A DNA stretch of 64,000 nucleotides, taken from the NCBI GenBank assembly GCA_000004985.1, contig GG738869.1. The stretch is one strand, 5' to 3'. Shown in pieces: positions 1 through 64,000 of the stretch. Each line of letters opens with the position of its first letter. The first letter of the stretch is position 1. The DNA comes from Naegleria gruberi. Its lineage: Eukaryota. Made by a program: the position numbers and the translations under genes. Below the pieces are notes generated by a model, which did not search any database, was not told where the DNA came from, and was given only the letters and a program-made list of their open reading frames with translations.

Positions 1-166
1 TTTTATTATTGGTGAATTTTTGTTTTTCATATTTTTAAATCAATATGAAGAATTTGAAGTTGAATTTGATCTTCAAATAATGATTGAATTTCAACATTCT
101 TTTGATTGAATATTGTAAACAACATTACATATAATATTCAATATTAATGACAATTATTGTAAAAAA

Positions 167-1294
167 ATGCGTTTACTGCTAAGTGGACAACACTTTTTAA
201 AGCCACTCCTATCTATCAATGAATTGTTGGACCAAATAATCGACTATTTAGATTATCCATCTATTATTTGTCTTTCCATGAGTAATAAATCCCACTTTGG
301 AATTAACACTTTTTCATCAATTACAACTTCCGAATCATCATGCAACACACCTTCATCATCACTCCTCACATTAAATCCCAATTTATGGGTTAATTTAGTT
401 ATTAGATATGATTGTGTGGGTGAATTAATTTCCAAATTTCCATCATTGAGTGGCTTGGAAGATGTTGAGGCTATGAATGAGAGGGAGAGAATGGATTTTA
501 GTTTGAAATGTAGGGAAATATTATCGGAACATGTTCTTGGCAAATTGAAAAAGTATAAATTGAAAAAGTTGGATGAGAATGATGGTAAACAATTGTGTCA
601 AGTTTGTGGGGAGTTGATTGAGATGGGGGAATTAATTGTATTGCATGTGAAGGAGGGAAAGGTTGCATGTTTTTATGAGTATTTTCATTGGAATTGTTTG
701 GATATGGATGAGATGAATAGGATAAAGATGAAGAGATGTGAAATTGAGTATACTGATTCGAATAATTACTTTTTGAGGAAACAGGTGGAAAATTTCTATA
801 AGAAAGTGGATGAATCGAGAGAAGTGAGAAGACAGAAATTATTTGGAATTGTTTGTGATTCATGTTTAAAGTTTCAGAGCTCGAGGTATTATTCTGGATT
901 GGATAGTGATTCGAATAGAGTTGATTTATGTATGAATTGCTATTCCAACGAAAGAGCCACAAGTTTAACCAGTATTGAGAAGAGAAAGCCCTCACTGATT
1001 ACTTGTAGTACTTGTAAAGAGCCAATTAAGAACGCCATATTTTCATGCCAATATTGTGACTATTATTCTCTGTGTCAGAATTGTTTTGAACAATTACCCA
1101 AAACAAGTAAGCATTCCTCTCATCCGTTTACTTTGGTTGGATGTTGTATTGATACATTAGAATCAAATTCACATACTTCACGTTCAGAGACAACCGAATC
1201 TAAAAAGAGAAAGTATGAAAGCAATTCGAAAGTACCCAATAAGAAGGTTAGTTTGTTAGATGTTGCCAGGAATATGGGTTTTGATTTGACTTGA
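167..1294 (+). CDS. F-box-like N-terminus plus three ZZ-type zinc fingers (CxxC...CxxC...H/C) protein
   Basis: 375-aa single ORF with an oligo(A) tract before the ATG. The N-terminal LLSINELLDQIIDYLDYPSIICLS resembles an F-box. Three Cys-rich blocks (CQVCGE...HWNC, CDSCLKF...CMNCY, CSTCKEP...CQNCF) match ZZ fingers. Confidence 0.55.
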   Translation: MRLLLSGQHFLKPLLSINELLDQIIDYLDYPSIICLSMSNKSHFGINTFSSITTSESSCNTPSSSLLTLNPNLWVNLVIRYDCVGELISKFPSLSGLEDVEAMNERERMDFSLKCREILSEHVLGKLKKYKLKKLDENDGKQLCQVCGELIEMGELIVLHVKEGKVACFYEYFHWNCLDMDEMNRIKMKRCEIEYTDSNNYFLRKQVENFYKKVDESREVRRQKLFGIVCDSCLKFQSSRYYSGLDSDSNRVDLCMNCYSNERATSLTSIEKRKPSLITCSTCKEPIKNAIFSCQYCDYYSLCQNCFEQLPKTSKHSSHPFTLVGCCIDTLESNSHTSRSETTESKKRKYESNSKVPNKKVSLLDVARNMGFDLT

Positions 1295-1395
1295 AAGTTC
1301 TCAAAATTTCACCTCATACTTGCATCAACCATTAATTATATGTTTACAACACACGAGTTAATAATAGTTCACAATCACAACATTAACAAAAAAAA

Positions 1396-2280
1396 ATGGA
1401 TGAAAAAACCACCCTTTCACTCATCGATTTTAAACCACACCATCCAGATCTTGGTAAATTTTTGATTAAGAAACTCCGAGAACCATCCAAGAAAATATTT
1501 TCGCTCAAGTTTGAAAATGTGGACACCTTGAAATTAAATGGAAATACCTTCTATTCCCAAGTTAATCATCAATACAAAGTTTTAATAGTAGGACAAGGTG
1601 AAAGCCTAGTGTTCTTGGATTTGGAATCAAGAAAGGAATTATTCAAGTACACCTTTGATCATTCAGTTTATTATTTTGAAATTCATGGTGATGATTTGTT
1701 TATTACATTTTCATCGAATCATTTGGTGAGATTTAATTTTCAAAAGATATACAATAGAAAACCCTTGTCTGAATGCAAAATTTGGCAAAGTCACCCATTT
1801 AAATATATTTGGGGATTTTCAATTTGGAAAAATTTGATTCATGTGTGTGATTTTGATGAACAAGACATTTTTATTCTTGATTACAACACTGGAGCCAATG
1901 TTGAACGTGGCAACTTGCCAAAGACAGATAAAGCTGCTAATATTACCTTCTCTTCCTTGAATGAAATGTATATATGTGGTTTGGGATTTTTAGAAGTGTA
2001 CACATTGAATGATAACAACAATTGGATCATTAAAAAAAGGTACGACCAATTAACAGGTAGAGGTAGCCAGGGATTTTATTCATTATTTTATGAGGAAGGA
2101 AGTCAGAGAGTATTCCTAACTGATTCCAATAGAAAGGTTTTGATATTTGATAGAGATCTTACTCTGCAACAAACTTATGAAAGTAAGAATAGTGGAGCCT
2201 ATGGTATACACATTGATTCATCAACTGGCTATTGTTACTTGTGTGACAATAGTGCAGCCTTACTGTGTATTTTCAAATAA
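1396..2280 (+). CDS. hypothetical protein, possible beta-propeller (NHL-like repeats at C-terminus)
   Basis: 294-aa ORF with aaaaaaaaATG context. The C-terminal repeats ...RVFLTDSNRKVLIFDRD and ...GIHIDSSTGYCYLCDNS resemble NHL blades. No other recognisable motif. Confidence 0.35.
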   Translation: MDEKTTLSLIDFKPHHPDLGKFLIKKLREPSKKIFSLKFENVDTLKLNGNTFYSQVNHQYKVLIVGQGESLVFLDLESRKELFKYTFDHSVYYFEIHGDDLFITFSSNHLVRFNFQKIYNRKPLSECKIWQSHPFKYIWGFSIWKNLIHVCDFDEQDIFILDYNTGANVERGNLPKTDKAANITFSSLNEMYICGLGFLEVYTLNDNNNWIIKKRYDQLTGRGSQGFYSLFYEEGSQRVFLTDSNRKVLIFDRDLTLQQTYESKNSGAYGIHIDSSTGYCYLCDNSAALLCIFK

Positions 2281-2317
2281 TAAGGTTAATCTTAAAGTTT
2301 AATGATAAAAAAAGACT

Positions 2318-3457
2318 TTATATCAATTTATTTCCAACACCAGGAGCAAGTAAATACTTGAGAATAGCACAATACCAAATAATTGCTGATGGTTCTTCTA
2401 TGTTAGTATTGGTGATATCCAAATGAAGCCCTCCAAAATTCTCAAAAGCATACTTGTCAGCTATTTCGTTTGAAATTAATCTCTCATTATTCTGATCCTT
2501 CTTTGTTGTAATTAAGATCACTTCTGCTTTTGGTGCATTTTCCTTGATGGCTGTCAATTTTTGATTCATTGATTCTAATGTTGAATACTCAGAACTGGGA
2601 TCTACTAGCAGTAGGATGACTGAGGAATTTTTATAATAGGCTGATGTAATTGACCTGAATCTTTCTGGACCACACTGATCCCATAATTGAAGTTTGATTT
2701 TGGTGGTCTCTCCGATATGGAAACTCTTAATTGCAAAATCAATTCCAATAGTTGTCATATGGCTGTTCATACTTGCATTAACTGGTGTATCATTCATTGC
2801 ACAATTAAGTAATGAAGTCTTTCCACTTGCATAGTCACCGTCTAGAAGAACTTTAGTGAGATAGTCAAACTCGGATTTGGGTGGTTGTTCAGAAGTAACT
2901 GTCTGGTTCACATTTGTGGTATTATTACTCTTTGAAAATAATGATCCAAGAAATGATAAAGTATTTCCAAAAAAGCTAGATGGAGGTGCTTGATTTGATT
3001 CAATAACTGTAGGTTTTCTTATTGGAAACATTGGTAATTCTTCCATATCTGTAAATATGTTAAAGTATCCCTTCAAAATACTCAATTCTGCATCAACCCA
3101 TCTCTCCATAGCAAAACATGATTTAATATCAACAGACTTGGTGGAATTCCTTGCTAATTTACTAGCAAACTCAAAAGCCTCCTTTCGTAACAAGTACTTT
3201 TTGAATTTTCTTCCATTTACTGATTCTAAAAATCCATTCAAATCAACTTGTCTAGTAGAATTCTCAGATAGTGAATTAAACGTCTTTTCATAGCCTTGCA
3301 AAATATATTCACCACATAAATTTCTCCAACATTTACAAACGTGGCTCGTGTTGAAAATTAATTCGACATGACTAATGTGAGAGAGAATCTCTCCGATCAA
3401 TTCGTTTGGCAAAACTTCAAAGATAGCTGAGGATGGAGTTGGTTCTTGTTGAAGCAT
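2318..3457 (-). CDS. F-box protein fused to a Rab-like small GTPase domain with degenerate switch II (WDQCGPERF)
   Basis: The N-terminus LPNELIGEILSHISHVELIFNTSHVCKCWRNL is a canonical F-box. The C-terminal half carries GTPase motifs: G1 GDYASGKTS, G2 TIGIDF, G3 WDQCGPERF (instead of WDTAGQERF) and G4 TKKD. The start context is aaaaaaaaaATG. Confidence 0.6.
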   Translation of the reverse strand: MLQQEPTPSSAIFEVLPNELIGEILSHISHVELIFNTSHVCKCWRNLCGEYILQGYEKTFNSLSENSTRQVDLNGFLESVNGRKFKKYLLRKEAFEFASKLARNSTKSVDIKSCFAMERWVDAELSILKGYFNIFTDMEELPMFPIRKPTVIESNQAPPSSFFGNTLSFLGSLFSKSNNTTNVNQTVTSEQPPKSEFDYLTKVLLDGDYASGKTSLLNCAMNDTPVNASMNSHMTTIGIDFAIKSFHIGETTKIKLQLWDQCGPERFRSITSAYYKNSSVILLLVDPSSEYSTLESMNQKLTAIKENAPKAEVILITTKKDQNNERLISNEIADKYAFENFGGLHLDITNTNIEEPSAIIWYCAILKYLLAPGVGNKLI

Positions 3458-3570
3458 TTTTTTTTGTAATCAACTTTGATGACGTTCCAGCTGTCCTTTG
3501 AAATTGTGCTGAGTTTAAATCAAATTAGAAAGCAAAATAAATAAAGAAAATTTGAGAAATCAAAAATGTA

Positions 3571-5895
3571 TTAAAATTGCATTACCAGAACATCATTATT
3601 CTGTAGCTTGTCATTTTGGAAGAAATCGTCATCAAGATTTAGTAACACTTCATGACCAAATCTGTCAACATTCTTCAAAAATAACTTGTGTGCATCCAAC
3701 ATGGTTGACTTTTTCATCTTTAAAACAATGCTCTTTGTAATGTTTTTGAGTTGTGAAACATCTATTTGATTTGAAACCCGCACTCGTTTTGTATAATCTG
3801 TTGAACCATCCAGTGCACATTTGATAAAAAGGGTAATCTCATTTTCAGAAAGTTGACCAGAAAGTGGAGTAGTAGGAGGACTTGCTGTTGGACTGGTATT
3901 GAAAGAATCAGCTTCCTTTGGTGAGGATGCAATACCAAGATTTCCACTACTTTCTGAAGATTCAGAAACTCTATGGCGTACCTTAGTAGCCTTTCTACTC
4001 TTTCCTGAGGTTGGAAGTCTTTTGCTATCAACAGGGGATTCAGAAGAAGGACTGGAAAATTTCTTTTCAGTTGATGAACATGTATGACATTCTTTCTTGA
4101 CACAGACAGGTTGTTGTTGTTGTTGTGGAGGTGGTGTTAATGGTGGATTTTCAATATTCTCGGTGAATTGACCAAGTGGAGAAGACTTGTGTTTGCTTGC
4201 TTTTCCACATTTTGGTGATTTCTTCTTTGGAGAATCCTCTTCTTTCTTTTCAAAGCATTGAAGTGCCTTTTCCATTTCATTCGAAACATTTAAGGAAAGT
4301 GGTTCTTCTTCATCTTCAACCTTTTTCACTAGCTCTGGAGCAGTAGAATAGACTGCAACAACCTTTTCAGATTTTTCAGAATTTTCATTAGTTGCTTTCT
4401 TATCTTCTTCCTCTTCATCCTCCTCTTCCTGTTCTTCCTCTTCATCATCTTCCATATCTGAAACCTTTACATTTTTCATTGAATAGTCTTTCTTTTCTGT
4501 TTCAAATAAGAAATCGTATACTTCAGGATCTTTTTCTCCTCTTCTTTCCAGCCATTCTAATTTCTTTTCTGTACATTCTGGACATATCAGAGATCCATTG
4601 TATAACACATAGGTACCTTCCCCAGCTAGGCAATTTACATGATATGAGATATCACATTTCGTACACGTATATAGACCTCTACTTGTTTCATTTCCCTGAG
4701 TTATGGGACAAGTCTTCTTCTCGCACATGGTACAAACTTTACAATCAGAACACAACCAGTCCTCAAAATATTTCTTATCCAGTCTAGGATTGCCACAACA
4801 CTTTTTACATAATACTTTTCCACATTCATCATTTGTACATTGAACAGTAACTTTGTAATACTTTCCACATTTGTGACAAGTATTTTTGTCAACTTCTTCT
4901 ACTTTTGTCCTTTTGATTTTTCTCTTTACAGGTTTAGGTTTTTCCTCTTCTTCCTCTTCAGAAAATGAATATTCTTCTTCCTCCAAGTTGTCATTATTTC
5001 TCTTTTCTCCATCAGAGCTATAATCAGAGACATTATCATCTTCGTCAGATAATTCTTCTTCCTCATTGTCATCTTCAGAATCTGAATCAATTACAACTTT
5101 GGATTTTTTCTTCGAGTCAATCTCTACAGCCTTTCTTTTTTTCGATGGTGGTGTAGAAATGGTTAAATTCTTATCAGAGAAACTACTCCTTCTTTGTTGT
5201 ATTGTTTGCTTATCATCTGTAGAGCTTTTTTCCGAATAAGAATTTGCTTGACGCATAGCCTCTGCCAATTTTTTGTTTTTTCTCGTCATTTCATTTGTTA
5301 TCACTGCTGGATTTCTTGTATAAATTTCTACAACTCTATCCATCCAATAACTAGTAATTCAAAATTTCTCAATGATGTGACATCTCTGATAAACTTACTA
5401 TTTGGATTTGTCATCTCCAAAAAATTCTATAAGAGAACTTGTTCCATCTTCATCTTCCATGCCTTCAAGAATTTCTTCTCTCATACTTTTTGGAATTTTG
5501 GTTGAGTGTGGAGAAATAACCTTTGCAGGCCAATATGGGCAACCATCTTGTTGTATAATTATTCATAATTAAATAATAAATTGTTGATGATTAGATCAAA
5601 TATTGTATTATTATGATCATTGTCCAATTATAATAATTATCATCCACCAATATAAATAATAATAATAAATTTTTGTTATTTGTTGTTGTATGATCAACTC
5701 ATTACCAATATATCAAATTAACCTACCCAACTTGACAAAAATTAAATCACCCTCTCTTAAATCACTATCTACAAATCTAGTCGCTTTCTTTGCTTCCGTC
5801 GACGACATGGTCGTTGAATGACTGCAACCACCACCAATGCTGCTACTACTTGTATTTCCAGCAGAAGAGGAAGGATACGACTTTCTTCCACTCAT
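3571..5895 (-). CDS. PWWP-domain plus PHD-finger protein with acidic Ser/Glu-rich linkers (chromatin reader), 3 exons
   Basis: Exons on the minus strand are 5895..5727, 5546..5399 and 5350..3571. Intron 1 runs GTAGGT...caacaag and intron 2 GTAAGT...ttactag, with phases consistent. The spliced N-terminus ...GDLIFVKLGDGCPYWPAKVISP is a PWWP motif. The large exon holds about 3 PHD-like Cys4HisCys3 fingers and long D/E/S tracts. The start context is aaaaaaaATG. Confidence 0.6.
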
Positions 5896-6870
5896 TTTTT
5901 TTATTTTTAATTTTGCGATACAGTTGATTAAACGGGATTCAATTTCCCAATATTTGGATGGATGTTGACGGTTGAGCTCAAAAAGAGGCAACACTTCTTG
6001 CTGGAGAAGATGCTTCTATTTAGCTGAAGAGGAGGATGCAAGTGGAGATGAACCTTGATTTAAAGAGAGTGAGATGTTTTGTTCTTTGATATTATGTGTA
6101 TTTAGATGATATTTATTGAAATGTTATGTGTTGGAGATGGATTGGGAATCATCTCTCTATGATAGAGCATATATGATTGAAGCTAATATGAAGATTATGT
6201 TGGTGTAGAGGAAAGATGTTGAGAGGGAGATGTGAATCTGTCAAAAGTTAATGTCCAATGAGAGGAATTCATACATTTTCCTACATCTATTACAACATTG
6301 TATACGGTAAATACATCATACAACCGTTTTGTTTTTCCCCAATTCAATCAATTAATCCATTTTAGATTTTTTAAACGAAAAGAGCGACAATTTTCTTTTT
6401 TCCCTCTAAGGAATTTTTTTAATGGTTTGAAGTCAAATATTCAAATCTGAATGAGAGGTACCAGCTTCTAATAAAATGGAACCTGAAAGTTACTAACTTC
6501 TCGTTCTGATCTAGCATTGGCACGAGGTGGCAGACTTTCACATTTCCTTCTCATAACCGTCCTCTGTTTTAGTGAACCACCTCCCTAATCAGTCTAAGAA
6601 TGTCATTCATCTTCAAAGGAAAAAAAAATTAAGGATAGCCATCTAGACCCTGTAGTGTCTCTAATGTTGTTTGCCGTTTATTGTGTTTTGTAAATTGGAC
6701 AACCATGAATGTTTTGAATGAAACTGGCTGTTTTTCGTTGTAGACAATTTCCATTTATAGTTTCAAAAATTGCTCAACACAACCAGCAAATTTCTTTCCA
6801 AACAATTTTTCAATATCTGCAATTGATGTGATGAATATTGCATTGTGGTACAAGGAGTTAGCTCTATCTT

Positions 6871-9505
6871 TTATAGATTCAAATCTGGGTGGAGAATGAC
6901 TGAAAGTGTCCTGTTTAGGGATAATTTCAGAAAATCAGCTCTATATTTACCCCACCAATGCAAAGGATCCAACAATTTTTGGAAATTATCAATTTTCTTC
7001 ATATGGTTCTCATCAACATATTCATTAAGTTCTGGTAATGAGATTTTTTGATAATTATCTTTGAACATTAATTCAGGAAGAGTTGATTTGTATCCGTAAT
7101 CTTTACCAGTTAAACATTTCAAACTAAATCTAATAAAAACAAGTTCTCCATCTTTGTCAGTCAATGCAAGTATTCCATCATCATGTGCAGTACTTGCAGG
7201 TGGTCTAAACAGAATTTTGTTGATACGTTCACAATTGTGAACAGCATATTCTAAATATAACTCCTCTCCAGTTTTGTCTTCAGAAGCTGTAATCCACTGT
7301 TGTTTCAAGCAATAATCCTTAAATCCATTACAAGTAAAAACCTTGTTGCATGCAAAGTCGATTGTCTTCAATTTTTGTTGCAAAGACTCATTGATTGTTG
7401 AGTTGAAATTAAACAACGTTGTAAATTTCCCTTTAACTGCAGAAAGTGCAATTAAATAGGCTATTTCAAAGGTTGTTCTATCCACTATTTGTTGTCCAAC
7501 ATAAATTGCCAAGTCCATCTCTTCAATGCTTGGCAGGGACTTCATTCTTAGAATTTCCTTGGCCAATTTGAAACCTATTACATCCACCGTCTTAAACTCA
7601 ACTGAGCCATTTTGTAAAGTTGAACCCACTGGACCTGCAATTCCTGACATTAGAAAATGTGCTGCAATTTCTTTGTTAGGGACATAGAAGGAGGTACCAT
7701 ATCTTTCCGAATATTGGTGACTAATCATGTATTCCAATAAATAGGTTTCGTATAATTTTCAAAGTGTTCCTTATCCCTGAACTCTTTCAAAAACGTTACT
7801 GCTTTTTTTTTCAATGCTTGAATTATTGAGTCAGTACTAGCGTCAAAACATTGTTGTAAATCTCTCTTGACACACTGTTCTTTCATGACATCACCAATGA
7901 AATATTCCATACACTGGGCAGCTTGTCTGATTCTGATTGGAAAATTTTCCTCTTGTTTGAAGTTTTCTTTTACCTTAATATGCATGGAAAGGAATTTGTT
8001 AAATGATTCATAGTCTAAATATTCAAAATCTGAAAGAGTGATTGTATCTTGTTGATATTCTGTTTTCTGGAGATGAGATTGAGTCACATCATTCATTTTA
8101 ATTGAAAAACTAGTACCAGCAATTATATTTGAACCAAGTGAGTTCACACTCATTATTTCATCAATGAATTTACAAAGGGCCCCTTTCTCATTTCCATTCG
8201 ATGAAATATACTTATAATTACTATGTCTGTTTGTTATTCAATTAGAAACAATATGGAATGGACACTACTTACTCTTCAAGAACGTTGGCTTCATCTACAC
8301 AAATGACAAAATCAGAAGAATTAGTTTTCTCTTTCACTTTTGAAATGAGATTTTTTGTAAGGAGCTGTAAACGTGGAAAGAATTCATGTTTGTACTGGGG
8401 GAAAAGGTAGACGAATATTGAACAAGAATAATCATTTGATCCATTAAATTGGTTGAATGCAAGGAAGGAAAGCAAAGAACCCTCAAATGGATCCAAGATT
8501 GATGGCTCTTTTTGACTTTTTTCAATCAATAGAAGAAGATAGGTCAACTTGGAAATCAATAATATTTGAACAGCATGTCGAATGTAACCGAAAGCATTAA
8601 CTCTTGAGTTCAAACAACTAATCAAGGTTCTTATTGTTGAATCAGTTGTTTCGTGGCTGTCATGTTCATATGTAGCTGTACCTGTCAATAGAAGCCCTGC
8701 TGTTTTACAAAGTCTTCTAATCATTAAAGATGTTTTCCCTGTTCCAGAAGGTGCAATAATGGTTGTTACTGTTTTACAACTTGTTCGTTCCAATATCTTA
8801 TCATTGTTGGATTCAATTTGAAGAGATGGAATAAAAGGTAAATAATGTTTTGCAAGAGTTCCAAATTTGATTGGAAGTGGTCTTGCAAATGTCTCATGTG
8901 AAACCAAATTGAGAGAGCAGTATTTCACATTATCAGATTTGAAGTTCTTCTCAATGAATTCTTCTATTGGTTCTAATGGTCTTTGCGAATCAAATGATTT
9001 AACATATTCGAATGCCTCATCGTACAATTCATTAACCCAATTTGTTCCATTCCTATCAACCTTAGAGAGTTTAGCTTCAACCCACCCCAAATCTTGTTCT
9101 CTTGGCACATATAGTCCGACTAACAAACAAATTATTTCCTCTGCAGCCTTCATATTATTGTTACAGCTAGGAAGAATTTCATCAAGTGCTTCTTTCCACC
9201 ATCCATGTTCTTCTTCTCTTTTCATGATATCTTTAAGGAATAATACGGTTAAAAAAACTAGAGCACCTGTGAATGTTTGGTCCAAACATTTAATAGTATT
9301 CTCATCAAGACCAACATTTCTCATCATTTCAACCACCTCTGTATGGTTCATCTTGCGCACGGTACTAACTGGAATAGTCACTAAATACTTAATTAGATAA
9401 ATTAATAAATTTTCGTTATGTTCTATCTAACATACATTTACTTTTCTTATTATCTTGTTCCATCTCGGGAAGAATGTTGTCAACTTCATGGTGACCACGC
9501 TTCAT
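6871..9505 (-). CDS. P-loop NTPase (Walker A APSGTGKTS, Walker B VICVDEAN) of a repeated, lineage-specific family; multi-exon; the 3' part has a frame discontinuity (possible pseudogene)
   Basis: Exon 1 is 9505..9442 (MKRGHHEVDNILPEMEQDNKK, oligo(A) before the ATG). Intron 9441..9381 (gtaaat...tatttag). Exon 2 is 9380..8273. Intron 8272..8149 (gtaagt...aatgag). Exon 3 is 8148..about 7730. ORF 7737..6871 continues in a +1 frame with no convincing splice sites, so this is either a frameshift or a weak GTTTTT donor. A diverged partial copy lies at 46.7-49.9 kb. Confidence 0.45.
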
Positions 9506-10297
9506 TTTTTTCCTTAGTTTTAAAAATAAACTCGTAAACAATAAGGATTGAAAGGACCTCCTGCCTCAAGTACCTATATTATCAAGGGATCTTAGCTACA
9601 AATTTAAGATGCTTAATACCTCCATCCAACCTTAGTAACAACTAATCATTATTTTGTGTGATTTCTTTCAGCTTAAATCGAACAGCCAACCTTACGTCCT
9701 TAAACATCGTTAAGATCAAAAAATAACCAACTTTTTCAACATCTTCTCATTATGGGGATCACTCATATCAATTAATCCAAACTTTCAGTAAAAAATCACA
9801 ATTTATTCTTTCCAAAGTTTACTATTTATCTGAATTGTTTGAAAAGATGTATTCCCAGCCAAAACTCGGCCGGATAGCATTCATGCCAAGAACAAAATAT
9901 GGTAAAAAATATTAAAAAAATATTCAAAACCACATCCACAATGTTGGATGAGCGTTAAGGTGTTCGGAAGAGAGGATGTGTTTATTGATGAGTACTCCAA
10001 AAAAAATCACTGCTACTCATGCGATTACTAGGTCTCAATAGTATAGGCAGGGTTATCTACCGTGATGAAACAAATGTGCTAGCTATACACACTTATCTTT
10101 CCCATTGGCTCGGAATTATTAGTGACTTGGCTGCCAGACATCACATTTTAATCTTTTTTAACACCAAACATTAAGGAAGTATCAAGTTATGAAACGAAAA
10201 GCAACTTTTTCATGTTAAACTCATATTATCAATATGATTTCCCGCCTTTTTTCAGTTGCACAAAATTATTAAAATATTTTTGTCTTGTTCAAAAAAA

Positions 10298-11620
10298 ATG
10301 TCATCACGCAAATCGCTCTCCTCACTCAACAATTCTAAACTCATCAACACCCAAGCACCAACAAAGAGAACCAAAGTTTTCTTTGATGTTACTATCGCAG
10401 GAAAGGATGCCGGACGTATTGTTATGGAACTTTTCGATGATATTGTACCAAAAACTGCTGAAAATTTTAGATGTCTCTGCACTGGTGAACAAGGAATGTC
10501 TAAAAATTATCCAAATAAGAAGTTCCACTTTAAAGGATCTATTTTCCATAGAATTATTCCAAACTTTATGCTTCAAGGAGGTGATATAATTAATGGAGAT
10601 GGTACTGGTAGTGATTCTTTATACGGAAGAAAGTTTGCTGATGAAAACTTTAAATTAAAACACAATAAGGTATGTTATCATGATGATTGGAATGGAAATT
10701 TTGTGACAATGTAAATAGACTGGTTTGCTTTCAATGGCCAACTCTGGTAAGAATACTAACGGTTCTCAATTCTTTATTACAACTGTCAAGACTCCATGGT
10801 TGGGTAAGTTTGTTTTTGTGTGGGAGGAGGCTAACAAAATTTTACTATATTGATGATGTGTGAAAATTTAATTGAACTTCAATATTATTGATGAATAATT
10901 TATTATTGTGATTATTTGTTGAAAATTTAATGATGATAATTGTGGAATATAATAGATGGTAAACATGTTGTTTTTGGACAAGTTGTTGAAGGAATGACAG
11001 TTGTCAGAGCTGTTGAAAAGTATGGAACATCTGAAGGTAGACCAAAAGCTAGAGTTGTTATTGCTGATTGTGGACAATTGAAGGAAGAAGAAAAGGTATC
11101 TGATAACTCAATTTTGGCTGAAGGATTGAAGGCCACTAGAAAGTCAGTGGGAGGAGCTTTGCCATCATCATCAACTCAAAAGACTGAAAAGGTTGAAACT
11201 CCAAAGAAGATCAATACCTCCTTGTCACTTTTGGTATCTGGATTGGCTGAAAAGGCTACTGATAAGGAAGTTGCTGAAATGTTGAAGGAATACAATGTTG
11301 CCGAAACATCTGTTTGGACTTTGGGAAGAAGCTCTGGTTTGGCTTGGGTTGAATTCGACTCTGCTGAAACTATTTCAAAGGTCAAGCAAGATATTGTTGA
11401 TGGTAAACTTGCTCTTTCATGTGAAATTCACACTCTCGAAAATGCTAAGGATTCTGCCAAGAAACAAGGTACCAAGAGACAAAAGGAAGATGAAGAAGAA
11501 GAATCAGAAGATGCCAGTGAACAAAAGAAGGTTAAACTCACCAGTGAAGAAACTGAAGCCACTAAAGCTAAGAAATCTAAGGTTTTGGAAATGTTGAAAA
11601 AGAAGAAACAACAAAAATAA
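10298..11620 (+). CDS. cyclophilin-type peptidyl-prolyl cis-trans isomerase with a C-terminal RRM-like, K/E-rich extension; 3 exons
   Basis: Exons are 10298..10669, 10719..10803 and 10956..11620. The introns run gtatgt..aaatag and gtaagt..aatag. The spliced protein contains [49 protein letters not shown] and [14 protein letters not shown], which are CypA-like hallmarks. The tail has an RNP1-like SGLAWVEF. Confidence 0.8.
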
Positions 11621-11676
11621 TTTCATTAAATTATTATTACATAATTGAGAAAGATCCTCTATATTTACAAAATGAA

Positions 11677-12629
11677 TTACATAATTTGTTGATAGCTTCT
11701 CCTTTTCCACTTGGAAAAGAAAACACAGCATGAAATAATAGAGCTCACTAAAACGCCAATGACCCAAACATAAACCAAAATAGAAGTGATGAATGCAGCA
11801 TCTACAGAGCTACTTGTACCTGGAAAACAATGTTGCAATTTGTATAAATCATTCTCACAATTAGTTGTTAATGAATAGATGGAACCATCAATTTTGATAG
11901 TAGGTATGGTCACATTTCCATTATTTGCTGCCGATTCACTGCTTCCTCTATTTAATACACTGCTCAGTACAGAAATTGAGCTCTTGACATAATCTCCAAT
12001 TGAATATTCCGTTTGTGATCCACACAAATACTCTGGTGCTTCATCTTCTGGAAAAACTGGTGTTCCATCATTGAATAAGGCCTTTTCACTTTGACAAGCT
12101 TTAACAACCTCAAAACAAAAATTGTCACATAACATGACACGTCCCTTTTCAGCATTAAATAAATATGAAGATGGTGAACAAATGGAGCACTTGATTCTCC
12201 TCATTTGTGCAAAACAATTAGGATAATTATTTTGATTTAATCTTTCCGATAAATAATTTTTCAATCCCAAATCAATTTGATTCGTACAACAACTCAATCC
12301 ATCATGACAATAACAATCCTGACACTATATTGTTTAACATTATTCCAATTAATTATAATATCCCAATTTTTAATCCAATTGTTATTGAACAATTTCATAA
12401 ATATCAATTAATGATAAATTTCTATTCTTACCTGCACTGGTTGACTATTAGGTACAAACGGACAAACAATAGTTTGATTATCGGAGGCTGGAATATATTG
12501 TCCAAATATTATTTGACTATTAAATTGTAAAATGATGAAAATAATCAAAATGATAACGGAGAGAATTGATGATCGATTTTTCTTCATTTTGTCCAAAACT
12601 TGTGATGACCGACAAGTATGTGATGGCAT
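11677..12629 (-). CDS. Cys-rich secreted or type-I membrane protein (signal peptide, C-terminal TM helix); 2 exons
   Basis: Exon 1 is 12629..12432, with a signal peptide MKKNRSSILSVIILIIFIIL. Intron 12431..12325 (gtaaga...atatag). Exon 2 is 12324..11677 (CQDCYCHDGLSCCTNQ... then a C-terminal hydrophobic ILVYVWVIGVLVSSIISCCVFF). The start context is aaaaaaaATG at 12629. Confidence 0.5.
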
Positions 12630-12700
12630 TTTTTTTAATTTTAAATTAATAGAAAATTGTAAAATGTTTAAATTTTAAAATATATTAATATTGTTTCCAT

Positions 12701-14430
12701 CTATTTAGTCTTGGTTAATGTAAATTGATCGACGAGGTCACCCTTGTCATTGAAAAATTGCCAATTTACAGTAACTTGTCTTCTATTAATCTTGTCTCTT
12801 TTCACTTTCAAAACTCCAAAACCTTCTTCCTTATTGTAGGACATGAAACTCCATGGAATACCACGATTGAAATCATGATCTTTGTCCAATCCACCTAAAC
12901 AGCCACCAGCTCCTGAAATAAGATACAATGGATCAGATAGGTCAGTATAATTGGTTGGATTCTTAGTTTCAATTGTTCCATTATAAATTGGATATTGTCT
13001 TTCATAGACATGAGCATGACCACATACCATCATGTCTACCTTATTGGCTTTCCAATCTTGCTCAAATACATCCTTCAAATGCTTGGCACTACCAACCACA
13101 TTACCATTGGCATCAGAGAATTCCTTTTCTGTACAATACAATGGTCTATGTCCAACAGTGAGCATGAGTGGAGTTTCATCTCTATTGACAGTTTGTAAGG
13201 CATTTCTCACATAGCCAACGTGATCACCCTTGAAAACTGGATCATATGGGCAATTTGGATAGTTGGTTTCAGAATCGAATGCTACCCAACGAATTGGACC
13301 AAAGTCAAAGTGATACCTATTATTATTAAATTGAGAATAATGACATTATTCGTATTGACTCTGTCTATGAATACTTACCACATATTATGACCATAGTCAG
13401 TATTATTTCTCAATGGCATGTAGAATTTGTGATTGTAGGCAGTAAAATTGAATTCATATTCGTGTCTATAAGAATTATAAAATTATTCGAATAAATATTA
13501 CCTCAATAAAAAAGCTTACCTTTCTGGACCCATTCTTGGAGCATGTTCATGATTACCAACAGTTACCATGTATGGTACACTTGGATGAACTCCTTCCCAA
13601 TGTTCAAAGAATTTGTTCCAAACATATTGATACATAATGCCAGGATAACTATCAGCATAAGAAATGTCTCCAACATGATAAATGAAAAAGTTGCCATCAT
13701 TGGCATGTTTCTTTGAGAGCTCTGTAATTCTGTCAATATTTTCATAACAAAAGAATACTCCCATATCTCCAAACATGACAACAGTGACTTCATCTGGATC
13801 AGCACTTCTTGTTGTAAATGAATGAACCTCAGAGGAAACTGAAAGTTGTGGAGCTCCATTTACAACACTTCCAAAACCTGCCTTATAATAAAAAGTAGTA
13901 TCAAATGTTAAATTAGTCAACAAGACAGCATGATCAAATCCAGTAACACTAGAATCTCCATAGGTTGATGTTTGAGCACCAACTCCAAACCATTGTGGAG
14001 CAGAATTCAATTCTTGTGCAGATCTTCCAATTAACACCATAGGCTTCCCAATCTTTTCATCATATCCATAAGTATGCCATTGCACAACCATTTCATTAGC
14101 ATTCATCGTATAAGACAAGTGCACAAACTTGACACCATAATCCGAAGAAGATCCTCTAACAGTCTTGAATTCTCTAAATAAATCATAATGGCTAGCCATT
14201 TTCCTAGTATATATATTATTATTATTACTCTTTGTTTGACTAGTTTTATAAGTATTTTGAATATTCAATCCTCTGATCGGAACAGCCATTGAAAAATCCT
14301 GAACCAACAAGATGCCAATCATCATCACAATCATCAAGGAAAAAACGGCCAAATTCCTCTTCCTTGTTGTTGATGGTGGTACAGCGTAGAGTTTCATCAT
14401 CATTTTTTTACGGTAATGAAAATAGTGCAC
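12701..14430 (-). CDS. purple acid phosphatase (metallophosphoesterase) with signal peptide; 3 exons, about 537 aa
   Basis: Exons are 14430..13520, 13465..13379 and 13316..12701. The introns run gtaagc..ttatag and gtaagt..ataatag, with phases consistent. All PAP metal-ligand motifs are present: GDMG, GDISYAD, GNHE, plus spliced ...MWYHFDFGPIRWVAFDSE... and GHAHVYER. Confidence 0.8.
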
Positions 14431-14695
14431 TTGATGGCTTTATTTGGTGATTTGATCTTTCATCAGTTTAGTTATCAATCAAAGAGTAACCAAGAACCTA
14501 AGCTAGATCGTGTGAGAAGGACTATAGTTCACAATAGGTGGGAAGATATTTTGTGAGGTCAGTACTTTGTGTGGGTACTGACTTGCTTAATATTGTTAAT
14601 TTGCAATATTTGTTGTAAACTATTTTATACCTTATTATTGTAAAATATCAAATACCCTTTGAAATTGAAATCTTTAAAATTTAGAGAAAAAAAAA

Positions 14696-16219
14696 ATGGC
14701 TGAATTTTCAATCATAAAATCTTCAAGACATGAAGAAAATTTCAATTCTGTTGATGTTCGGAATGGTTTCTCATCAAATCAACAACAACTTGAATGGGAA
14801 AATGTTGATAAGGTTTATCTACCACCTGAAATTCTACTCGAAATATTGCAGTTTATGGATTTTGATGCAATTGTCATGACTTCGGCAACGTGTAGGGGCT
14901 TTTATGAAGTTTCTCACGATGATGAATTGTGGAGAAAATTATTGAGTGCTGATTGGAAGTTATTGAAGGATGACGCAGCAGCAGCATTGAATAATCATCA
15001 GAATACAAATCAAAATGGTGGTAGCCTTCTGTCATCTCCAGTGGCGAACAATACAAATTCTAGTCGGGATGAGGCTGCCTCTTCTTCATCATCACCAAAT
15101 TCTTATGAATTGTTGGATCAAAATAATTCGGGTGATCTCTATGAAAAATACAAGGAACGATATTTGAGATACAAAAAGTGGAGAGATAGTATTGCTTTTA
15201 TATATTCCGAGGAGAGAAATCAATATATTAATAATGTGGAAACTCAGACAAGTGGAAAGTTTGTTGGTTATCTTAAATATTTCCTGTCCTTTCCTATACT
15301 GTTTTATAGATTATTGATCTTTTTATTTATTTCTCAGGATGAGCAACCTGATTTTGGTCTAGCTCATGAAATTGAATACATTCAAGAGAAATCATTGAGA
15401 GCTGGAGGATCCCTTCTTCTCTTAATTATATTTGCTCCAATGTTGTTCTGCACTTGGATGATTGGCGAATTACCTGCCACTCCTTTCTACGCTACTTTGC
15501 ATGTATTTTTCAAAATGGTATTCACCATTCTGTGCATTGCAGCTCATTTCTATAATCGAATGGATAGGAATATTGAATTTTACAAAGAGGCTAATAGTGT
15601 TTCTTTAGTGATTATTTTACAAACAATACTTACACTCATATTAATGAGATATGTGGATGATTTCATTATTTGCTGCCTTATTTCTTTCAACATGTCAACG
15701 GCTCTCGGATTGGCCATTTCTTTAAAGCACATGATTAAGAATACTGAAAGTATTGAGGGATTATTTGAATCCTCTAATACACCCGCTCAACACTACCTTT
15801 CCCCATTATTTGAAATTTTCAGAAATAGATCAGTTGTAACGAATTTGATTTTATCCAACTTGATGATTCTGGTTATAATGATTGGGGGATTCAAAACATT
15901 CGTTTGGATACTCATCTTTATTGCAATTGCCATAGTAACTGGAACCTCTGGAGGCTCTGGTGGCGTTGATTCCCTCGATCGTAGAATGCTCATCTTTGTT
16001 CTTGTGATCTTTGCTTGCATTTCCATTTCTGCATTAGCTACAAGTATAATCGGCGGAAATTATAAGAGAAAGAGTAAGGCGAGAAATACTAGTGCAGTGC
16101 TCTTGTTAGTGATTCTCACCATGTCATTCATTACACTTGCTATGAGAGTTATTTCCATAAAAAGTGGTGAAACTGAACGATGGCAGCTATCATTATTCGA
16201 TATTACTGATGAAGAATAA
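14696..16219 (+). CDS. F-box protein with C-terminal multi-pass transmembrane region
   Basis: 507-aa ORF with aaaaaaaaaATG. The F-box is LPPEILLEILQFMDFDAIVMTSATCRGF...LWRKLL. The C-terminal 300 aa has at least 6 hydrophobic helices. Confidence 0.5.
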   Translation: MAEFSIIKSSRHEENFNSVDVRNGFSSNQQQLEWENVDKVYLPPEILLEILQFMDFDAIVMTSATCRGFYEVSHDDELWRKLLSADWKLLKDDAAAALNNHQNTNQNGGSLLSSPVANNTNSSRDEAASSSSSPNSYELLDQNNSGDLYEKYKERYLRYKKWRDSIAFIYSEERNQYINNVETQTSGKFVGYLKYFLSFPILFYRLLIFLFISQDEQPDFGLAHEIEYIQEKSLRAGGSLLLLIIFAPMLFCTWMIGELPATPFYATLHVFFKMVFTILCIAAHFYNRMDRNIEFYKEANSVSLVIILQTILTLILMRYVDDFIICCLISFNMSTALGLAISLKHMIKNTESIEGLFESSNTPAQHYLSPLFEIFRNRSVVTNLILSNLMILVIMIGGFKTFVWILIFIAIAIVTGTSGGSGGVDSLDRRMLIFVLVIFACISISALATSIIGGNYKRKSKARNTSAVLLLVILTMSFITLAMRVISIKSGETERWQLSLFDITDEE

Positions 16220-17082
16220 ATTATTCTGTTGTTAAAAGTATTGTACTGATAATATTGTTGAGTTGATTTATTGAGCAATTCAATTTTCTTCTGAGCATCT
16301 GCATGACCACATCTAGCTGCTTTCCAATACCATTCTCTGGCTTGTTCTTCATCCTTCTCCACTCCCTTTCCAAACTCATAAAACAAACCAACTGTAAATT
16401 GAGCTTCTGGATCTCCCTGTTCAGCTGCCATCTCATACCATTCCAAAGCTTCCGAATAATTCTGTTCTCTCCCCAATCCAGTTTCAAACATGTATCCAAT
16501 ATTGAATAAGGCATTCGTATTATTATTCTGATCGACTGATTTTAGTAACCATTCCACCGCCTTGGAGTAATCCTTCTCAAATCCATTCTCACCAGTACAA
16601 TGTAATTATCTAATGCAATTTTGAACCTCTGAATCACATTGATCAGTGCAATTGGCGAATAATTCTTCCAATTCTTCATGTGTTAATTTCCTCTCCTCAT
16701 CAGCATCTTTATGATTTTGTTGAGATTGGGGTCTATCTGGAACATGAACAGGAAACCAAGTATTTGCCTTTGGTGTTTGAACTTGTGGCTGCTCCTCTGT
16801 TTGAAAGGCAAGATATTGCTCGGAGGAGTGGGTACGGTGTTGTTCAATTGTGGTGAATTGAGAGAATGAAGAGGAAGCTGCTATGGGTGGTGTTTGAGAG
16901 TGGATCTGAGAATCATGATATTCAGATTGATTAATGTAATATTCTTGTGCAGCTTGTTGTGGCGCCTCCACAAGTGTCTGCTCAAACTTTAGTGCCTTAG
17001 TAATAGAGTTGGGAGAGTCAATAATCTCGGGAAATTCTTCTTCATATTTTCGTTTCATTTTTTCAATATGTTGACGATTCAA
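16060..17082 (-). CDS. Sel1-repeat protein; the N-terminal region (16606..17082) and the Sel1 repeats (16060..16557) are in the same frame but separated by an in-frame TAA
   Basis: The Sel1 repeats are ...ALFNIGYMFETGLG...AEQGDPEAQFTVGLFYEFGKGVEKDEEQAREWYWKAARCGHADAQ. The upstream ORF has an oligo(A)-ATG start at 17082. A TAA at 16606..16608 interrupts the frame and no plausible intron removes it, so this is either a pseudogene, a sequence error or two separate genes. Confidence 0.4.
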
Positions 17083-17181
17083 AATGGGAATATTTTTACA
17101 TACTATTAAAGACTTTTAAATAATTATAACTTTAATATTAAATAACACATTAAATATTGTTGTAAATTATTTAAAAAAAAA

Positions 17182-18321
17182 ATGTCATCATCAGAGAGAG
17201 AATCCACCATCGATTTGCAAAAAATCGCACAAGAATGCCACTCACTCTATGCCTTCGGATTGGTCGTTTTAAATACCAAAGATACAGAGGATAAGGTTGA
17301 TATTTCATTTATGGCTGAAAAATTATTTCGTGAAGGGAAAATCACAGCACGAGGCTTCAATGATTTTTCATCGTCGCTTCAATTCATGATGGAAAATAGA
17401 CCACCACAAACACCGCAACGACCAGATAATGTTACAATTGTTTTGGATAGGAAACAACTTCATAAGAGAGGTGGTGGAACTGTGGAAAATAGAGCAGCTT
17501 TGGTTCAGTAGGTTTTTAAAAGGAAATTATAATTGGAATATTGGTGGAAATTATTTTAAAAAATTGGAATTGATTGGAATAATTGCGAAAATATTGAAAT
17601 AATTGCTGGAAATTGAATATATTGAATTAGCTCAATTTGTCATATGGAAAGTTATGCAATTGATTTATCCTGGGATATTTTGGTGAGATTTGCCATTTTG
17701 GAGTATTTACCTGATGAATTTCTAGTGGATTGGTTTGAAGTAGCAATTGATGAATGTAGACATTTCAGAATGTTGAATAAGAGATTGGCAGAGTTGGATA
17801 GCAAATATTACTATGGAGCTTTTCCAACTCATGGAGGTTTGTGGGAATCCTCAATTCAAACTGAACATGATGTCATGTTGAGATTGTGCATTCTGCATAT
17901 GGTTCATGAAGCCAGAGGATTGGATAGAACTCCAACAAATATTAAACGTTTGAAAGATGCCAAAGACAATGTATCTGCTGATGTACTAACCATAATATTG
18001 GAAGAGGAGATTAGTCATGTTGAAAAGGGTGTAAAATGGTTCAAATTCTGTTGTACTCATTTAGTGAATGAGGAAAGAAAGCAAAAAGGATTGGAATGCT
18101 TGACAGATATTGATGAAGATCTAATTATTGAGTATTTCCACAAGATGGTTAAGCAAAATACCAGTTCTGGCGTTTTGAGACCACCATTCAATGTTGAGGC
18201 TCGTCATAAGGCTGGTTTCACTGCCAAGTGGTACGAACCACTGGCAAACTCTGAGCCAATGAAACCAAAACACCATCAACAGACAACAATAGAGGAAGAA
18301 GAGGAAGAAATTATTAAATGA
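17182..18321 (+). CDS. ferritin-like (DUF455-like) protein; probable 2 exons
   Basis: Exon 1 is 17182..17507 (donor gtaggt). Exon 2 begins at 17652 or 17631; both are in frame. It runs to 18321. The ExxH pairs (DECRHF, HEARG, EEEISHV) are typical of ferritin-like di-iron folds. The start context is aaaaaaaaaATG. Confidence 0.4.
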
Positions 18322-18367
18322 ATAATGTTATTAAATTACTTCTTTATTCCTTTATTCCTTTCTTCTA

Positions 18368-19588
18368 TTAAAATTGTGTTTTAAAGAATCCAGGAATGTC
18401 ATTTGTGTGATATTGAATTCCTTCTATTTTTTCAAATGCATCACGGTAGTTGCTTGTAAAGTGTATTTGATTAGGCATCGCTAAATACTTGCTTGACGAT
18501 GGAGCATCATCATCCAAACCCTCTACCTGTTCAAATATCTTAACAGAGAATGAAGAACTAGCCATCAAATCTGGTTTTTTAGACTTGGATTGAAATCTAA
18601 CTGAAACGAAATACTTTGCCTTAATGGTTCCAAAGAGCCTATCTTCACTAAAGTTAGCCTTTGATGTTTTACAGGATGGGCAAATAACAACTAAAAGATC
18701 TGTTATCTTTTCAAAAAGTTGAGGAATATAGCCAAACTCGACTGTTGGTGCAGTAATAATGGCACTCTTGGCATTTGGTATTTTTGATACTCTACAAAAA
18801 GATAATGTGCTGAAATGTTCAAGAGAGTTGAATGAGCCAAAGGTATTTCTTGAACGCGCATTTCTGGAAGAAAAGTGTTGAATTGATTTGATCTTGTCTT
18901 TCAATTCCTCTGTTAATGAATTTTTTTCCAAAGAAATGTCATCCCTCACAACCAGATGTGATAGTTTGCTTCCTTTTTTCAATAAATGATCAGCAATAGT
19001 AATTCTATCACTATCAAGTACTATTTCTAAACCATATAATCGAGTAAATATAGGCATTGCTTTGACATTGAATTTGTAATTTGGTTGTGCAATACCTAGA
19101 ATGAAATTTGAATTCAAAAGAGCTTGTCTAATTTTTGTTGTCATTCCAAATAATTTGATAACAAATGGAGCCTCCACAACTTGTCTTGCAAAACAAAAAT
19201 CGAAAATTAAAGTCAAACAATCAGATCCCAAGTCATAAAAGCCAGATGATTGAAAACCCTCCTTTGTCTTTTCATATCTATTGACAGTAGAATATTGTAC
19301 CAGTGTTTGTGGATGAGATTTTAAAATCTTGAGAGCTTGTTGTCTTTCCTCCTCCAATTTTAAAATCTGTTGATCCAATTCGTGGAATCTCTTGACGGTA
19401 GCATCAATATTAATTGTTGACCAATCATATTCTTCGGATTGAATTTGTTTTCTTCTTCTTCTTCTTGGAACTTGATTTAGTTTCTACCAATTCTTCTTCA
19501 CCAATAACATCTTCCGAGTAGTCATCATCGGAATCAGTATCATCTTTCTTTCTCTTCTTTGTAGATTGCTTTTTCTTTGGAGGCATTT
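18368..19588 (-). CDS. hypothetical protein with K-rich N-terminus (MPPKKKQSTKKRKK...)
   Basis: The ORF is 19378..18368. A strong oligo(A)-ATG start sits at 19588. It is in a different frame, and the frames change inside an (AAG)n tract near 19441..19470, so there is either a 1-nt indel or a real frameshift. Confidence 0.35.
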
Positions 19589-19808
19589 TTTTTAGGCTTT
19601 GAAATCAAGAGTATTAAATATCCATCAACCAATGGAACGTTTAATTCAAGAAAGCCAAAGAAATTAATTCCATCAAATCCTTGCTTATATTTAGACAATT
19701 TGAACAGGTAAACAAATTGATGATGAATAATGATGTGATAGTATTGATGATGAATTATATAATTTTATAAATAATAATAAAAAAATAATATTACATCTAA
19801 AACAACAA

Positions 19809-20894
19809 ATGAACAACAACAATAATAGCAGGACAAGAGAAAGAGATCAAAAGACAGAAGGAGGAGGAGGATTTTGTCAGAAATGTTTCACGGAAGGCCA
19901 CTGGACATATCAATGTAAAGGAGAGAAAGCTCCATCAACAACCTACACCAAACGATTGTCCCACACTGAAAAGTTGGAAATGATGAGGAAGGGAATACCA
20001 ATTAATGAACAATTTGATTTACCTCCAGAGAGTAAAAAACCAGCAGAAATTAATGATGAAGATGCCATTTGGACTTGTAGTGATAGTGATAGTTATTTAA
20101 ATCCTGATTATTCGAGTAGTAGTGGAGATTCGAGTTATTCCTCATCATCGAGTGATGGTGGTGGTGCTTCAATGAGCAAACGTTTGAAAAAGTTAAAGAA
20201 GAAGAGAAAGACGACAAATTCTTCATCATCATCGGATTCAGCATCATCATCAGATTCGGAACAAGAACTAGTGAAGGAAACCAAGGTAGAGAATACTGTA
20301 TTGGATGAATATAAAAGAAGATTAAAGGAAGAAATTGAAAAACATGAAGGAAAATCATTAGAAACAATACAAAAAAAGGAAGAATCTGCTAAGCCATCAT
20401 CATCGTCATCATCAAGTGTAAATCGACAAGAGAGTAGCTCATCTACAAATAAGAGTAAATTGGAAAATGCACCAAAGGGAGGAGTATTAATGGCAGCTGA
20501 AAAGTTTTCAGAAGCCAAGAGAAATAATTCCAATAATGATAGAAGAGGTGGAGCTTTTGATAATAGTAGGAGAAGAGATTTTGATAGAGGTGACAGAAGG
20601 GATAATAGAACTGATAAGTATGATAGAGGTGACAGAAGGGATGATAGAAGATTGAACGATTCTAGAAGATCACCATCTTATGAACCAAGAAGTGATTCAA
20701 GAAGATCACCATCATCTTATGACAGAAGTGATAGAGGAGATAGCTATTATGGAAGAAAAAGAGATTTTGATGAATATAGAGGCAAGAAAAGTGGAGAAAA
20801 TGACAAACAGCCAGAAGGAAAATCACAAGGAGCACCTCCTCCAAGATCTTTGCATTCTGGTAACAAGTATGGACGTGTTGGAGATAAAAAATAG
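19809..20894 (+). CDS. CCHC zinc-knuckle protein with Ser-rich and RD/RS dipeptide-repeat regions (SR-related splicing-factor-like)
   Basis: The CCHC knuckle is CQKCFTEGHWTYQC. It has long S tracts and an RRDFDRGDRRDNRTDKYDRGDRRDDRR repeat. Single ORF. Confidence 0.55.
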   Translation: MNNNNNSRTRERDQKTEGGGGFCQKCFTEGHWTYQCKGEKAPSTTYTKRLSHTEKLEMMRKGIPINEQFDLPPESKKPAEINDEDAIWTCSDSDSYLNPDYSSSSGDSSYSSSSSDGGGASMSKRLKKLKKKRKTTNSSSSSDSASSSDSEQELVKETKVENTVLDEYKRRLKEEIEKHEGKSLETIQKKEESAKPSSSSSSSVNRQESSSSTNKSKLENAPKGGVLMAAEKFSEAKRNNSNNDRRGGAFDNSRRRDFDRGDRRDNRTDKYDRGDRRDDRRLNDSRRSPSYEPRSDSRRSPSSYDRSDRGDSYYGRKRDFDEYRGKKSGENDKQPEGKSQGAPPPRSLHSGNKYGRVGDKK

Positions 20895-21220
20895 GTGTGT
20901 TAATAATTTTGGAAGTTGTTTTATTAAATGATTGGATCAATCAAGAACAAAGTGGAATTATATCCTTGTAATTGTTTCCAATATTGACACAATTCATTTC
21001 CATTATTTAGATTCTTTCTTCTCATAACCATCATTGTAAGAGTAAACATCAAAAAAGACTTCAGTGTGTCAATTCAAATTTATTAAGGAAGAATGTGAGT
21101 TAAAGTACAATATGAAATATTCCAATGTGGAAACTTCCATCTTTAGAATATTTCCATATCAATTGGATTGCAAATAGTCCATCAAGAGATCCAACACTCT
21201 CCCCATACAAAACCAATAAA

Positions 21221-21781
21221 AAGATGATCAAATCCCTTCTAAAACTCAAACATCACTCACCATCTCGTTCCTTTTCCACTCATCTCAAGAGTGTACTCCT
21301 TGTGAGTGCCACCGATAAGGGAGGCGAAGGATTCACACACAGCACACAAGGCCATACAAGCAATACCTCTCGTGAGTTATCTTTCGAGGAGCAATATGCA
21401 GCAAAACATGATTATGAATTATTGAAAAAACTTGCTGATCTTTCACATGAACAATCGAAAAAGGTGGCATCGATCTTTGATAAGATTGACGAAAGTAATC
21501 GAATGAATGCAGATTTTCTCAATTTGCAGCAAAATATCAATCAAATGAAAGGGATTATTGATGACAGTTTGGCTAGTACTCGAGTTGCTAATGTTGATGT
21601 GAGCACACAACAGTCAATTCCTGAACAAACACCATGGAGAACAAGTCAACAACCTAAAACAATTGAAAATATTGAGAATGTGAGTGGAGCTACAATGGGA
21701 ACTGCCAATGATCAGAATGCTCCCCATCAAACCAAATTTATGGACAAGTCGTTTTATCCTGACTTGACAAATGAGCTTTAA
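21221..21781 (+). CDS. hypothetical protein
   Basis: The ORF is 21125..21781. An internal ATG at 21221 has the aaaaagATG context. No recognisable domain. Confidence 0.3.
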   Translation, partial: KMIKSLLKLKHHSPSRSFSTHLKSVLLVSATDKGGEGFTHSTQGHTSNTSRELSFEEQYAAKHDYELLKKLADLSHEQSKKVASIFDKIDESNRMNADFLNLQQNINQMKGIIDDSLASTRVANVDVSTQQSIPEQTPWRTSQQPKTIENIENVSGATMGTANDQNAPHQTKFMDKSFYPDLTNEL

Positions 21782-21878
21782 AAAGGGTTAAACCTTAATA
21801 AATTATTGTAAATAAACTTTTAAAGACAGAATTTTAGAAATTTTGTTGGTAAATAGAACAATTTCATTGTGAAGGGAA

Positions 21879-21951
21879 GGGGATGTAGCTCACATGGTAG
21901 AGCGCTTCTTTAGCATGGAAGAGGTACGGGGATCGATACCCCGCATCTCCA
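21879..21951 (+). tRNA. tRNA-Ala: tRNA-Ala (anticodon AGC)
   Basis: 73 nt, GGGGATGTAGCTCACATGGTAGAGCGC...TTAGCAT...GGGGATCGATACCCCGCATCTCCA. The 7-bp acceptor stem, D, anticodon and T arms fold by eye. The anticodon loop is cuTTAGCAu. Confidence 0.9.
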
Positions 21952-22054
21952 GCTTACTTTTTTAACCGCAGGCACTAATTTGACAAATATTAAACGTTCT
22001 TTCTCATCTTTTCATAATTTGATTTTTGCTTTCCTCTACACTTAATTTTATGCT

Positions 22055-23647
22055 TTATTTAAATTGATCGATATTTCTAAAGCTATTCTTTTGAGGATTT
22101 TCCACCTTTTTCATCAACTTTAAATATTCAACTCTGAAAGAATCCAACATGTCAGATTTGGATTGGTTTGGGAAATTCAATGAATTCTTGAACGTTTCAT
22201 GGCAGTTGATCAATTTCTTTCCAATTTGAATTTGAGCTTCATCGAAAATATTTGTCAAATCACCTTCAGAGTCACCAATCGATATCTTAACTTGATATCT
22301 TTCAATTTCCTTCTTAATTTCTTCATGTTTCGAATACTTGACATGATTTCTGGCAAGTTCAGTATCCAAGAATTGATTATATATTTCCATTGCTTGTCTA
22401 TCTTCACTATCATTCAACTTGAACGAATTCAGTGACAATAAATCACTGGAAAATGTCAAAATCTCACTCTGTTCATCATCTTCCTGAGAAGGTGAATTAG
22501 CAGTGGAGCAATTGAGTAAACTGCTGTTGTTATTTCTCTCATTGGAAAAGTTTTTCATATCTTCCAGAATTGACTTGATAGTCGAATGTAATGATTTCTT
22601 ATGTTCCTTAAATATCTGAACTTGTTCAAGAAAGTGAAATCTATTCGAAAGTGAATCTCCCTTACAATATTCACCAAATAAGGGTCTCATAAATGGATCT
22701 GCAATTGTCTGAATGACCATAATTGCCTTGGCATGTTCCAATTTCTTAGCCGAATCATGTTCAACCTTAATAGCATGAATAAAAATCAAGACAACCAATG
22801 GAATTGCCACTGATAAACAAACTGCAATAACTGTCAAGTCAGTTGTCGTGGCAGTTTCCATCGCATTTAGCTGAATTACACTCAAATTCTTGATATCACC
22901 CACAAAATTCACATATGTATTTAGAAAAGTGTACATTCCATTGTAATGAGTTGGATTATAAAAGGCAGTCAATGCAGCTGAATAATTCTTCGCCACTACA
23001 TATTCCACAACCTGTTCCTGTAATTTAAAAAGAGGTATTTCATTCGCGTCACGTGTCAAATTTCCCAAACTAGCACTTGGCACCAATGAAAATAATCGAT
23101 TCATGGTCGAAATTAATGATTTCTTAGCAGCATAATATTCCAATGCATAACTTTCATTCCTTCCATACACTGCTATATACTCTGTCATGATCATTGTATT
23201 GTAATACTTGTAGGAATTCCCGTAATGTTGTAAAATTTCGACAAGTGGCCACTTTACAATATCATAGTTATAAATTGTTGTTATGAAAATGGCAAGAAAT
23301 GAAGCAATAATCAAGAACATTCCCAATATAGAGACAATTCTCATGCAATTGAAAGCAAAAGTTCCACAACATGATTTGACATTTACAATGGATTGAGATT
23401 TTGACGTGTTGGAGGTAGTCTTGGTTTTTGCAGAAGTTATGGAATATTTTCGTTTTAGGGTTTGAATTCTGGATTCTTGAGCGTTGATAACGGTAATGGT
23501 GCCATCATCAATTAGGACACTTTTCTTTCGAATAGGTTCATCACCTTGATTAGTTTCGGATAATGGAATGGGTGAAGTAATGGTTACACTGGTTGAGGTT
23601 GGAGAGTTGAGTCTTTCGCGAGGAGTTTCGTTGGGGAGAACTGGCAT
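22055..23647 (-). CDS. receptor-like RGS protein, type A (cytoplasmic N-terminus, TM1, about 170-aa N-glycosylated ectodomain, TM2, C-terminal RGS domain)
   Basis: 530-aa ORF with aaaaaaATG. The RGS core is IADPFMRPLFGEYCKGDSLSNRFHFLEQVQIFKEHKK...AMEIYNQFLD...FDEAQIQIGKKLI. It has two hydrophobic helices and many NxS/T sites between them. It is a paralog of 43295..44602. Confidence 0.7.
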   Translation of the reverse strand: MPVLPNETPRERLNSPTSTSVTITSPIPLSETNQGDEPIRKKSVLIDDGTITVINAQESRIQTLKRKYSITSAKTKTTSNTSKSQSIVNVKSCCGTFAFNCMRIVSILGMFLIIASFLAIFITTIYNYDIVKWPLVEILQHYGNSYKYYNTMIMTEYIAVYGRNESYALEYYAAKKSLISTMNRLFSLVPSASLGNLTRDANEIPLFKLQEQVVEYVVAKNYSAALTAFYNPTHYNGMYTFLNTYVNFVGDIKNLSVIQLNAMETATTTDLTVIAVCLSVAIPLVVLIFIHAIKVEHDSAKKLEHAKAIMVIQTIADPFMRPLFGEYCKGDSLSNRFHFLEQVQIFKEHKKSLHSTIKSILEDMKNFSNERNNNSSLLNCSTANSPSQEDDEQSEILTFSSDLLSLNSFKLNDSEDRQAMEIYNQFLDTELARNHVKYSKHEEIKKEIERYQVKISIGDSEGDLTNIFDEAQIQIGKKLINCHETFKNSLNFPNQSKSDMLDSFRVEYLKLMKKVENPQKNSFRNIDQFK

Positions 23648-23998
23648 TTTTTTAAGAGATTATTAATTAAGGAAGGGGACAGATGTTGAGTTTTTATTGG
23701 AAAGTAGACGAAAGATAAAATCTCTTGGAAGTACATCAATTCTCTTTGTACATTCCCCCAAGTGCATGATATGAATCATTACTTGCCTTTCGTATATTTC
23801 GGTAGAGATAGACGAAACGTAATAGGGATATTAGCTATCTCTCTCGAATATTAAAAAACAAGAGTTGTCATTGAACACTATCTGAGGTTTCCTTTTTCAT
23901 TACTATTGGAGATAAGCGCAATAAAAACAATCTCTAACAATCTTGAACTAAACCTACCGAAACGTCAACATCAATTAATTTTCAATAATTCAAAAAAA
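23648..23998. promoter_or_regulatory. divergent (head-to-head) intergenic region shared by RGS genes A1 and B1
   Basis: A 351-bp spacer lies between two divergently oriented start codons. It contains a direct repeat of TAGACGAAA (about 23708 and about 23806). Confidence 0.4.
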
Positions 23999-25714
23999 AT
24001 GAATTTAAATCAACATGAAATATTGGAAACCAGCATTAAGGAAGAGGTTTTTCAAAACACATCATCTAATAATCTAGTTTCGAATAATGAATCTTGGCAG
24101 GAGCAAGACCTTTCAATTGCACCAAACTTTCAACTTGGTGATACAAACGACATTCTCTCAAATACTCAACTTGATAATATTAGTAACATGGCAGACGATC
24201 TGGAAAGTCTAGAAATTCCTGAACTCGGCGACATGTCAAATGCCAGTCCCATGTTTACAAAAGTTCAACAAGAAGATGACATCAACGAAGAACCACTTGA
24301 AAACCACAATGAATCCCAACCAAACATTCGTAAAAGATACTCCCTAATCTCTCAATGGAACAAAAAGAAGGTTTCCCTTTGTTGCGGAGGAAAAATTGGA
24401 ATTGTCCCATGTTTATCCGTAATGGCAATTCTCCTCAGTATTTTAGCGCTCATTTCCATTGCCCTCCTCGTTGCCCTTCCATTCTATGAAATTAAAAAAA
24501 TACCAATTCTAGATTTAATGACAAGTCGTGCAAAATTATTTGCCTCATATATTGCCATGAGGGATATGTTAAGGTTGGGAGTTGAGAATAAGGGTAATTA
24601 TGATTCGTATTCGACCTATTATTACTATTATTACTATAAGAATAATTTTAATAATAGTTATACAAATTTTACGCATATTATTCCAACAAAGTTTAGTCAT
24701 GAATTTTTGACGAAACCTTTGGCAACTTATCCTATTTTTGTGAACTATTGGGATAAGATGGTAAAGAAGGTGGTTTCGTTTAGGGTGATAAATGGAACGA
24801 CCTATTACTCTCTCAATAAGACCATTCAAGCAGAGGCAAGAAGTCAACTTTACTCAGTTGACTATGCCACGACTTTCAATGATTTTCAAACCTCTTTCTA
24901 TGATTTACAGGACAAGCTATTCGAAATGTGCCATCATGCTGATATGCTGGTCAAGAATAGTGGAATTGCCACTTTATTTTTGGTCTGTTTCTCATTGGCA
25001 GTGATTCTTCCAACCATTCTAATAATTTTCATATTTGCATTGAGGAAAGATCGATCGAATGCAAAGAATCTTCACTCAGCCAATCGAAATATGTTGAAAG
25101 AAACCATGTCCAATCCGTCCATGAGAAGAGATTTTAGAAAGTTTTGTAAAGATTGTAAAATGGAAGGTCAATATTTGATTTTGGAAAAGATTCAATTTTA
25201 TAAGGAATTTTCATTGGAATCGTATGATGCACAAATGAATTTATTTGAATTGACTGGAGAGTATGTGAGGAAACAGAATATTAACATGAAGGAAAAGAAT
25301 TCGAGGTTGGTTTATAAGGTGGCTAAAGAGGCCGAGAAGAAATTAGTTTATTTTGAAAGGATGAAATACGAAACTATATTTGAGATTGTTGAAAATTTTC
25401 ATGAGGTGAATCAATGTTCGCACTTTTCAGCACTCTTTCAAGAAGTGAGAACAGTGTTGGATTTGTACAATAACAAGAATGATATCTTTGAGGATACAGA
25501 TCTACTGCCTTCGAAACTATTCGATAATTTAGAAAAGGAATTGAGTACAGCTCTTGCTAGAACTCATTTGCAATTCAAATCAACGAGTGGACTAAATGCT
25601 AGCAAAGCAATGTCATGCAATTCACCATCATCTCCAATTATTGTTGAGAAAACGAAGCCACTATTGGATCAATCAGTAATCTCTACTACAGAAGATCTTT
25701 CCATTCAAGTGTAA
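23999..25714 (+). CDS. receptor-like RGS protein, type B (two TM helices flanking an ectodomain, C-terminal RGS domain)
   Basis: The ORF starts at 23906. ATG 23999 has the aaaaaaaATG context. The RGS core is MSNPSMRRDFRKFCKDCKMEGQYLILEKIQFYKEF...LFDNLEKEL. It is a paralog of 41631..43181. Confidence 0.65.
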   Translation: MNLNQHEILETSIKEEVFQNTSSNNLVSNNESWQEQDLSIAPNFQLGDTNDILSNTQLDNISNMADDLESLEIPELGDMSNASPMFTKVQQEDDINEEPLENHNESQPNIRKRYSLISQWNKKKVSLCCGGKIGIVPCLSVMAILLSILALISIALLVALPFYEIKKIPILDLMTSRAKLFASYIAMRDMLRLGVENKGNYDSYSTYYYYYYYKNNFNNSYTNFTHIIPTKFSHEFLTKPLATYPIFVNYWDKMVKKVVSFRVINGTTYYSLNKTIQAEARSQLYSVDYATTFNDFQTSFYDLQDKLFEMCHHADMLVKNSGIATLFLVCFSLAVILPTILIIFIFALRKDRSNAKNLHSANRNMLKETMSNPSMRRDFRKFCKDCKMEGQYLILEKIQFYKEFSLESYDAQMNLFELTGEYVRKQNINMKEKNSRLVYKVAKEAEKKLVYFERMKYETIFEIVENFHEVNQCSHFSALFQEVRTVLDLYNNKNDIFEDTDLLPSKLFDNLEKELSTALARTHLQFKSTSGLNASKAMSCNSPSSPIIVEKTKPLLDQSVISTTEDLSIQV

Positions 25715-25779
25715 TAAACTATTAAGTTGTCAGAGTTAGTTTTGTGGTTTATTTACAATAGAGAAATCCAAAGAGAGAA

Positions 25780-26667
25780 TTAAAGATTTCTTTGTCTATC
25801 AACTTGTCTGCATTGTAATTGCCAAACAGCTGGTTCAGCAGCACTACCATGAACGAATACAGGGCTCTTAGTTTCAACCAAAGAAACACCCCAACTAGTA
25901 ATTCTGCAATAACATTCACCCTTCAAAACTGGATAACCCTTACGAATACGATCAGCAATAACATAACCATCAATCATAACGAGAATATTGTAAATGAGAA
26001 CGAGAGGAATTAATGGAATACCAATAAAGAAGGCACACAATACGGCAAGAATGGTAGTCAAAACAACTGAAACAACGAGATAGATAGCACCCTTTGATTG
26101 TTGTCCAATGACAAAATGTCCCAAACCAGGGAAGACCAAATTACAGAGCAAAACAAGTGCTGGTTCAACTCCTTGAACCTTGACATAGGATTCATCAGTA
26201 ACTTGAACAGTAGTATTGGTTACAATAGGAGTAGTAGTTGGTTGAATGGTAGGTGGAAGAGTAGATGGAACATAGGTAGGTTGTTGTTGTGGAATATGAT
26301 TTACATTTGGGAGAGGAGGCAATTGAATTTGTGGTTGTCCAGATTGTTGTTGTTGTTGTTGCAATAACTGTTGTTGTTGTAAATATTGTTGATACATTTG
26401 TTGTTGTTGAAGAAACTGGGCATATTGACTTTGTGGAATGTAGGCAATTTGTTGTTGTCCATCTTGTCCCATAACCGGAACAGCATAGAAGGCTTGTTGT
26501 TGTTGTTGACCAGTAGTAGCAACATTTGGTTGTTGTTGTTGGTGAACAATTGGTTCTTGCTTTTGAGTAAAAGTTGGTTGTTGTTGTTGTGCTTCTTCTT
26601 GTTGAATTTGTTCACTGGTTGGAACGTATTCATCAGCTTCATCTTGAAGATTTTGATAACCGCTCAT
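25780..26667 (-). CDS. TM2-domain protein with long Q-rich N-terminal region
   Basis: The TM2-like motif is NLVFPGLGHFVIGQQSKGAIYL with flanking TM helices. The poly-Q is encoded by (CAA)n. The ORF starts at 26850, but ATG 26667 (MSGYQNLQDEADEY) has the oligo(A) context. Confidence 0.5.
   Translation of the reverse strand: MSGYQNLQDEADEYVPTSEQIQQEEAQQQQPTFTQKQEPIVHQQQQPNVATTGQQQQQAFYAVPVMGQDGQQQIAYIPQSQYAQFLQQQQMYQQYLQQQQLLQQQQQQSGQPQIQLPPLPNVNHIPQQQPTYVPSTLPPTIQPTTTPIVTNTTVQVTDESYVKVQGVEPALVLLCNLVFPGLGHFVIGQQSKGAIYLVVSVVLTTILAVLCAFFIGIPLIPLVLIYNILVMIDGYVIADRIRKGYPVLKGECYCRITSWGVSLVETKSPVFVHGSAAEPAVWQLQCRQVDRQRNL
26280..26600. repeat. imperfect (TTG/CAA)n trinucleotide tract encoding poly-Gln on the minus strand
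   Basis: There are runs of ttgttgttgttg. This explains the spurious plus-strand poly-Val/Leu ORFs at 26289..26694. Confidence 0.7.
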
Positions 26668-27024
26668 TTTTATTATTGTATGGAAGAGTTTTGAAATCCT
26701 TTGCGGGAAATGTTTTGTTTGTGCTTTTTTTTTTGATAGGGAAATTGATGAGAAAAGTAAAATTAGCTTCAAAAAGAGTTCTAATTGGAAAAATTTTAAA
26801 ATGGAAAGGAGTTTGGTTTGATTGATGTTGAATTCGAAGTTTCTTTTCACAGAGTATTTTCTAAGGTATTAAGTACTAAGAAGTGAATGCAATGAACCTA
26901 ATCATGTGATTCAAAAAACAATCTAAGATTTGTAAAAGTAACAACTTTCTCAAACAAATGTAAAAAATCTCATACCCTTCCAACAACCTTCCAATCACTT
27001 TCTTCAATTCTTCCACAAAAAAAA

Positions 27025-29130
27025 ATGGTTCTACTTCCCTCATCGTCATCAGACAGCAATAATCAAGCAGAGAACACCACGACAGCCTGCTACGGAAAAA
27101 TCATTCAACTCTCTCATCAACTCATCACACGAGTGGAAGAGTGGAGAGATGAGTTGTTGCAACGTGTTGAAGGGCAAATGAAAATTCAGAAACAATCCAT
27201 GCACGATTCACATTATAAACCATTCGATCATGAGGAGTATGAGAGAGAAATGGCTTCAAAGGTGGTGATTCCTGGATTGGAAGATGTTTTTCATGATTTA
27301 ATGCAGAGAGTGGATGTGGCTCTTGATTTGCAACCTTGCTTTCAGGATGTTAATAATCAGGTATTGAATGATGTGGAGTGTTCTGCTCCAATGATGGAAT
27401 TTAATGAAGAAGTAATTGGAATGAACAATAATGAAATGTTGTTGACAAGTTCTGCAGAGCTTGTGTATTGTCCAGAAAATTCAAGTGTTGAAGAGTTTCT
27501 TTCAGGTTTCAGTAAATACAAAACTAAAGAAAGAAATGAAGAATTATTGAAACAAGCACTGAGTACCAAGCTATTGATTGGATCTCAAATGAGTGAGCTG
27601 GAAAACAAATACATTATCATGAGTCCATTCATGATGAATATTACCAGTTTGGAAGTATGTAATACAGGCATTGGAGTAGATGTTTCCATTTTCCTTTCGA
27701 AAAGCAAACACGTTTCCAATTTGACAAGTTTGAGATTGAGAAAATGTGGATTGGAGAGTAAGCATGCCAGAGTTCTCTCTGAAAACCCATATCTTTGCAA
27801 TTTAAAGGTTTTGGATTTGGGAGATAATGTTCATATACTGTCATCTGGTTGCAGATATATTTCAGAATCTAATAACATGCGTCAGTTGACTAGCTTGGAT
27901 ATTTCTAACAATAATATTGATAGAGATATTGAATATCTTTGTAATAGTCAAAAAATGCAGAATTTGACCAAGTTAGATCTCGAACGAAATATTGTTGGCG
28001 AAACTGCAGCCAAACACATTTCTATGAGTATTTTCTTCTATAATATGATGGAACTCAACTTGAAAAACACAGGACTCAGTGAAAAGGCATTCAAAACGAT
28101 AGTAGAGTCACCAAACATGACAAACCTTACAACTCTCGATGTCAGAAACAATTCTCTCGGATCTATTTGCTGTAAACACTTAGCAGAAAGCATGTACATG
28201 TCCAAATTGACTTCTCTGTATCTATCTCAGAATCTTATAGACTCAGATGGAATTAAATACATTGCCAATAGTCAATACATGGCAAACTTGAGAAGAATTC
28301 TCTTGCTAGAAAATAGAATTGGAGCTGAGGGTGTGAAATATCTATCTCAGAGTCCATATATGGCTAATTTGACAATGATAGGATTGGAAATGAATGGAAT
28401 TGGAAGTGATGGATGCTCTTATTTATCAAATAGTTTGTGTATTACCAATCTGACAACTATTCAGCTGTTTAAAAATAAGATTCGTCCAGAGGGTATGAAA
28501 TATTTATCAGAAAGTCCATTACTCTCTAATTGCACAACTCTTGGATTAAGAGAGAATAATATTGGTGTAGAGGGAGCTGGATATCTTTCTACGAGCCCTT
28601 ATCTTTCAAAAGTCACAACACTAGTTCTGTATGAAAATCAACTGGGAGTAGAGGGAGTTCGATTGATTGTTTCCTCTCAAAATTTCTCAAATTTGACCTC
28701 CCTTAGTTTGGAAAGTAATAATATTGGTGCTGAAGGAGCTAAATTAGTGGCAGAGAGTCCATTTATGTCTCACTTGACAACACTCTTGTTATTTGATAAC
28801 AAAATTGGACCAGAAGGTGTTAAATATTTATCTCAAAGTGCTCATCTATCAAATTTAACACATTTAGAAATGGATGGTAATGCAATCAAGAATGAGGGAC
28901 CTAAATTTATTGCCCAAAGTTCTGTATTTTCAAATTTGAGAGAGTTGAGTATTCAGAATAACTCGATTAATGTGGAAGGGCTCAAGTATATTCTTGAGAG
29001 CAAATTAATCACTCAATTACACACCTTGGATATCAGAAGTAACTCTTTTGCATCTATACTTCCATTCTCAGAAGCATCAAAACTCCTACAACAAGCCAAA
29101 CAAAAGTATTGTATCAAATTAAACAACTAA
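27025..29130 (+). CDS. leucine-rich repeat protein, ribonuclease-inhibitor (RNI)/NLR-type 28-residue LRRs
   Basis: 701-aa ORF with aaaaaaaaATG. It has at least 15 tandem repeats of the form LTxLxLxxNxIGxEGaKyLsxS. Confidence 0.7.
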   Translation: MVLLPSSSSDSNNQAENTTTACYGKIIQLSHQLITRVEEWRDELLQRVEGQMKIQKQSMHDSHYKPFDHEEYEREMASKVVIPGLEDVFHDLMQRVDVALDLQPCFQDVNNQVLNDVECSAPMMEFNEEVIGMNNNEMLLTSSAELVYCPENSSVEEFLSGFSKYKTKERNEELLKQALSTKLLIGSQMSELENKYIIMSPFMMNITSLEVCNTGIGVDVSIFLSKSKHVSNLTSLRLRKCGLESKHARVLSENPYLCNLKVLDLGDNVHILSSGCRYISESNNMRQLTSLDISNNNIDRDIEYLCNSQKMQNLTKLDLERNIVGETAAKHISMSIFFYNMMELNLKNTGLSEKAFKTIVESPNMTNLTTLDVRNNSLGSICCKHLAESMYMSKLTSLYLSQNLIDSDGIKYIANSQYMANLRRILLLENRIGAEGVKYLSQSPYMANLTMIGLEMNGIGSDGCSYLSNSLCITNLTTIQLFKNKIRPEGMKYLSESPLLSNCTTLGLRENNIGVEGAGYLSTSPYLSKVTTLVLYENQLGVEGVRLIVSSQNFSNLTSLSLESNNIGAEGAKLVAESPFMSHLTTLLLFDNKIGPEGVKYLSQSAHLSNLTHLEMDGNAIKNEGPKFIAQSSVFSNLRELSIQNNSINVEGLKYILESKLITQLHTLDIRSNSFASILPFSEASKLLQQAKQKYCIKLNN

Positions 29131-29176
29131 AAAAGACAATTGTATTGCAAAAAAAAGAAGAAAGTAAAATATGAAT

Positions 29177-29249
29177 CGCCCACCGTGGGGGTCGAACCCA
29201 CGACCACAAGGTTAAGAGCCTTGCGCTCTACCGACTGAGCTAGACGGGC
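29177..29249 (-). tRNA. tRNA-Lys: tRNA-Lys (anticodon CUU)
   Basis: The reverse complement is GCCCGTCTAGCTCAGTCGGTAGAGCGCAAGGCTCTTAACCTTGTGGTCGTGGGTTCGACCCCCACGGTGGGCG. It has a cloverleaf with G-U pairs in the acceptor stem and the anticodon loop CTCTTAA. Confidence 0.9.
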
Positions 29250-29640
29250 TACACATCCCCACAAAAACTGTCAATAAAAATTATTAAGACTTATTAATTA
29301 TCAAATTATGAATTGAAATCAGTTTGAAAATAAACAAATTAATCACAACCAAAATATCCATTAATAAAACTAATTTATTGCACTTTCAAAATTGAACGCA
29401 ATATCTCACTTTCAGCAATCATACTGCGACAAAAAGGTTACCGCGAAGGAGCAACATATGGTTTGGATGGTTCGATTGCTGCGTTATGGGCCAGCCCCAC
29501 CAGTTGTTCTTTTTTAATCCAATTTGTTCCACAATTGTAAGGAATAAGGTTTTAAAATTGTTGCAAAGAAGCAAACACTGGCCATCAATTTGAACCAAGA
29601 AAAAATATTTAAAAAAAATTTTAAAAAAAATCGTAAAAAA

Positions 29641-31062
29641 ATGGCGCAAAACAAAATCACGTTTCTGGGTTCTGGGTAATCTCCGTATTCTCGATTTTCA
29701 ATCATCACAACTAAAAAATTAATTAACATGAAAACAAGCCTTTTCAAGACATTATTGGGTTGTTACCAGTCTAATACAATTTTCGAGTTTGATGAATTCA
29801 TGTATCGGCCAGTTGAGTGGCTGATGATGACAAATAACAGAATAGTGGTGGCTTGTCAAGATAGAATGTTGAATTTATTTGTTTTCAAGGTCATCAAGTT
29901 TGCGGATGAGCAAGAGAAAGTAGATGGTGAAACCAAAACTGAACTAATGGATATTATTAATGGATTAGATTTTTTCAATATTCTTACAGCAGGAATTCAT
30001 CAATTAGAAAACGAGGTTGTTGCAATTACTACCTATCGTGGATTGGATTTGGGTAGGCTGAGAGCAGAAAAAATAGGGAAAGGGGAAAAGATAGCTGTCT
30101 CGTTAGTTCTAAAGATTTTATTGCAGGTTACGGCAGCCTTAAAAAGGCTTCATGAAAATGATTTGATACACAGAGATGTAAAATTGGGGAATATTTTCAT
30201 GGATAATAATAGTAATTCAGATTTGGTTGTTTTGGGCGACTATGGAGTTGCAACAAAAATTAATCATATTCAAGACTTTGAACTTTATTCTAGTGTAGGC
30301 TCTGTGGGGTATTTGCCTCCTGAGCTAGAGGTAGAAAATCATGCAAGTTTTAAATGGGATGTGTGGAGTCTTGCAATCACAATATTGAAGTTTATGTTTG
30401 GGGATGAGCAGTGTGATTTTACAAAACATTATCATTTGTTGGAATTTAATAATAACAATTCAGAAAAAAAGTTCATAACTACAGTCCATAGAGTTGAAAA
30501 ACTATTTGAGCAAAGCACCCATTGCTTAAAAGACTCACCATTATGGAAAGATGTTAAGAATGTTCTTCTTAGAATGCTATTGAGAGAACATGAACGACCA
30601 AATGTGAAACAATTATTCAATGAATTTTTTGTGGGAAAGGGGTTAGTGATTGATTATGTATTCCATAAACTCAAAACTATCTCATCCAAATCTAACGAAG
30701 AATTACTCTTAAACTTGAGAAAGGTTTTAAGTTTTAAAGAAAGTGAAGCGTTCGAAAAGGGATTGAGTTTTACCCAATTCTGGTTCATTTTAGATGTTTT
30801 GATTAAAAATCCCAAATTTGGAGGCACCTATGTGCACAAACCTTTCGAGCCCCAATTCACTACTGTCACTCCTATATTTTACAAACAAATGGATGGAGAA
30901 TGGAAATGGTCACCTGATGGCGATTATTGGATGTCATGCAGTACAGAAACAGTGATAGGAGGATATTATGATGGTCAAATGCCAGTTATGGAAAATATTC
31001 GCCTTCTTAAATGGTTGCACAATGATTATGGAGTGGCTATAGTTGATTTAGGGTTGGAATGA
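29641..31062 (+). CDS. protein kinase-like protein with atypical motifs (HRDVKLGN, DYG, PPE); probable short 5' exon
   Basis: Exon 1 is 29641..29675 (aaaaaaaATGGCGCAAAACAAAATCACGTTTCTGGGTTCTGG, donor gtaatc). Exon 2 is 29739..31062. The splice yields ...FLGSGGLFKTLLG, which resembles a Gly-rich loop. The catalytic loop HRDVKLGN is intact. There is no clear VAIK Lys. Confidence 0.5.
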
Positions 31063-31531
31063 AGATTATTTGATCTTGGATAAACTATATTTCCAAACAA
31101 TCTATTCGATTAGAAATCATGGAATTTGTGGAACTGAGCTATAGGAATATAACGAATTTAAAGAAAGAATGGATCATCTTTTGGAGATTTTACAAGAATT
31201 CGAAACATTTTATGAATTTAAGATTTTCTATCAAAAGTGAAAGTTATGTCGATTCAATCTTAATAAATTAATCAATTGAAAAAGTTTGGGAGCTGAAACT
31301 TCAGAGTCATCAATTATGACAAATTTCACATTATTGCAAATCTTGAAAAATCTTTTTTTAAGTGTTCGTTAAGTTTCTACTTGATTAATAAAAATTCTTA
31401 AAATAATTTTTGAGTGTTACAATTTTCTTGGAATTTCTGTTTGAATTGAAATCTTCACCGTTTCTTTCAACTTCAAAAATACTTAAAACTGGCCCTAGAA
31501 ATGGAGATAATTTTACAACAAACAAAAAAAA

Positions 31532-32851
31532 ATGGAAAGCGAATATGATATTGTAGTGCTTGGTACTGGATTGACTGAGTCAATTCTTGCTGCTTTGATG
31601 ACATTGAAAGGTTACAAAGTTTTAATTCGTGATAGAAATAAGTATTATGGTGGAGAGATTGCTTCATTGAACTTGAATCAAATGTTTGAAATGTTGAAGG
31701 GTGACAGTTCAGTTCCACCTATTGAGCTTGGATCTAGTAAGGACTATAACATTGATTTGATTCCAAAACTTGCCCTTTCAAGTGGAAAACTTGTTAAAAT
31801 TCTCAGATCCCTCGGTGTTATTCGTATGGGTATTGAACTTTCACCTATTGATTCCGCTTTCGTTTATCATGAAAACTCATTCGTCAAGATTCCAATTCAA
31901 CATTATGAAATTATCCACTCTCCTCTTGTAACTGGTTCAAACCCTATTCAAGCCAAAAACCTATTGAACTTCTTGTCTAATTACAATCAAAATGATCCAA
32001 CCACTCATCAAGGACTTGATTGCTCCAAACTTTGTATTGGAAATGTTTTTGAACATTTCAATGTTGATGAGGAAACCATTAATTATTTGGGACATGTCGT
32101 TGGAATGTATTCAGATGATTCATTTGTCAATGAGACTGCTTGTGAATTTATTGAAAAAGTTTCACTTTATGAGGAATCTCTTAATGAAAATGGGAAATCA
32201 CCATTTCTTTATCCTAAATATGGATTGGGAGAGTTGACTCAAGTGTTGAATCGTTTTAGTGTATTGAATGAAGCTACTTGCATGTTGGATGCACCAGTTG
32301 AGAAGATTCATTATGATGAGAATGGACATGTTTGTGGTGTTGAATCCGATGGGATAATTGCCAGATGTCAAATGATAATTGGTGATTCGAGTTACTTTAC
32401 TGAGAGAGTTCAATGTGTTGGAAAGGTAATCCATGCAGTTTGCATTCTTTCTCATCATCCAATTCCCCAAGTATCAAATTCCTGTCAAATCATCTTCCCA
32501 AAACCTCAAAATCACAAACATGACATTTACTGTCGTGTATTGAAACACAATCAGGAAATTGCTCCAAATGGAAAATTCCTAGTCTCCATCTCTACCATTG
32601 CTGAAACACAAGATCCAGAATCAGAAATTAAGGATGTTCTTGCTTTATTGGAACCAATTGAGGAAAAGTTCATCTCCATTCGTATGGTTAATGAGCCAAC
32701 TGAGAATTTGAATGATGGAGTATTCATTACCAAGTCATACGATGCCTCAATGCACTTGGAATCATGTGTAGAGGATGTTGAAGATTTATATGAGAAGATT
32801 TGTGGAGAAAAGCTTGATTTTACCAAATTCCAATCTTCATTCTTATTGTAA
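31532..32851 (+). CDS. GDI: Rab GDP-dissociation inhibitor (GDI/REP family)
   Basis: The N-terminus MESEYDIVVLGTGLTESILAALMTLKGYKVLIRDRNKYYGGE matches the GDI FAD-fold signature. 439 aa, oligo(A)-ATG. Confidence 0.8.
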   Translation: MESEYDIVVLGTGLTESILAALMTLKGYKVLIRDRNKYYGGEIASLNLNQMFEMLKGDSSVPPIELGSSKDYNIDLIPKLALSSGKLVKILRSLGVIRMGIELSPIDSAFVYHENSFVKIPIQHYEIIHSPLVTGSNPIQAKNLLNFLSNYNQNDPTTHQGLDCSKLCIGNVFEHFNVDEETINYLGHVVGMYSDDSFVNETACEFIEKVSLYEESLNENGKSPFLYPKYGLGELTQVLNRFSVLNEATCMLDAPVEKIHYDENGHVCGVESDGIIARCQMIIGDSSYFTERVQCVGKVIHAVCILSHHPIPQVSNSCQIIFPKPQNHKHDIYCRVLKHNQEIAPNGKFLVSISTIAETQDPESEIKDVLALLEPIEEKFISIRMVNEPTENLNDGVFITKSYDASMHLESCVEDVEDLYEKICGEKLDFTKFQSSFLL

Positions 32852-32932
32852 ATATTACATGCATGCACACCACCAGAGGTTCTTCTTACCTTTTTGTTGC
32901 ATCTTCTCCATAACATGTCCATAAAACAACTT

Positions 32933-34183
32933 TTATTCCTTATAATTTATAACAGATTCAAGAGCTGGATTCAACTCGATGGCTTTCTTAAAATCGAGTT
33001 GTGCCTTCTCTGTTTCCTGCATGTTTTGATAGACATTACCTCTCAAATGATAGGCACTTGCATGGAGAGGAAGAAGCATTTCCATATGAGGACCAAGTGT
33101 TGGTACAATTTCAATAACTCGAGTGAAATCATCGAGTGCCTTACTATAGTCCTTTGTGAGCGTGAATGCAATTCCTCTATTAAAGTAACCACCTGGGAAA
33201 TTTGGATTCAATTCTATTGCTCTTGTCAAATCAACTATTGCCAAATCATAGTTACTAATCTTACAATAGGCATTTCCTCTATGCATCCAACTCATTGAAA
33301 AATCAGATTTGAGTTCAATAGACTTGGTAAAATCATCAATTGCCTTATCAATTGATTGATATCCAAAATGCAAGTTTCCTCTATTGTAATAACAGTCGAA
33401 TGATGGCTCCAATTCAATACACTTGGTATAGTCGCTCATGGCATTCTCATACTCACCAATGGCACAGTACGAATTTCCTCTATTATAATAAAAATCTGAA
33501 AAATTTGGATCCAAATCAATTGCCTTTGAGAAATCCTTGATTGCCAACTCTTCTTCTTCCATTCTAGTATATAAAAGTCCTCTATTATTGTATGCTGCAT
33601 GGAATGATGGATCCAGCTCAATAGCTCTGGAAAAATCATCCATTGCCTTTGAATTATCAGACATCTCCGAATAGGTAACACCTCTATTGTAATGAAGTTT
33701 ACTCAATACATTAGGTGCAGAAAGGAGTGAAATTGCCTTTGTAAAATCCTCAATAGCAAGATCACCCTGTCTGGTAATTTGATAAATTAATCCTCTCTGT
33801 GAATAGGCATCTCCAAGATTTGGTTCATTCTCAATGACCCTATTGAAATCATCCATTGCCTTTGAATAATCCTTGAAATAATTCATGAAAATCAATCCTC
33901 TCTGAAAGTACAATTCATTCTGAGGTGTTGGATTTTCTCTAATTAATTGATTCAACTCGGCAAACTTTTCCTCACTCTTATCCACTTGAATAATGAGTGG
34001 TGTTTCATCTTGTTGATTTTGTTTAATTTGATGATGAAAATTATGAACAATATTTATCTTTCCGAGTGTTGTTACTAATGATGATATTCCAACCCTCTTG
34101 AAAGAGGACAATTTTCTGGTATCTCCACCAACACTATTTACTATAAACTTTAAGCTAGGATTTGATAGTATTCTTCTAAACAT
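32933..34183 (-). CDS. tetratricopeptide (TPR) repeat protein
   Basis: About 10 TPR units follow the W-LG-Y / A-F-A-P pattern (AYNNRGLLY, YYNRGNSYCAIGEYENA, YFNRGIAFT...). Confidence 0.7.
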   Translation of the reverse strand: MFRRILSNPSLKFIVNSVGGDTRKLSSFKRVGISSLVTTLGKINIVHNFHHQIKQNQQDETPLIIQVDKSEEKFAELNQLIRENPTPQNELYFQRGLIFMNYFKDYSKAMDDFNRVIENEPNLGDAYSQRGLIYQITRQGDLAIEDFTKAISLLSAPNVLSKLHYNRGVTYSEMSDNSKAMDDFSRAIELDPSFHAAYNNRGLLYTRMEEEELAIKDFSKAIDLDPNFSDFYYNRGNSYCAIGEYENAMSDYTKCIELEPSFDCYYNRGNLHFGYQSIDKAIDDFTKSIELKSDFSMSWMHRGNAYCKISNYDLAIVDLTRAIELNPNFPGGYFNRGIAFTLTKDYSKALDDFTRVIEIVPTLGPHMEMLLPLHASAYHLRGNVYQNMQETEKAQLDFKKAIELNPALESVINYKE

Positions 34184-34578
34184 TTTTTTGAATTGTTTAA
34201 TTGTTTAACTCCGATATTTGCTTTAATTTTCTAATCAATTATGTTATTGAGGAAGTGGTTTAACTTGGGGTTAATCATTACATGATTCCTTATTAATTAC
34301 AATCAGAGGATTCTAAATGAAAATAATCATCATCTTCTATTAATGGCTTGTCAGAGAGAAATCCAAAGCTCTTTTTATGTTCTTCTTCTCTAATGGGCAT
34401 GATGTTTGATAGCAAGAACACAATCATCTTTTGGTTCTTCGCTCCACCATAAACCTTTTCTGTGTTTTCAAAGCACTGAATGACTCAAGTCATCATACGA
34501 TCTTAGCTTGATAATTTAAATACCTGTGTGATGATGTGTTGTTGATCACTTAATCAATTTTTAATATTAGAAAAAAAA

Positions 34579-35151
34579 ATGTTCATCAACAAACGAGTTT
34601 TTATTGCCCTGATGGTGGCTTTCGTATTGGCTTTGAGTTTTGCTTGGGCTAAACCAGAAGATCAGATGGAAGGAGTAACAGAATTGACCGATGCTACCTT
34701 TGAAAGCTTTATCAAATCGAACAAATATGTTGTTGTAGAATTTTATGCTCCGGTAGGTGTTGTTTAATGTACTTTTTGATTTTAAATGTCGATCGTGATG
34801 ATTATAATGATGATTAATGATATGGTGATGATGAATATTCCATATGATAATAATATTATTGATTGGATAATTGTGTTGGAATTATAGTGGTGTGGACATT
34901 GTCAACAATTTGCTAAAAGTTTAGGAAGACTTGGAAAGTTAATTTCTGGATCAAAGAGAGTTGATATTAAGATTGCTAAAGTGGATGGTGACAAGTATGA
35001 ATCATTGGCTAACAAGGTCAACTTGGAAGGTTTCCCAACTCTTTATTTATTTAAGGATGGAAATGTTAAGAAACCAATCACACACGAAGGTTCAATGACA
35101 ACAAAGGGTGTCCTCGATTTTGTCTATGAAAATACCAAGAAAAAGAACTAA
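34579..35151 (+). CDS. secreted thioredoxin-fold protein (WCGHC active site), 2 exons
   Basis: Exon 1 is 34579..34752 (signal peptide MFINKRVFIALMVAFVLALSFA, ...FYAP). Intron gtaggt...attatag. Exon 2 is 34888..35151 (WCGHCQQFAKS...). Confidence 0.7.
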
Positions 35152-35335
35152 ATTATTTATTAAAACATTGTAAATTATTATTTATTTAATTGGATGAAAT
35201 CAAATTTATTTAATTACTATAGTATAAGAATCGAATAAATTCAAAGCTTGAACTACATTCTGATTTGGTGAAATACTCTTTTTTAGAAATCAACAAAATA
35301 TTATAAATTAAATATTAAAGTTTTTAAGAAGAAAA

Positions 35336-36562
35336 ATGCAACATTTACAGTTCGTTCCTTCTCCTGAGGAGATTGGCTTTATCAAATCCATTCCTTCGAT
35401 AACATTTTGCAAAATGCACGGATTGGGAAATGATTATATTTACATTAATTGTTGTAATTTATTACATTCATCAGAAGCTAATGATTTCCGAATCTATCTA
35501 AATCATCAACATAATCTAATTGAATATTGTATTCAAAAGTTGTGTCATCGAACATTTGGTATTGGAGCTGATGGTGTAATTTTCATCACGAATCCAACAC
35601 CAGAATTATTGGAGAATGAAACAAATCATCATCAAATAATTCATTGTCAAATGGAAATGTACAATTCCGATGGATCGAGTGGAGAAATGTGTGGAAATGG
35701 ATTGAGATGTGTTGCTCAGTTTGCCTGTGATCGTTTGGTGGAGAGTGGTAAAATTAAAAAACAAACACTTGAGGGAGGACAACTTGGATATAGAATCAAT
35801 GTACAAAGTAATAGAGGAAAGAGATTGTATCAATGTATTTGTTATGAGGATAGGTCTACATTTTCCAAATCTTCACCTCTGATGGTTGAGATTGAGATGG
35901 GAAATTTACAAACAAAAAGTGTTAATTTCTCATTTGAAAATAATTCAAATTCTATTGAATATGTGGAACAGGAGGAGAATTCAATTAGGAAAATCATTTT
36001 CAAACAATATTTGGATTGTGAAATTCCTCTGTATTGTCTTTTGGTACCTAATCCACATGCCATTTGTTGGGTTAATGAAATTTCTTCACAGAATGAGATT
36101 GATAACACAATGAAAGCAGTCGATTCATTCCCACTTCATACAATTGGTCCAATCATTGAAAATTTGAAACAATTATTTCCAAATAGGACCAATGTAGAAT
36201 TCATTGAAACCATTTCAGCTCAGCATATTGAAACAAATGATTCACCTCTCATCAAATCATTAAAATCCAATTGCATTCTCTCTGCCCGTCAACGTACTTG
36301 GGAGAGAGGTAGTGGAGAAACCAATGCATGTGGGACTGGAGCTTTTGCTGTATCTCAAGTTCTCTACTTGAGAAATGCCATCACCAATTCAATTGGCAAT
36401 ATTCCAAATACTGCCACAGTCAGAATATCCCTCAATGGAGGTGATTTATGGTTCAGATATCACAAATCAAATCCAACTTCACTCGATCATATTCAAGTCA
36501 ACATGATTGGTTCTGTCAATTATTCTCACACAGGCTCCTTCAAATTATCAGATTATCAATAA
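35336..36562 (+). CDS. dapF: diaminopimelate epimerase (DapF family) with eukaryote-style insertions
   Basis: The N-terminal motif is FCKMHGLGNDYIYI (consensus F.KMHG.GNDF). The first catalytic Cys is in SDGSSGEMCGNGLRC. The second active-site motif is ERGSGETNACGTGAFA. It is 408 aa against about 275 aa for bacterial DapF. A single ORF with aaaaATG. Confidence 0.7.
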   Translation: MQHLQFVPSPEEIGFIKSIPSITFCKMHGLGNDYIYINCCNLLHSSEANDFRIYLNHQHNLIEYCIQKLCHRTFGIGADGVIFITNPTPELLENETNHHQIIHCQMEMYNSDGSSGEMCGNGLRCVAQFACDRLVESGKIKKQTLEGGQLGYRINVQSNRGKRLYQCICYEDRSTFSKSSPLMVEIEMGNLQTKSVNFSFENNSNSIEYVEQEENSIRKIIFKQYLDCEIPLYCLLVPNPHAICWVNEISSQNEIDNTMKAVDSFPLHTIGPIIENLKQLFPNRTNVEFIETISAQHIETNDSPLIKSLKSNCILSARQRTWERGSGETNACGTGAFAVSQVLYLRNAITNSIGNIPNTATVRISLNGGDLWFRYHKSNPTSLDHIQVNMIGSVNYSHTGSFKLSDYQ

Positions 36563-36880
36563 TAAACAACCTTTAAGCTCCTTCCATACAATTCCAAAAA
36601 CACAAAAGAACATTAATGAAATAGCCTGAAACTTTCCATGTTTAATATTTTTCATTTATTTTCTCTTCAATCTTTTGCCAATTCTTTCGAAGTCTCGGAA
36701 AAAGGTGAAGCTTTAGAAAAAAATATCATCACCAAGTTTGCGGAAGCCTTTTTTCTCTCTTGTTGTGTTAGTACCACCTCTTCTCGACTCGTCGTGTTGC
36801 TATTTTTCTCTGATACGCTATAGAATCTTCTTCTTTGGACACCAATTTAAAAACAACTTGGAATATTTGGATAATAGGAA

Positions 36881-39340
36881 ATGAGCAAAAATTCCGAACA
36901 ACAACAACAGCAAGTGGATCCTCTTGCCGATCCTATTGTCGATACAATTACTAATGAACCTGCTACTGATGAAACTGGCTTTATTACTACACCATTTCTT
37001 GGTATGGAATTTCAAAGTATGCCTACTATGGGATCTTTGCAAGATAAGAGTAAGAAAGGAATCAACATTCATGTAGAAAGTGTTGAAGATGCCATTTCCG
37101 AAGTTAATGCATATGAATTGGACTTTTTAGTTATGGATATTTCTATTCATAAACAAACTCATCAACAACAAAAGAAGAATACGCCAAGTCAACCTACACT
37201 TTTGGATTTAAGACAAATTTGCCACAAGCACACAGTTTCTTCTAGACGTTATTTGTTTAGAACAACAGATTGGTCTCACTGTATGGTCGGAAAGGTAGAT
37301 GAATCTGCTTTCCAAGCTGCTTTTGGAATTTACAACAATAACAATAAGAAATTATTATCTTGTGAAAAGCCATACGAAGTTCCTGCAATTGATGAATATC
37401 TTTGCGGACAGCCATCCCCTGTTAAAAAGACAAAACAGAATAATACTCATGCCATTCCATCAACTGCTGGTACTCTTTCACAAGTTCATTTACAAGCTCA
37501 AGCTGCCAAGTTAATCATTCAACAAGAAATTCAATGGGCTTCTCACTTGTGTATTCCTGCTGTTCTTTTCCCAGAACCTCAAGGAAGAGAAATGACCATT
37601 GCTCTTGCTCAATTCATTAACAAGATTCTTCCAAGTATGGGAAGTACTGCTATTTGGGTTCGTTTCAGTGCTCAAAATTATCATTTGTGGAATTTGATGA
37701 GAACCATGTGCCAAAGCCATAGCTTACTTGTTCCAGTTTTGGATGTGAAAAATAGAGATATTGAAGAATTGGCTCAATCATGTAAGCCAACCCAAGTAGA
37801 AGGTGACAAGAAGAAGAAAAAGACAGCAAATACACCTGAAACTGCCCAACATTATCCACATGAAGCCTTTTGGAATCCTTTCGAAAAGCAAACATTCGGA
37901 TGCGAAAATCCACTTGTCACTGCCTTATCTGTATGGATTGCAGAAAATGTGAGAACAATAATTTTGAACTTGGACAATTTTGCTGCTCCACAAAACAATC
38001 AATCACACTTTTTGAATGAGGGATTGGAACAATTTATCAGAAAATCATTCAAATATGATATTCAATTTATTTTCAGTGCTGGAGCAGATGCCTCTCCAAA
38101 TATGAAGATTTACAAGAGATCAATCATGTCATTATTTGAAAATTGCCCAATCTTGTCTAAGGTTGAAGCATTCAGCAAGTCTTTCCGTGACTTTTTACAA
38201 AGACCATTACAACCACTCATTGATAACTTGGAAAGTCAAACTTATGAAGTTTTCGAACGTGATCCAATCAAATATCTTCTCTATGAACAAGCTGCTGAAA
38301 AGGCTCTTGTTGATTTGTATGAAGCTAAGAAGGCCAAACTTGCCAACGACCCAGAAGCCCTCAAGAATATGCGTGTCATTTCCATGGTTTTGGGTGCTGG
38401 TAGAGGTCCAATTGTTAAGGCAGTTTTAAGAGCTGCCAGAACAGTGAATGTTCCAGTGCTGGTTTATGCTGTAGAGAAGAATCCAAATGCTCTCAGTCAT
38501 TTACTCTACTATAGAAAGACTATTTGGAGTACATTTACTCATGTCAATGGTCGTGATAACTTGGATGTTCCAATAGTGGAAGTCATTCAAAAAGATATGC
38601 GTGTGTGGAATCCACCTGAAAAAGCAGATTTATTAGTTTCTGAATTGTTGGGATCTTTTGGTGATAATGAACTGAGTCCAGAATGTTTAGATGGTGCTCA
38701 ACGTCTCTTAAAGGACAATGGAGAAGGTATTTCAATTCCAGCCAAATACACCTCCTATGCAAGCCCATTGTGTAGTTATAAGGTCTGGACTGAGGTTAAG
38801 AACCTTTGTAAATCTACAACCTTTGAACATGCTGCTTTTGAAACTGGTTATGTATGTTTAGTCCATCGTGGTGTTCCACTAGATAAGCCACAAAGATGTT
38901 TCACTTTTGTCCACCCAAATCCTCAAGTCACAGAAGATCTTAAGGAAAAGGAAATACTTCGTGACCATGAAGATGATAGCTCGACTCTTCATGTTCCACT
39001 CATTAATAATGACAGATACGTCTCCCTTAAATTCAAATCACAACAAAATGCTGTTGTCCATGGTTTGATTGGTTACTTTGATTGCCAATTATATAAGGAT
39101 GTTTGGATGAGTATTCTGCCAGATACTTTCTCAACTGGTATGTTCAGTTGGTTCCCAATATTCTTCCCAATTGAAAACCCAGTTGCTGTCAAGAAGGGTG
39201 AAGAAATTGGTGTTCAAATCTGGAGAAATTGTGATATGGACATTGGCAGAAAAGTCTGGTATGAATGGTGTGTCACAACAAATGGCACATGTTCAAAGCT
39301 CCACAATAGTCAAGGCAAACACTATTACATTTCCCTCTAA
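36881..39340 (+). CDS. PRMT5: protein arginine N-methyltransferase 5 (PRMT5/Skb1/Hsl7)
   Basis: 819-aa single ORF. It has the PRMT5-specific SAM-binding motif VISMVLGAGRGPIV and the overall TIM-barrel, Rossmann and beta-barrel order typical of PRMT5. Confidence 0.85.
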   Translation: MSKNSEQQQQQVDPLADPIVDTITNEPATDETGFITTPFLGMEFQSMPTMGSLQDKSKKGINIHVESVEDAISEVNAYELDFLVMDISIHKQTHQQQKKNTPSQPTLLDLRQICHKHTVSSRRYLFRTTDWSHCMVGKVDESAFQAAFGIYNNNNKKLLSCEKPYEVPAIDEYLCGQPSPVKKTKQNNTHAIPSTAGTLSQVHLQAQAAKLIIQQEIQWASHLCIPAVLFPEPQGREMTIALAQFINKILPSMGSTAIWVRFSAQNYHLWNLMRTMCQSHSLLVPVLDVKNRDIEELAQSCKPTQVEGDKKKKKTANTPETAQHYPHEAFWNPFEKQTFGCENPLVTALSVWIAENVRTIILNLDNFAAPQNNQSHFLNEGLEQFIRKSFKYDIQFIFSAGADASPNMKIYKRSIMSLFENCPILSKVEAFSKSFRDFLQRPLQPLIDNLESQTYEVFERDPIKYLLYEQAAEKALVDLYEAKKAKLANDPEALKNMRVISMVLGAGRGPIVKAVLRAARTVNVPVLVYAVEKNPNALSHLLYYRKTIWSTFTHVNGRDNLDVPIVEVIQKDMRVWNPPEKADLLVSELLGSFGDNELSPECLDGAQRLLKDNGEGISIPAKYTSYASPLCSYKVWTEVKNLCKSTTFEHAAFETGYVCLVHRGVPLDKPQRCFTFVHPNPQVTEDLKEKEILRDHEDDSSTLHVPLINNDRYVSLKFKSQQNAVVHGLIGYFDCQLYKDVWMSILPDTFSTGMFSWFPIFFPIENPVAVKKGEEIGVQIWRNCDMDIGRKVWYEWCVTTNGTCSKLHNSQGKHYYISL

Positions 39341-39631
39341 ATTATTAACTTCCTTCCCTCCTAAACAATCACACACTCCCCAAATTTTTCTTTCCCTTTT
39401 CTTCTCATTTCAATAAATCTAAAGAGTTTCATTTAATGTTTTCATTTTGATTAAGGATTCTTGAAAAGATAACACGAACTCAATTAAGCATTTTACCAAT
39501 TAAATTGAATCAGTTTAAAATCATATCTCTTGAATTTCTTCAAGCCAACACTTGATTCCGCCAACAACATCAAGTAAAACATTAAAAAAAATAATTTCAA
39601 AAATAAATTTTTAAAAAAAATACAACAAAAA

Positions 39632-40318
39632 ATGAGCGCTGTTGTCGAATATCTTAAAGCCCCAGTGCACGACCTCTTTGCCTGGGCTCGTATTAGTTCT
39701 ATGTGGCCTGTTACTTTTGGTTTGGCTTGTTGTGCTGTTGAAATGATGCACGTCGCCGCTGCTAGATATGACTTGGAACGTTACGGTATCTTCTTTAGAC
39801 CAACACCTCGTCAATCCGATGCCATGATTATTGCTGGTACCTTGACAAACAAAATGGCTCCTGCTCTTCGTAAAGTTTGGGATCAAATGGCTGAACCACG
39901 TTACTCTGTTTCTATGGGTTCTTGTGCCAATGGTGGTGGTTATTATCACTTTTCTTATCACGTTGTTAGAGGTGCCGATCAAATTATACCTGTGGACGTT
40001 TACGTTCCTGGATGGTAAGTAGTTTTTGTTGTTGTTATTAACTTGTTTTCACAGCCCTCCAACCGCTGTATGTATTATTGTTTTATTATTAGCAAAATAT
40101 TAATATTGTTTTTTGGATAATTTGGATATGTTAAATATAATGGAAATATATAGGAAGCTTTATTATATGGTGTTTATATGCTTCAAAAGAAGATTAAGAG
40201 AAATCCATACAGAAAGGAAATTATGGAACAAGATTTTAACCAACCTGGTAAATTATATAGAGCTGAAAAGGAATTGAGCGTTTCTGATAATTTGAAACTT
40301 TTGAAACAACAAGAATAA
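39632..40318 (+). CDS. NDUFS7: NADH:ubiquinone oxidoreductase 20-kDa subunit (NDUFS7/PSST/NuoB), 3 exons including a 13-nt micro-exon
   Basis: Exon 1 is 39632..40014 ([37 protein letters not shown]). Intron gtaagt..acag. Exon 2 is 40055..40067 (ccctccaaccgct, giving C-PPTA). Intron gtatgt..tatag. Exon 3 is 40154..40318 (EALLYG...QKKIKR). Splicing restores the invariant GCPP motif. Confidence 0.8.
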
Positions 40319-40411
40319 TTTATATATAAATAGTAACGAAGCGAATGAAAAAACCTCAGTGAGTTTCGACAATAAAGAAAGGGTCACTGTTTAATCATTT
40401 TCTTTAGTATT

Positions 40412-41452
40412 TTACAAAATGTTAGCTCTGTGTAAATTACACAACAATTGATTATAGTTGAAAAGAGGTCCATATTGCATATCATGCCAATAATTGACTG
40501 CAACCACAACACCTTCCTCATTGTGGTCCTGAGCCACTTGATGAAGCCATAAAGATGGAAGATATAAAGCATCTCCAGGTCCAATCTCCACTTTGAATGG
40601 AGTGGCATGCTTATATCTTGGGTAAACTTGAATGATTTCCTCTCTAGTTTGTTTATCTGGATCAACATCAATCCAAGGGACTTGCGTATCTTCATCTACA
40701 ATCTTCCATTCATTATCTTCAAAATGATAGTGAGCTTCATTATAATTCTTATAAGGCACATTTACAACATCTGTTGGAGGATAAAGTGTAAAGATTTTCT
40801 TTCCAGCCAATACACAATAAATATTCTCATATGGATCCTTATGTAAACTAGAAGTAGATTGACCATCTCCAATCCACAAATTAACAGCATCTGGTAAATT
40901 ATTAAAAGCTCTCACAGCAAATCCCAATTGTTCTGGAACATCTTGCATGAGTTCTTGAAATTCCTTTGTTAAACTTGAATTTTGATGTTGAGCATAGAAG
41001 ATAGTATTCCATGAATTCATTCCATTAAATTCCTCTTCCTCCTTATCTGGTAAATTATTAAATCTCCTCTTATTAGTCATAAATTGCATAAATTGATTAA
41101 ATTTCATTTTCACTTCCATAGGTTTAATAAATTTTCCTTCATGCACAGCATCAGCCTTTCCATTTGGTGTACAAGCCACAGAAATTTCCTTATCGGAAAG
41201 AACTTGTTTCAAATATTCAACATTCCACTTTTCAGAGGCTGGCCATCCTTCCAAAGCATTCCTAAATATCACTGGTTTATTAGCACTAATATAATGATGA
41301 ACAAAATTTAAAACATCATCCTCATCTTCATAAACTGGAAATCCGTAAAGTTCATCAACTTGTCCTTCCTCTCCGTAGGTTTCCTTGGTTTGTTCCGAGA
41401 GGAGGTCTAATTGTTCGTGGAGCAGGGTTTTCAGTGTGTCGTTTGCGCTCAT
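40412..41452 (-). CDS. JmjC-domain (cupin) 2OG/Fe(II) oxygenase, JMJD7-like
   Basis: 346 aa with aaaaaaaaaATG. The iron-binding motif is SSLHKDPYENIYCVLAGKKIFTLYPP (HxD) followed by ...LWLHQV. Confidence 0.6.
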   Translation of the reverse strand: MSANDTLKTLLHEQLDLLSEQTKETYGEEGQVDELYGFPVYEDEDDVLNFVHHYISANKPVIFRNALEGWPASEKWNVEYLKQVLSDKEISVACTPNGKADAVHEGKFIKPMEVKMKFNQFMQFMTNKRRFNNLPDKEEEEFNGMNSWNTIFYAQHQNSSLTKEFQELMQDVPEQLGFAVRAFNNLPDAVNLWIGDGQSTSSLHKDPYENIYCVLAGKKIFTLYPPTDVVNVPYKNYNEAHYHFEDNEWKIVDEDTQVPWIDVDPDKQTREEIIQVYPRYKHATPFKVEIGPGDALYLPSLWLHQVAQDHNEEGVVVAVNYWHDMQYGPLFNYNQLLCNLHRANIL

Positions 41453-41630
41453 TTTTTTTTAATTTGTTTTTTAATTTTTTATCTAAATATGGAAGATTTA
41501 AAAATTGCTTTATTTGGATGGTTGAGTGAAAAATGTTAAAGAATTCATAGAATTTTTGAGAATATTTTAAAGAAATAGTTGCAAAAATTCATCTTCTTTA
41601 TTGAAAATTTTAAAATATTTGTAATTTTAA

Positions 41631-43181
41631 TTAAATGAAAGGAAGATCACTTGTTGGAGATTGAGGAGAATTTGGAGAAGTAGTGTTCATATTCAAAGCA
41701 AGTGTTGATTTGAATTGAAAATGAGTTAGAGAAAGAATATCCGATATTTCCTTTTCGAGATTATCCAAAATTTTTGAATGGAGAATGTCCACAGTTTCGT
41801 ATGAGCCTTGTCTATTGTTATAGAGATCGATTTGGTGGATAATCCATTCCATACTACCAAGATAAACAGATTCTGATTGAATGGAATCATGAATTTCAAA
41901 AATGATTTCGTATTTGATTCGTTCTAGATGGGAAAGTTTCTTTTCAAGTTCATTCGAAACTTGCTGAATATAAATGTCTGCTCCTTTAGCCAAAGACTTT
42001 TCCGCTACAAACTCCTTTGTAATTTCATATAATTTGAGCTGACAATCTATTGAATCTTTACAAAATTCTTTAAAATATTGAATTCTTTCCAAAATTGAAA
42101 ATGGAATTCCAACCTTTGCCTTTTTACAAAATGTTTTAAATTCATCTCGCATTCCAATATCAGCCATCGTATCCTTCAATATATTAGTACTCTCAATCCT
42201 AACTTTCTTCTCATTTCGTATCAACTTTCGTCCCAACATTAAATAAACTAATATTCCAACAGGAATAACAATCACACAAGCCAGACACGACAAGACCAAC
42301 ACTGAAATTCCACTCGCTATGGTAAACTCATCAATTCTATTGCACAACAAGTAAATATCCTCCAATATCTCAAAAAACTTTGTTTCGAATAGTTCCATTT
42401 CATATTTAAATGTTCCATTATAATATTTGACATTGTAAACATTAAATTGTTGATAAAATTCATCCAATTTCGTATAATTTGAAGTATAATTACTCAGCTT
42501 ACAAAACAACCCAATCATTTCTGTCCAATTCTGATAAAGTGGCAGAAACACTTCCTCACCATTCGAATTTCCCATAAACGAATGTTCATAACTGTCAGGT
42601 ATTAAGGAAATCATTTTAAAAACCGATTGATTATAATCAAGCAGTGTATAATTAAGCATATCACAAAAATCTGAATAATTAATCGTTTCCAAACTATTAT
42701 TAAGAGCACTCAATTCTAACATGTCTCGTAAATAGACGAAAGAAGATTTAACTGAATATCGACTAATGAGTAGTTCCTTAATGGGAACAAATTCGGCTAT
42801 TCGTGATGGGACAATGATGGCGAGGGCAATGATGAGTAGAAACAAAATATTGATGAACATGGCCATGGTGGCAAGTAATGGAATTAATCCGAAACGTTTC
42901 GAACAACAATTGATTTGTTTTTTTGATAGTGAACGAGCCAAATCATCAACATGATTGGTTTCGTCCCGAATTTCCTCTATACCTGCTGGTAATTGATCTT
43001 CTATCCTTTCATCCTCAAATAGTATCCTCGGTTGACTTTCGAATACATTTTCATTCTCCACAAAAACACTTCCTTCATCATTTTCATAATTATTTGGTGA
43101 TTGAATTGAAGAATAACTTATTGCCCTCTTCAATTCAAAAGTAGACGGCTTGCTATATGATGGTGGATCATTTAAAAGCAT
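41631..43181 (-). CDS. receptor-like RGS protein, type B (paralog of 23999..25714)
   Basis: The ORF extends to 43301 via non-ATG codons. The first ATG with aaaaATG context is 43181 (MLLNDPPSYSK...). The RGS core is MADIGMRDEFKTFCKKAKVGIPFSILERIQYFKEF...ILDNLEKEI. It has two TM helices. Confidence 0.65.
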   Translation of the reverse strand: MLLNDPPSYSKPSTFELKRAISYSSIQSPNNYENDEGSVFVENENVFESQPRILFEDERIEDQLPAGIEEIRDETNHVDDLARSLSKKQINCCSKRFGLIPLLATMAMFINILFLLIIALAIIVPSRIAEFVPIKELLISRYSVKSSFVYLRDMLELSALNNSLETINYSDFCDMLNYTLLDYNQSVFKMISLIPDSYEHSFMGNSNGEEVFLPLYQNWTEMIGLFCKLSNYTSNYTKLDEFYQQFNVYNVKYYNGTFKYEMELFETKFFEILEDIYLLCNRIDEFTIASGISVLVLSCLACVIVIPVGILVYLMLGRKLIRNEKKVRIESTNILKDTMADIGMRDEFKTFCKKAKVGIPFSILERIQYFKEFCKDSIDCQLKLYEITKEFVAEKSLAKGADIYIQQVSNELEKKLSHLERIKYEIIFEIHDSIQSESVYLGSMEWIIHQIDLYNNRQGSYETVDILHSKILDNLEKEISDILSLTHFQFKSTLALNMNTTSPNSPQSPTSDLPFI

Positions 43182-43294
43182 TTTTATGATTCGTAAATAA
43201 GTTATTCGAAAGGAAAGAAGTAGAAATAGAGATAAAAACAACATAAAAAAAAGGCATTTCAGAGTACTTACGAGTAGTAACTTGAAACAAGAAA
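43182..43294. promoter_or_regulatory. short divergent intergenic region shared by RGS genes B2 and A2
   Basis: About 113 bp lie between divergent ATGs. It contains AAGTAGAAATAGAGATAAAAA, similar to a word in the 23648..23998 spacer. Confidence 0.35.
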
Positions 43295-44602
43295 ATGCCA
43301 ATCAATGAAATACGTAAAAACGTCAAGGCCAATCAAGAGACTACTTTCACAACCAAGTCTTCATCTCTTGATTCGAATATGCCAACTAGGCGAAAGATTG
43401 TAAAGTATTTGAGACTAATCTTGTTGATAGGATTCATTATCAACTTTTTATCTTTCATTTCAATTGCTATTATTTCAATATTATCTTTTCAAAGTTCTAA
43501 TTTTTCATTATCAACTGCCATATACAAATATGGAAATGCATATTTGGGTTATGATGAAATGGAATTGGCAGAATTTTTAGTATTACTGACAAGAAAGGAG
43601 AAATTCATTCAAAGATATTATCATTCAAAGAATGAATTGAATAGTTCACTTTCGTATGCTTTTCAAATAATTTCGAATGAAAATTCTTCTTGGATTCCAA
43701 CTCACGAATGGTTCCAAATTGAAAATCACGTAATGGAACTAGTCAAGAGTGGAAACTATTCTCAAGCTTACTCAGTTTCAACTTCTCCAGAACACAAACT
43801 AGCAGATCTTCGATTTATCCAATTTTTAGATTCAGTTCTCGCTCAATTATTCCAAATCAGTGAAACAAAAGAAGCAGAATATATGAAATACACAACTATT
43901 GATCTGGTTGTGGTGATTCTCTGTTTAGGAATTGCCATTCCAATTGTTTTATTAATTTTCATTGGAGTTATTAAATTGGATCGAGATTCAAAGAAGAGAT
44001 TGGAGAAGGCAAGGGCAGTTTCGGTTATTCATTCGATTTCTGATCCGTTTCTGAGACCCAAGTTTAGAAAATGTGTTGAGAATGATGAGTTGGTGTGTTT
44101 TGAATTCTTGGAGAATGTTCAATTGTTTAAGGAGAAGAAGAGATCTATTCATTCGACTATTCAGTCGATTCTAGACGAAATGAAAAAAGAAATGATACCT
44201 AATGATGAAGAGGATGATGCTAGTTCATTGAATGGAATTAGCCCACTAACCCTTTCTCCTGATTTATTCTTACAAATCAAGTCAGAAGATGATCAAATTA
44301 AGGCAATTGACATTTACAATCGTTTTCTCAATCCTAAAGAAAATCAGAAACACATCAAATATAAGAATCATGAAAAGATTTTGGAGGAAATTAATCATCA
44401 GAGTAATCAAGACCTGTTGTCCACTGTATTCGATCAGGTACAAATTGAAATTGCTAAAAAGCTCATCAAATCTCATGAATTATTCTCCAAATCTCAATCT
44501 TTCTCCACTCAAGACATTGAAGACCAATTGCTTTCCTATAGATTTGAATATCTTTCAATATTCAAACCTGAAAAACGAAACAGTCTATTCACATCAAAGT
44601 AA
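43295..44602 (+). CDS. receptor-like RGS protein, type A (paralog of 22055..23647)
   Basis: 435 aa. The RGS core is ISDPFLRPKFRKCVENDELVCFEFLENVQLFKEKK...AIDIYNRFLN...FDQVQIEIAKKLI. It has two TM helices flanking an ectodomain with NxS/T sites. Confidence 0.7.
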   Translation: MPINEIRKNVKANQETTFTTKSSSLDSNMPTRRKIVKYLRLILLIGFIINFLSFISIAIISILSFQSSNFSLSTAIYKYGNAYLGYDEMELAEFLVLLTRKEKFIQRYYHSKNELNSSLSYAFQIISNENSSWIPTHEWFQIENHVMELVKSGNYSQAYSVSTSPEHKLADLRFIQFLDSVLAQLFQISETKEAEYMKYTTIDLVVVILCLGIAIPIVLLIFIGVIKLDRDSKKRLEKARAVSVIHSISDPFLRPKFRKCVENDELVCFEFLENVQLFKEKKRSIHSTIQSILDEMKKEMIPNDEEDDASSLNGISPLTLSPDLFLQIKSEDDQIKAIDIYNRFLNPKENQKHIKYKNHEKILEEINHQSNQDLLSTVFDQVQIEIAKKLIKSHELFSKSQSFSTQDIEDQLLSYRFEYLSIFKPEKRNSLFTSK

Positions 44603-44705
44603 AATCTACACAGAATTAATTTATTCTAAACTCCTCACAAATGCCTGAAGAACATCTGAAATTTAACATGATTACGTTACTAAATTGATTATTACTTATA
44701 TAGAT

Positions 44706-46118
44706 CTAATTACCAGTTGGTTGAGGTTCAAAAGGTAATTGACTCAATCTGTCCTTTAATTCCTCATTCTTCAAATTTGAGTATTTTGTGTTTGATCTTT
44801 TTCTTTTGATTAAGACTGCCAACACTACAATTCCAATTAACAATGCCACACAACCAACGATAGCAAGAATTGATGAAATGATGATAATCAATGTTGTGGT
44901 TGACATTGGTGAAGAATTGTTTTGATTTCCGTTAGTATTGCTGTTCATGATATATGATTTTTGAGGAGTAGGTCCAACATTCACACATTCTGTGAAATAT
45001 TTGTTATTTGTTTGACCTTGAGGACATGGTTGACAAGATGCTCCATTAATTATATAGTTATCATCGCAATATGGAGAGAGTACATTAATAACAGAGTTCT
45101 TATTCGAAACATATATTACTCCAAGATAACACTTCAAGTATGCTTCATTTTCATAGGTGTAAATGGTGTCAATGATACCATTAGTTACCTTTCTAATTCT
45201 CTTATTGAGAGAATCGTTGAAAATAATTGAACCTTGTGAAGCACATATTTGAGATGGATTATGAATTCTTGCTAATTTAGCTGAACCCTTATCACCGGTA
45301 AAACAATCAGAACATGGATCAAGATCAGGAAATGGTCTTCTATATTGTACACCGACTGGAGTTGAGAGAATGTTGTTTTTCATGTCCACCTTTCGGATAA
45401 GATTATTTCTCGTATCTGAAATGAAAATGTTACCCTCCTCATCCATTGCAATACCAGTAGGGTAGTACAATGGAATTGACCGAGGAGGACCATCAGTACC
45501 AATGAAATTATCTGTTCTTGGTATCACGCCTGCAATTGTTGAAATAGTTGTATGAATCGTCACCCTTCTGATAACATAATCAAATGACTGAGCAACGTAC
45601 AGATACGTTCCTGTGGGATCAATAATCAATCCAGATGGGGTGTTAATGTAAACATCTGTTGCAAACCCTCCCTCACCCAAGTTTGGATCGGAAGTTGTTG
45701 CTGCCTTTCCTGCAGTAATTACTATTCGATTTGAATTGAGATATAAAGATCTAACTAAATTATACTTTTCGTCTGTAAAATGAATGGTATCACCGTGGTA
45801 AACCATTTCTTTCACAGATGGCAAGTATGCAGCATTGGCTTGTTCATAAGATGATGACGGAAAGTAATTTTGTGGTGGTTGACCTGTCTGACCAGCTACA
45901 ACATTCAATTGACCATTAGAATACTTATTAATAGTGGCTCCATTGAAATAGAAAAACTCAGCCTTGGATTTGAATGTGAATGCTTGTGCTTTGATGTTAT
46001 CAACAAACTTGTCTGCTTTGAATTTGATTGGAATTTGGGAGTTAACATGTAACCACATGTGTTGATGGACACACAAAAACACCAACACTGTAACTTGAAG
46101 AAGAACAGGCAATTGCAT
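44706..46118 (-). CDS. type-I membrane protein with NHL (six-bladed beta-propeller) repeats
   Basis: The signal peptide is MQLPVLLQVTVLVFLCV. The repeated blades include GIAMDEEGNIFISDTRNNLIRKV. The C-terminal TM helix is LIIIISSILAIVGCVALLIGIVVLAVLI, followed by a short basic tail. Confidence 0.6.
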   Translation of the reverse strand: MQLPVLLQVTVLVFLCVHQHMWLHVNSQIPIKFKADKFVDNIKAQAFTFKSKAEFFYFNGATINKYSNGQLNVVAGQTGQPPQNYFPSSSYEQANAAYLPSVKEMVYHGDTIHFTDEKYNLVRSLYLNSNRIVITAGKAATTSDPNLGEGGFATDVYINTPSGLIIDPTGTYLYVAQSFDYVIRRVTIHTTISTIAGVIPRTDNFIGTDGPPRSIPLYYPTGIAMDEEGNIFISDTRNNLIRKVDMKNNILSTPVGVQYRRPFPDLDPCSDCFTGDKGSAKLARIHNPSQICASQGSIIFNDSLNKRIRKVTNGIIDTIYTYENEAYLKCYLGVIYVSNKNSVINVLSPYCDDNYIINGASCQPCPQGQTNNKYFTECVNVGPTPQKSYIMNSNTNGNQNNSSPMSTTTLIIIISSILAIVGCVALLIGIVVLAVLIKRKRSNTKYSNLKNEELKDRLSQLPFEPQPTGN

Positions 46119-46739
46119 AGGAGGTTTTTTTAATGTTGAATATTTTGTAAATTCGATATTGACAAAAGATGTCAGTCACCTGAAAGAGATGATATTGACA
46201 CCTTTACATAAATATATTAGGCACTTCTAAAAGCCCATTTAACAATCAATTTTGTAATGAACTCCTCAATTTCTTGACCTTTTGATTTCCTTTTCTTCAG
46301 AACCAATTTGACATGTGAATTAGCAGATGCAGCTCCCCATTCGGATGCTGTTGCAATTAATAATGAATTTTGGAAAGTAAACGAAAGATAGGGTAGATAA
46401 TTATCAAGAGAAAGCATTTAGCACAATGAAAATTTTCTTCAAGGTATTGGAAGTACTGGATGGCGGAGAATAATAAGCATAGTTTCCAACACATAACACC
46501 ATCAATACGCCTCTTCAATCTCCTTGATGATATTAGGAACCTGAGGCAAGTTTTCATTTCAATCCTTTATTGTTGTTTCGTTTATTTTAAAAACTAAGGA
46601 AAAAAATCTCAATCCCACCATGCAAGTCGACAACGTTCTTCCGAACAAGATTATAAGAAACGTAAATGTACGTTAACTTGACACAAATTGTTCATTTATC
46701 TAATTAATTTTTATATAGAGAGTATTTCATTAATCATAC

Positions 46740-47040
46740 AGAAGTTGTTGAAATGATGAGAAATGTTGGTCTTGATGAGAATACTATTAAAGGTTTGGAC
46801 CAAATTCACAGGTGCTAGATGTTTCACCGTATCAATCCTTAAAGAAATCAGCAAAAGAGACCACGAGGAAGGATGGTGGAAAGAAGCACTGGATGAAATT
46901 CTTCCTTGCTGTAACAATAATAGGAAGGCTGTAGAGGAAATTATTTGGTTATTGATAAGATGATATGTGCCAAGAGAAAAAGATTTGGAGTGGGTTGAAG
47001 CTAAACTCTCTAAGGTTGATAGGAATGGTTTGTAGTAATT
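46740..47040 (+). pseudogene. degenerate 5' fragment of the P-loop ATPase family gene (copy of the 5' end of 6871..9505), with in-frame stops
   Basis: The nucleotide and protein similarity to 9090..9330 (minus) is about 85-90% (VVEMMRNVGLDENTIK / EEGWWKEALDEILPCCNNN...). It is interrupted by TAG/TGA codons and lies in the opposite orientation to the parent. Confidence 0.55.
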
Positions 47041-47521
47041 CCACATGTTGACCATTGTAGTAATTTCCTCATAATTATTTCTCACTACCAAGAAAGTAGA
47101 CTCCCCATTCATCAGATGATTGTGCAAATATTTCAAGATTACACCTACCAACAGTTCAATTACTGCTAACATTAGAAATCTCTGATGGAGTGCTGATATA
47201 GACTGTTCGATTTCATGTGAGCTTTGAGTTGTTTGCAAACAACCTGCAATATTCCAATCAAAATTTTTGAAAAGAGAGCTATGGTCAATTTGTAACAATA
47301 ATTATCCATCTAATAAGAGCTATGGATAATTTGTATTTCGAAATATCTGCTACTATTTTCCAATTTAAAATTCTGCAAAGGAAAAAGTAAATATTCGGCA
47401 CTAACCAAACTTGGTATTACTAAAATGGAATCATTTCAAATTCGTCCAATATTTCATATAATTCAACAACTCAATAAATACTCAGCACTCCAAACATTCA
47501 AAGTTTTTCATATAAAAAAAG

Positions 47522-48817
47522 TTGAAAATGTCATCTCAAATCCAAAAAAACCTACAAGAAGAATGTCCAAACAAACCAATCAATGCTGCTACTGCTACCT
47601 CTGAGGAGGAGGGCACAGTTTTGAGATTTTATCCTCAGGATATTACCGTTACTCGAAACCAACCTCTCCTCGAAATGATAGAGAAATGTTACGTCCCCCA
47701 AGTCTTTAAAGATGGTCCTCAAGATGCTGAGATGAGTATTGTTGGTGGAAAGATTAAAATGTCTCAGATTGACAAGTTGATTCCACGTACTCCAGGATTT
47801 GATAAGTTACATACCTTCACAGCTGCCAAGTTGACTGCAAATATGTGGCGAGACACTGTTAAGGTGTTGAGAAAAACATTCCCTGACGATAAAAAGTTGA
47901 GTAAGGCAGCTGAATACTGGGATAAGATGCCAAGTGGAACTCTCCAAATTAGTCCATATGGTTTGGAAGACGAAAAGAATGCCTACTATTCACGTGGTAA
48001 TGGTAGTATTGAACTAAAGTTTGGTTATTTCACTGATGACAAAGGAGATACAATTTACACATGTCAATCATCTGACATTGTTGCTCATGAAACTGGACAT
48101 TATGTACTGGATCATTTGCGTCCAGAATTCAATGATTCTAGAAATGTGCAAACTGGTGGCCTTCACGAAGCATTTGGTGATATTTCTGCCTTAAGTTTCG
48201 TATTTGCTGATGATGCCATGGCTAGAGCATTAATTAATTTAACATTTGGTAACCTTCATGCTTCAGCAAACAACTTCGCTGCTAACTTGGCTGAGGAATT
48301 TGGTATTTCATTGGGAATGCCTGGTTATCTCCGTAGTGCTGATGATGATTACAAACTTTCTCAGGGTGAGGAAGAGGTCCACTTCGTATCAGAGGTGTTT
48401 ACTGGCGCTTATTATGATGCCCTTGCAAGTGCTTTTAAGGCAGCTACTCAAGAATTCACTGAATATAATTCAGTCACTTTGTTGCAGGCAGTGAGTGAAT
48501 ATGCTCGTAACCTCCTACTGCATGCCATTGTAACTGTTGGAGGAAAATCACCAGATTTTGTTGATATTGCCAATCGATTGTATGAGATTATTGACCTCCA
48601 TAGTCAGAATGCACCTGCAAAAGTAGCTTATTTGCAAAAGTTAAAGTGGAAAACTTACTTTGAAACTGAGTTTGAGCGTCGTGAGGTCAGTAAACCTGTT
48701 AATCAATTACGCTATGCTGCAAAAAAGAGGGATATGGTAGCTGAACAAGTAAGACAAGTAAGACCAGAGAAGGAAATCTTAACAATGGTTTGTGGTGCAC
48801 ACACTCTTCAAAATTAA
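47522..48817 (+). CDS. thermolysin-like (gluzincin, M4-like) zinc metallopeptidase, intronless, no signal peptide
   Basis: 431-aa ORF with aaaaaaaGTTGAAAATG. The signature is HETGHYVLDH (HExxH) followed 20 aa later by GGLHEAFGDISA (the GGxNEAFSD third-ligand motif of M4). Confidence 0.55.
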   Translation: MKMSSQIQKNLQEECPNKPINAATATSEEEGTVLRFYPQDITVTRNQPLLEMIEKCYVPQVFKDGPQDAEMSIVGGKIKMSQIDKLIPRTPGFDKLHTFTAAKLTANMWRDTVKVLRKTFPDDKKLSKAAEYWDKMPSGTLQISPYGLEDEKNAYYSRGNGSIELKFGYFTDDKGDTIYTCQSSDIVAHETGHYVLDHLRPEFNDSRNVQTGGLHEAFGDISALSFVFADDAMARALINLTFGNLHASANNFAANLAEEFGISLGMPGYLRSADDDYKLSQGEEEVHFVSEVFTGAYYDALASAFKAATQEFTEYNSVTLLQAVSEYARNLLLHAIVTVGGKSPDFVDIANRLYEIIDLHSQNAPAKVAYLQKLKWKTYFETEFERREVSKPVNQLRYAAKKRDMVAEQVRQVRPEKEILTMVCGAHTLQN

Positions 48818-49393
48818 TTATGTATATATATAAACAGCAATTAGTGAGTATTATTGGATGTGCACTTCTAAGATATTCTTCACATCACATTCTCTAATAG
48901 CTGATTGAATATGGCAAAATCCTCCACATCGATCTCTATTGATTAAAACTTTCATCGTCCCATGAGGTGCATATTCTGGATCAAAATCAAAGGCAATTTA
49001 AAATTGGACATTTGTGGCCATTTTCAAATTCACACTAATCAACATATTTCAATGCTTCATTGATTGTAATGAATTCCTAATAAACACCATGAACTGTCCA
49101 CTGTAACTTATATTCATAAAATGGCGCATTTTCAAACAGAGAGATTTCAGTAAACTATTTAAATTTATGCCAGGTTTTGAGATAATGGTGGGCTTAGAAT
49201 TTAACGAAAATGGTGTGCCTTCTTGTTTGCCCTCTTCGATGTGTTTTAAGCTATGGGAGTACACTTCAATTTCCTTTTTGCTTAAAATTTTTATCTCAAA
49301 ACGCGGCATTAATGGGAACAGGTGGAAATAATGAAATGGGATGAATCAGGAATGGTAGAATTAGTGGTTGACTAAATTAGAGAGGGAAATTCT

Positions 49394-49860
49394 TTGGGTT
49401 TATCTAGTAATTTCCTTAATATGTTCAATGCTATGTTTTACATTTACTTGGACTATTGTTTGAGAAAACAGTGGATTACAGCTTCTGAAGTCAAAACTGG
49501 AGAGGAGTTTTATTTCGAATATGATATTCACAATTATGAGCATATCAACAATTTTCCATCTGCTAGTACTGCACATGATACTTGCATTGACTGACAAAGA
49601 TGGTGAAATTGTTTTTATTAGGTTTTGTTTGAAATGTTTAACCGGAGAAGAAAAGCAGATGAATATGTTGATGAGAACCATATGAAGAAAATTGATAATT
49701 TCCAAAAATTGTTGGATACTTTGCATTGGTGGGGAAAGTAAAGAGCTGATTTTCTGAAATTATACCTAAACAGGACACTTTCAGTCATTCTCCACCCAGA
49801 GCTTGAATCTAGAAAAGATAGAACTAATAAAAAAGAAGAAATAGTTGAAATTTTCAATTT
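49394..49860 (+). pseudogene. degenerate 3' fragment of the P-loop ATPase family gene (copy of the 3' part of 6871..7737)
   Basis: 49394..49594 is similar to ...DYCLKQQWITASEDKTGEELYLEYAVHNCERIN...ASTAHD. 49618..49857 (antisense) matches the 6845..7051 antisense ORF nearly word for word (SGWRMTESVLFR.NFRKSALY.PHQCK.SNNFWKLSIFFIWFSSTYS). Confidence 0.5.
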
Positions 49861-49917
49861 ACTTACAATGGAAGTTCAGTGTTCAAAGAAATTAAAAAGA
49901 ACAATCTTAAAAAAAAA

Positions 49918-51213
49918 ATGGGCAATCAATACTCACTTCCACCACACACAAAAGAAGATTTGAAACAAATCCCCAAGAACGATTTGCTCAAATTAAAATT
50001 CGATATGACAATTAAACAGAAATTGGCCGAGTCCATGATCGGATCAAACTCTTCATCATCGTCGTCGGTTGTCAATTTAATTTTCGATACGGATATTGGA
50101 AGTGATATTGATGATGCGTTGGCTTTGGTTTCAGTGTTGAATTTACCGAGAGAAGCCGTGAATGTGTTGGGTGTGACAACTGTCTATGGTTATGTTGAAG
50201 TGAGAAGTCAGGTAGCTTCGAGGATTGTTCAAGCATATGCAGAGGATGAATTTGCATCGAGTGGAAGAGTGGTGGATATTCCTGTATTGACTGGATCTCA
50301 CTATTCAATTGATGATCCAATTGTTTTGGATCCATGTTGGCATGCAAATACGGAAGGAATTGGTTTATTCAAAGATGAGGAAATTGAAAAGATGAAACAA
50401 TATCAAAATTGTTATTTGGATAGAAATGAATTAATGAAACAACACTCAAAGAAGGCAGCTGAATTTATTGTACAAAAAGCTAAGGAATTGAATGGAAATT
50501 TGGTGATTGTATCATTGGGTGGATTGACCAATGTTGCAATGGCCTATCAAATGGATAACAATTTGACAAAATTAGTGAAACGAGTTGTTTTTATGGGAGG
50601 TGGAGTAGTTCCAGTTGGAGGTACCATTCCAGATAATTTTGAAAGAGGCGTCGAATATCATTGCCACTCAAATCACAATATTAGACAAGATCAATTTGCT
50701 GCCAATGTAGTTTTTTCAGCTGGATTTGACGTTTATTGTGTTGGACATACTGTTACTCATTCAGTTTGGTTTGAAGGAAAAACAGTTGACTTTTTGAGAA
50801 CACTCTCATTTCACAAAGGACAAAATCCATACGAAAATGATAATATTATAGAATCTTATGATCCACAATATCCTAAAATGGCTCATATTCTTGGTACATT
50901 ATTGGATGTGTGGCTCAAACATCGAAGCGTTGTTTTTAGTAAGACAATCAAGGGAACTTGTCCACATGATGCCTTAACAACCTATGAAGCAATTTTCAAT
51001 CAACAATTTATCAAATACGTACGAGGACACTTTATTGTAAATGAAACTGATGGCAAAGTTTGTTTCATCTATGATCCAGATTATGGTAAGGTCAATGTGG
51101 CCATTGGTTTTCAAAACGATCAAATGCCAGCTCAAATGCTCTCCCTCCTTTCTGAATCTCTATTGAAAGCTATTCCAAAAGATGATTTACATCTCTATGG
51201 ACTCCATTTGTAA
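49918..51213 (+). CDS. inosine-uridine-preferring nucleoside hydrolase (IUNH family) with N-terminal MGxxxS myristoylation-like signal
   Basis: The Asp-cluster motif is NLIFDTDIGSDIDDALAL. The ORF begins at 49879, but ATG 49918 follows aaaaaaaaa and gives MGNQYS. Confidence 0.7.
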   Translation: MGNQYSLPPHTKEDLKQIPKNDLLKLKFDMTIKQKLAESMIGSNSSSSSSVVNLIFDTDIGSDIDDALALVSVLNLPREAVNVLGVTTVYGYVEVRSQVASRIVQAYAEDEFASSGRVVDIPVLTGSHYSIDDPIVLDPCWHANTEGIGLFKDEEIEKMKQYQNCYLDRNELMKQHSKKAAEFIVQKAKELNGNLVIVSLGGLTNVAMAYQMDNNLTKLVKRVVFMGGGVVPVGGTIPDNFERGVEYHCHSNHNIRQDQFAANVVFSAGFDVYCVGHTVTHSVWFEGKTVDFLRTLSFHKGQNPYENDNIIESYDPQYPKMAHILGTLLDVWLKHRSVVFSKTIKGTCPHDALTTYEAIFNQQFIKYVRGHFIVNETDGKVCFIYDPDYGKVNVAIGFQNDQMPAQMLSLLSESLLKAIPKDDLHLYGLHL

Positions 51214-51508
51214 ATTCATTGAAGTGACCCCATCCAGAGAGAAGGAACATTTATGAAAAAAGAGATGGAAATTGTTGAATAATCTTGTGAATTTAATTTG
51301 TTAATAATTGAATATTTTTTTCATTCAATTAACTGGTTTATCTAGCAATAGCTCATTACCAATTTAATCCAATAATATCATCTCTTAATGTTTTTTGAAA
51401 ATTCAAACCTTCTTCTTGGAAGAGAATCCTGTAAATTGAGCTTTGCATCATAAATAACAAAGGTCCATTGTGTAAAGCGTTATTTTCCTCTTTAGAACTC
51501 TAAAAAAA

Positions 51509-53791
51509 ATGCATCAGCAAGTTGGAATAGCAAGTAGCTACCAAACGTCATCCTCATCGACGCCCAGCATTTTGCTAAATACTACTTCATCTTCGGCATC
51601 TTTGAATCATCATCAGCAGCAGCAGCAACAGTATCATTCTCAAGGTGGGGGATATCAACAACAAATCAATATGATGAATAATTATAGTAATAATAATAGT
51701 ACATCATTGGGAACCAATAATAATAATAATTTGGATACTATGAGTGGTGTTAGTTATGAAAGGCTTGGAGGAACGGAGAATAATCCGTATCCTTCGTTTC
51801 CTCTTAATTTGAGAAGAAATCAGAATAATCAAGTAATTGCTCCTTCACCCTCATCTACAACAACAATTAATTCAATCAATAATAATAATAGTAATAATAA
51901 TAATAATAATAATACTAACAAAACAGGATGTTGTGGTGGATCGAATAAGAATAATCAACAAGCAAACACCACCAGTAATAATAACGTTTCTCCCAATAAT
52001 CCACCTCAAGGAATGCACTATTGTGCTTGTAAAAACTCATATCAACCTGGAGCCTCTGATTGTGAGTTCCAACAATTCATTACCAAATTTGCCAACGTTC
52101 CGAATACTACTCCATCACCCAACTCTGGATCGACTTCACCTCCTTCTAGTGTCACACCAGAGGATAACTTATCAATGCACACTTCAACTGTTGAGAAAGC
52201 TCTTCCGAAAGCCAATACATCCTGTTTATTGTGTAAATTAAGACATAGAAAGTGTGACTATAGTCATCCTTCCTGCACACATTGTATGAAAGAAAATAGA
52301 CAGTTTTGTCTCTACATTAGTAATGTAAAGAGAGGACCAAAAAAGCAAAAGGATGATGTGGATAGTATGGACCTGGATACAATCACCAAAGATAATATCG
52401 ACACTATTTACAAGACTATATATCAAAATATTTCTAATATCAAAGCTGATAATGAAGTGGTATCAAAGTTGTCATTCCAATTATTCAGTAAAATTGTTGA
52501 CAAGCTTCTTCCACGTTCGGCAAAAGAAGATATCTATGAATTAATGAGGGTAGCCTTACATCCAACGAATGAGGTTTTTTCTGGTGATATGGATCATTTC
52601 TACAAGTATTTTTACAAGATTGGAGAAAAGGAAATTGCTCTCGTTTCTATTTTGCAAGCCATAGCCCTTCAAAGATTAAATTACAAACAACTGGCAGCTA
52701 GACTCTATGAGAAGGCAAGATCAAAGATGTCTGTCATATTTGATCATGTATCGGATTTTAAACTCATTGCTGTTTATGTATTTGTGGCAATCTACTTGTT
52801 GGGAGATGGTGACAGACCAAGAGCTGAATACTTTCTCAATCATGTTAAATTCTATGTTAAAGAATTTCAACCAACAATGCACGAAGCACAATTTCTACTC
52901 AGAACTGTACTTTTATCAGAATCAATTTTGCAAGATAACTACGACCAACTTCTCAAACACTACGAAAATATTCTCCTCTTCTTTACACCTCAACAACACG
53001 ATCCTGAAAATTTACCTCAATCTGCCATCAATAGTATTTCCAGTTATATTGTAAATTCAAATGAGAAAATGTTCAAACCTGGAAGATGTAGAATTGGAGA
53101 TGCTGATTCTAATGGAGAATTGAAAAGGCAACTGATTCATTTGAGAGAAATTATTGATAAGAGTAATCAGGAATATCCAATTGGTTATCAACATTTATTG
53201 GACTCACTACTTAATTCTAATGATGATATTAACAATTTGTGTATTAATTTCAAACCTGAGAGCTCTGAACCTTTAGAACAGAAAATTGAACAAATTAATA
53301 TGGCCATCGAGAATATAAGAAAACAATACGGAAGCTGGGATTTTCTTGGAAACACTTTCATATCCATGCTATACAGCATTGTAATTTTACACAAGCACAA
53401 ATCATTCAACACTGATGAAATTTCAGTGGATGCTGTCAAATGTGCTGACATGATTACCAAATCAACAGAGTACGATGATTTTTCACTTTCTTCATTCCCT
53501 GCCTCCATTCCTCTCTCAATTGCCTGTAAAATTCACATGAGCTCTATGAGAAATATCCTTCGATCATCCACCCTCATCATTCACGAATACTCAGAACAAT
53601 TGAGAAACTATTTACAAAATGATTGTGATGCTCTCCAAATGCTCACTGCTAAATTCCCCCTTGTTGAGAAGAGATTCTCAACCTTGGTAAAAGATGCTCA
53701 ACAAGCATTAGGAAAATATGCAGAAATGAGAATGACTCAACCTCAAAGATTTGTTTCCCTTGACTCTATTTCCAAACATTTCCACATGTAA
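51509..53791 (+). CDS. Zn(II)2Cys6 binuclear-cluster (fungal-type) transcription factor with poly-N/poly-Q N-terminal region
   Basis: The zinc cluster is CLLCKLRHRKCDYSHPSCTHCMKENRQFC (CX2CX6CX6CX2CX7C). It has poly-N encoded by (AAT)n at about 51880..51920. 760 aa, aaaaaaaATG. Confidence 0.65.
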   Translation: MHQQVGIASSYQTSSSSTPSILLNTTSSSASLNHHQQQQQQYHSQGGGYQQQINMMNNYSNNNSTSLGTNNNNNLDTMSGVSYERLGGTENNPYPSFPLNLRRNQNNQVIAPSPSSTTTINSINNNNSNNNNNNNTNKTGCCGGSNKNNQQANTTSNNNVSPNNPPQGMHYCACKNSYQPGASDCEFQQFITKFANVPNTTPSPNSGSTSPPSSVTPEDNLSMHTSTVEKALPKANTSCLLCKLRHRKCDYSHPSCTHCMKENRQFCLYISNVKRGPKKQKDDVDSMDLDTITKDNIDTIYKTIYQNISNIKADNEVVSKLSFQLFSKIVDKLLPRSAKEDIYELMRVALHPTNEVFSGDMDHFYKYFYKIGEKEIALVSILQAIALQRLNYKQLAARLYEKARSKMSVIFDHVSDFKLIAVYVFVAIYLLGDGDRPRAEYFLNHVKFYVKEFQPTMHEAQFLLRTVLLSESILQDNYDQLLKHYENILLFFTPQQHDPENLPQSAINSISSYIVNSNEKMFKPGRCRIGDADSNGELKRQLIHLREIIDKSNQEYPIGYQHLLDSLLNSNDDINNLCINFKPESSEPLEQKIEQINMAIENIRKQYGSWDFLGNTFISMLYSIVILHKHKSFNTDEISVDAVKCADMITKSTEYDDFSLSSFPASIPLSIACKIHMSSMRNILRSSTLIIHEYSEQLRNYLQNDCDALQMLTAKFPLVEKRFSTLVKDAQQALGKYAEMRMTQPQRFVSLDSISKHFHM

Positions 53792-53982
53792 ATTTCCTTT
53801 GAGTCATATTCTCATAAATGCTCGGAAAGATCTAACGAATAAAACTTTCAGTTACATTGTACTGGATATTCCCGCTCAAAACTACAGTTTTTATTTTTGA
53901 AAAAAACAATTTAAAAAAAGAGTTACCGCTCTCTTCTTCATCAGCTATTCTTCTCTTCTTGAGTACTAGTAAAAGCAGCAGA

Positions 53983-54894
53983 ATGCCTCAAAAGTTTAGT
54001 ATCTATGAAACATCGTACAACTCGAGTCATCATGGAGCTCAACTAAATGATAACCTTAAAAATCCAATCCACAAGAAGGCACCACTTTCCGACAAGATGA
54101 CCTACACAGCTGACCACAAAGAACACCACTTGGCAAGTACTGTTGCCGATTATGCAATTGAAATGAATGAAGATACTGGAACCTACACCCTCATTCATCC
54201 ACCCTCAAAATATCACTCCGAAGCCAAATCATCATTCTCCAACAGACCTCTTGCTCCAAATAATGACCAAGTACATCAAGAAAATAAGGAACACATCAAA
54301 AATCTGGAACAAGACATGAAAGTCACAATGGCCATGCCAAAGGATGATCCAGAATCTGTAGAAATGTTGGGTATTTACAAATCAACAACTCATGCTCACT
54401 ACGACAAGACCAAAGTGTTCGATACAACCCAACCACAAACCATTATTTATAGAGATCAACAACAGAGAGGAAAAGTCAAGACAGGATTTAAATCGTTTAC
54501 TCATACTGATGATATGAGTGCACCTAGTTCGAAATTCCTTGTGGAAAATTTGGATATTCAAGCAAAGGCTTATCCTCAATCATTTGCTGCAACAACTAAC
54601 CTTGGAATGATACCAACAACTAAGGAAGAGTACAATCATATGGATGAAAAATTTGAGCAACAAGCCACACTTAAAAATCGTATGATGAAATCAACTTTGG
54701 AAAAGCAAAATCAGCCAATTAATGAGCACTATATTTCTGAGCAAAAATCTCAATATGCTGCCAAAGATCCTGAACATTACCAAGTTGATAAGAGTTTTGT
54801 AAAACCTCAAGTATTTAGTTATCGTATTGACACTGTAAATGGAACGCCGTGTGTCAAGGCAAGTTATACTCAACCGATTGTACCATCAAATTAA
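53983..54894 (+). CDS. hypothetical protein
   Basis: The ORF is 53857..54894, and the first ATG is at 53983. No recognisable domain. Confidence 0.3.
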   Translation: MPQKFSIYETSYNSSHHGAQLNDNLKNPIHKKAPLSDKMTYTADHKEHHLASTVADYAIEMNEDTGTYTLIHPPSKYHSEAKSSFSNRPLAPNNDQVHQENKEHIKNLEQDMKVTMAMPKDDPESVEMLGIYKSTTHAHYDKTKVFDTTQPQTIIYRDQQQRGKVKTGFKSFTHTDDMSAPSSKFLVENLDIQAKAYPQSFAATTNLGMIPTTKEEYNHMDEKFEQQATLKNRMMKSTLEKQNQPINEHYISEQKSQYAAKDPEHYQVDKSFVKPQVFSYRIDTVNGTPCVKASYTQPIVPSN

Positions 54895-54924
54895 GTTTTG
54901 AATACCAATAAAGACGTGTGTAAT

Positions 54925-56019
54925 TTAGAGCAATTTCAAAAAGTCACTTGCTGAAGTGGTTTCCTTCTTATTCTTTTTCTTTTTTGAAGAATTATTCTTA
55001 CTGGCATTATTCGATGAGTTTGAGTCATCTCTCTTTCTCTTCTTGTCATCTTCTTTTGGAGCTGCTTGTGGTTTTTCCTTCTTTTGTGAATCAGTTGATT
55101 GATTCAATTCACTTCCTGAATTGTTTTGTTTCTTATTTTTCTTCTCGTGTGGATTATTGGATGGAATAGTCGATTTTTCCTCTTGTTTTGAATGGGGTTG
55201 TTGTTTTGGATGTTTGGATTCTTCCCTTTGATTTTGGGTTTCACTCTTTTGTTCTGTTTTTTGTGTTGTTGGAACAATTTGACTTGCAATGGTCTTATCA
55301 AATGGAATTATTAAATATTTCTGGCATTGTTTACATTTGAAAGTGAGTACATTATTATTGGCATCCTTTTGAGAACAAAGACAATAGACAATATGAGACC
55401 ATTTCATCTTTTCATTCTTTGTAGTGAAAAATTGTTTCAAATTGAGTGAACACAACTTGTCTCCCTTTGTAACATCCTTAATAACAATCTTTGTTGAATT
55501 TTGTTTTGCCAACTGATATCCAGTATTTCTATCCAGAAATGAATGTCCACAAAATTGACAAGATTTTACATAATTACTAGAATGTCTACTAACACTATCC
55601 GAACAAGCACTTTCCAAATGAAACCTCCTCATATAAAATTCAGCCAACTCGGAATCCTTTTCTTGCATAGCTTCAGCTAATTTAATTAATTGATTTTGCA
55701 AATTAATATTTAAATCATTTTCCGTAGCAATAAGGTTATTATCTAATGATGAAGAGTTTGATTTTTCTATTGTTGTAGCAGAATTCAATGATGATGTTGT
55801 TGCTGCTGCCGATGAAGAAGATGAAGAAGATGAAGGCTTTGAATTTTTCTTCTTGGTTGCTGCCTTGGAACCTTTCGGAGCCTCCGTCAAATCAAGTTGA
55901 TGAATTTGTTGAATCTTGTTCTTATTTTCAATAATTGTTTGTGATTGTTTGACGAGTTGCTTCTTCTTGATATTGGACAAATCATCCAACATTTTCTTCT
56001 GCTTGATGAATGAAAACAT
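54925..56019 (-). CDS. hypothetical K/S-rich protein with Cys-rich (zinc-ribbon-like) central region
   Basis: The ORF extends to 56088. ATG 56019 has the aaaaaaATG context (MFSFIKQKK...). The Cys-rich motif is CQFCGHSF...C..C...CKQCQ. The tail is lysine-rich, as in nucleolar proteins. Confidence 0.35.
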   Translation of the reverse strand: MFSFIKQKKMLDDLSNIKKKQLVKQSQTIIENKNKIQQIHQLDLTEAPKGSKAATKKKNSKPSSSSSSSSAAATTSSLNSATTIEKSNSSSLDNNLIATENDLNINLQNQLIKLAEAMQEKDSELAEFYMRRFHLESACSDSVSRHSSNYVKSCQFCGHSFLDRNTGYQLAKQNSTKIVIKDVTKGDKLCSLNLKQFFTTKNEKMKWSHIVYCLCSQKDANNNVLTFKCKQCQKYLIIPFDKTIASQIVPTTQKTEQKSETQNQREESKHPKQQPHSKQEEKSTIPSNNPHEKKNKKQNNSGSELNQSTDSQKKEKPQAAPKEDDKKRKRDDSNSSNNASKNNSSKKKKNKKETTSASDFLKLL

Positions 56020-56152
56020 TTTTTTATTTGTGTGTTTTTTAAAATTGTAAATGGTTGCAATTTCTTCTTGAAACAGAGAGCAACACAAGATTTTACAAAA
56101 TTAGTAGTATATTATTATTACTTTGTTACAAACTCTCTAAAAATACATAAAC

Positions 56153-57535
56153 TCATTTGTGTTCATTTTGTTGCATCATTGAGTTAAACCAAGTTGAAAC
56201 ATTGTGAGAAACGACTGTGAATTGATCTCCAAGATAGTTGGAAACTTCCTTGGTCTTGGAAGCAACATCTTTGGCTTGTTCTCCAAGATACCAAGCAATG
56301 TCTGAACCTGACATGTTTGTAATGTCTCCAGATGTAAATGGATTCTTTCTTGAATTACTACTGGCAGCTGAACCAATACCTCTATATCTGTCAGCATTGT
56401 TATTGGATGATGATGTGTATGATTCTCCGTATGGGGAATTGTTACCATAACTACTGCTGCCATTGTTATTATTATTATTTGAATATCCACTGCCAATTCC
56501 ACTATATCTGTCGCTATTATTATTGTGAGATGAATTTGATGTTGTTGATGCGGATTTCTTCATAGTTGGTGTAGTAACCCTATGGTCATCATCCTTATCC
56601 CAATCATTGTTGAAAAAGTCATCATCATTAATATTTTCTTGTTTTTCCACAACCACTTCCTTTGTTCCGAAAATATCATCATCCAAGTTTGAACTACTAT
56701 TCTTTTTGGATGAATTCTTTGCCTTGCCGAATGAATCTTGAGAGAAGATATCCTTGCTGCTTGATGAATTGGATATTGTTCTTCCTGGTTTGATTTTGAA
56801 ATTATTATTCGATGAACTGCTTGTCAGCACTTTATACTTTGGTTCAGAGGCAGTTGGAGATGGAGTAGATGTCTCCTTCAACATTTCATCCTCAAAACTC
56901 CAATCATGATTGTTAGAAGTATTGGAAGGTGGTGCTGATTTGACTTTTTCCTCGCTATCAGTTATTATATCAGTGTTAACTGTGAGTGTTGGCTTTTTAT
57001 CTGAAGTTCCACTGTTGTAATGTTGTATTAATTCAATGATAATAATAATTGTATAATTATTTGATAGAATCAATCCATACAATATTGATAGATGATGATG
57101 ACACGATAACATTATATTAAATAATTATTATGGATAGATAACATTAAATTTGATGAAAATTAATACTACTACAAACCTCTTTTGTTGTACTTGTTGTTTT
57201 AAGAGAGCAGCATATTCCTTTGCAGCCTTTGAATTATACTTTTGAGCAATAGGCATCCTATCAATTCCCTTGCTGGTAAAATATTCTCTTGCCTTCTTAT
57301 TTCCTCCGTTTACCATTGCTTGTGTATGTTCATCAGACCACTTGTCCAATGTGGCTGATTTGACAAAACTAACATCAACTCCCAAACTTCTGTGCACTCC
57401 CGAACATGACAAACAGAAGAAAACACCAAATGTAATTGAACACCAATCAGGATTTTTGGTTGTACAATCAATACAAACTTTGTTCTCTGGCTTTTCACGG
57501 AGCTTCTTCAAAATACGTTGATTCTCTTCAGACAT
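56153..57535 (-). CDS. ADP-ribosylation factor GTPase-activating protein (ArfGAP), 2 exons
   Basis: Exon 1 is 57535..57177 (CIDCTTKNPDWCSITFGVFFCLSCSGVHRSLGVDVSFVKSATLDKW, the ArfGAP C4 zinc finger with Arg finger). Intron 57176..57012 (gtttgt...acaacag). Exon 2 is 57011..56153 (S/N-rich tail). Phases are consistent. Confidence 0.75.
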
Positions 57536-57812
57536 TCCAAAATTGTTATTTTAAATATAAAAAATCAAATTTAAAATTGTTATTGTTGCGGTGATGAAGT
57601 TTGAGAGTTTTTTTTCTTTTGGATTTTTTTTAGAATTTTTTCTGAATGAGGTGAAGGGGTTTGCTGACGTAGACAGGTAAAGTGATTTTCAGCAGCTATT
57701 AAGATGTTCATTGGAAAGTAAATTGTTAGGTAATGTATTGTGCATTGTGGAGGGATTTTTTGGATAATGATTGGTGGTTAGTATTTTAAAGTAGATTTTC
57801 TGATTCAGGGAT

Positions 57813-59255
57813 TTAATTTTGATCAAGTTGTTCATTTCTCAAATCATACTTGTCTTCAGTTATTCGGATGAGTTTTGGAAATCGTTCCTTAGTTAATATT
57901 TTAAGGTTGATATTGTCCATGGATTGAACTTCGAGGTATTCAAGTTTTGGGAAGTGACTCTCAGAGGTGAACAATTTTGTGGCTAACTTATTTCCATAAA
58001 GAAATAGATTTTGTAAATGTTTTAGATTGTTGAGACCTTTTAAACTAGTCAATTTGTTGTGAGAAAAGTTCAATTCCCTTAAATCCACCAATTTGGAAAC
58101 ATCGGCTGATGATATTCTATTGACATAGATACCTAATTTTTGAAGTTTAGTCAAATTCTCTGTTATTAATTCGATGGAAGTTATCTTATTATTTCCCAAA
58201 TCTAGGTCTGTTAAATTTGTCATTTGGGAGATGTGCAACAACCCTTCGTTAGAAATTTCATTCCCTGTCAAGAAAAGTTTTGTTATTGAGGGTAATGCTG
58301 ATACGAATAGACATCCTTCATTCCCCAATCTATTATCCATCAATTTTAAAGATCGAATCTCTTTCATTCCATTAATAAATGATAACTGATCAATAATATT
58401 ATCGCTCATATCAAGCTTAGTGAGTTTTTTCAAGCTATTTAAATGATAGCATGCTTCACTACTCAAATTGCACGACTGAATTTTCAAACTTTTCAAATAT
58501 TTCAAATTGGAAAAAAATTTGAAACATTCATCAGTCACTTCACTCATTTGAGTCAAAGTCAACGATTCCAAATTCTGAAACTCTGACATTTCATCATATT
58601 CTAATTTTGTAAATGTACATTTTCCAATTTTCAAAACTTTTAAACTCTTTTTGATATTACACACCAATACTTTCCATGAATTAAATCCCATTTTCACATT
58701 AAATATTACAAATTCTTCCAATGGAGAAACAATATTCTCCCAAAACTCATTATTCTTCAAGTATCTAATTTCTATTCGTTTCAAACTCTTGCAATTTCTC
58801 ATCAATTTTGCATTCACCACTTGACTTCCCTTAAACACAATTTCCTTCAAATTATCCAATCCTTCCAAACATTGACATTGTAGAATAGTAGCATTTGGTT
58901 CCAATCTCTTTACAACATGAATACTCTCCAAATTCCTCATGTATTTTCCCAAATATTTGATACACAATTTCGGAGTGGAAAGATGTGCAACATTATGAAA
59001 AATTCCCTTCTTCATGACCTTTTCAAAGGAATCAATCTGTTTCGTATCACTGATAATAACATGAACATTCCTCACTTGCAAAACCATATAATTCCAACAT
59101 CTAGAAACTTGTCTACATTTGAACAATTCTTGAAACGATAAATGGACGAATATTTGATGAATGTACAAATCCCGATCAAAATGAAGGCATTGATTCGATA
59201 GAAATTCTTGTTCGTGGAGAACATGACAGTTAGCGGGATGATTAGTATTGCCCAT
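57813..59255 (-). CDS. F-box/LRR-repeat protein
   Basis: The start is MGNTNHPANC, with aaaaaaaATG. The F-box-like segment is near HQIFVHLSFQELFKCRQVSRCWNYMV. The C-terminal two-thirds are cysteine-containing LRRs (LxxLxLxxNxI...). Confidence 0.65.
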   Translation of the reverse strand: MGNTNHPANCHVLHEQEFLSNQCLHFDRDLYIHQIFVHLSFQELFKCRQVSRCWNYMVLQVRNVHVIISDTKQIDSFEKVMKKGIFHNVAHLSTPKLCIKYLGKYMRNLESIHVVKRLEPNATILQCQCLEGLDNLKEIVFKGSQVVNAKLMRNCKSLKRIEIRYLKNNEFWENIVSPLEEFVIFNVKMGFNSWKVLVCNIKKSLKVLKIGKCTFTKLEYDEMSEFQNLESLTLTQMSEVTDECFKFFSNLKYLKSLKIQSCNLSSEACYHLNSLKKLTKLDMSDNIIDQLSFINGMKEIRSLKLMDNRLGNEGCLFVSALPSITKLFLTGNEISNEGLLHISQMTNLTDLDLGNNKITSIELITENLTKLQKLGIYVNRISSADVSKLVDLRELNFSHNKLTSLKGLNNLKHLQNLFLYGNKLATKLFTSESHFPKLEYLEVQSMDNINLKILTKERFPKLIRITEDKYDLRNEQLDQN

Positions 59256-59636
59256 TTTTTTACTGTTGTTTTATTTCGAATCTTCAAAGATAGGTCTTTA
59301 ATTTGTTATATTTATTGTGCATTTCTATAAAAGAAAGGTGGCAATAATAATACTGAAATCAGCTGCTGAGTAACATACATGTCAACTACTTGTTAAGGAA
59401 AGTTGATTGTTGGCCACACCATTTTCAATATACTTTACAATTATATTCCAACATTGTAAACACCATTGTTACAATAATACAACTTTTTTAAAGACCCTTT
59501 TCACTATTCCACAAATCCATTCAATACATCCTTTTTCATCCATTAAACCCAAAACAAACACATTACAATGATCATCATTTCCACCTTGCTAAGCACTCAC
59601 CCATCACCAAAACACACATTTTCCCACCAAAAAAAA

Positions 59637-62496
59637 ATGTTTGCCAACAATTCCACTACAACCACCACCACAACATCAGCAATAACAACAAACTCTTCTG
59701 TTGGTGGTGGAGGTGGTAGTACTGCTTCTAATGTTGCTGTTCATGGAGGAGGAGGTACTAGTGGTTATTCTTCTCAGCAGCAGCAAGAGGGAGGTAACAA
59801 CAATAACAATAATAATACATCATCGATGAATAATAGAAGTAGCAATGCATCACTTGGAATGATTTCGAGTACGACCTCATATTTTGATCTGGATTCGAAT
59901 GTGGAAAAGACAATTCCTACAAAGACGATGGCACCCTATGTGTTGCAGGGAAAGGAGTTGGCAGAGGCTGGAGTTGAAGATACGAATTGTTTGATAAGTG
60001 TTCCATTCTCAATTCCGTATATGGAGGTTTTTATTGATAAGTGTCAAGATTTACCAACAAAATTGAACAGTAGTGGATTATGTGAGTAAGTAGTTAATAG
60101 AGTGATCGGTTGTTTATTGATCATGATGATTTTTCACATTCGTCTGGTTTCGAATAATATTTTCAAATTAATTATAATCATAATTATGAATATATTACAG
60201 TCCGTACATTGTACTCTCAGTGATTCAATTGGGAGATTCCGAGTTGAGAGACTTTTCTCAACTTCCAACGAATGAAGAGTTTTGCAAATCTTCCAAAATC
60301 AAAAAAAACAATAATCCAACATGGAACGGTAAAGAAAGATTTCTAATGGCTGTTCCTCCTCAAGTATTTTCCACAACTTCTTCAAGTTTAGGGGCAATGA
60401 CCATGTCAGGAGCATCCATTCAAACCTCTTCAAGTCAATCGTTTACTATTGGATCTAAAAAGACTGGAATTTCATTTAAGGACAAAAAGAGCAAATCCAA
60501 TGATAATATATCTCCTTCAAAGAGCTCAGATAATATTGGTTTTAAAAATCAATATTTATTGATTCAAGTGTACAGTTATGATCGTTTAAAGAAGGACAGT
60601 TTTATTGGATCTGCAAGAATTGGTCCTCTCTCAAAGTTACCTTATGGTGTCATGTTGAGCAAGACAGTGCCACTTCACGAGTCTGGCTCTGGAGCAACTT
60701 GTAGCCTGAGATTTATTGCGCACAATTTTGGATTATCTTGGGAAGAGTTTGAAGAAATGGATTCTGCTGACAATGACTTTTTGACATTTAAACCTGTTTG
60801 TGCTGATGTAAGTTGTTAACTTGATTTGTGTTAACACATTATGTGAAAATAGCCTGTGAAAGCAGTTTTGGACAAAATTTCAGGTTCTCGCTATGCAGGG
60901 CAATTTCCAAATCCAAAGGATGAAGTGAGATTTGCCACCATGCTTGCAAATAAGAAACACATATTGGAAACCTATCTTAATAAGGATTGGGTAGAAGTGG
61001 TCCCAACACAAAAGAGATCTATTCCAAAACAACGGGATTTATCAGACAAGGATAAAAAGACACCAACCTCCTTCTCACCTTCTAATGAAATGATTCCTTC
61101 AAATTCAGTAACAACATCTCCTTCTCCAACTCATTCGAGTGTAGTTGCTGTAGATTCACCAAGACTTTTCAATGTCAATCCAACACCTCCTCAACAACAT
61201 GAAAATCAATTGAGTACAGCCGCTGAATCTCCAAATATGAAAGAAAGTCAGTCAGAGGATTCTCTCAATAATCAAAATACTAACAATCAAATTGAAGATA
61301 CCAACACAAACAATTCAAGTAATTCTTCAGACCACGAAGAAGAAGAGGACGAAGACGAGGCAGTTACTGAAGAAACAGTCTCAGACGAAGAAGAGGATGA
61401 TGAAGAAGAGGAAGCAGAAATGGACAGCAAGGAAATGAAAGAGTTCATTCAAGAGCAAGAAAAACAACTTCTCAAAGGAAAGGTTGACATTAAATTGATC
61501 ATTGTAGATCAGGAGAGAGACCAGAAATTCAAAAGTTCTGCCAGAAAATTACTCTCACCCATTCTTTCCAAGTTTGGTTCAACCAAAAATCTCTCAAGTT
61601 TTGGAATGTTTCATAGTTCTCTACTGATAGGTAATTGGATTTTGGAATGGAATGATAGTGCTCTGTGTGTACCAAGAAGAACTTTATCTAAAGCTGCCCT
61701 ATTTTGTGCAGATTTGGAACCAATCACAACATTGGAAGATTTGAACCAAGTTGTTGACAAAATTGCTGATGTAATTGTTGAGTGGAACACTACCAAAAAG
61801 TACAAACCAATGGGAGGAAACAGATGTGTCTATGGTAATTGCCAAGATTTTGTAGAGGCTGTCCTTTCTCGGTTAGGTATCAAATGGCAGATTGAAAATC
61901 CGTACATTAGATACTTCTTTGAACAATTGAAAAAGAAAGGATCTACAGATCTAAAACTCTTCTTTAAAAAGGAAGACGCTGACCAAGAAAATTCCTTCGT
62001 ACAAAAGTTTAAACTTCTCAGCCAATCTGGGTCAACAGCAGGACAGGGAACCTATTCTATCAAATTTGCAACTCATGAACAATTGGATCAATTTGTATTG
62101 AGATGTCTGAGGATAGATCCAATGATGAAAACAAACTATCCTGAAGTGTGGGGAATACTCAAAGGTTTTGATAGAGCTTTCTGGCTGAGACATTTGGCCT
62201 GGGAAGAAATGAAAGAAAGAAAACGAAGAGAACTTGTCTCTATTGAAAGAAATCTGTTCAAAATTAGTCAATTAAGAAGGGCTAACAAATTGACAGAAGA
62301 AGACAAGTCCAAAGAGAATAAGCTTTTCGAAAGAGCTTCAGAAGTTCAAAAAGAAGTTGAACGAATTGAAAAAGAAGGTAAACCAGTCAAACCATTTATG
62401 GGTAAACAATTGGATGAACGAAAGGAATTGGTAGAAGTTGATCTTTGTCCCTTCTCCAATCCTCTCACAACCTATTCCATAAGATTATACAATTAA
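59637..62496 (+). CDS. C2-domain protein with C-terminal LRAT/PLAAT-like (NlpC/P60 His-Cys) domain; 3 exons
   Basis: Exon 1 is 59637..60085 (the ORF starts at 59568, but ATG 59637 has aaaaaaaaaATG). Intron gtaagt..attacag. Exon 2 is 60201..60807. Intron gtaagt..aaatag. Exon 3 is 60853..62496. The spliced C2 domain is ...SGLCDPYIVLSVIQLGDSELRDF...NPTWNGKERF. The C-terminal motifs are FHSSLLIGNWILEW (His) and YGNCQDFVEAVL (NCxxFV Cys). Confidence 0.6.
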
Positions 62497-62636
62497 TATC
62501 TCCATAATATTACTTCAAAACAACCCCATTTCAATAACAAACTGTTTCTAACATGTTTATTTCAATACTATCTTAGATGATTTGGTGCAATTTCAAATAT
62601 CACCCGAAAAGATTCTCAATAACAAGTTAAAAAAAA

Positions 62637-63497
62637 ATGTCGCAACAAGCATCTTCGTCATCATCATCCGACGAGACATTCCAACTTCCTGCACACCTGA
62701 CAAATAGTTACTTCTCAACAAATCCTCACATTAAAACCATTCCGGGTTTATATGTATTTGCCAATTACATTACCAATGAAGAGGCACGTCAAATTATCAA
62801 TACTCTCGATTCACAGGAGTGGTGTCATGAAATTTGTCGTCGTCAACAACATTATGGCTACTTGTACTATCATACAAGACAAAATATTCCCAATTTACAA
62901 CCAACAGAACAAGAGGTTTCACCTCTGAAAAGTTTGGAATTTGACAAGTTTTGGACAGAATTATTTTGGGAAAAGATGGTCAAGAGAGATGGATTGTTTA
63001 ATATTGATGTTGCACACAAGTGGTGGGTGAATAAGGAAAATAAGAGTGAACCTCAATGTTTAGTGAATGAATACATGTCAAGTCAGGGAATTGCTTCTCA
63101 TGTGGATAATGTGAATGCTTTTGGAGATGTCATTGTTGGAATTTCACTGTTAAAACCTGTTTATATGACATTTAGAAAGGATAAATTGGAAACTAGAATT
63201 CTTTTACCACCTAATAGTTGTTATGTTTTGACAGGAGAGTCGAGATTTGAGTGGAGACATGGAATTACACATATGAAACAAATTCATGTTCCTTCACAAT
63301 ATATCGTTCCTGAATTGAATGAAAATGAAAAGGATTTTACAGTTCCACGAGATGAGGATGATGAGGATAATGATGGAAGTAAATTGTACATTCGTGAGGA
63401 GGGTTACAGAAGAATTTCACTCACTTTCAGATTTATCAAATTGGAAGGAACAAAGAGAGTTGATGAAACTGCTCCAGAAACTGATGCCTTATGGTAA
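62637..63497 (+). CDS. AlkB-like 2OG/Fe(II) dioxygenase
   Basis: It has the HxD...H iron triad (ASHVDNVNAFGD ... WRHGITH) and the C-terminal RISLTFRFI (RxSxTxR 2OG-binding). aaaaaaaaaATG. Confidence 0.6.
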   Translation: MSQQASSSSSSDETFQLPAHLTNSYFSTNPHIKTIPGLYVFANYITNEEARQIINTLDSQEWCHEICRRQQHYGYLYYHTRQNIPNLQPTEQEVSPLKSLEFDKFWTELFWEKMVKRDGLFNIDVAHKWWVNKENKSEPQCLVNEYMSSQGIASHVDNVNAFGDVIVGISLLKPVYMTFRKDKLETRILLPPNSCYVLTGESRFEWRHGITHMKQIHVPSQYIVPELNENEKDFTVPRDEDDEDNDGSKLYIREEGYRRISLTFRFIKLEGTKRVDETAPETDALW

Positions 63498-63564
63498 CTC
63501 TTGAAATATTCGACAACAATACTCCAACTCTTTTCACAATGTGAATAAATATACTTGAAAATTC

Positions 63565-63999
63565 TTATTTGATGAATACACAAGATGCGTGGGCAGTAAA
63601 TCTCCAAGGTGGATGATGTGTTAACATGTTGAGAAATTGGGTTCTTTTGAAATTTACATTGTCGTTACTGAGTGAAATTTTGTTCAGTTTTGTGAGTGTT
63701 CTGCTTTCAAAAAGAGTTTCAATATCTGTTTGTTCAAGTGCATTGCATGAGTTGAAAGATAAACTCTGTAATAAGGGAGCATTGGCTTTGGATAAGAGAC
63801 TGATGGACTGGCTTCCGAGAGGATTGTTAGATAGGTCCAATCTCTCCAGATTAGAAAGAATACTACCTTTTGCTAAATTTGAAAATACTTCACAATCAAG
63901 TTTACAAAACGTAAGTTTCAAATATGAAAGTGAAAATGAATTTGCTCCTCCCAATGTTTTTGCCATTTGTGAATCGAAATAAATTTCTGAAAGATTCAA
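63565..63999 (-). CDS. LRR-containing protein, partial (5' end at or beyond the window edge)
   Basis: It has LRR units LERLDLSNNPLGSQSISLL..., LQSLSFNSCNALEQ. The ORF abuts the end of the window. Confidence 0.35.
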   Translation of the reverse strand: MNLSEIYFDSQMAKTLGGANSFSLSYLKLTFCKLDCEVFSNLAKGSILSNLERLDLSNNPLGSQSISLLSKANAPLLQSLSFNSCNALEQTDIETLFESRTLTKLNKISLSNDNVNFKRTQFLNMLTHHPPWRFTAHASCVFIK

Positions 64000-64000
64000 A

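What the first reader, a model, noticed from the sequence alone, without database searches (positions are those of the whole stretch)
22055..44602. Two head-to-head pairs of receptor-like RGS genes that are inverted duplicates of each other
The genes are laid out A1(-)/B1(+) at 22.0-25.7 kb and B2(-)/A2(+) at 41.6-44.6 kb. A1 and A2 are clear paralogs, with about 50-55% identity across the RGS core and C-terminus. B1 and B2 are also paralogs. Each pair is divergently transcribed from a short shared spacer of 351 bp or about 113 bp. The second pair is the reverse complement of the first, so an ancestral bidirectional A/B unit was duplicated by inversion about 16 kb away. Bidirectional pairing conserved after duplication suggests co-regulation of an A/B heteromeric signalling module.
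Basis: seen in the sequence. Interest (0 to 1): 0.6.

Follow-up and report, generated by a model that had tools for sequence, protein, structure and literature searches.

The report
Co-duplicating paired RGS-like receptor genes
In the amoeba Naegleria gruberi, two kinds (A and B) of two-pass membrane proteins with a degenerate RGS-fold tail are encoded as back-to-back gene pairs, and these pairs were copied as units many times across the genus, which suggests, without proving, that A and B work together as one receptor.

Summary
The window is Naegleria gruberi NEG-M. A1(-)/B1(+) and B2(-)/A2(+) sit at the stated coordinates, head-to-head, with spacers of 351 and 113 bp, in mutually inverted orientation. 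A1/A2 match at E=2e-68 and B1/B2 at E=5e-70. Identity is 31-36% overall and reaches 55% only around TM2 and the first half of the RGS-like domain.

The four genes belong to a family of about 80 clusters; every member traced is heterolobosean or from a metagenome. The architecture is an N-terminal tail, TM1, a helical ectodomain of 145-180 aa, TM2, and an RGS-fold domain with an insert. A and B are distinct clades.

A/B adjacency recurs. It is head-to-head in four further contigs and tail-to-tail in N. fowleri and N. lovaniensis. The A and B trees mirror each other (Mantel r=0.84, p~1e-4).

The two window pairs are not each other's closest relatives, and the duplication is probably older than the gruberi/fowleri split. 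A simple local inverted duplication is therefore not established.

Best reading: an ancient, co-inherited A/B module, possibly heteromeric, with non-canonical RGS-homology output. It is a new variant of known TM-RGS receptors.

The parts
22055..23647 (-). A1 gene (530 aa; NAEGRDRAFT_58095 / D2VFX8), A-clade two-pass RGS-like membrane protein
   Evidence: ORF; exact match to the deposited protein; A-clade placement; 12 synonymous against 6 non-synonymous codon differences versus a 98%-identical strain
23282..23338 (-). A1 TM1 (residues 104-122), preceded by a juxtamembrane CC motif
   Evidence: Kyte-Doolittle 19-residue window score 2.87
22835..23281 (-). A1 ectodomain (residues 123-271), predicted helical bundle
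   Evidence: Lies between two strong TM segments; the homologous region of A2 is modelled as a helical bundle with pLDDT 80-89
22778..22834 (-). A1 TM2 (residues 272-290) with the family-conserved Pro
   Evidence: P283 is nearly invariant
22058..22771 (-). A1 cytosolic RGS-homology domain with insert and C-terminal tail (residues 293-530)
   Evidence: Pfam RGS 22.7 bits, below the 23.9 cut-off; hhalign 99.4% to RGS-positive relatives; G-alpha contact residues not conserved
23648..23998 (.). Shared 351-bp spacer between the A1 and B1 start codons
   Evidence: 94% identical with indels in a close strain, compared with about 98% over the whole aligned contig, which is mostly coding; no motif shared with other pairs
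23999..25714 (+). B1 gene (571 aa; NAEGRDRAFT_67783 / D2VFX9), B-clade partner
   Evidence: B core clade bootstrap 95
24419..25033 (+). B1 TM1 (residues 141-159), ectodomain (160-326) and TM2 (327-345)
25040..25618 (+). B1 cytosolic RGS-fold domain (residues 348-540) with a long helical insert
41631..43181 (-). B2 gene (516 aa; NAEGRDRAFT_67794 / D2VFZ0): TM1 42810-42866, ectodomain 42303-42809, TM2 42246-42302, RGS-like domain 41709-42233
43182..43294 (.). Shared 113-bp spacer between the B2 and A2 start codons
43295..44602 (+). A2 gene (435 aa; NAEGRDRAFT_49220 / D2VFZ1): TM1 43418-43474, ectodomain 43475-43906, TM2 43907-43963, RGS-like domain 43970-44599

Best explanation
The four genes are two copies of an ancient two-gene module found so far only in Heterolobosea.

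Each gene encodes a type of receptor-like protein. It has a cytosolic low-complexity N-tail, TM1, a helical-bundle ectodomain of about 145-180 aa, TM2, and a cytosolic RGS-fold domain that carries a helical insert. The family splits into a 'generic' clade and two derived clades, A and B. The generic clade keeps the canonical G-alpha contact residues and is probably made of receptor-GAPs. Clades A and B have lost those residues.

An A gene and a B gene lie side by side on opposite strands, usually head-to-head across a spacer of 0.1-0.4 kb. The pair has been duplicated and inherited as a unit many times, so the A and B trees mirror each other. The two pairs in this window are two old copies of that module that happen to lie 16 kb apart in opposite orientation.

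Shown: the architecture, the clades, recurrent adjacency, co-diversification, the RGS fold of B1 (in a model) and the loss of contact residues.

Inferred, and the mechanism I think most likely: A and B are co-expressed and assemble into an A/B hetero-oligomer, most simply a heterodimer. This would resemble dimeric bacterial four-helix-bundle sensors. The fast-evolving ectodomains would sense a ligand. The degenerate RGS-homology domains would act as non-catalytic or non-canonical G-alpha-binding or scaffolding outputs within Naegleria's large G-protein network, which runs on self-activating G-alpha subunits.
For: Identity of organism and genes.

Paralogy.

Family: 84 representatives at 50% clustering with E<=1e-3, of which 78 have E<=1e-10. 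Of 20 traced, 14 carry an organism name (N. gruberi, N. fowleri, N. lovaniensis or Willaertia magna) and 6 are unnamed metagenome or read-assembly proteins.

Loss of contact residues: the positions matching RGS4 E83, S85, E87, N88, N128, D163 and R167 are conserved in 28-42 of 48 generic members (36-42 for all but S85, which is 28). They are conserved in only 0-3 of 13 A and 0-2 of 14 B members. The core residues F79, L(W92), H165 and F168 are kept.

Topology: two strong TM segments in each protein. The A2 ectodomain is modelled as a helical bundle with pLDDT 80-89, and its best Foldseek matches are bacterial chemoreceptor and histidine-kinase 4HB sensor domains.

Pairing elsewhere: head-to-head A/B in L005, L007 (the N. 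gruberi NAEGRDRAFT_80561 pair in a near-identical strain), L008 and L009. Tail-to-tail in N. fowleri FDP41_010370/010371 and in syntenic N. lovaniensis. Two more N. gruberi pairs are inferred from consecutive accessions and locus tags.

Co-diversification: the NJ trees are congruent, with matching 100%-supported subclades in A and B, and Mantel r=0.84-0.85 with p~1e-4.

Purifying selection on A1.

Biological context: Naegleria has self-activating G-alpha subunits, 28 7TM-RGS proteins and 79 other RGS proteins (PMC9283941).
Against: No expression, interaction or biochemical data were available, so co-expression and heteromerisation are untested.

Mirror trees follow from co-duplication alone and do not prove physical interaction.

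The tail-to-tail arrangement in N. fowleri and N. lovaniensis shows that a shared bidirectional promoter is not obligatory. No conserved motif was found in six head-to-head spacers.

The ectodomain match to bacterial 4HB sensors is not statistically significant (Foldseek E 0.014-1). It has no sequence support: no 4HB Pfam hit.

Foldseek did not recover RGS for the B1 model. The cytosolic domain of the A2 model was low-confidence. Neither PDB profile search gave a significant RGS hit.

Partners of several A or B members (P0009, P0011, P0014, P0059 and others) could not be inspected. Only one generic member was checked for absence of a partner.
Confidence: 0.55

Rival explanations
1. Neutral linkage. 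A and B arose once by an inverted tandem duplication. Later segmental duplications simply copied both genes, and adjacency persists because nothing has broken it. A and B act independently as homomeric receptors.
For: A and B are paralogs with the same architecture, so birth as neighbours is expected. Mirror trees follow from co-duplication alone. No shared promoter motif was found. Orientation is not fixed.
Against: Adjacency survived at every one of the 8 loci inspected. This held despite A/B divergence to about 20% identity, several rounds of duplication, at least one local rearrangement (head-to-head to tail-to-tail) and dispersal to different scaffolds. No locus with both neighbours visible lacked a partner. 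Numbers of A and B representatives are equal, 14 and 14.
Confidence: 0.25
2. One reading: pair 2 is a direct local inverted duplicate of pair 1, made about 16 kb away.
For: The orientations are mutually inverted and the two pairs are close on one scaffold. A1, A2 and P0011 group together in 53% of bootstraps.
Against: A1 is closer to P0011 (bootstrap 94) and B1 is closer to P0009 on another scaffold (bootstrap 76). A1+A2 are exclusive sisters in 4% of replicates and B1+B2 in 9%. B2 tends to group with the lineage that has N. fowleri orthologs (58%). The p-distances A1-A2 (0.67) and B1-B2 (0.69) exceed the gruberi/fowleri ortholog distances (0.55 and 0.57). There is no spacer or flank similarity. 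The eight large ORFs that lie between the pairs are unrelated housekeeping or signalling genes.
Confidence: 0.15
3. Canonical receptor-GAPs. A and B are ordinary ligand-regulated RGS proteins, like AtRGS1 or the Naegleria 7TM-RGS proteins. Each would accelerate GTP hydrolysis on G-alpha, and the pairing would serve only co-regulation.
For: B1 has an RGS fold. The family is homologous to PF00615-positive proteins. Naegleria 7TM-RGS domains are active GAPs on self-activating G-alpha subunits (PMC9283941). A G-alpha gene lies next to a B-clade gene in L006.
Against: The residues equivalent to RGS4 E87, N88, N128, D163 and R167 are lost in both clades while being conserved in the generic clade. 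None of 10 core A/B members reaches Pfam RGS at E<=0.1. The best structural neighbours include non-GAP RGS-homology domains, namely SNX25, SNX13 and axin.
Confidence: 0.15

Closest known systems
Seven-transmembrane RGS receptors (Arabidopsis AtRGS1; the Naegleria fowleri 7TM-RGS family, Bosch et al. 2022, PMC9283941)
   Same: Both are membrane receptor-like proteins with a C-terminal cytosolic RGS-fold domain. Both occur in the same organism group, which has self-activating G-alpha subunits and a very large RGS repertoire.
   Different: These proteins have two TM helices rather than seven, and a large helical ectodomain between them. The RGS-like domain carries a long insert. In clades A and B it lacks the canonical G-alpha contact residues. 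The genes come as A/B pairs.
Bacterial Tar/Tsr-type chemoreceptors and sensor histidine kinases with a periplasmic four-helix-bundle (4HB) sensor
   Same: The TM1 - helical bundle - TM2 - cytosolic output topology is the same. The best structural neighbours of the A2 ectodomain model are PcaY, MCP2201, Tsr, Tar and histidine-kinase sensor domains. Those receptors work as dimers with ligand sites at the dimer interface, which makes a heterodimer model natural.
   Different: There is no significant sequence or structure score (Foldseek E>=0.014, no Pfam 4HB hit). Four-helix bundles are a generic fold. The output here is an RGS-homology domain, not HAMP plus a kinase-control module. This is a resemblance only, and membership is not claimed.
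Non-GAP RGS-homology (RH) domains: axin, SNX13/SNX25, GRKs, RGS-RhoGEFs
   Different: The overall architecture is unrelated, and no orthology is implied.
Divergently transcribed paralogous partner-gene pairs that are duplicated as units, such as basidiomycete HD1/HD2 mating-type homeodomain pairs and plant head-to-head paired NLRs like RGA4/RGA5 and RRS1/RPS4 (from my own knowledge)
   Same: In both cases two related genes lie head-to-head across a short spacer, the pair multiplies as a unit, and partner phylogenies are congruent. In those systems the products form heteromers.
   Different: The protein families and biology are entirely different. For the Naegleria pairs, heteromerisation and co-expression are untested.

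Membership tests
RGS domain superfamily (Pfam PF00615) | Sequence match to the Pfam RGS model above its gathering score | tested here: not met
   A1 scores 22.7 bits against a cut-off of 23.9. B1, B2 and A2 have no hit at E<=1. Ten close A/B relatives have no hit at E<=0.1.
RGS domain superfamily (Pfam PF00615) | Demonstrable homology to bona fide RGS-domain proteins | tested here: met
   48 of 82 family members hit PF00615, best E=7.8e-12. The A and B C-terminal profiles align end to end with those members at hhalign 99.4% and 99.9%.
RGS domain superfamily (Pfam PF00615) | All-helical RGS fold | tested here: met
Catalytically competent (GAP) RGS proteins | Conserved G-alpha switch-contact residues (RGS4 S85, E87, N88, N128, D163, R167) | tested here: not met
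   These residues are conserved in 28-42 of 48 generic members but in only 0-3 of 13 A and 0-2 of 14 B members. None of the four window proteins has N88, N128 or D163 at the aligned positions.
Catalytically competent (GAP) RGS proteins | Acceleration of G-alpha GTP hydrolysis | not testable with these tools
   This needs a biochemical assay.
7TM-RGS receptors (AtRGS1-like) | Seven transmembrane helices N-terminal to the RGS domain | tested here: not met
   Each protein has two strong hydrophobic segments. The AF2 model shows two membrane-length helices flanking a bundle.
Bacterial-type 4HB sensor receptors | TM1 - four-helix bundle - TM2 topology with helices continuous into the membrane | tested here: met
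   In the A2 model, helix 31-99 (TM1 plus alpha1), helices 102-126, 137-162 and 165-249 (alpha4 plus TM2) form the bundle, with pLDDT 80-89 in that region.
Bacterial-type 4HB sensor receptors | Significant sequence or structure similarity to 4HB_MCP/TarH domains | tested here: inconclusive
   The top 20 Foldseek hits are all such domains, but with E 0.014-0.5 and TM-score (target-normalised) 0.4-0.6. There is no Pfam hit.
Conserved divergent (bidirectional) partner-gene pair | Head-to-head orientation with a short shared spacer, recurring in paralogs and in other species | tested here: met
   The window has two such pairs (351 and 113 bp). L005, L007, L008 and L009 have spacers of 290, 429, 342 and 250 bp. 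The exception is the tail-to-tail arrangement in N. fowleri and N. lovaniensis.
Conserved divergent (bidirectional) partner-gene pair | Co-expression and physical interaction of the two products | not testable with these tools
   No expression data were available and no multimer prediction tool was offered. The literature search for these loci found nothing.
Local inverted segmental duplication | The two copies are each other's closest relatives and similarity extends beyond the genes | tested here: not met
   Bootstrap support is 4% for A1+A2 and 9% for B1+B2. Closer relatives lie elsewhere. There is no flank or spacer similarity.

The most novel reading that the evidence does not exclude
Clades A and B encode the two subunits of an obligate heterodimeric eukaryotic surface receptor. 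It would be built like a bacterial chemoreceptor, with a 4HB sensor formed across two two-pass chains. Its output would be a pair of pseudo-RGS domains that capture or scaffold self-activated G-alpha-GTP rather than hydrolysing it. This would be a receptor class not described in eukaryotes, diversified by duplication of whole gene pairs.
Probability: 0.25. Interest if true: 0.75.

Novelty: new variant of a known kind. Interest (0 to 1): 0.5.

Why it matters
Naegleria, which includes the lethal N. fowleri, runs an unusually large G-protein network in which self-activating G-alpha subunits are controlled mainly by receptor-like RGS proteins. Only the 7TM-RGS class has been studied.

This work defines a second class with two TM helices. 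Within it are two co-inherited subfamilies that have lost the GAP contact residues and are kept as neighbouring genes across species.

If A and B form a heteromeric sensor, this would be a new way of coupling an extracellular signal to G-proteins. It would also be a clean eukaryotic example of partner genes that duplicate and co-evolve as a unit, comparable to paired NLRs or HD1/HD2 loci.

If the linkage is neutral, the result is still a useful annotation of about 80 previously 'predicted protein' clusters.

Tried and rejected
(1) The search for homologous proteins was run three times, with A1 alone, with the 4-sequence alignment and with the 82-sequence alignment. Each run returned only a 99% copy of A1 from an ENA metagenome. 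It did not even return the window's own paralogs, although those are in the collection. It was therefore uninformative for this low-complexity family, and the exhaustive HMMER search was needed.

(2) PDB sequence and profile searches gave no significant RGS hit. RGS7 and RGS10 appeared only at E~0.1.

(4) In the full-length A2 model the cytosolic domain had pLDDT below 50, so it could not be used to assess the RGS fold.

(5) N. gruberi contigs are not on record in the look-up of encoding contigs. The other N. gruberi pairs (P0022/P0020 and P0050/P0023) are therefore inferred only from consecutive UniProt accessions and locus tags. Their strands are inferred from the plus-then-minus numbering of GenBank protein ids, a numbering rule that I verified on the window genes.

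(6) The search for related loci on metagenome contigs matched 410 pattern hits, but none was confirmed.

(7) A k-mer search for a shared promoter motif in six head-to-head spacers found nothing beyond A/T runs.

(8) Support for (A+B) as one clade against the generic clade is weak (28% bootstrap). A single origin of the pair is therefore inferred from the shared loss of contact residues, not from the tree.

(9) Literature searches for these loci, for 2TM or four-helix-bundle RGS receptors in Naegleria, and for Naegleria bidirectional promoters found nothing relevant. Anantharaman et al. 2011 (Gene 475:63), which catalogues RGS architectures, is not held, so prior description there cannot be excluded.


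Full report
**1. What the window is**

The four proteins are identical to deposited Naegleria gruberi NEG-M models on a 747,259-bp scaffold:
- A1 = NAEGRDRAFT_58095 / D2VFX8
- B1 = NAEGRDRAFT_67783 / D2VFX9
- B2 = NAEGRDRAFT_67794 / D2VFZ0
- A2 = NAEGRDRAFT_49220 / D2VFZ1

The window has about 34% GC and is gene-dense with long uninterrupted ORFs. Its content is ordinary eukaryotic: Rab GDI, PRMT5, a kinase, LRR, TPR and JmjC/cupin proteins, F-box proteins and two tRNAs.

**2. Checking the observation**

The coordinates, strands, start codons and spacers (351 and 113 bp) are as stated.
- A1/A2: BLASTP E=2e-68, 36% identity over 379 aa.
- B1/B2: E=5e-70, 33% identity over 443 aa.
- A vs B: E=3e-13.

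tblastn finds only these four family members in the 64 kb. At DNA and tblastx level the two regions match only inside the coding regions. All matches are colinear in inverted orientation, and nothing matches in the flanks or spacers.

| Region | A1/A2 | B1/B2 |
|---|---|---|
| Overall | 35% | 31% |
| TM2 + first half of RGS-like domain | 55% | 35% |
| Whole C-terminal region | 44% | 41% |
| Ectodomain | 25% | 27% |

The ectodomain therefore evolves fastest.

A strain about 98% identical (ENA contig L001) carries the same head-to-head A1/B1. A1 shows 12 synonymous against 6 non-synonymous codon differences. The spacer is 94% identical, with indels.

**3. Architecture**

Each protein has two strong hydrophobic segments that flank 144-181 residues. 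A Cys-Cys motif precedes TM1 in three of the four proteins. TM2 has a nearly invariant Pro.

The AF2 model of A2 has an overall pLDDT of 58.6. It places TM1 continuous with the first ecto-helix and the last ecto-helix continuous with TM2. The bundle itself has pLDDT 80-89.

The best Foldseek neighbours of this model are bacterial periplasmic four-helix-bundle sensor domains: PcaY, MCP2201, Tsr, Tar and histidine-kinase sensors. The E-values (0.014-1) are not significant, and no Pfam 4HB model matches. I treat this as a resemblance, not as membership.

**4. Is the tail an RGS domain?**

Direct sequence evidence is weak:
- A1 scores 22.7 bits on PF00615 against a gathering score of 23.9. The other three proteins have no hit.
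- Ten close A/B relatives have no hit at E<=0.1.
- PDB profile searches are not significant.

Indirect evidence is strong:
- An exhaustive HMMER search with a profile of the four proteins finds 84 representatives at 50% clustering, 78 of them at E<=1e-10.
- 48 of 82 members hit PF00615, best E=7.8e-12.
- The A-clade and B-clade C-terminal profiles align over about 180-190 columns with the RGS-positive 'generic' clade, at hhalign 99.4% (E=1.7e-21) and 99.9% (E=3e-31).

The tail is therefore an RGS-homology domain with a long helical insert between its two halves.

**5. The A and B domains are not canonical**

I mapped the RGS4 G-alpha contact positions through the generic-clade profile. The alignment register is shown.

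| Clade | Members | Contact positions (E83, S85, E87, N88, N128, D163, R167) |
|---|---|---|
| Generic | 48 | conserved in 28-42 |
| A | 13 | conserved in 0-3 |
| B | 14 | conserved in 0-2 |

The core positions F79, L at W92, H165 and F168 are retained in all clades. None of the four window proteins has N88, N128 or D163 at the aligned positions.

This pattern matches non-GAP RGS-homology domains such as axin, the SNX proteins and the GRKs. That some RGS domains have lost GAP activity and act as scaffolds is noted in PMC3971589.

**6. The pairing is general**

Sources for 20 representatives are N. gruberi, N. fowleri, N. lovaniensis, Willaertia magna and unlabelled metagenome contigs.

BLAST scores and an NJ tree (80 sequences, 460 columns) separate an A clade and a B clade from a large generic clade:
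- B core: bootstrap 95.
- A core: bootstrap 63, with subclades at 98 and 79.
- A and B are separated in 98% of replicates.

Head-to-head A(-)/B(+) neighbours inspected directly:

| Locus | Genes | Spacer |
|---|---|---|
| L005 | A = P0071, B = P0012 | 290 bp |
| L007 | A 99.5% identical to N. gruberi NAEGRDRAFT_80561; partial B-clade gene upstream | 429 bp |
| L008 | A = P0027; B-clade gene upstream | 342 bp |
| L009 | B = P0013; A-clade gene upstream | 250 bp |

Tail-to-tail neighbours:
- N. fowleri FDP41_010371 (B, +) and FDP41_010370 (A, -).
- The syntenic N. lovaniensis locus. Both loci are flanked by NMD3, TsaD and TruB genes.

Two more N. gruberi pairs are inferred from consecutive accessions and locus tags: P0050/P0023 = D2VY70/D2VY71 = NAEGRDRAFT_73993/73994, and P0022/P0020 = D2VLF5/D2VLF7. 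GenBank protein ids for this genome number plus-strand genes first and minus-strand genes second. I verified that rule on nine window genes. It suggests that both inferred pairs are divergent as well. This is an inference.

No pair was on the same strand. One generic, Pfam-positive member (Willaertia P0016) has no family neighbour within the 10 kb upstream and 1.5 kb downstream that could be seen.

**7. Co-diversification**

The internal structure of the A and B clades is congruent:
- The N. fowleri, N. lovaniensis, N. gruberi-LF and L009 group has 100% bootstrap in both trees.
- The L007 + L008 group has 100% in both trees.

The A-A and B-B distance matrices over 8 directly observed pairs correlate at r=0.85 (permutation p=1e-4). 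With 10 pairs, r=0.84 (p=5e-5). The pair has therefore been duplicated and inherited as a unit.

**8. History of the two window pairs**

- A1 groups with P0011, a metagenome protein 45% identical to it (bootstrap 94).
- B1 groups with N. gruberi P0009 on a different scaffold (38% identity, bootstrap 76).
- A1+A2 are exclusive sisters in 4% of replicates and B1+B2 in 9%.
- B2 joins the lineage that has N. fowleri orthologs in 58% of replicates.

The p-distances A1-A2 (0.67) and B1-B2 (0.69) exceed the N. gruberi/N. fowleri ortholog distances in the sister lineage (0.55 and 0.57). If rates are comparable, the split between pair 1 and pair 2 predates the gruberi/fowleri divergence.

'Duplicated by inversion 16 kb away' is therefore not established. 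The present arrangement could equally result from later rearrangement.

The change from head-to-head to tail-to-tail in the N. fowleri/N. lovaniensis lineage is most simply explained by tandem duplication of a pair followed by reciprocal loss. That is an inference.

**9. Mechanism**

Shown: a family of two-pass proteins with an RGS-fold tail, found so far only in Heterolobosea and in unlabelled metagenome contigs; two clades with degenerate G-alpha contact surfaces; conserved opposite-strand adjacency; and co-diversification.

Inferred: co-expression from the shared spacer, and assembly into an A/B hetero-oligomer whose ectodomains form a composite sensor, by analogy with dimeric 4HB receptors. 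The RGS-homology tails would bind or scaffold G-alpha or other partners rather than act as classical GAPs. The setting would be the self-activating G-alpha system of Naegleria described in PMC9283941.

The main rival is neutral persistence of a pair that was born by inverted tandem duplication. The tail-to-tail species and the absence of any shared spacer motif argue against an obligatory bidirectional promoter. They do not argue against functional coupling.

**10. Novelty**

Already known:
- TM-fused RGS proteins exist in most eukaryotic lineages (PMC3971589).
- Naegleria has a very large RGS repertoire, with 28 7TM-RGS and 79 other RGS proteins in N. fowleri (PMC9283941).

I found no description of the following:
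- the 2TM helical-ectodomain class;
- its A/B subfamilies;
- their conserved pairing;
- their degenerate contact residues.

Anantharaman et al. 2011 could not be read, so prior description there cannot be excluded.

I rate this a new variant of a known kind, of moderate and specialist interest.

Noticed in passing
L006:282-3488 (Logan SRR15442450 contig): A B-clade family member (P0059, + strand) lies convergent with a G-alpha subunit gene (PF00503, 371 aa, - strand), 435 bp apart. This is a possible functional neighbour for an RGS-like receptor. The upstream side is cut by the contig end, so any A partner is not visible.
   Followed up: partly
outside the window: N. gruberi NAEGRDRAFT_76378 (P0002) on a 47,655-bp scaffold: A 167-aa gene model is 98% identical to the C-terminal third of A1 (163 of 167 residues). 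It is probably an allelic or haplotype scaffold, or a partial recent duplicate, in the NEG-M assembly.
   Followed up: partly
L004:12298-14408 (N. lovaniensis) and L005:1343-2862: The N. lovaniensis B gene is split into two gene calls (288 and 170 aa). The L005 A gene is also split (412 and 95 aa, with a frame change near the N-terminus). Each could reflect an intron, an assembly frameshift or a pseudogene.
   Followed up: no
window 21879-21951 (+) and 29177-29249 (-): tRNA-Ala(AGC) lies 104 bp beyond the 3' end of A1. tRNA-Lys(CTT) lies between the LRR gene and the kinase gene.
   Followed up: no
window 35336-36562 (+): A 408-aa ORF contains two diaminopimelate-epimerase domains (PF01678). 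This is an unusual enzyme family for a eukaryote and possibly an old bacterial acquisition.
   Followed up: no
window 2318-3457 (-): An ORF combines an N-terminal F-box with a Ras/Roc-type small GTPase domain.
   Followed up: no
window 25780-26850 (-): A glutamine-rich low-complexity protein with C-terminal hydrophobic segments and no Pfam match lies immediately 3' of B1.
   Followed up: no
tool behaviour: The word-indexed protein search never returned A2, B1 or B2, even when they were part of the query alignment, although each is a cluster representative in the same collection. Negative results from that tool for low-complexity protist proteins should not be trusted.
   Followed up: yes

What the first reader, a model, noticed from the sequence alone, without database searches (positions are those of the whole stretch)
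22055..23647. Unusual RGS architecture: two-TM, glycosylated ectodomain, then RGS
All four proteins share one layout. It runs cytoplasmic N-terminus, TM helix, an ectodomain of about 170 aa rich in NxS/T and conserved Tyr/Cys, a second TM helix, and then a cytoplasmic RGS domain (F..FL...E...L.F....E.FK; A..IY..FL; F..AQ..I..K). Known membrane RGS proteins are 7TM-RGS (plant RGS1) or are lipid-anchored or single-pass. A 2-TM sensor-loop RGS would couple an extracellular ligand directly to G-alpha GTPase acceleration.
Basis: partly seen in the sequence, partly recalled or inferred. Interest (0 to 1): 0.55.

Follow-up and report, generated by a model that had tools for sequence, protein, structure and literature searches.

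The report
Two-pass sensor-loop RGS proteins, Naegleria

Summary
The window is Naegleria gruberi. ORF 22055-23647(-) is EFC44267/D2VFX8, which UniProt already names "RGS domain-containing protein". The layout is real in all four paralogs: disordered N-terminus, a juxtamembrane CC motif, TM1, a 144-169 aa loop, TM2, then an RGS-fold domain.

- **Topology:** charge distribution and loop-specific NxS/T enrichment put the loop outside and the RGS domain in the cytoplasm.
- **Loop:** it is a confident four-helix bundle whose best structural matches are bacterial chemoreceptor and histidine-kinase sensor domains. This is fold resemblance only.
- **Family:** about 80 sequence clusters, found only in Naegleria and Willaertia among the members whose source was looked up.
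- **Gα contacts:** about 35 of 62 members keep the RGS4 contact residues (E87, N88, N128, R167). The four window proteins keep none, so their GAP activity is doubtful.
- **Pairing:** they belong to two divergent clades (T1, T2) that sit next to each other in 6 of 6 loci examined.

TM-anchored RGS proteins were already surveyed, so I file this as a new variant of a known kind.

The parts
22055..23647 (-). Gene A (type 1), 530 aa, = N. gruberi EFC44267/D2VFX8. This is the ORF named in the finding.
23396..23647 (-). A, aa 1-84: disordered, Ser/Thr-rich cytoplasmic N-terminus
   Evidence: pLDDT < 50
23351..23386 (-). A, aa 88-99: juxtamembrane CC(G) motif, predicted beta-hairpin. The family consensus is TCCGxxEL. 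It is a likely S-acylation site on the cytoplasmic face (inference).
23282..23338 (-). A, aa 104-122: TM1
   Evidence: Kyte-Doolittle mean 2.87; helical in the model
22835..23281 (-). A, aa 123-271: extracytoplasmic four-helix-bundle domain (helices 135-162, 165-188, 205-229, 232-271), with 4 NxS/T sequons. Conserved positions are Y171, P190, G220, A225, S231 and Y234.
22778..22834 (-). A, aa 272-290: TM2, with Pro283 invariant in 52 of 52 aligned members. It is part of one continuous helix spanning 232-316.
22178..22756 (-). A, aa ~298-490: RGS-fold domain. Its first helix continues directly from TM2. There is a 50-60 aa insertion between RGS helices 4 and 5 (aa ~350-400, partly disordered). 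The canonical G-alpha contact residues are replaced (L/N/R/H/T at RGS4 positions 85/87/88/128/167).
23648..23998 (.). 351-bp shared 5' intergenic region of the head-to-head pair A/C
23999..25714 (+). Gene C (type 2), 571 aa, = EFC44158/D2VFX9. TM1 is aa 141-159 (24419-24475) and TM2 is aa 327-345 (24977-25033). The RGS-like domain is degenerate.
41631..43181 (-). Gene D (type 2), 516 aa counted from the ATG at 43181 (the open frame runs on to 43244). Two TM helices, with a loop of about 169 aa carrying 8 sequons.
   Evidence: (P0007)
43182..43294 (.). 113-bp shared 5' intergenic region of the head-to-head pair D/B
43295..44602 (+). Gene B (type 1), 435 aa, = EFC44166/D2VFZ1. It is 36% identical to A.

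Best explanation
**What the family is**

The four ORFs belong to a family seen here only in Naegleria and Willaertia. It comprises about 80 clusters at 50% identity. The proteins are receptor-like and cross the membrane twice. In order, the parts are:
1. A disordered cytoplasmic N-terminus.
2. A juxtamembrane CC motif, probably S-acylated.
3. TM1.
4. A glycosylatable extracytoplasmic four-helix bundle with the same TM1-bundle-TM2 topology as bacterial chemoreceptor and histidine-kinase sensor domains.
5. TM2, with an invariant Pro.
6. A helix that runs on without a break into the first helix of a cytoplasmic RGS-fold domain.

**How the canonical members probably work (inference)**

In the canonical majority, the RGS domain keeps the G-alpha contact residues. 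It most likely works as a membrane-fixed GAP. Its access to, or orientation toward, lipid-anchored G-alpha-GTP would be set by the conformation of the outer bundle, transmitted through TM2. This is a 'receptor-GAP' logic like that of the 7TM-RGS proteins, which regulate Naegleria's self-activating G-alpha subunits.

**How the four window proteins differ**
- They fall into two divergent clades: T1 (A and B) and T2 (C and D).
- Both clades have lost the canonical G-alpha contacts while keeping the RGS fold core.
- T1 and T2 genes are kept next to each other.
- I therefore think they act together, plausibly as a T1/T2 hetero-oligomer, since four-helix-bundle sensors are normally dimers.
- Their RGS-homology domains would then serve a non-canonical role: scaffold, altered G-alpha interface, or regulator of canonical paralogs. 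A standard GAP role is less likely.

**Shown versus inferred**
- Shown: architecture, topology indicators, both folds, loss of contact residues, and gene adjacency.
- Inferred: ligand sensing, glycosylation, acylation, TM2 coupling, loss of GAP activity, and heteromer formation.
For: - **Identity and paralogs:**
- **Two TM helices in 68 of 82 members, median loop 152 aa:**
- **Topology:** positive-inside counts of 114/62/69/264, and a loop-only sequon excess (2.50 vs 1.41 expected per 100 aa).
- **RGS homology through the family:** 47 of 82 members, best E = 7.8e-12. P0016 and P0017 score 35 bits over profile positions 5-116 of 117.
- **Contact residues:** about 35 of 62 members keep all of E87/N88/N128/R167. 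The four window proteins and every T1/T2 relative score 0-1 of 4.
- **T1 has its own conserved motif:** (F/Y)L(N/D)P....H(V/I)K.K.H in place of the N128 loop. This argues for retargeting rather than decay.
- **Purifying selection on A:** 12 synonymous versus 6 non-synonymous differences from a 99%-identical strain variant, with most changes in disordered parts.
- **Clades:** A and B are sisters in T1; C and D fall in T2.
- **T1-T2 adjacency in 6 of 6 loci with flanking DNA:** two in the window, metagenome contigs L002 and L004, N. fowleri L003 and N. lovaniensis L005. A probable third N. gruberi pair is D2VLF5/D2VLF7, on one scaffold.
- **Controls:** two canonical members are solitary within +-8 kb.
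- **Biological context:** Naegleria has self-activating G-alpha subunits regulated by membrane RGS proteins (PMC9283941).
Against: - **No biochemical data.** There is none for any member.
- **Weak sequence support for the RGS call.** For the four window proteins themselves it is sub-threshold or absent. A profile of the four finds no RGS structure in the PDB. The 82-member profile reaches RGS10 and RGS7 only at E = 0.02-0.09.
- **Residue mapping rests on a sequence alignment.** It was made with MAFFT against RGS4 alone. In T1 an Asn lies one residue away from the N88 column and could substitute for it if a one-residue insertion is allowed. Some functional RGS domains also tolerate changes at these sites.
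- **No sequence link to bacterial sensor families.** The only hint is one weak hit of a single member to 4HB_MCP_1 (E = 0.034). The ectodomain profile finds nothing in the PDB.
- **Adjacency may be inherited, not selected.** T1-T2 adjacency could be the remnant of one old tandem duplication followed by segmental copying. The orientation differs between loci (head-to-head versus tail-to-tail). Only two canonical loci served as controls.
- **Location is unknown.** The membrane could be internal, so the loop could be lumenal rather than extracellular.
Confidence: 0.6

Rival explanations
1. First reader's model. All four are active receptor-GAPs: a ligand binds the glycosylated loop and directly tunes RGS-catalysed GTP hydrolysis on G-alpha.
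For: - The architecture and topology are right.
- The RGS fold is predicted with high confidence.
- Canonical paralogs of the same family keep every contact residue.
- Naegleria uses membrane RGS proteins as GAPs for its G-alpha subunits (PMC9283941).
- T1 keeps an Asn near the N88 position and a conserved His at the N128 position.
Against: - E87, N88, N128 and R167 equivalents are all substituted in A-D. They are variable across T2, which is the pattern of a released constraint.
- The Pfam RGS model fails on all four.
Confidence: 0.2
2. The protein is a membrane anchor, not a sensor. The four-helix loop would be a structural or glycosylated spacer, or an oligomerisation module. The proteins would be constitutively membrane-tethered RGS-homology scaffolds, possibly on internal membranes, comparable to the two-TM SNX13/14/25 proteins.
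For: - No ligand-binding family is detectable by sequence.
- Generic helical bundles score nearly as well as sensor domains.
- Sequon enrichment fits a lumenal loop as well as an extracellular one.
Against: - The loop is the most variable part of the family, while its fold is retained. This is the pattern typical of diversifying sensor domains.
- The TM1-bundle-TM2 topology with a continuous TM2-to-output helix is the hallmark of transmembrane signalling modules.
- There are no PXA or PX domains.
- Pro283 in TM2 is invariant, which suggests a conserved mechanical role.
Confidence: 0.15
3. The four genes are decaying, functionless duplicates within the very large N. gruberi RGS expansion (229 genes).
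For: - The functional residues are lost.
- The RGS repertoire is huge and redundant (PMC3971589).
Against: - All four are intact ORFs of 435-571 aa that match the annotated proteins.
- T1/T2 pairs are also found in N. fowleri, N. lovaniensis and environmental relatives.
- The fold core is conserved.
- The synonymous-to-non-synonymous ratio is 12:6 in A.
- T1 has its own conserved motif.
Confidence: 0.05

Closest known systems
7TM-RGS receptor-GAPs (Arabidopsis AtRGS1; the 28 N. fowleri 7TM-RGS proteins of Bosch et al. 2022, PMC9283941)
   Same: Both are integral membrane proteins with a C-terminal cytoplasmic RGS domain and an extracellular-facing part. Both follow the logic of a receptor that controls G-alpha deactivation rather than activation, and both occur in the same organism group.
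   Different: This family has two TM helices rather than seven. The sensor is a loop between the TM helices, not an N-terminal ectodomain or a 7TM pocket. The RGS domain starts directly on the TM2 helix. The four window members lack the G-alpha contact residues.
Bacterial four-helix-bundle sensor modules (Tar/Tsr ligand-binding domains, Pfam 4HB_MCP_1/TarH; HK9, NarQ, TorS and QseE sensors)
   Different: The host is a eukaryote and the output is an RGS domain rather than HAMP plus a kinase-control or kinase module. No significant sequence similarity was found, so homology is unproven. The loop carries N-glycosylation sequons.
SNX-RGS proteins (SNX13/14/25)
   Different: The SNX proteins have a short TM hairpin without a folded loop domain, and they carry PXA, PX and C-nexin domains. 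None of these is present here.
RGS-homology domains without GAP function (axin, GRKs, RhoGEF rgRGS)
   Different: Those are soluble, multidomain proteins with known alternative partners. No alternative partner is known here.

Membership tests
RGS domain (Pfam PF00615) | HMM score at or above the gathering threshold (23.9 bits) | tested here: not met
   A scores 22.7 bits, E = 1.4e-4, with only profile positions 6-73 matched. B, C and D give no hit at E <= 10.
RGS domain (Pfam PF00615) | Homology to bona fide RGS domains through intermediate sequences | tested here: met
   The four retrieve about 80 full-length relatives. 47 of 82 hit RGS at E <= 0.01, best 7.8e-12. P0016 and P0017 score 35 bits over profile positions 5-116 of 117.
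RGS domain (Pfam PF00615) | All-helical RGS fold | tested here: met
RGS domain acting as a G-alpha GAP (R4-like 'A-site') | Conserved G-alpha switch-contact residues (RGS4 S85, E87, N88, N128, R167) | tested here: not met
   A has L/N/R/H/T, B has E/V/C/H/L, C has M/G/Q/gap/Q and D has V/I/P/gap/Q. About 35 of 62 relatives keep all four of E87/N88/N128/R167. Caveat: this is a sequence alignment, and T1 has an Asn one position away from N88.
RGS domain acting as a G-alpha GAP | Acceleration of G-alpha GTP hydrolysis | not testable with these tools
   Needs single-turnover GTPase assays.
7TM-RGS (AtRGS1-like) | Seven transmembrane helices N-terminal to the RGS domain | tested here: not met
   There are exactly two hydrophobic segments in each of the four proteins and in 68 of 82 relatives.
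SNX-RGS (SNX13/14/25) | PXA and PX domains flanking the RGS domain | tested here: not met
   No PXA or PX hit in any of the 82 members.
Bacterial 4HB_MCP/TarH sensor domain | Up-down four-helix bundle inserted between TM1 and TM2 | tested here: met
Bacterial 4HB_MCP/TarH sensor domain | Significant sequence match to PF12729, PF02203 or solved sensor domains | tested here: not met
   There is only one weak hit, of the P0016 ectodomain to 4HB_MCP_1 (E = 0.034, 14.2 bits against a threshold of 27). The ectodomain profile finds nothing in the PDB.
Bacterial 4HB_MCP/TarH sensor domain | Dimeric ligand binding with TM2 displacement | not testable with these tools
   No multimer prediction or ligand data were available.

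The most novel reading that the evidence does not exclude
T1 and T2 proteins form an obligate heterodimeric, chemoreceptor-like receptor. A bacterial-style four-helix-bundle and TM2 signalling mechanism would drive a pair of pseudo-RGS domains. Those domains would no longer deactivate G-alpha. They would instead hold it or present it, or regulate the canonical 2TM-RGS paralogs. This would be a new class of eukaryotic receptor, one that couples prokaryote-type transmembrane signalling to heterotrimeric G proteins and is encoded by a conserved gene pair.
Probability: 0.15. Interest if true: 0.75.

Novelty: new variant of a known kind. Interest (0 to 1): 0.45.

Why it matters
Some Naegleria G-alpha subunits activate themselves, so signalling is controlled at the GTP-hydrolysis step by membrane RGS proteins (PMC9283941). 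Only the 7TM-RGS class has been studied so far.

A second, sizeable class would show that 'receptor-GAP' signalling was built more than once from different sensor hardware. In this class a chemoreceptor-like four-helix sensor loop is joined rigidly to an RGS domain through TM2. It would also give a compact, two-helix system for asking how an extracellular signal is passed to an RGS domain.

The degenerate, pair-encoded T1/T2 subfamilies suggest pseudo-enzyme partners within that system. The family is also present in the pathogen N. fowleri, so it adds surface-exposed candidates to its poorly understood sensory repertoire.

That said, TM-anchored RGS proteins and the huge Naegleria RGS expansion were already documented. 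Nothing about function has been shown here.

Tried and rejected
- **Word-indexed homolog searches.** The searches with protein A, with the four-protein alignment and with the 82-member alignment returned essentially only the query proteins. Low-complexity N-termini probably swamped the candidate lists. The exhaustive HMMER search was what revealed the family.
- **Profile of the four C-terminal domains against PDB sequences.** No RGS hit.
- **82-member profile against PDB sequences.** RGS10 and RGS7 appear only at E = 0.02-0.09.
- **hhalign of the family against a single RGS4 sequence.** Only a 29-column match, E = 0.009 and probability 4.6%. This was uninformative.
- **Ectodomain sequence searches.** Pfam at E <= 10 on 10 ectodomains and a 30-sequence ectodomain profile against the PDB gave no significant link to bacterial sensor families.
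- **Foldseek against AFDB50.** This was meant to look for the architecture outside Heterolobosea, but the library was unavailable.
- **Anantharaman et al. 2011** (Gene 475:63, PMC3396428). This is the main survey of RGS architectures and could not be read. It may already describe such proteins.
- **N. gruberi loci for P0008, P0019 and P0068.** They were not in the contig index.
- **Literature search** for Naegleria + RGS + 'two transmembrane' + extracellular found no paper.
- **Prokaryotic or viral origin of the window.** Rejected. The ORFs are exact N. gruberi proteins.
Full report
**1. What is at the coordinates**

The window is AT-rich (GC 0.30-0.37) and densely packed with long ORFs. ORF 22055-23647(-) encodes 530 aa. 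An exact-sequence look-up identifies it as Naegleria gruberi EFC44267/XP_002677011/UniProt D2VFX8, which UniProt already calls 'RGS domain-containing protein'.

BLAST of this protein against the window finds three paralogs:
- B, 43295-44602(+), 36% identity, E = 9e-67
- C, 23999-25714(+), E = 8e-12
- D, 41631-43244(-), E = 3e-8. The annotated product, P0007, starts at 43181.

B and C are exact N. gruberi proteins (D2VFZ1 and D2VFX9). They form two head-to-head pairs, A/C and D/B, with 351-bp and 113-bp shared upstream regions.

**2. Layout and topology**

Each protein has exactly two strongly hydrophobic 19-mers (Kyte-Doolittle means 2.7-3.4). They are separated by 144-169 aa.

An exhaustive HMMER search with the four-protein profile against 1.84 billion representatives found 83 proteins at E <= 1e-3, 76 of them at E <= 1e-10. 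Most match end to end. Among 82 family sequences, 68 have exactly two such segments, and the median loop is 152 aa. The rest are mostly fragments.

Lys+Arg counts in the 15-residue flanks are 114 before TM1, 62 after TM1, 69 before TM2 and 264 after TM2. By the positive-inside rule, both termini are cytoplasmic.

NxS/T sequons are enriched only in the loop:

| Region | Observed per 100 aa | Expected from composition |
|---|---|---|
| Loop | 2.50 | 1.41 |
| N-terminal part | 1.67 | 1.74 |
| C-terminal part | 0.91 | 0.91 |

This fits exposure of the loop to the secretory lumen or the cell exterior.

The loop is Tyr-rich (6.8%) but Cys-poor (0.41%). The conserved cysteines form a TCCGxxEL motif immediately before TM1 on the cytoplasmic side. 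I read this as a probable S-acylation site, which is an inference.

**3. Is the C-terminal domain an RGS domain?**

The wider evidence says yes:
- 47 of 82 relatives hit Pfam RGS at E <= 0.01, best 7.8e-12.
- P0016 and P0017 match the whole model at about 35 bits.
- The 82-member profile picks up RGS10 and RGS7 in two collinear pieces, but only weakly (E = 0.02-0.09).

The domain carries a 50-60 residue insertion between helices 4 and 5, which is partly disordered.

**4. Are they GAPs?**

I verified my RGS4 sequence against 1AGR chain E. I then aligned it with 62 family C-terminal domains.

About 35 of the 62 keep S85, E87, N88, N128 and R167. In these members the motifs read S-x-E-N-F and V-N-I. 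In the RGS4-Gi-alpha1 complex these residues contact the G-alpha switch regions (Tesmer et al. 1997, from my background knowledge).

The four window proteins keep none of them:

| Protein | Residues at RGS4 positions 85/87/88/128/167 |
|---|---|
| A | L/N/R/H/T |
| B | E/V/C/H/L |
| C | M/G/Q/gap/Q |
| D | V/I/P/gap/Q |

The same holds for all their close relatives.

- T2 is variable at these sites, which indicates released constraint.
- T1 has a clade-specific conserved motif, (F/Y)L(N/D)P....H(V/I)K.K.H, where the N128 loop should be.
- T1 also has an Asn one residue out of register with N88. This leaves room for an altered interface.

The fold core is conserved: F324, C328, L340, I422, F468, H483 and F486. 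A comparison with a 99%-identical strain variant gives 12 synonymous against 6 non-synonymous changes in A. These are therefore not pseudogenes.

**5. The loop**

Both models predict an all-helical bundle with high confidence (pLDDT 80-93 and 95-98).

- They recur with the second model.
- The topology also matches. TM1 leads into helix 1. Helix 4 (from residue 232) runs through TM2 (272-290) and on to residue 316 as one helix, and it merges into the first RGS helix.
- Pro283 in TM2 is invariant in 52 of 52 aligned members.
- No sequence link to 4HB_MCP, TarH or any solved sensor could be shown. The only hint is one E = 0.034 hit to 4HB_MCP_1.

I therefore describe the loop as 'works like and looks like a bacterial four-helix sensor module', not as a member of that family. 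Whether it binds a ligand is inferred from three things: the topology, the low sequence conservation of the loop, and a small conserved patch (Y171, P190, G220, A225, S231, Y234).

**6. Distribution and gene pairing**

Named members come only from N. gruberi, N. fowleri, N. lovaniensis and Willaertia magna. The rest come from metagenomes.

A neighbour-joining tree places A and B together in one clade (T1, with P0019, P0027 and P0067). C and D fall in another (T2, with P0008, P0011 and P0012). BLAST places two further proteins that are not in the tree: P0022 with T1 and P0009 with T2.

Wherever I could obtain flanking DNA, a T1 gene lies directly next to a T2 gene:
- both window pairs
- metagenome contigs L002 and L004 (head-to-head)
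- the syntenic N. fowleri (L003) and N. lovaniensis (L005) loci (tail-to-tail)

In N. gruberi, P0019 (D2VLF5) and P0013 (D2VLF7) share a scaffold, and their accessions are two apart.

Two canonical members (L006 and L007) have no family neighbour within 8 kb.

This suggests, but does not prove, that T1 and T2 function together. A heterodimer would fit the usual dimeric nature of four-helix sensors. The alternative is passive retention of an old tandem duplicate.

**7. Comparison with what is known**

- N. fowleri has 28 7TM-RGS proteins and 79 other RGS proteins. Some of its G-alpha subunits are self-activating and are deactivated by 7TM-RGS domains (PMC9283941).
- N. gruberi has 229 RGS proteins, and RGS fused to at least one TM helix is reported for most lineages (PMC3971589).
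- One member of this family is already annotated 'RGS and transmembrane domain-containing protein'.
- SNX13/14/25 are two-TM RGS proteins (my background knowledge).

A TM-anchored RGS protein is therefore not new. Three things I could not find described:
- the recognition of a defined two-TM family with a chemoreceptor-like four-helix loop and a direct TM2-to-RGS helix
- its split into canonical and degenerate members
- the conserved T1/T2 gene pairs

**8. Verdict**

The coordinates, the four paralogs, the two TM helices, the sequon-rich Tyr-rich loop and the RGS-like C-terminus all hold. It is wrong on conserved Cys, and the RGS HMM score is sub-threshold.
It overstates both the novelty and the GAP function for these particular genes.
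- I classify this as a new variant of a known kind (membrane receptor-RGS).
- Interest is moderate (0.45).

Noticed in passing
L007:11755-15624 (-), N. lovaniensis PYSW02000001.1: The gene next to the family member P0070 is a 1242-aa gene with OrfB_IS605 (weak) and Cas12f1-like TNB Pfam hits. It looks like a TnpB/Fanzor-like eukaryotic RNA-guided nuclease gene.
   Followed up: no
window:35336-36562 (+): A 408-aa ORF with two diaminopimelate epimerase domains (PF01678, E = 1.6e-33). This is a bacterial-type lysine-pathway enzyme in an amoeboflagellate genome, and its origin may be worth a look.
   Followed up: no
window:36881-39340 (+) and 40412-41452 (-): Between the two RGS gene pairs lie a PRMT5 arginine methyltransferase (three PRMT5 domains) and a cupin-8/JmjC-type protein (E = 3e-68). 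These are ordinary housekeeping neighbours, and they show that the two pairs are not a simple tandem array.
   Followed up: partly
window:25780-26850 (-): A 356-aa ORF with a long poly-Gln/Pro-rich N-terminal half and a hydrophobic C-terminal region. It has no Pfam hit and lies directly downstream of gene C.
   Followed up: no
L001 (ENA ERZ929261, metagenome contig k127_139772): An environmental metagenome contig carries the A/C gene pair at 97-99% protein identity to the N. gruberi reference. This indicates that a close N. gruberi strain is present in that sample.
   Followed up: partly
window:27025-29130 (+) and 44706-46118 (-): An LRR_6-rich 701-aa protein lies downstream of gene C, separated from it by the ORF at 25780-26850, and an NHL-repeat 470-aa protein lies immediately downstream of gene B. 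These are possible extracellular or interaction modules near the receptor-like genes. There is no evidence of a functional link.
   Followed up: no
P0043 (Willaertia magna KAL9656166, 1302 aa) and P0070 (N. lovaniensis, 1144 aa): Some family members are much longer than the 2TM-4HB-RGS core, with roughly 650-880 extra residues that have no Pfam match. They could be gene-model fusions or carry additional unknown domains.
   Followed up: no

What the first reader, a model, noticed from the sequence alone, without database searches (positions are those of the whole stretch)
35336..36562. Genuine DapF (diaminopimelate epimerase) in a heterotroph-like eukaryotic gene neighbourhood
All DapF hallmarks are present. 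These are F.KMHGLGND at the N-terminus, the first catalytic Cys in EMCGNGLRC, and the second in ERGSGETNACGTGAFA. The protein is about 130 aa longer than bacterial enzymes because of two low-complexity insertions. The gene has a eukaryotic oligo(A)-ATG start and lies among ordinary nuclear genes. The DAP pathway is bacterial and plastid-derived, and no other lysine-biosynthesis gene is nearby. This points to horizontal acquisition, perhaps for a role in D-amino-acid or peptidoglycan-fragment metabolism rather than lysine synthesis.
Basis: partly seen in the sequence, partly recalled or inferred. Interest (0 to 1): 0.6.

Follow-up and report, generated by a model that had tools for sequence, protein, structure and literature searches.

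The report
Naegleria nuclear diaminopimelate epimerase gene

Summary
The ORF at 35336-36562 (+) is real. It is 100% identical to a public Naegleria gruberi protein that UniRef already names diaminopimelate epimerase. It passes the curated DapF equivalog model. It keeps both catalytic cysteines and every DAP-binding residue checked against E. coli numbering. Its predicted structure is a confident DapF fold.

One detail of the finding is wrong. The 128 extra residues are about 11 short insertions plus an N-terminal extension, not two low-complexity blocks.

The gene is an established nuclear gene, not contamination:
- Its composition and codon usage match those of its neighbours.
- The order thioredoxin, DapF, PRMT5 is kept in N. 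fowleri and N. lovaniensis. A metagenomic Naegleria-like contig keeps the DapF-PRMT5 pair.
- The N. fowleri and N. lovaniensis orthologues carry a spliceosomal intron.
- dN/dS is 0.17-0.26.

Naegleria plus Willaertia form one clade (99.5% bootstrap). Its next-best relatives are bacterial sequences at 30-34% identity, and the donor is unresolved.

The most likely role is LL-/meso-DAP interconversion, feeding a short DAP-to-lysine salvage from digested bacteria, as proposed for kinetoplastids. That role needs LysA, and I could not search the Naegleria genome for it.

Verdict: an ordinary though divergent new member of a known kind. Interest is low.

The parts
35336..36562 (+). Complete intron-less coding sequence of Naegleria gruberi diaminopimelate epimerase (DapF), 408 aa plus TAA stop
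   Evidence: ORF listing. 100% identical over 100% of its length to the public protein P0001 [Naegleria gruberi]. Pfam PF01678 and TIGR00652 both score above their cutoffs.
35326..35335 (+). A-rich leader (aagaagaaaa) immediately before the ATG
   Evidence: Read directly from the sequence.
35405..35434 (+). N-terminal motif FCKMHGLGND (aa 24-33). Asn32 corresponds to E. coli Asn11.
   Evidence: MAFFT alignment with E. coli DapF. The E. coli sequence was verified as identical to PDB 5ygu_A.
35663..35665 (+). Asn110, corresponding to E. coli Asn64 (binds the distal end of DAP)
   Evidence: The column is invariant in the 77-sequence alignment. The role of the residue comes from my recollection of the H. 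influenzae DapF-inhibitor structures.
35684..35710 (+). EMCGNGLRC (aa 117-125) with the first catalytic cysteine, Cys119 (E. coli Cys73), followed by Gly120 and Asn121
36050..36058 (+). Asn239-Pro240-His241, corresponding to E. coli Asn157 and His159
   Evidence: invariant columns.
36191..36193 (+). Asn286, corresponding to E. coli Asn190
36302..36349 (+). ERGSGETNACGTGAFA (aa 323-338): Glu323 and Arg324 (E. coli Glu208, Arg209), second catalytic cysteine Cys332 (Cys217), Gly333, Thr334
35336..35392 (+). N-terminal extension of 19 aa, absent from bacterial DapF. It contains two acidic residues and has no obvious targeting-peptide character.
   Evidence: In the AF2 model it forms a helix at aa 10-18. 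Cytosolic location is an inference.
35465..35512 (+). Lineage-specific insertion, aa 44-59
   Evidence: The site is shared with the orthologues, but its length varies among them.
35753..35791 (+). Lineage-specific insertion, aa 140-152
35915..36022 (+). Least confident and compositionally simplest part of the protein (about aa 194-229). It contains the insertions at aa 207-211 and 221-229.
   Evidence: The mean pLDDT of the 10-residue blocks is 58-71 here, against 87.8 overall. The entropy minimum starts at about aa 195.
36083..36121 (+). Lineage-specific insertion, aa 250-262
36224..36280 (+). Lineage-specific insertion, aa 297-315, just upstream of the second catalytic motif. Predicted to be partly helical.
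34579..35151 (+). Upstream neighbour: a two-exon secreted/ER-type thioredoxin-fold gene (…EFYAP | intron | WCGHCQ…). It is syntenic with the thioredoxin gene upstream of DapF in N. fowleri and N. lovaniensis.
36881..39340 (+). Downstream neighbour: PRMT5 arginine methyltransferase, a hallmark eukaryotic gene. The DapF-PRMT5 adjacency is conserved in three Naegleria genomes and one metagenomic contig.

Best explanation
The ORF encodes a catalytically competent, probably cytosolic, PLP-independent two-cysteine diaminopimelate epimerase that interconverts LL- and meso-2,6-diaminopimelate.

The gene is of bacterial origin. It entered the nuclear genome before Naegleria and Willaertia diverged. It has since acquired host codon usage, about 11 insertions relative to bacterial DapF and, in the N. 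fowleri/N. lovaniensis branch, a spliceosomal intron.

Naegleria feeds on bacteria. The most likely role is therefore in a truncated salvage route: DAP released from digested peptidoglycan and from bacterial metabolite pools is equilibrated by DapF, and the meso isomer is decarboxylated by LysA to L-lysine.

Shown here: family membership, conservation of active-site and substrate-site residues, predicted fold, nuclear residence, purifying selection, and a restricted phylogenetic distribution.

Inferred: enzymatic activity, cytosolic location, the source of the substrate, and coupling to LysA. I could not look for LysA in the genome.
For: Family and active site:
- TIGR00652 equivalog scores 148.4 bits against a cutoff of 114.65. 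Pfam PF01678 matches at 1.6e-33 with two stretches.
- The best solved relatives by sequence are all DapF.
- E. coli positions N11, N64, C73, G74, N75, N157, H159, N190, E208, R209, C217 and G218 are all conserved in N. gruberi and its four orthologues. The E. coli reference was verified. The N, C, H, E and R positions among these, plus G74 and G218, are invariant across 77 family members.

Structure:
- The AF2 model has pLDDT 87.8 and pTM 0.89.
- The top 26 Foldseek PDB hits are DapF structures, apart from two chains of O-ureidoserine racemase (ranks 7 and 12). DapF target-normalised TM-scores are 0.69-0.82.

Nuclear gene under selection:
- GC is 0.34, GC3 is 0.26, and the RSCU correlation with neighbouring genes is 0.87, within their range.
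- Synteny is conserved.
- A canonical GTAAGT…TAG intron sits at the same site in N. fowleri (113 nt) and N. lovaniensis (96 nt).
- dN/dS is 0.26 at dS 0.76 between N. lovaniensis and N. fowleri.

Distribution:
- An exhaustive profile search of 1.84 billion representatives finds only the Naegleria/Willaertia cluster, followed by a sharp drop in score.
- The clade is monophyletic in 99.5% of bootstraps.

Functional precedent:
- The DapF plus LysA route from bacterial cell-wall DAP is described for Neobodo, prokinetoplastid PhF-6 and Leptomonas (PMC7052976 additional file 10).
- DAP replaces lysine for Crithidia (PMC3846528).
- N. gruberi is reported to carry a bacterial-type MurNAc-6-phosphate etherase for murein breakdown (PMC7052976).
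Against: - LysA was not shown to exist in Naegleria, and no tool here can scan that genome.
- Most peptidoglycan carries meso-DAP, which LysA uses directly. DapF therefore adds value only for LL-DAP. Several kinetoplastids manage with LysA alone.
- No expression data could be consulted.
- The many insertions, one of them poorly modelled (aa 191-220, pLDDT 58-71), could alter regulation, oligomerisation or specificity.
- No paper in the searchable library discusses this gene.
Confidence: 0.6

Rival explanations
1. The gene is one step of a complete de novo aspartate-to-lysine DAP pathway, with the other genes scattered elsewhere in the Naegleria genome, as reported for the choanoflagellate Monosiga.
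For: All Monosiga DAP-pathway genes are reported as horizontally acquired (PMC4046809), so a full pathway in a heterotroph has precedent. The closest bacterial relatives in the neighbour-joining tree sit in dapB-dapF-aminotransferase operons.
Against: No DapA, DapB, aminotransferase or LysA ORF of 150 aa or more lies in the 64-kb window or next to the orthologues. From my own recollection, not verified here, the defined minimal medium for N. gruberi (Fulton et al. 1984) includes lysine.
Confidence: 0.08
2. The protein is a neofunctionalised DapF-fold racemase acting on another substrate, like O-ureidoserine racemase, histidine racemase or the chlamydial bifunctional DapF/glutamate racemase. 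The many insertions would reflect that change.
For: The family has produced such paralogues, and they appear among the structural hits (7vdy, 9cr1). The protein is only 30-34% identical to any bacterial DapF and carries 128 extra residues.
Against: Every residue checked that contacts DAP, including the distal-site Asn110, Asn239, Asn286, Glu323 and Arg324, is conserved in all five orthologues. It passes the DapF equivalog cutoff. The bifunctional model NF038284 scores 46 bits against a cutoff of 350. The O-ureidoserine racemase is a much weaker sequence hit (2.9e-08 against 4.5e-22 for DapF).
Confidence: 0.1
3. The gene was inherited vertically from an early eukaryotic, mitochondrial or plastid-related ancestor and lost almost everywhere else, rather than acquired by horizontal transfer into the Naegleria/Willaertia lineage.
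For: Other heterotrophic eukaryotes also have DapF: Vermistella, an uncultured eukaryote whose eIF2-alpha is most similar to that of the heterolobosean Acrasis kona, kinetoplastids and choanoflagellates. The sister group of the Naegleria clade is unresolved.
Against: Those eukaryotic sequences are each closer to bacteria than to Naegleria. P0121's best named relatives are Fibrobacterota at 40-43%, and the Naegleria clade ranks below 110th in its BLAST list. Vermistella is 53% identical to a bacterial-length, unnamed sequence (P0090). Plant and cyanobacterial DapF score lower against the Naegleria protein than environmental bacterial sequences do. No eukaryote-wide clade appears in the neighbour-joining tree.
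Confidence: 0.1
4. The ORF is a bacterial contaminant, an assembly chimera or a decaying pseudogene.
For: The family is overwhelmingly bacterial, and the gene has no intron in N. gruberi.
Against: Composition and codon usage match the host. Eukaryotic genes lie within a few hundred bases on both sides. The same gene order occurs in independent assemblies of three Naegleria species, and a metagenomic contig keeps DapF next to PRMT5. Two orthologues carry spliceosomal introns. The reading frame is intact and dN/dS is 0.17-0.26.
Confidence: 0.01

Closest known systems
Bacterial diaminopimelate epimerase DapF (E. coli 4ijz/5ygu, H. influenzae 1gqz/2gke, B. anthracis 2otn, P. aeruginosa 8qzy)
   Same: Same two-domain fold in the prediction (target-normalised TM-score up to 0.82). 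Same Cys/Cys pair and same DAP-contacting residues. Passes the same equivalog HMM.
   Different: Only 30-34% identical to the closest bacterial sequences. 128 extra residues in about 11 insertions plus an N-terminal extension. MGNPH is changed to VPNPH. Encoded by a nuclear eukaryotic gene, not in a dap operon.
DapF plus LysA two-step DAP-to-lysine salvage in kinetoplastids (Neobodo designis, prokinetoplastid PhF-6, Leptomonas pyrrhocoris, Herpetomonas muscarum)
   Same: A bacterial-type DapF in a plastid-lacking, bacteria-associated protist from the sister phylum of Heterolobosea. The proposed source of substrate is bacterial cell wall. This is the model adopted here for the mechanism.
   Different: No sequence comparison with these proteins was possible. 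Herpetomonas DapF is reported to group with Bacteroidetes, whereas the Naegleria clade shows no such affinity. Presence of LysA in Naegleria was not tested.
Horizontally acquired DAP-pathway genes in choanoflagellates (Monosiga brevicollis, Salpingoeca rosetta)
   Same: dapF of prokaryotic origin in a phagotrophic heterotroph.
   Different: In Monosiga the whole DAP pathway is reported. For Naegleria only DapF is documented here.
DapF acquired from alpha-cyanobacteria in heterotrophic Paulinella ovalis-like cells
   Same: An intron-bearing nuclear DapF in a plastid-lacking bacterivore, with the rest of the pathway unknown.
   Different: The donor is clear there (cyanobacterial prey). The Naegleria donor is unresolved, and cyanobacterial DapF is not especially similar (72 bits for 9mro).
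Plant plastid DapF (Arabidopsis 3ejx)
   Same: A eukaryotic nuclear-encoded DapF of the same GxGNDY / GADG / MCGNG sequence type.
   Different: The plant enzyme works in a complete pathway (PMC3322482) and carries a plastid transit peptide (my own knowledge). The Naegleria protein has only a short extension that does not look like a transit peptide (my inference), and it is no closer to the plant enzyme (75 bits) than to bacteria (up to 115 bits).
DapF-fold paralogues with other substrates: O-ureidoserine racemase DcsC (7vdy), histidine racemase HisR (9cr1), chlamydial bifunctional DapF/glutamate racemase (NF038284)
   Same: Same fold and two-cysteine chemistry.
   Different: Much weaker sequence matches. 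The Naegleria protein keeps the DAP-specific distal-site residues.

Membership tests
Diaminopimelate epimerase (DapF, EC 5.1.1.7) | Scores above the curated cutoff of the equivalog HMM TIGR00652 and of Pfam PF01678, with both repeats matched | tested here: met
   148.4 bits against a cutoff of 114.65. PF01678 scores 115.8 bits against 34.7, with two stretches.
Diaminopimelate epimerase (DapF, EC 5.1.1.7) | Pair of catalytic cysteines, one per domain (E. coli/H. influenzae Cys73 and Cys217), each at the start of a helix in a CGNG or CG(S/T)G motif | tested here: met
   Cys119 in MCGNG and Cys332 in ACGTG. Both are conserved in all five heterolobosean sequences and invariant in 77 homologues. 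In the model, helices start at aa 120 and aa 333.
Diaminopimelate epimerase (DapF, EC 5.1.1.7) | Residues that bind DAP, especially its distal L-centre (E. coli Asn11, Asn64, Asn157, Asn190, Glu208, Arg209; His159). Their roles are taken from my recollection of the published H. influenzae structures. | tested here: met
   They correspond to Asn32, Asn110, Asn239, Asn286, Glu323, Arg324 and His241, all conserved. Gln44 is Gly, as in all the bacterial sequences of this sequence type in the alignment.
Diaminopimelate epimerase (DapF, EC 5.1.1.7) | Two structurally similar alpha/beta domains with the active site between them | tested here: met
   This rests on a prediction only. AF2 gives pLDDT 87.8 and pTM 0.89. 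Foldseek best hits are DapF crystal structures at E about 1e-21.
Diaminopimelate epimerase (DapF, EC 5.1.1.7) | Measured interconversion of LL- and meso-DAP | not testable with these tools
   Needs an enzyme assay or complementation of a dapF mutant.
Truncated DAP-to-lysine salvage module of bacterivorous protists (DapF + LysA) | A diaminopimelate decarboxylase (LysA) encoded in the same genome | not testable with these tools
   No tool can scan the Naegleria genome. No LysA-like ORF of 150 aa or more is in the window or in the fetched orthologous loci. Nothing in the searchable literature addresses it.
Truncated DAP-to-lysine salvage module of bacterivorous protists (DapF + LysA) | Organism ingests bacteria and has other murein-catabolic enzymes | not tested
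   Literature only: a bacterial-type MurNAc-6-P etherase is reported in N. gruberi (PMC7052976). That Naegleria feeds on bacteria is established knowledge.
Complete DAP lysine-biosynthesis pathway | DapA, DapB and a DapL or DapD/C/E (or Ddh) branch in the genome | not testable with these tools
   None is present in the 64-kb window.
Bifunctional DapF/glutamate racemase (NF038284, Chlamydia type) | Score above the curated cutoff | tested here: not met
   46 bits against a cutoff of 350.
Horizontally acquired bacterial gene in a eukaryote | Patchy eukaryotic distribution, with the closest relatives bacterial | tested here: met
   After four or five heterolobosean sequences, all of the best 120 word-index hits have bacterial-like lengths, and every named one is bacterial. 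The exhaustive search gives the same picture.
Horizontally acquired bacterial gene in a eukaryote | Supported nesting within a particular bacterial clade (donor identified) | tested here: inconclusive
   Neighbour-joining with 200 bootstraps: clade monophyly 99.5%, but no sister group above 15-22%. No maximum-likelihood software was available.

The most novel reading that the evidence does not exclude
Naegleria may have no LysA at all. In that case this heavily loop-decorated DapF would work as a stand-alone enzyme with a role unrelated to lysine. Examples would be processing or sensing DAP-type peptidoglycan fragments from prey or endosymbionts, or acting on a different diamino acid. That would make it a eukaryotic repurposing of a bacterial cell-wall enzyme.
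Probability: 0.12. Interest if true: 0.5.

Novelty: new member of a known kind. Interest (0 to 1): 0.22.

Why it matters
The value is modest. The gene adds the Naegleria/Willaertia lineage, which includes the brain-eating pathogen N. fowleri, to the list of bacterivorous protists that keep bacterial DAP-pathway enzymes. Side results suggest that several amoeboid lineages picked up DapF independently.

If the enzyme does feed a DAP-to-lysine salvage, it shows one way an amoeba extracts an essential amino acid from bacterial cell walls. Humans have no such enzyme, and N. fowleri keeps it under purifying selection. Nothing here suggests the enzyme is essential during infection, when no bacterial prey is available.

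The identity of the gene is already captured by automatic annotation (the UniRef name), so this is not a discovery of a new kind of system.

Tried and rejected
- **LysA, DapA, DapB and DapL in the Naegleria genome.** No tool scans eukaryotic genomes. The protein search lists only the best 120 hits, so a generic LysA query could not surface a Naegleria protein. I ran no further search on it.
- **Literature.** None returned a paper discussing Naegleria DapF or LysA. The Naegleria genome paper, my guess at the PMC id of the 1984 defined-medium paper and the amoeba auxotrophy review are not held.
- **Rosetta-stone fusions with LysA.** The long DapF-containing proteins turned out to be HAD-DapF, DapF-GNAT, or to carry no other recognised domain. 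None is a LysA fusion.
- **A wider heterolobosean DapF clade.** The best non-Naegleria profile hit, P0121, lies on a contig full of eukaryotic genes. Its eIF2-alpha is most similar to that of Acrasis kona. However, its DapF is closest to Fibrobacterota-like bacteria and not to Naegleria, so I rejected common ancestry as unsupported.
- **Donor identification.** Neighbour-joining bootstraps give no supported sister group.
- **Plant, cyanobacterial or chlamydial affinity.** Rejected on scores.
- **Contamination or pseudogene.** Rejected.
- **Expression evidence.** Not obtainable with these tools.
Full report
**Observation.** The window carries a single uninterrupted ORF at 35336-36562 on the + strand, 408 codons from ATG to TAA. 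An A-rich leader, aagaagaaaa, precedes the ATG.

The protein matches Pfam DAP_epimerase at E=1.6e-33 in two stretches. It scores 148.4 bits against the curated DapF equivalog TIGR00652, whose cutoff is 114.65. By sequence, its best solved relatives are DapF from B. anthracis, Arabidopsis and a cyanobacterium.

One detail of the finding is wrong. Aligned to bacterial enzymes, the 128 extra residues are not two low-complexity blocks. They are a 19-aa N-terminal extension plus about 11 insertions of 3-19 aa spread along the protein. Only one stretch, starting at about aa 195, is compositionally simple.

**What the window is, and whether the gene belongs there.** The protein is 100% identical over its full length to a public Naegleria gruberi protein. 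NCBI calls it 'predicted protein' and UniRef calls it diaminopimelate epimerase. The window has about 31-37% G+C throughout.

The neighbours are ordinary eukaryotic genes. They include Rab GDI, a protein kinase, LRR and TPR proteins, PRMT5, a JmjC/cupin protein, an NHL-repeat protein, F-box proteins, a nucleoside hydrolase and an AlkB-like oxygenase. Immediately upstream lies a two-exon CGHC thioredoxin.

The DapF gene has G+C 0.34 and GC3 0.26. Its RSCU correlation with the pooled neighbours is 0.87, within their own range of 0.75-0.93.

Orthologues exist in N. lovaniensis (474 aa, 50% identity), N. fowleri (496 aa, 46%), an uncultured Naegleria-like organism (375 aa, 44%) and Willaertia magna (341 aa, 42%). 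The order thioredoxin, DapF, PRMT5 is kept in N. fowleri and N. lovaniensis, and DapF-PRMT5 is kept in the metagenomic contig. In Willaertia the gene sits between BRO1/ALIX and ATG7 genes.

The N. fowleri and N. lovaniensis genes carry a canonical GTAAGT…TAG phase-0 intron, of 113 and 96 nt, at the same point between RQRT and WERGSGE. N. gruberi lacks it.

dN/dS is 0.26 between N. lovaniensis and N. fowleri, where dS is 0.76. It is about 0.17-0.24 for the more distant pairs that could be computed, though their synonymous sites are near saturation; one pair (N. lovaniensis versus the metagenomic contig) was fully saturated. Contamination, chimerism and pseudogene status are therefore excluded.

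**The enzyme.** I then used it as a ruler. N. gruberi has Asn32, Asn110, Cys119, Gly120, Asn121, Asn239, His241, Asn286, Glu323, Arg324, Cys332, Gly333 and Thr334. These correspond to E. coli Asn11, Asn64, Cys73, Gly74, Asn75, Asn157, His159, Asn190, Glu208, Arg209, Cys217, Gly218 and Ser219. All are kept in the four orthologues. All but Thr334 (nearly invariant) and Asn121 are invariant across a 77-sequence alignment.

From my knowledge of the H. influenzae inhibitor complexes, Asn64, Asn157, Asn190, Glu208 and Arg209 hold the distal L-centre of DAP. They are what make the enzyme DAP-specific.

An AlphaFold2 model built on that alignment is confident, with pLDDT 87.8 and pTM 0.89. Only aa 191-220 fall to 58-71. 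Its 26 best Foldseek matches in the PDB are DapF structures, apart from two chains of O-ureidoserine racemase. DapF target-normalised TM-scores are 0.69-0.82. Proline racemases and PhzF-type proteins follow. The chlamydial bifunctional model fails, at 46 bits against a cutoff of 350.

The short N-terminal extension contains acidic residues and is modelled as a helix, so I infer a cytosolic location. I conclude with high confidence that this is a functional DapF. Activity itself was not measured.

**Origin.** After the heterolobosean sequences, the best 115 hits among 5.8 billion proteins are all of bacterial length and 28-34% identical. Their names span Planctomycetota, Leptospira, Brachyspira, Lachnospiraceae, Nitrospirota and others.

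An exhaustive profile search of 1.84 billion cluster representatives gives 718-491 bits for the Naegleria and Willaertia sequences. The next scores are 187, 162 and 157 bits.

In a neighbour-joining tree of 265 sequences, the five heterolobosean proteins are monophyletic in 99.5% of 200 bootstraps. No sister group exceeds about 15-22%. The most frequent sister sequences include bacterial genes (P0010, P0124) that lie in dapB-dapF-aminotransferase operons.

Plant DapF (75 bits) and cyanobacterial DapF (72 bits) are no closer than other bacteria.

Other heterotrophic eukaryotes turned up in the search. One is an uncultured organism whose contig is full of eukaryotic genes and whose eIF2-alpha is most like that of Acrasis kona. 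The others are the amoebozoan Vermistella antarctica and an MMETSP transcript. Each of these DapFs is closer to bacterial sequences than to Naegleria. The uncultured one is closest to Fibrobacterota-like proteins at 40-43%, and Vermistella is 53% identical to a bacterial-length, unnamed sequence.

The simplest reading is an old bacterial-to-eukaryote transfer into the common ancestor of Naegleria and Willaertia. Fast divergence and loop accretion followed, and other amoeboid lineages made separate acquisitions. The donor is unresolved, and I had no maximum-likelihood software.

**Function in context.** No other lysine-pathway domain occurs in any ORF of 150 aa or more in the window, or beside the orthologues.

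The literature I could reach does not mention this gene. It does describe the same situation in the sister phylum:
- Some kinetoplastids have DAP epimerase plus DAP decarboxylase, and others only the decarboxylase. These enzymes are proposed to make lysine from DAP of bacterial cell walls (PMC7052976 additional file 10).
- DAP replaces lysine in Crithidia media, and the Herpetomonas dapF is a bacterial transfer (PMC3846528).
- The same BMC Biology paper notes a bacterial-type MurNAc-6-phosphate etherase in N. gruberi for murein breakdown.
- Anaerobic ciliates have acquired lysA together with murein-recycling genes (PMC13198582).
- Choanoflagellates and Paulinella ovalis-like cells provide further precedents for transferred dapF.

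I therefore favour the salvage model. DapF equilibrates LL- and meso-DAP released from prey, and LysA converts the meso isomer to lysine.

The weak points are these. LysA in Naegleria is untested. Peptidoglycan mostly supplies meso-DAP, which needs no epimerase. I could not check expression. My recollection that the defined medium for N. gruberi contains lysine argues against a full de novo pathway, but I could not verify it.

**Novelty and verdict.** The family, its chemistry and the phenomenon of bacterial dapF genes in plastid-lacking bacterivores are all known. The gene's identity is already in UniRef.

What this work adds is documentation. The Naegleria/Willaertia gene is intact, selected, anciently resident and unusually decorated with insertions, and it has no resolvable donor. 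That makes it a new member of a known kind, of low general interest.

The only route to something more surprising is a genome-wide absence of LysA. That would leave a conserved stand-alone DapF without an obvious job.

Noticed in passing
L002:6050-6300 (Willaertia magna JBEGDK010000149.1): The annotated Willaertia DapF model ends in a non-conserved tail (…SVNVFNDWSCWLRF*). The next reading frame continues with the conserved C-terminus (…MIGPVGYVFKGEV…). This points to a 1-nt indel, either an assembly error or a late frameshift.
   Followed up: partly
L001:11204-11316 and L004:9132-9227: N. fowleri and N. lovaniensis share a phase-0 GTAAGT…TAG intron, of 113 and 96 nt, exactly between RQRT and WERGSGE, just before the second catalytic motif. 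N. gruberi and the metagenomic Naegleria-like contig L003 lack it. The intron was either gained in one branch or lost in the other.
   Followed up: partly
L005:8001-8987 (JGI metagenome 3300062526, contig Ga0606088_0041): An uncultured eukaryote has its own DapF (P0121). Its contig also carries a proteasome subunit, NPR3, eIF2-alpha and RGS genes, and its eIF2-alpha is 45% identical to that of Acrasis kona. The closest named relatives of this DapF are Fibrobacterota (40-43%), not Naegleria, which suggests an independent acquisition.
   Followed up: yes
P0158 (EukProt, Vermistella antarctica transcript): This amoebozoan transcriptome encodes a 405-aa DapF that is 53% identical to a bacterial-length, unnamed sequence. 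It carries a long Ser/Gly-rich insertion near the C-terminus. It could be another heterotroph with a bacterial-type dapF, or bacterial carry-over in the transcriptome.
   Followed up: no
L007:7315-9982 and L008:397-3070: The bacterial sequences that most often fall next to the Naegleria clade sit in overlapping dapB-dapF-aminotransferase operons of unidentified bacteria.
   Followed up: partly
P0171, P0216, P0178 (family members from the exhaustive search): Fused architectures exist in the DapF family: HAD hydrolase-DapF (515 aa), DapF-GNAT acetyltransferase (514 aa), and a 687-aa protein with about 400 N-terminal residues lacking any Pfam match. None is fused to LysA.
   Followed up: partly
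window:17644-18321 (+): This ORF matches DUF455 strongly (3.2e-63), but only from profile position 74 onward. An upstream exon is therefore probably missing from the ORF. I recall this as a largely bacterial family, so it may be another candidate for bacterial ancestry.
   Followed up: no
window:2318-3457 (-): One 379-aa ORF combines an N-terminal F-box with a C-terminal Ras/Roc-type GTPase domain.
   Followed up: no
window:21879-21951 (+) and 29177-29249 (-): Two tRNA genes, tRNA-Ala(AGC) and tRNA-Lys(CTT), lie between protein-coding genes.
   Followed up: no
window, e.g. 3571-5343 (-), 22055-23647 (-), 23906-25714 (+), 41631-43301 (-), 51509-53791 (+), 60856-62496 (+): About half of the long ORFs in the window (up to 760 aa) have no Pfam match at E<=1e-5.
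   Followed up: no
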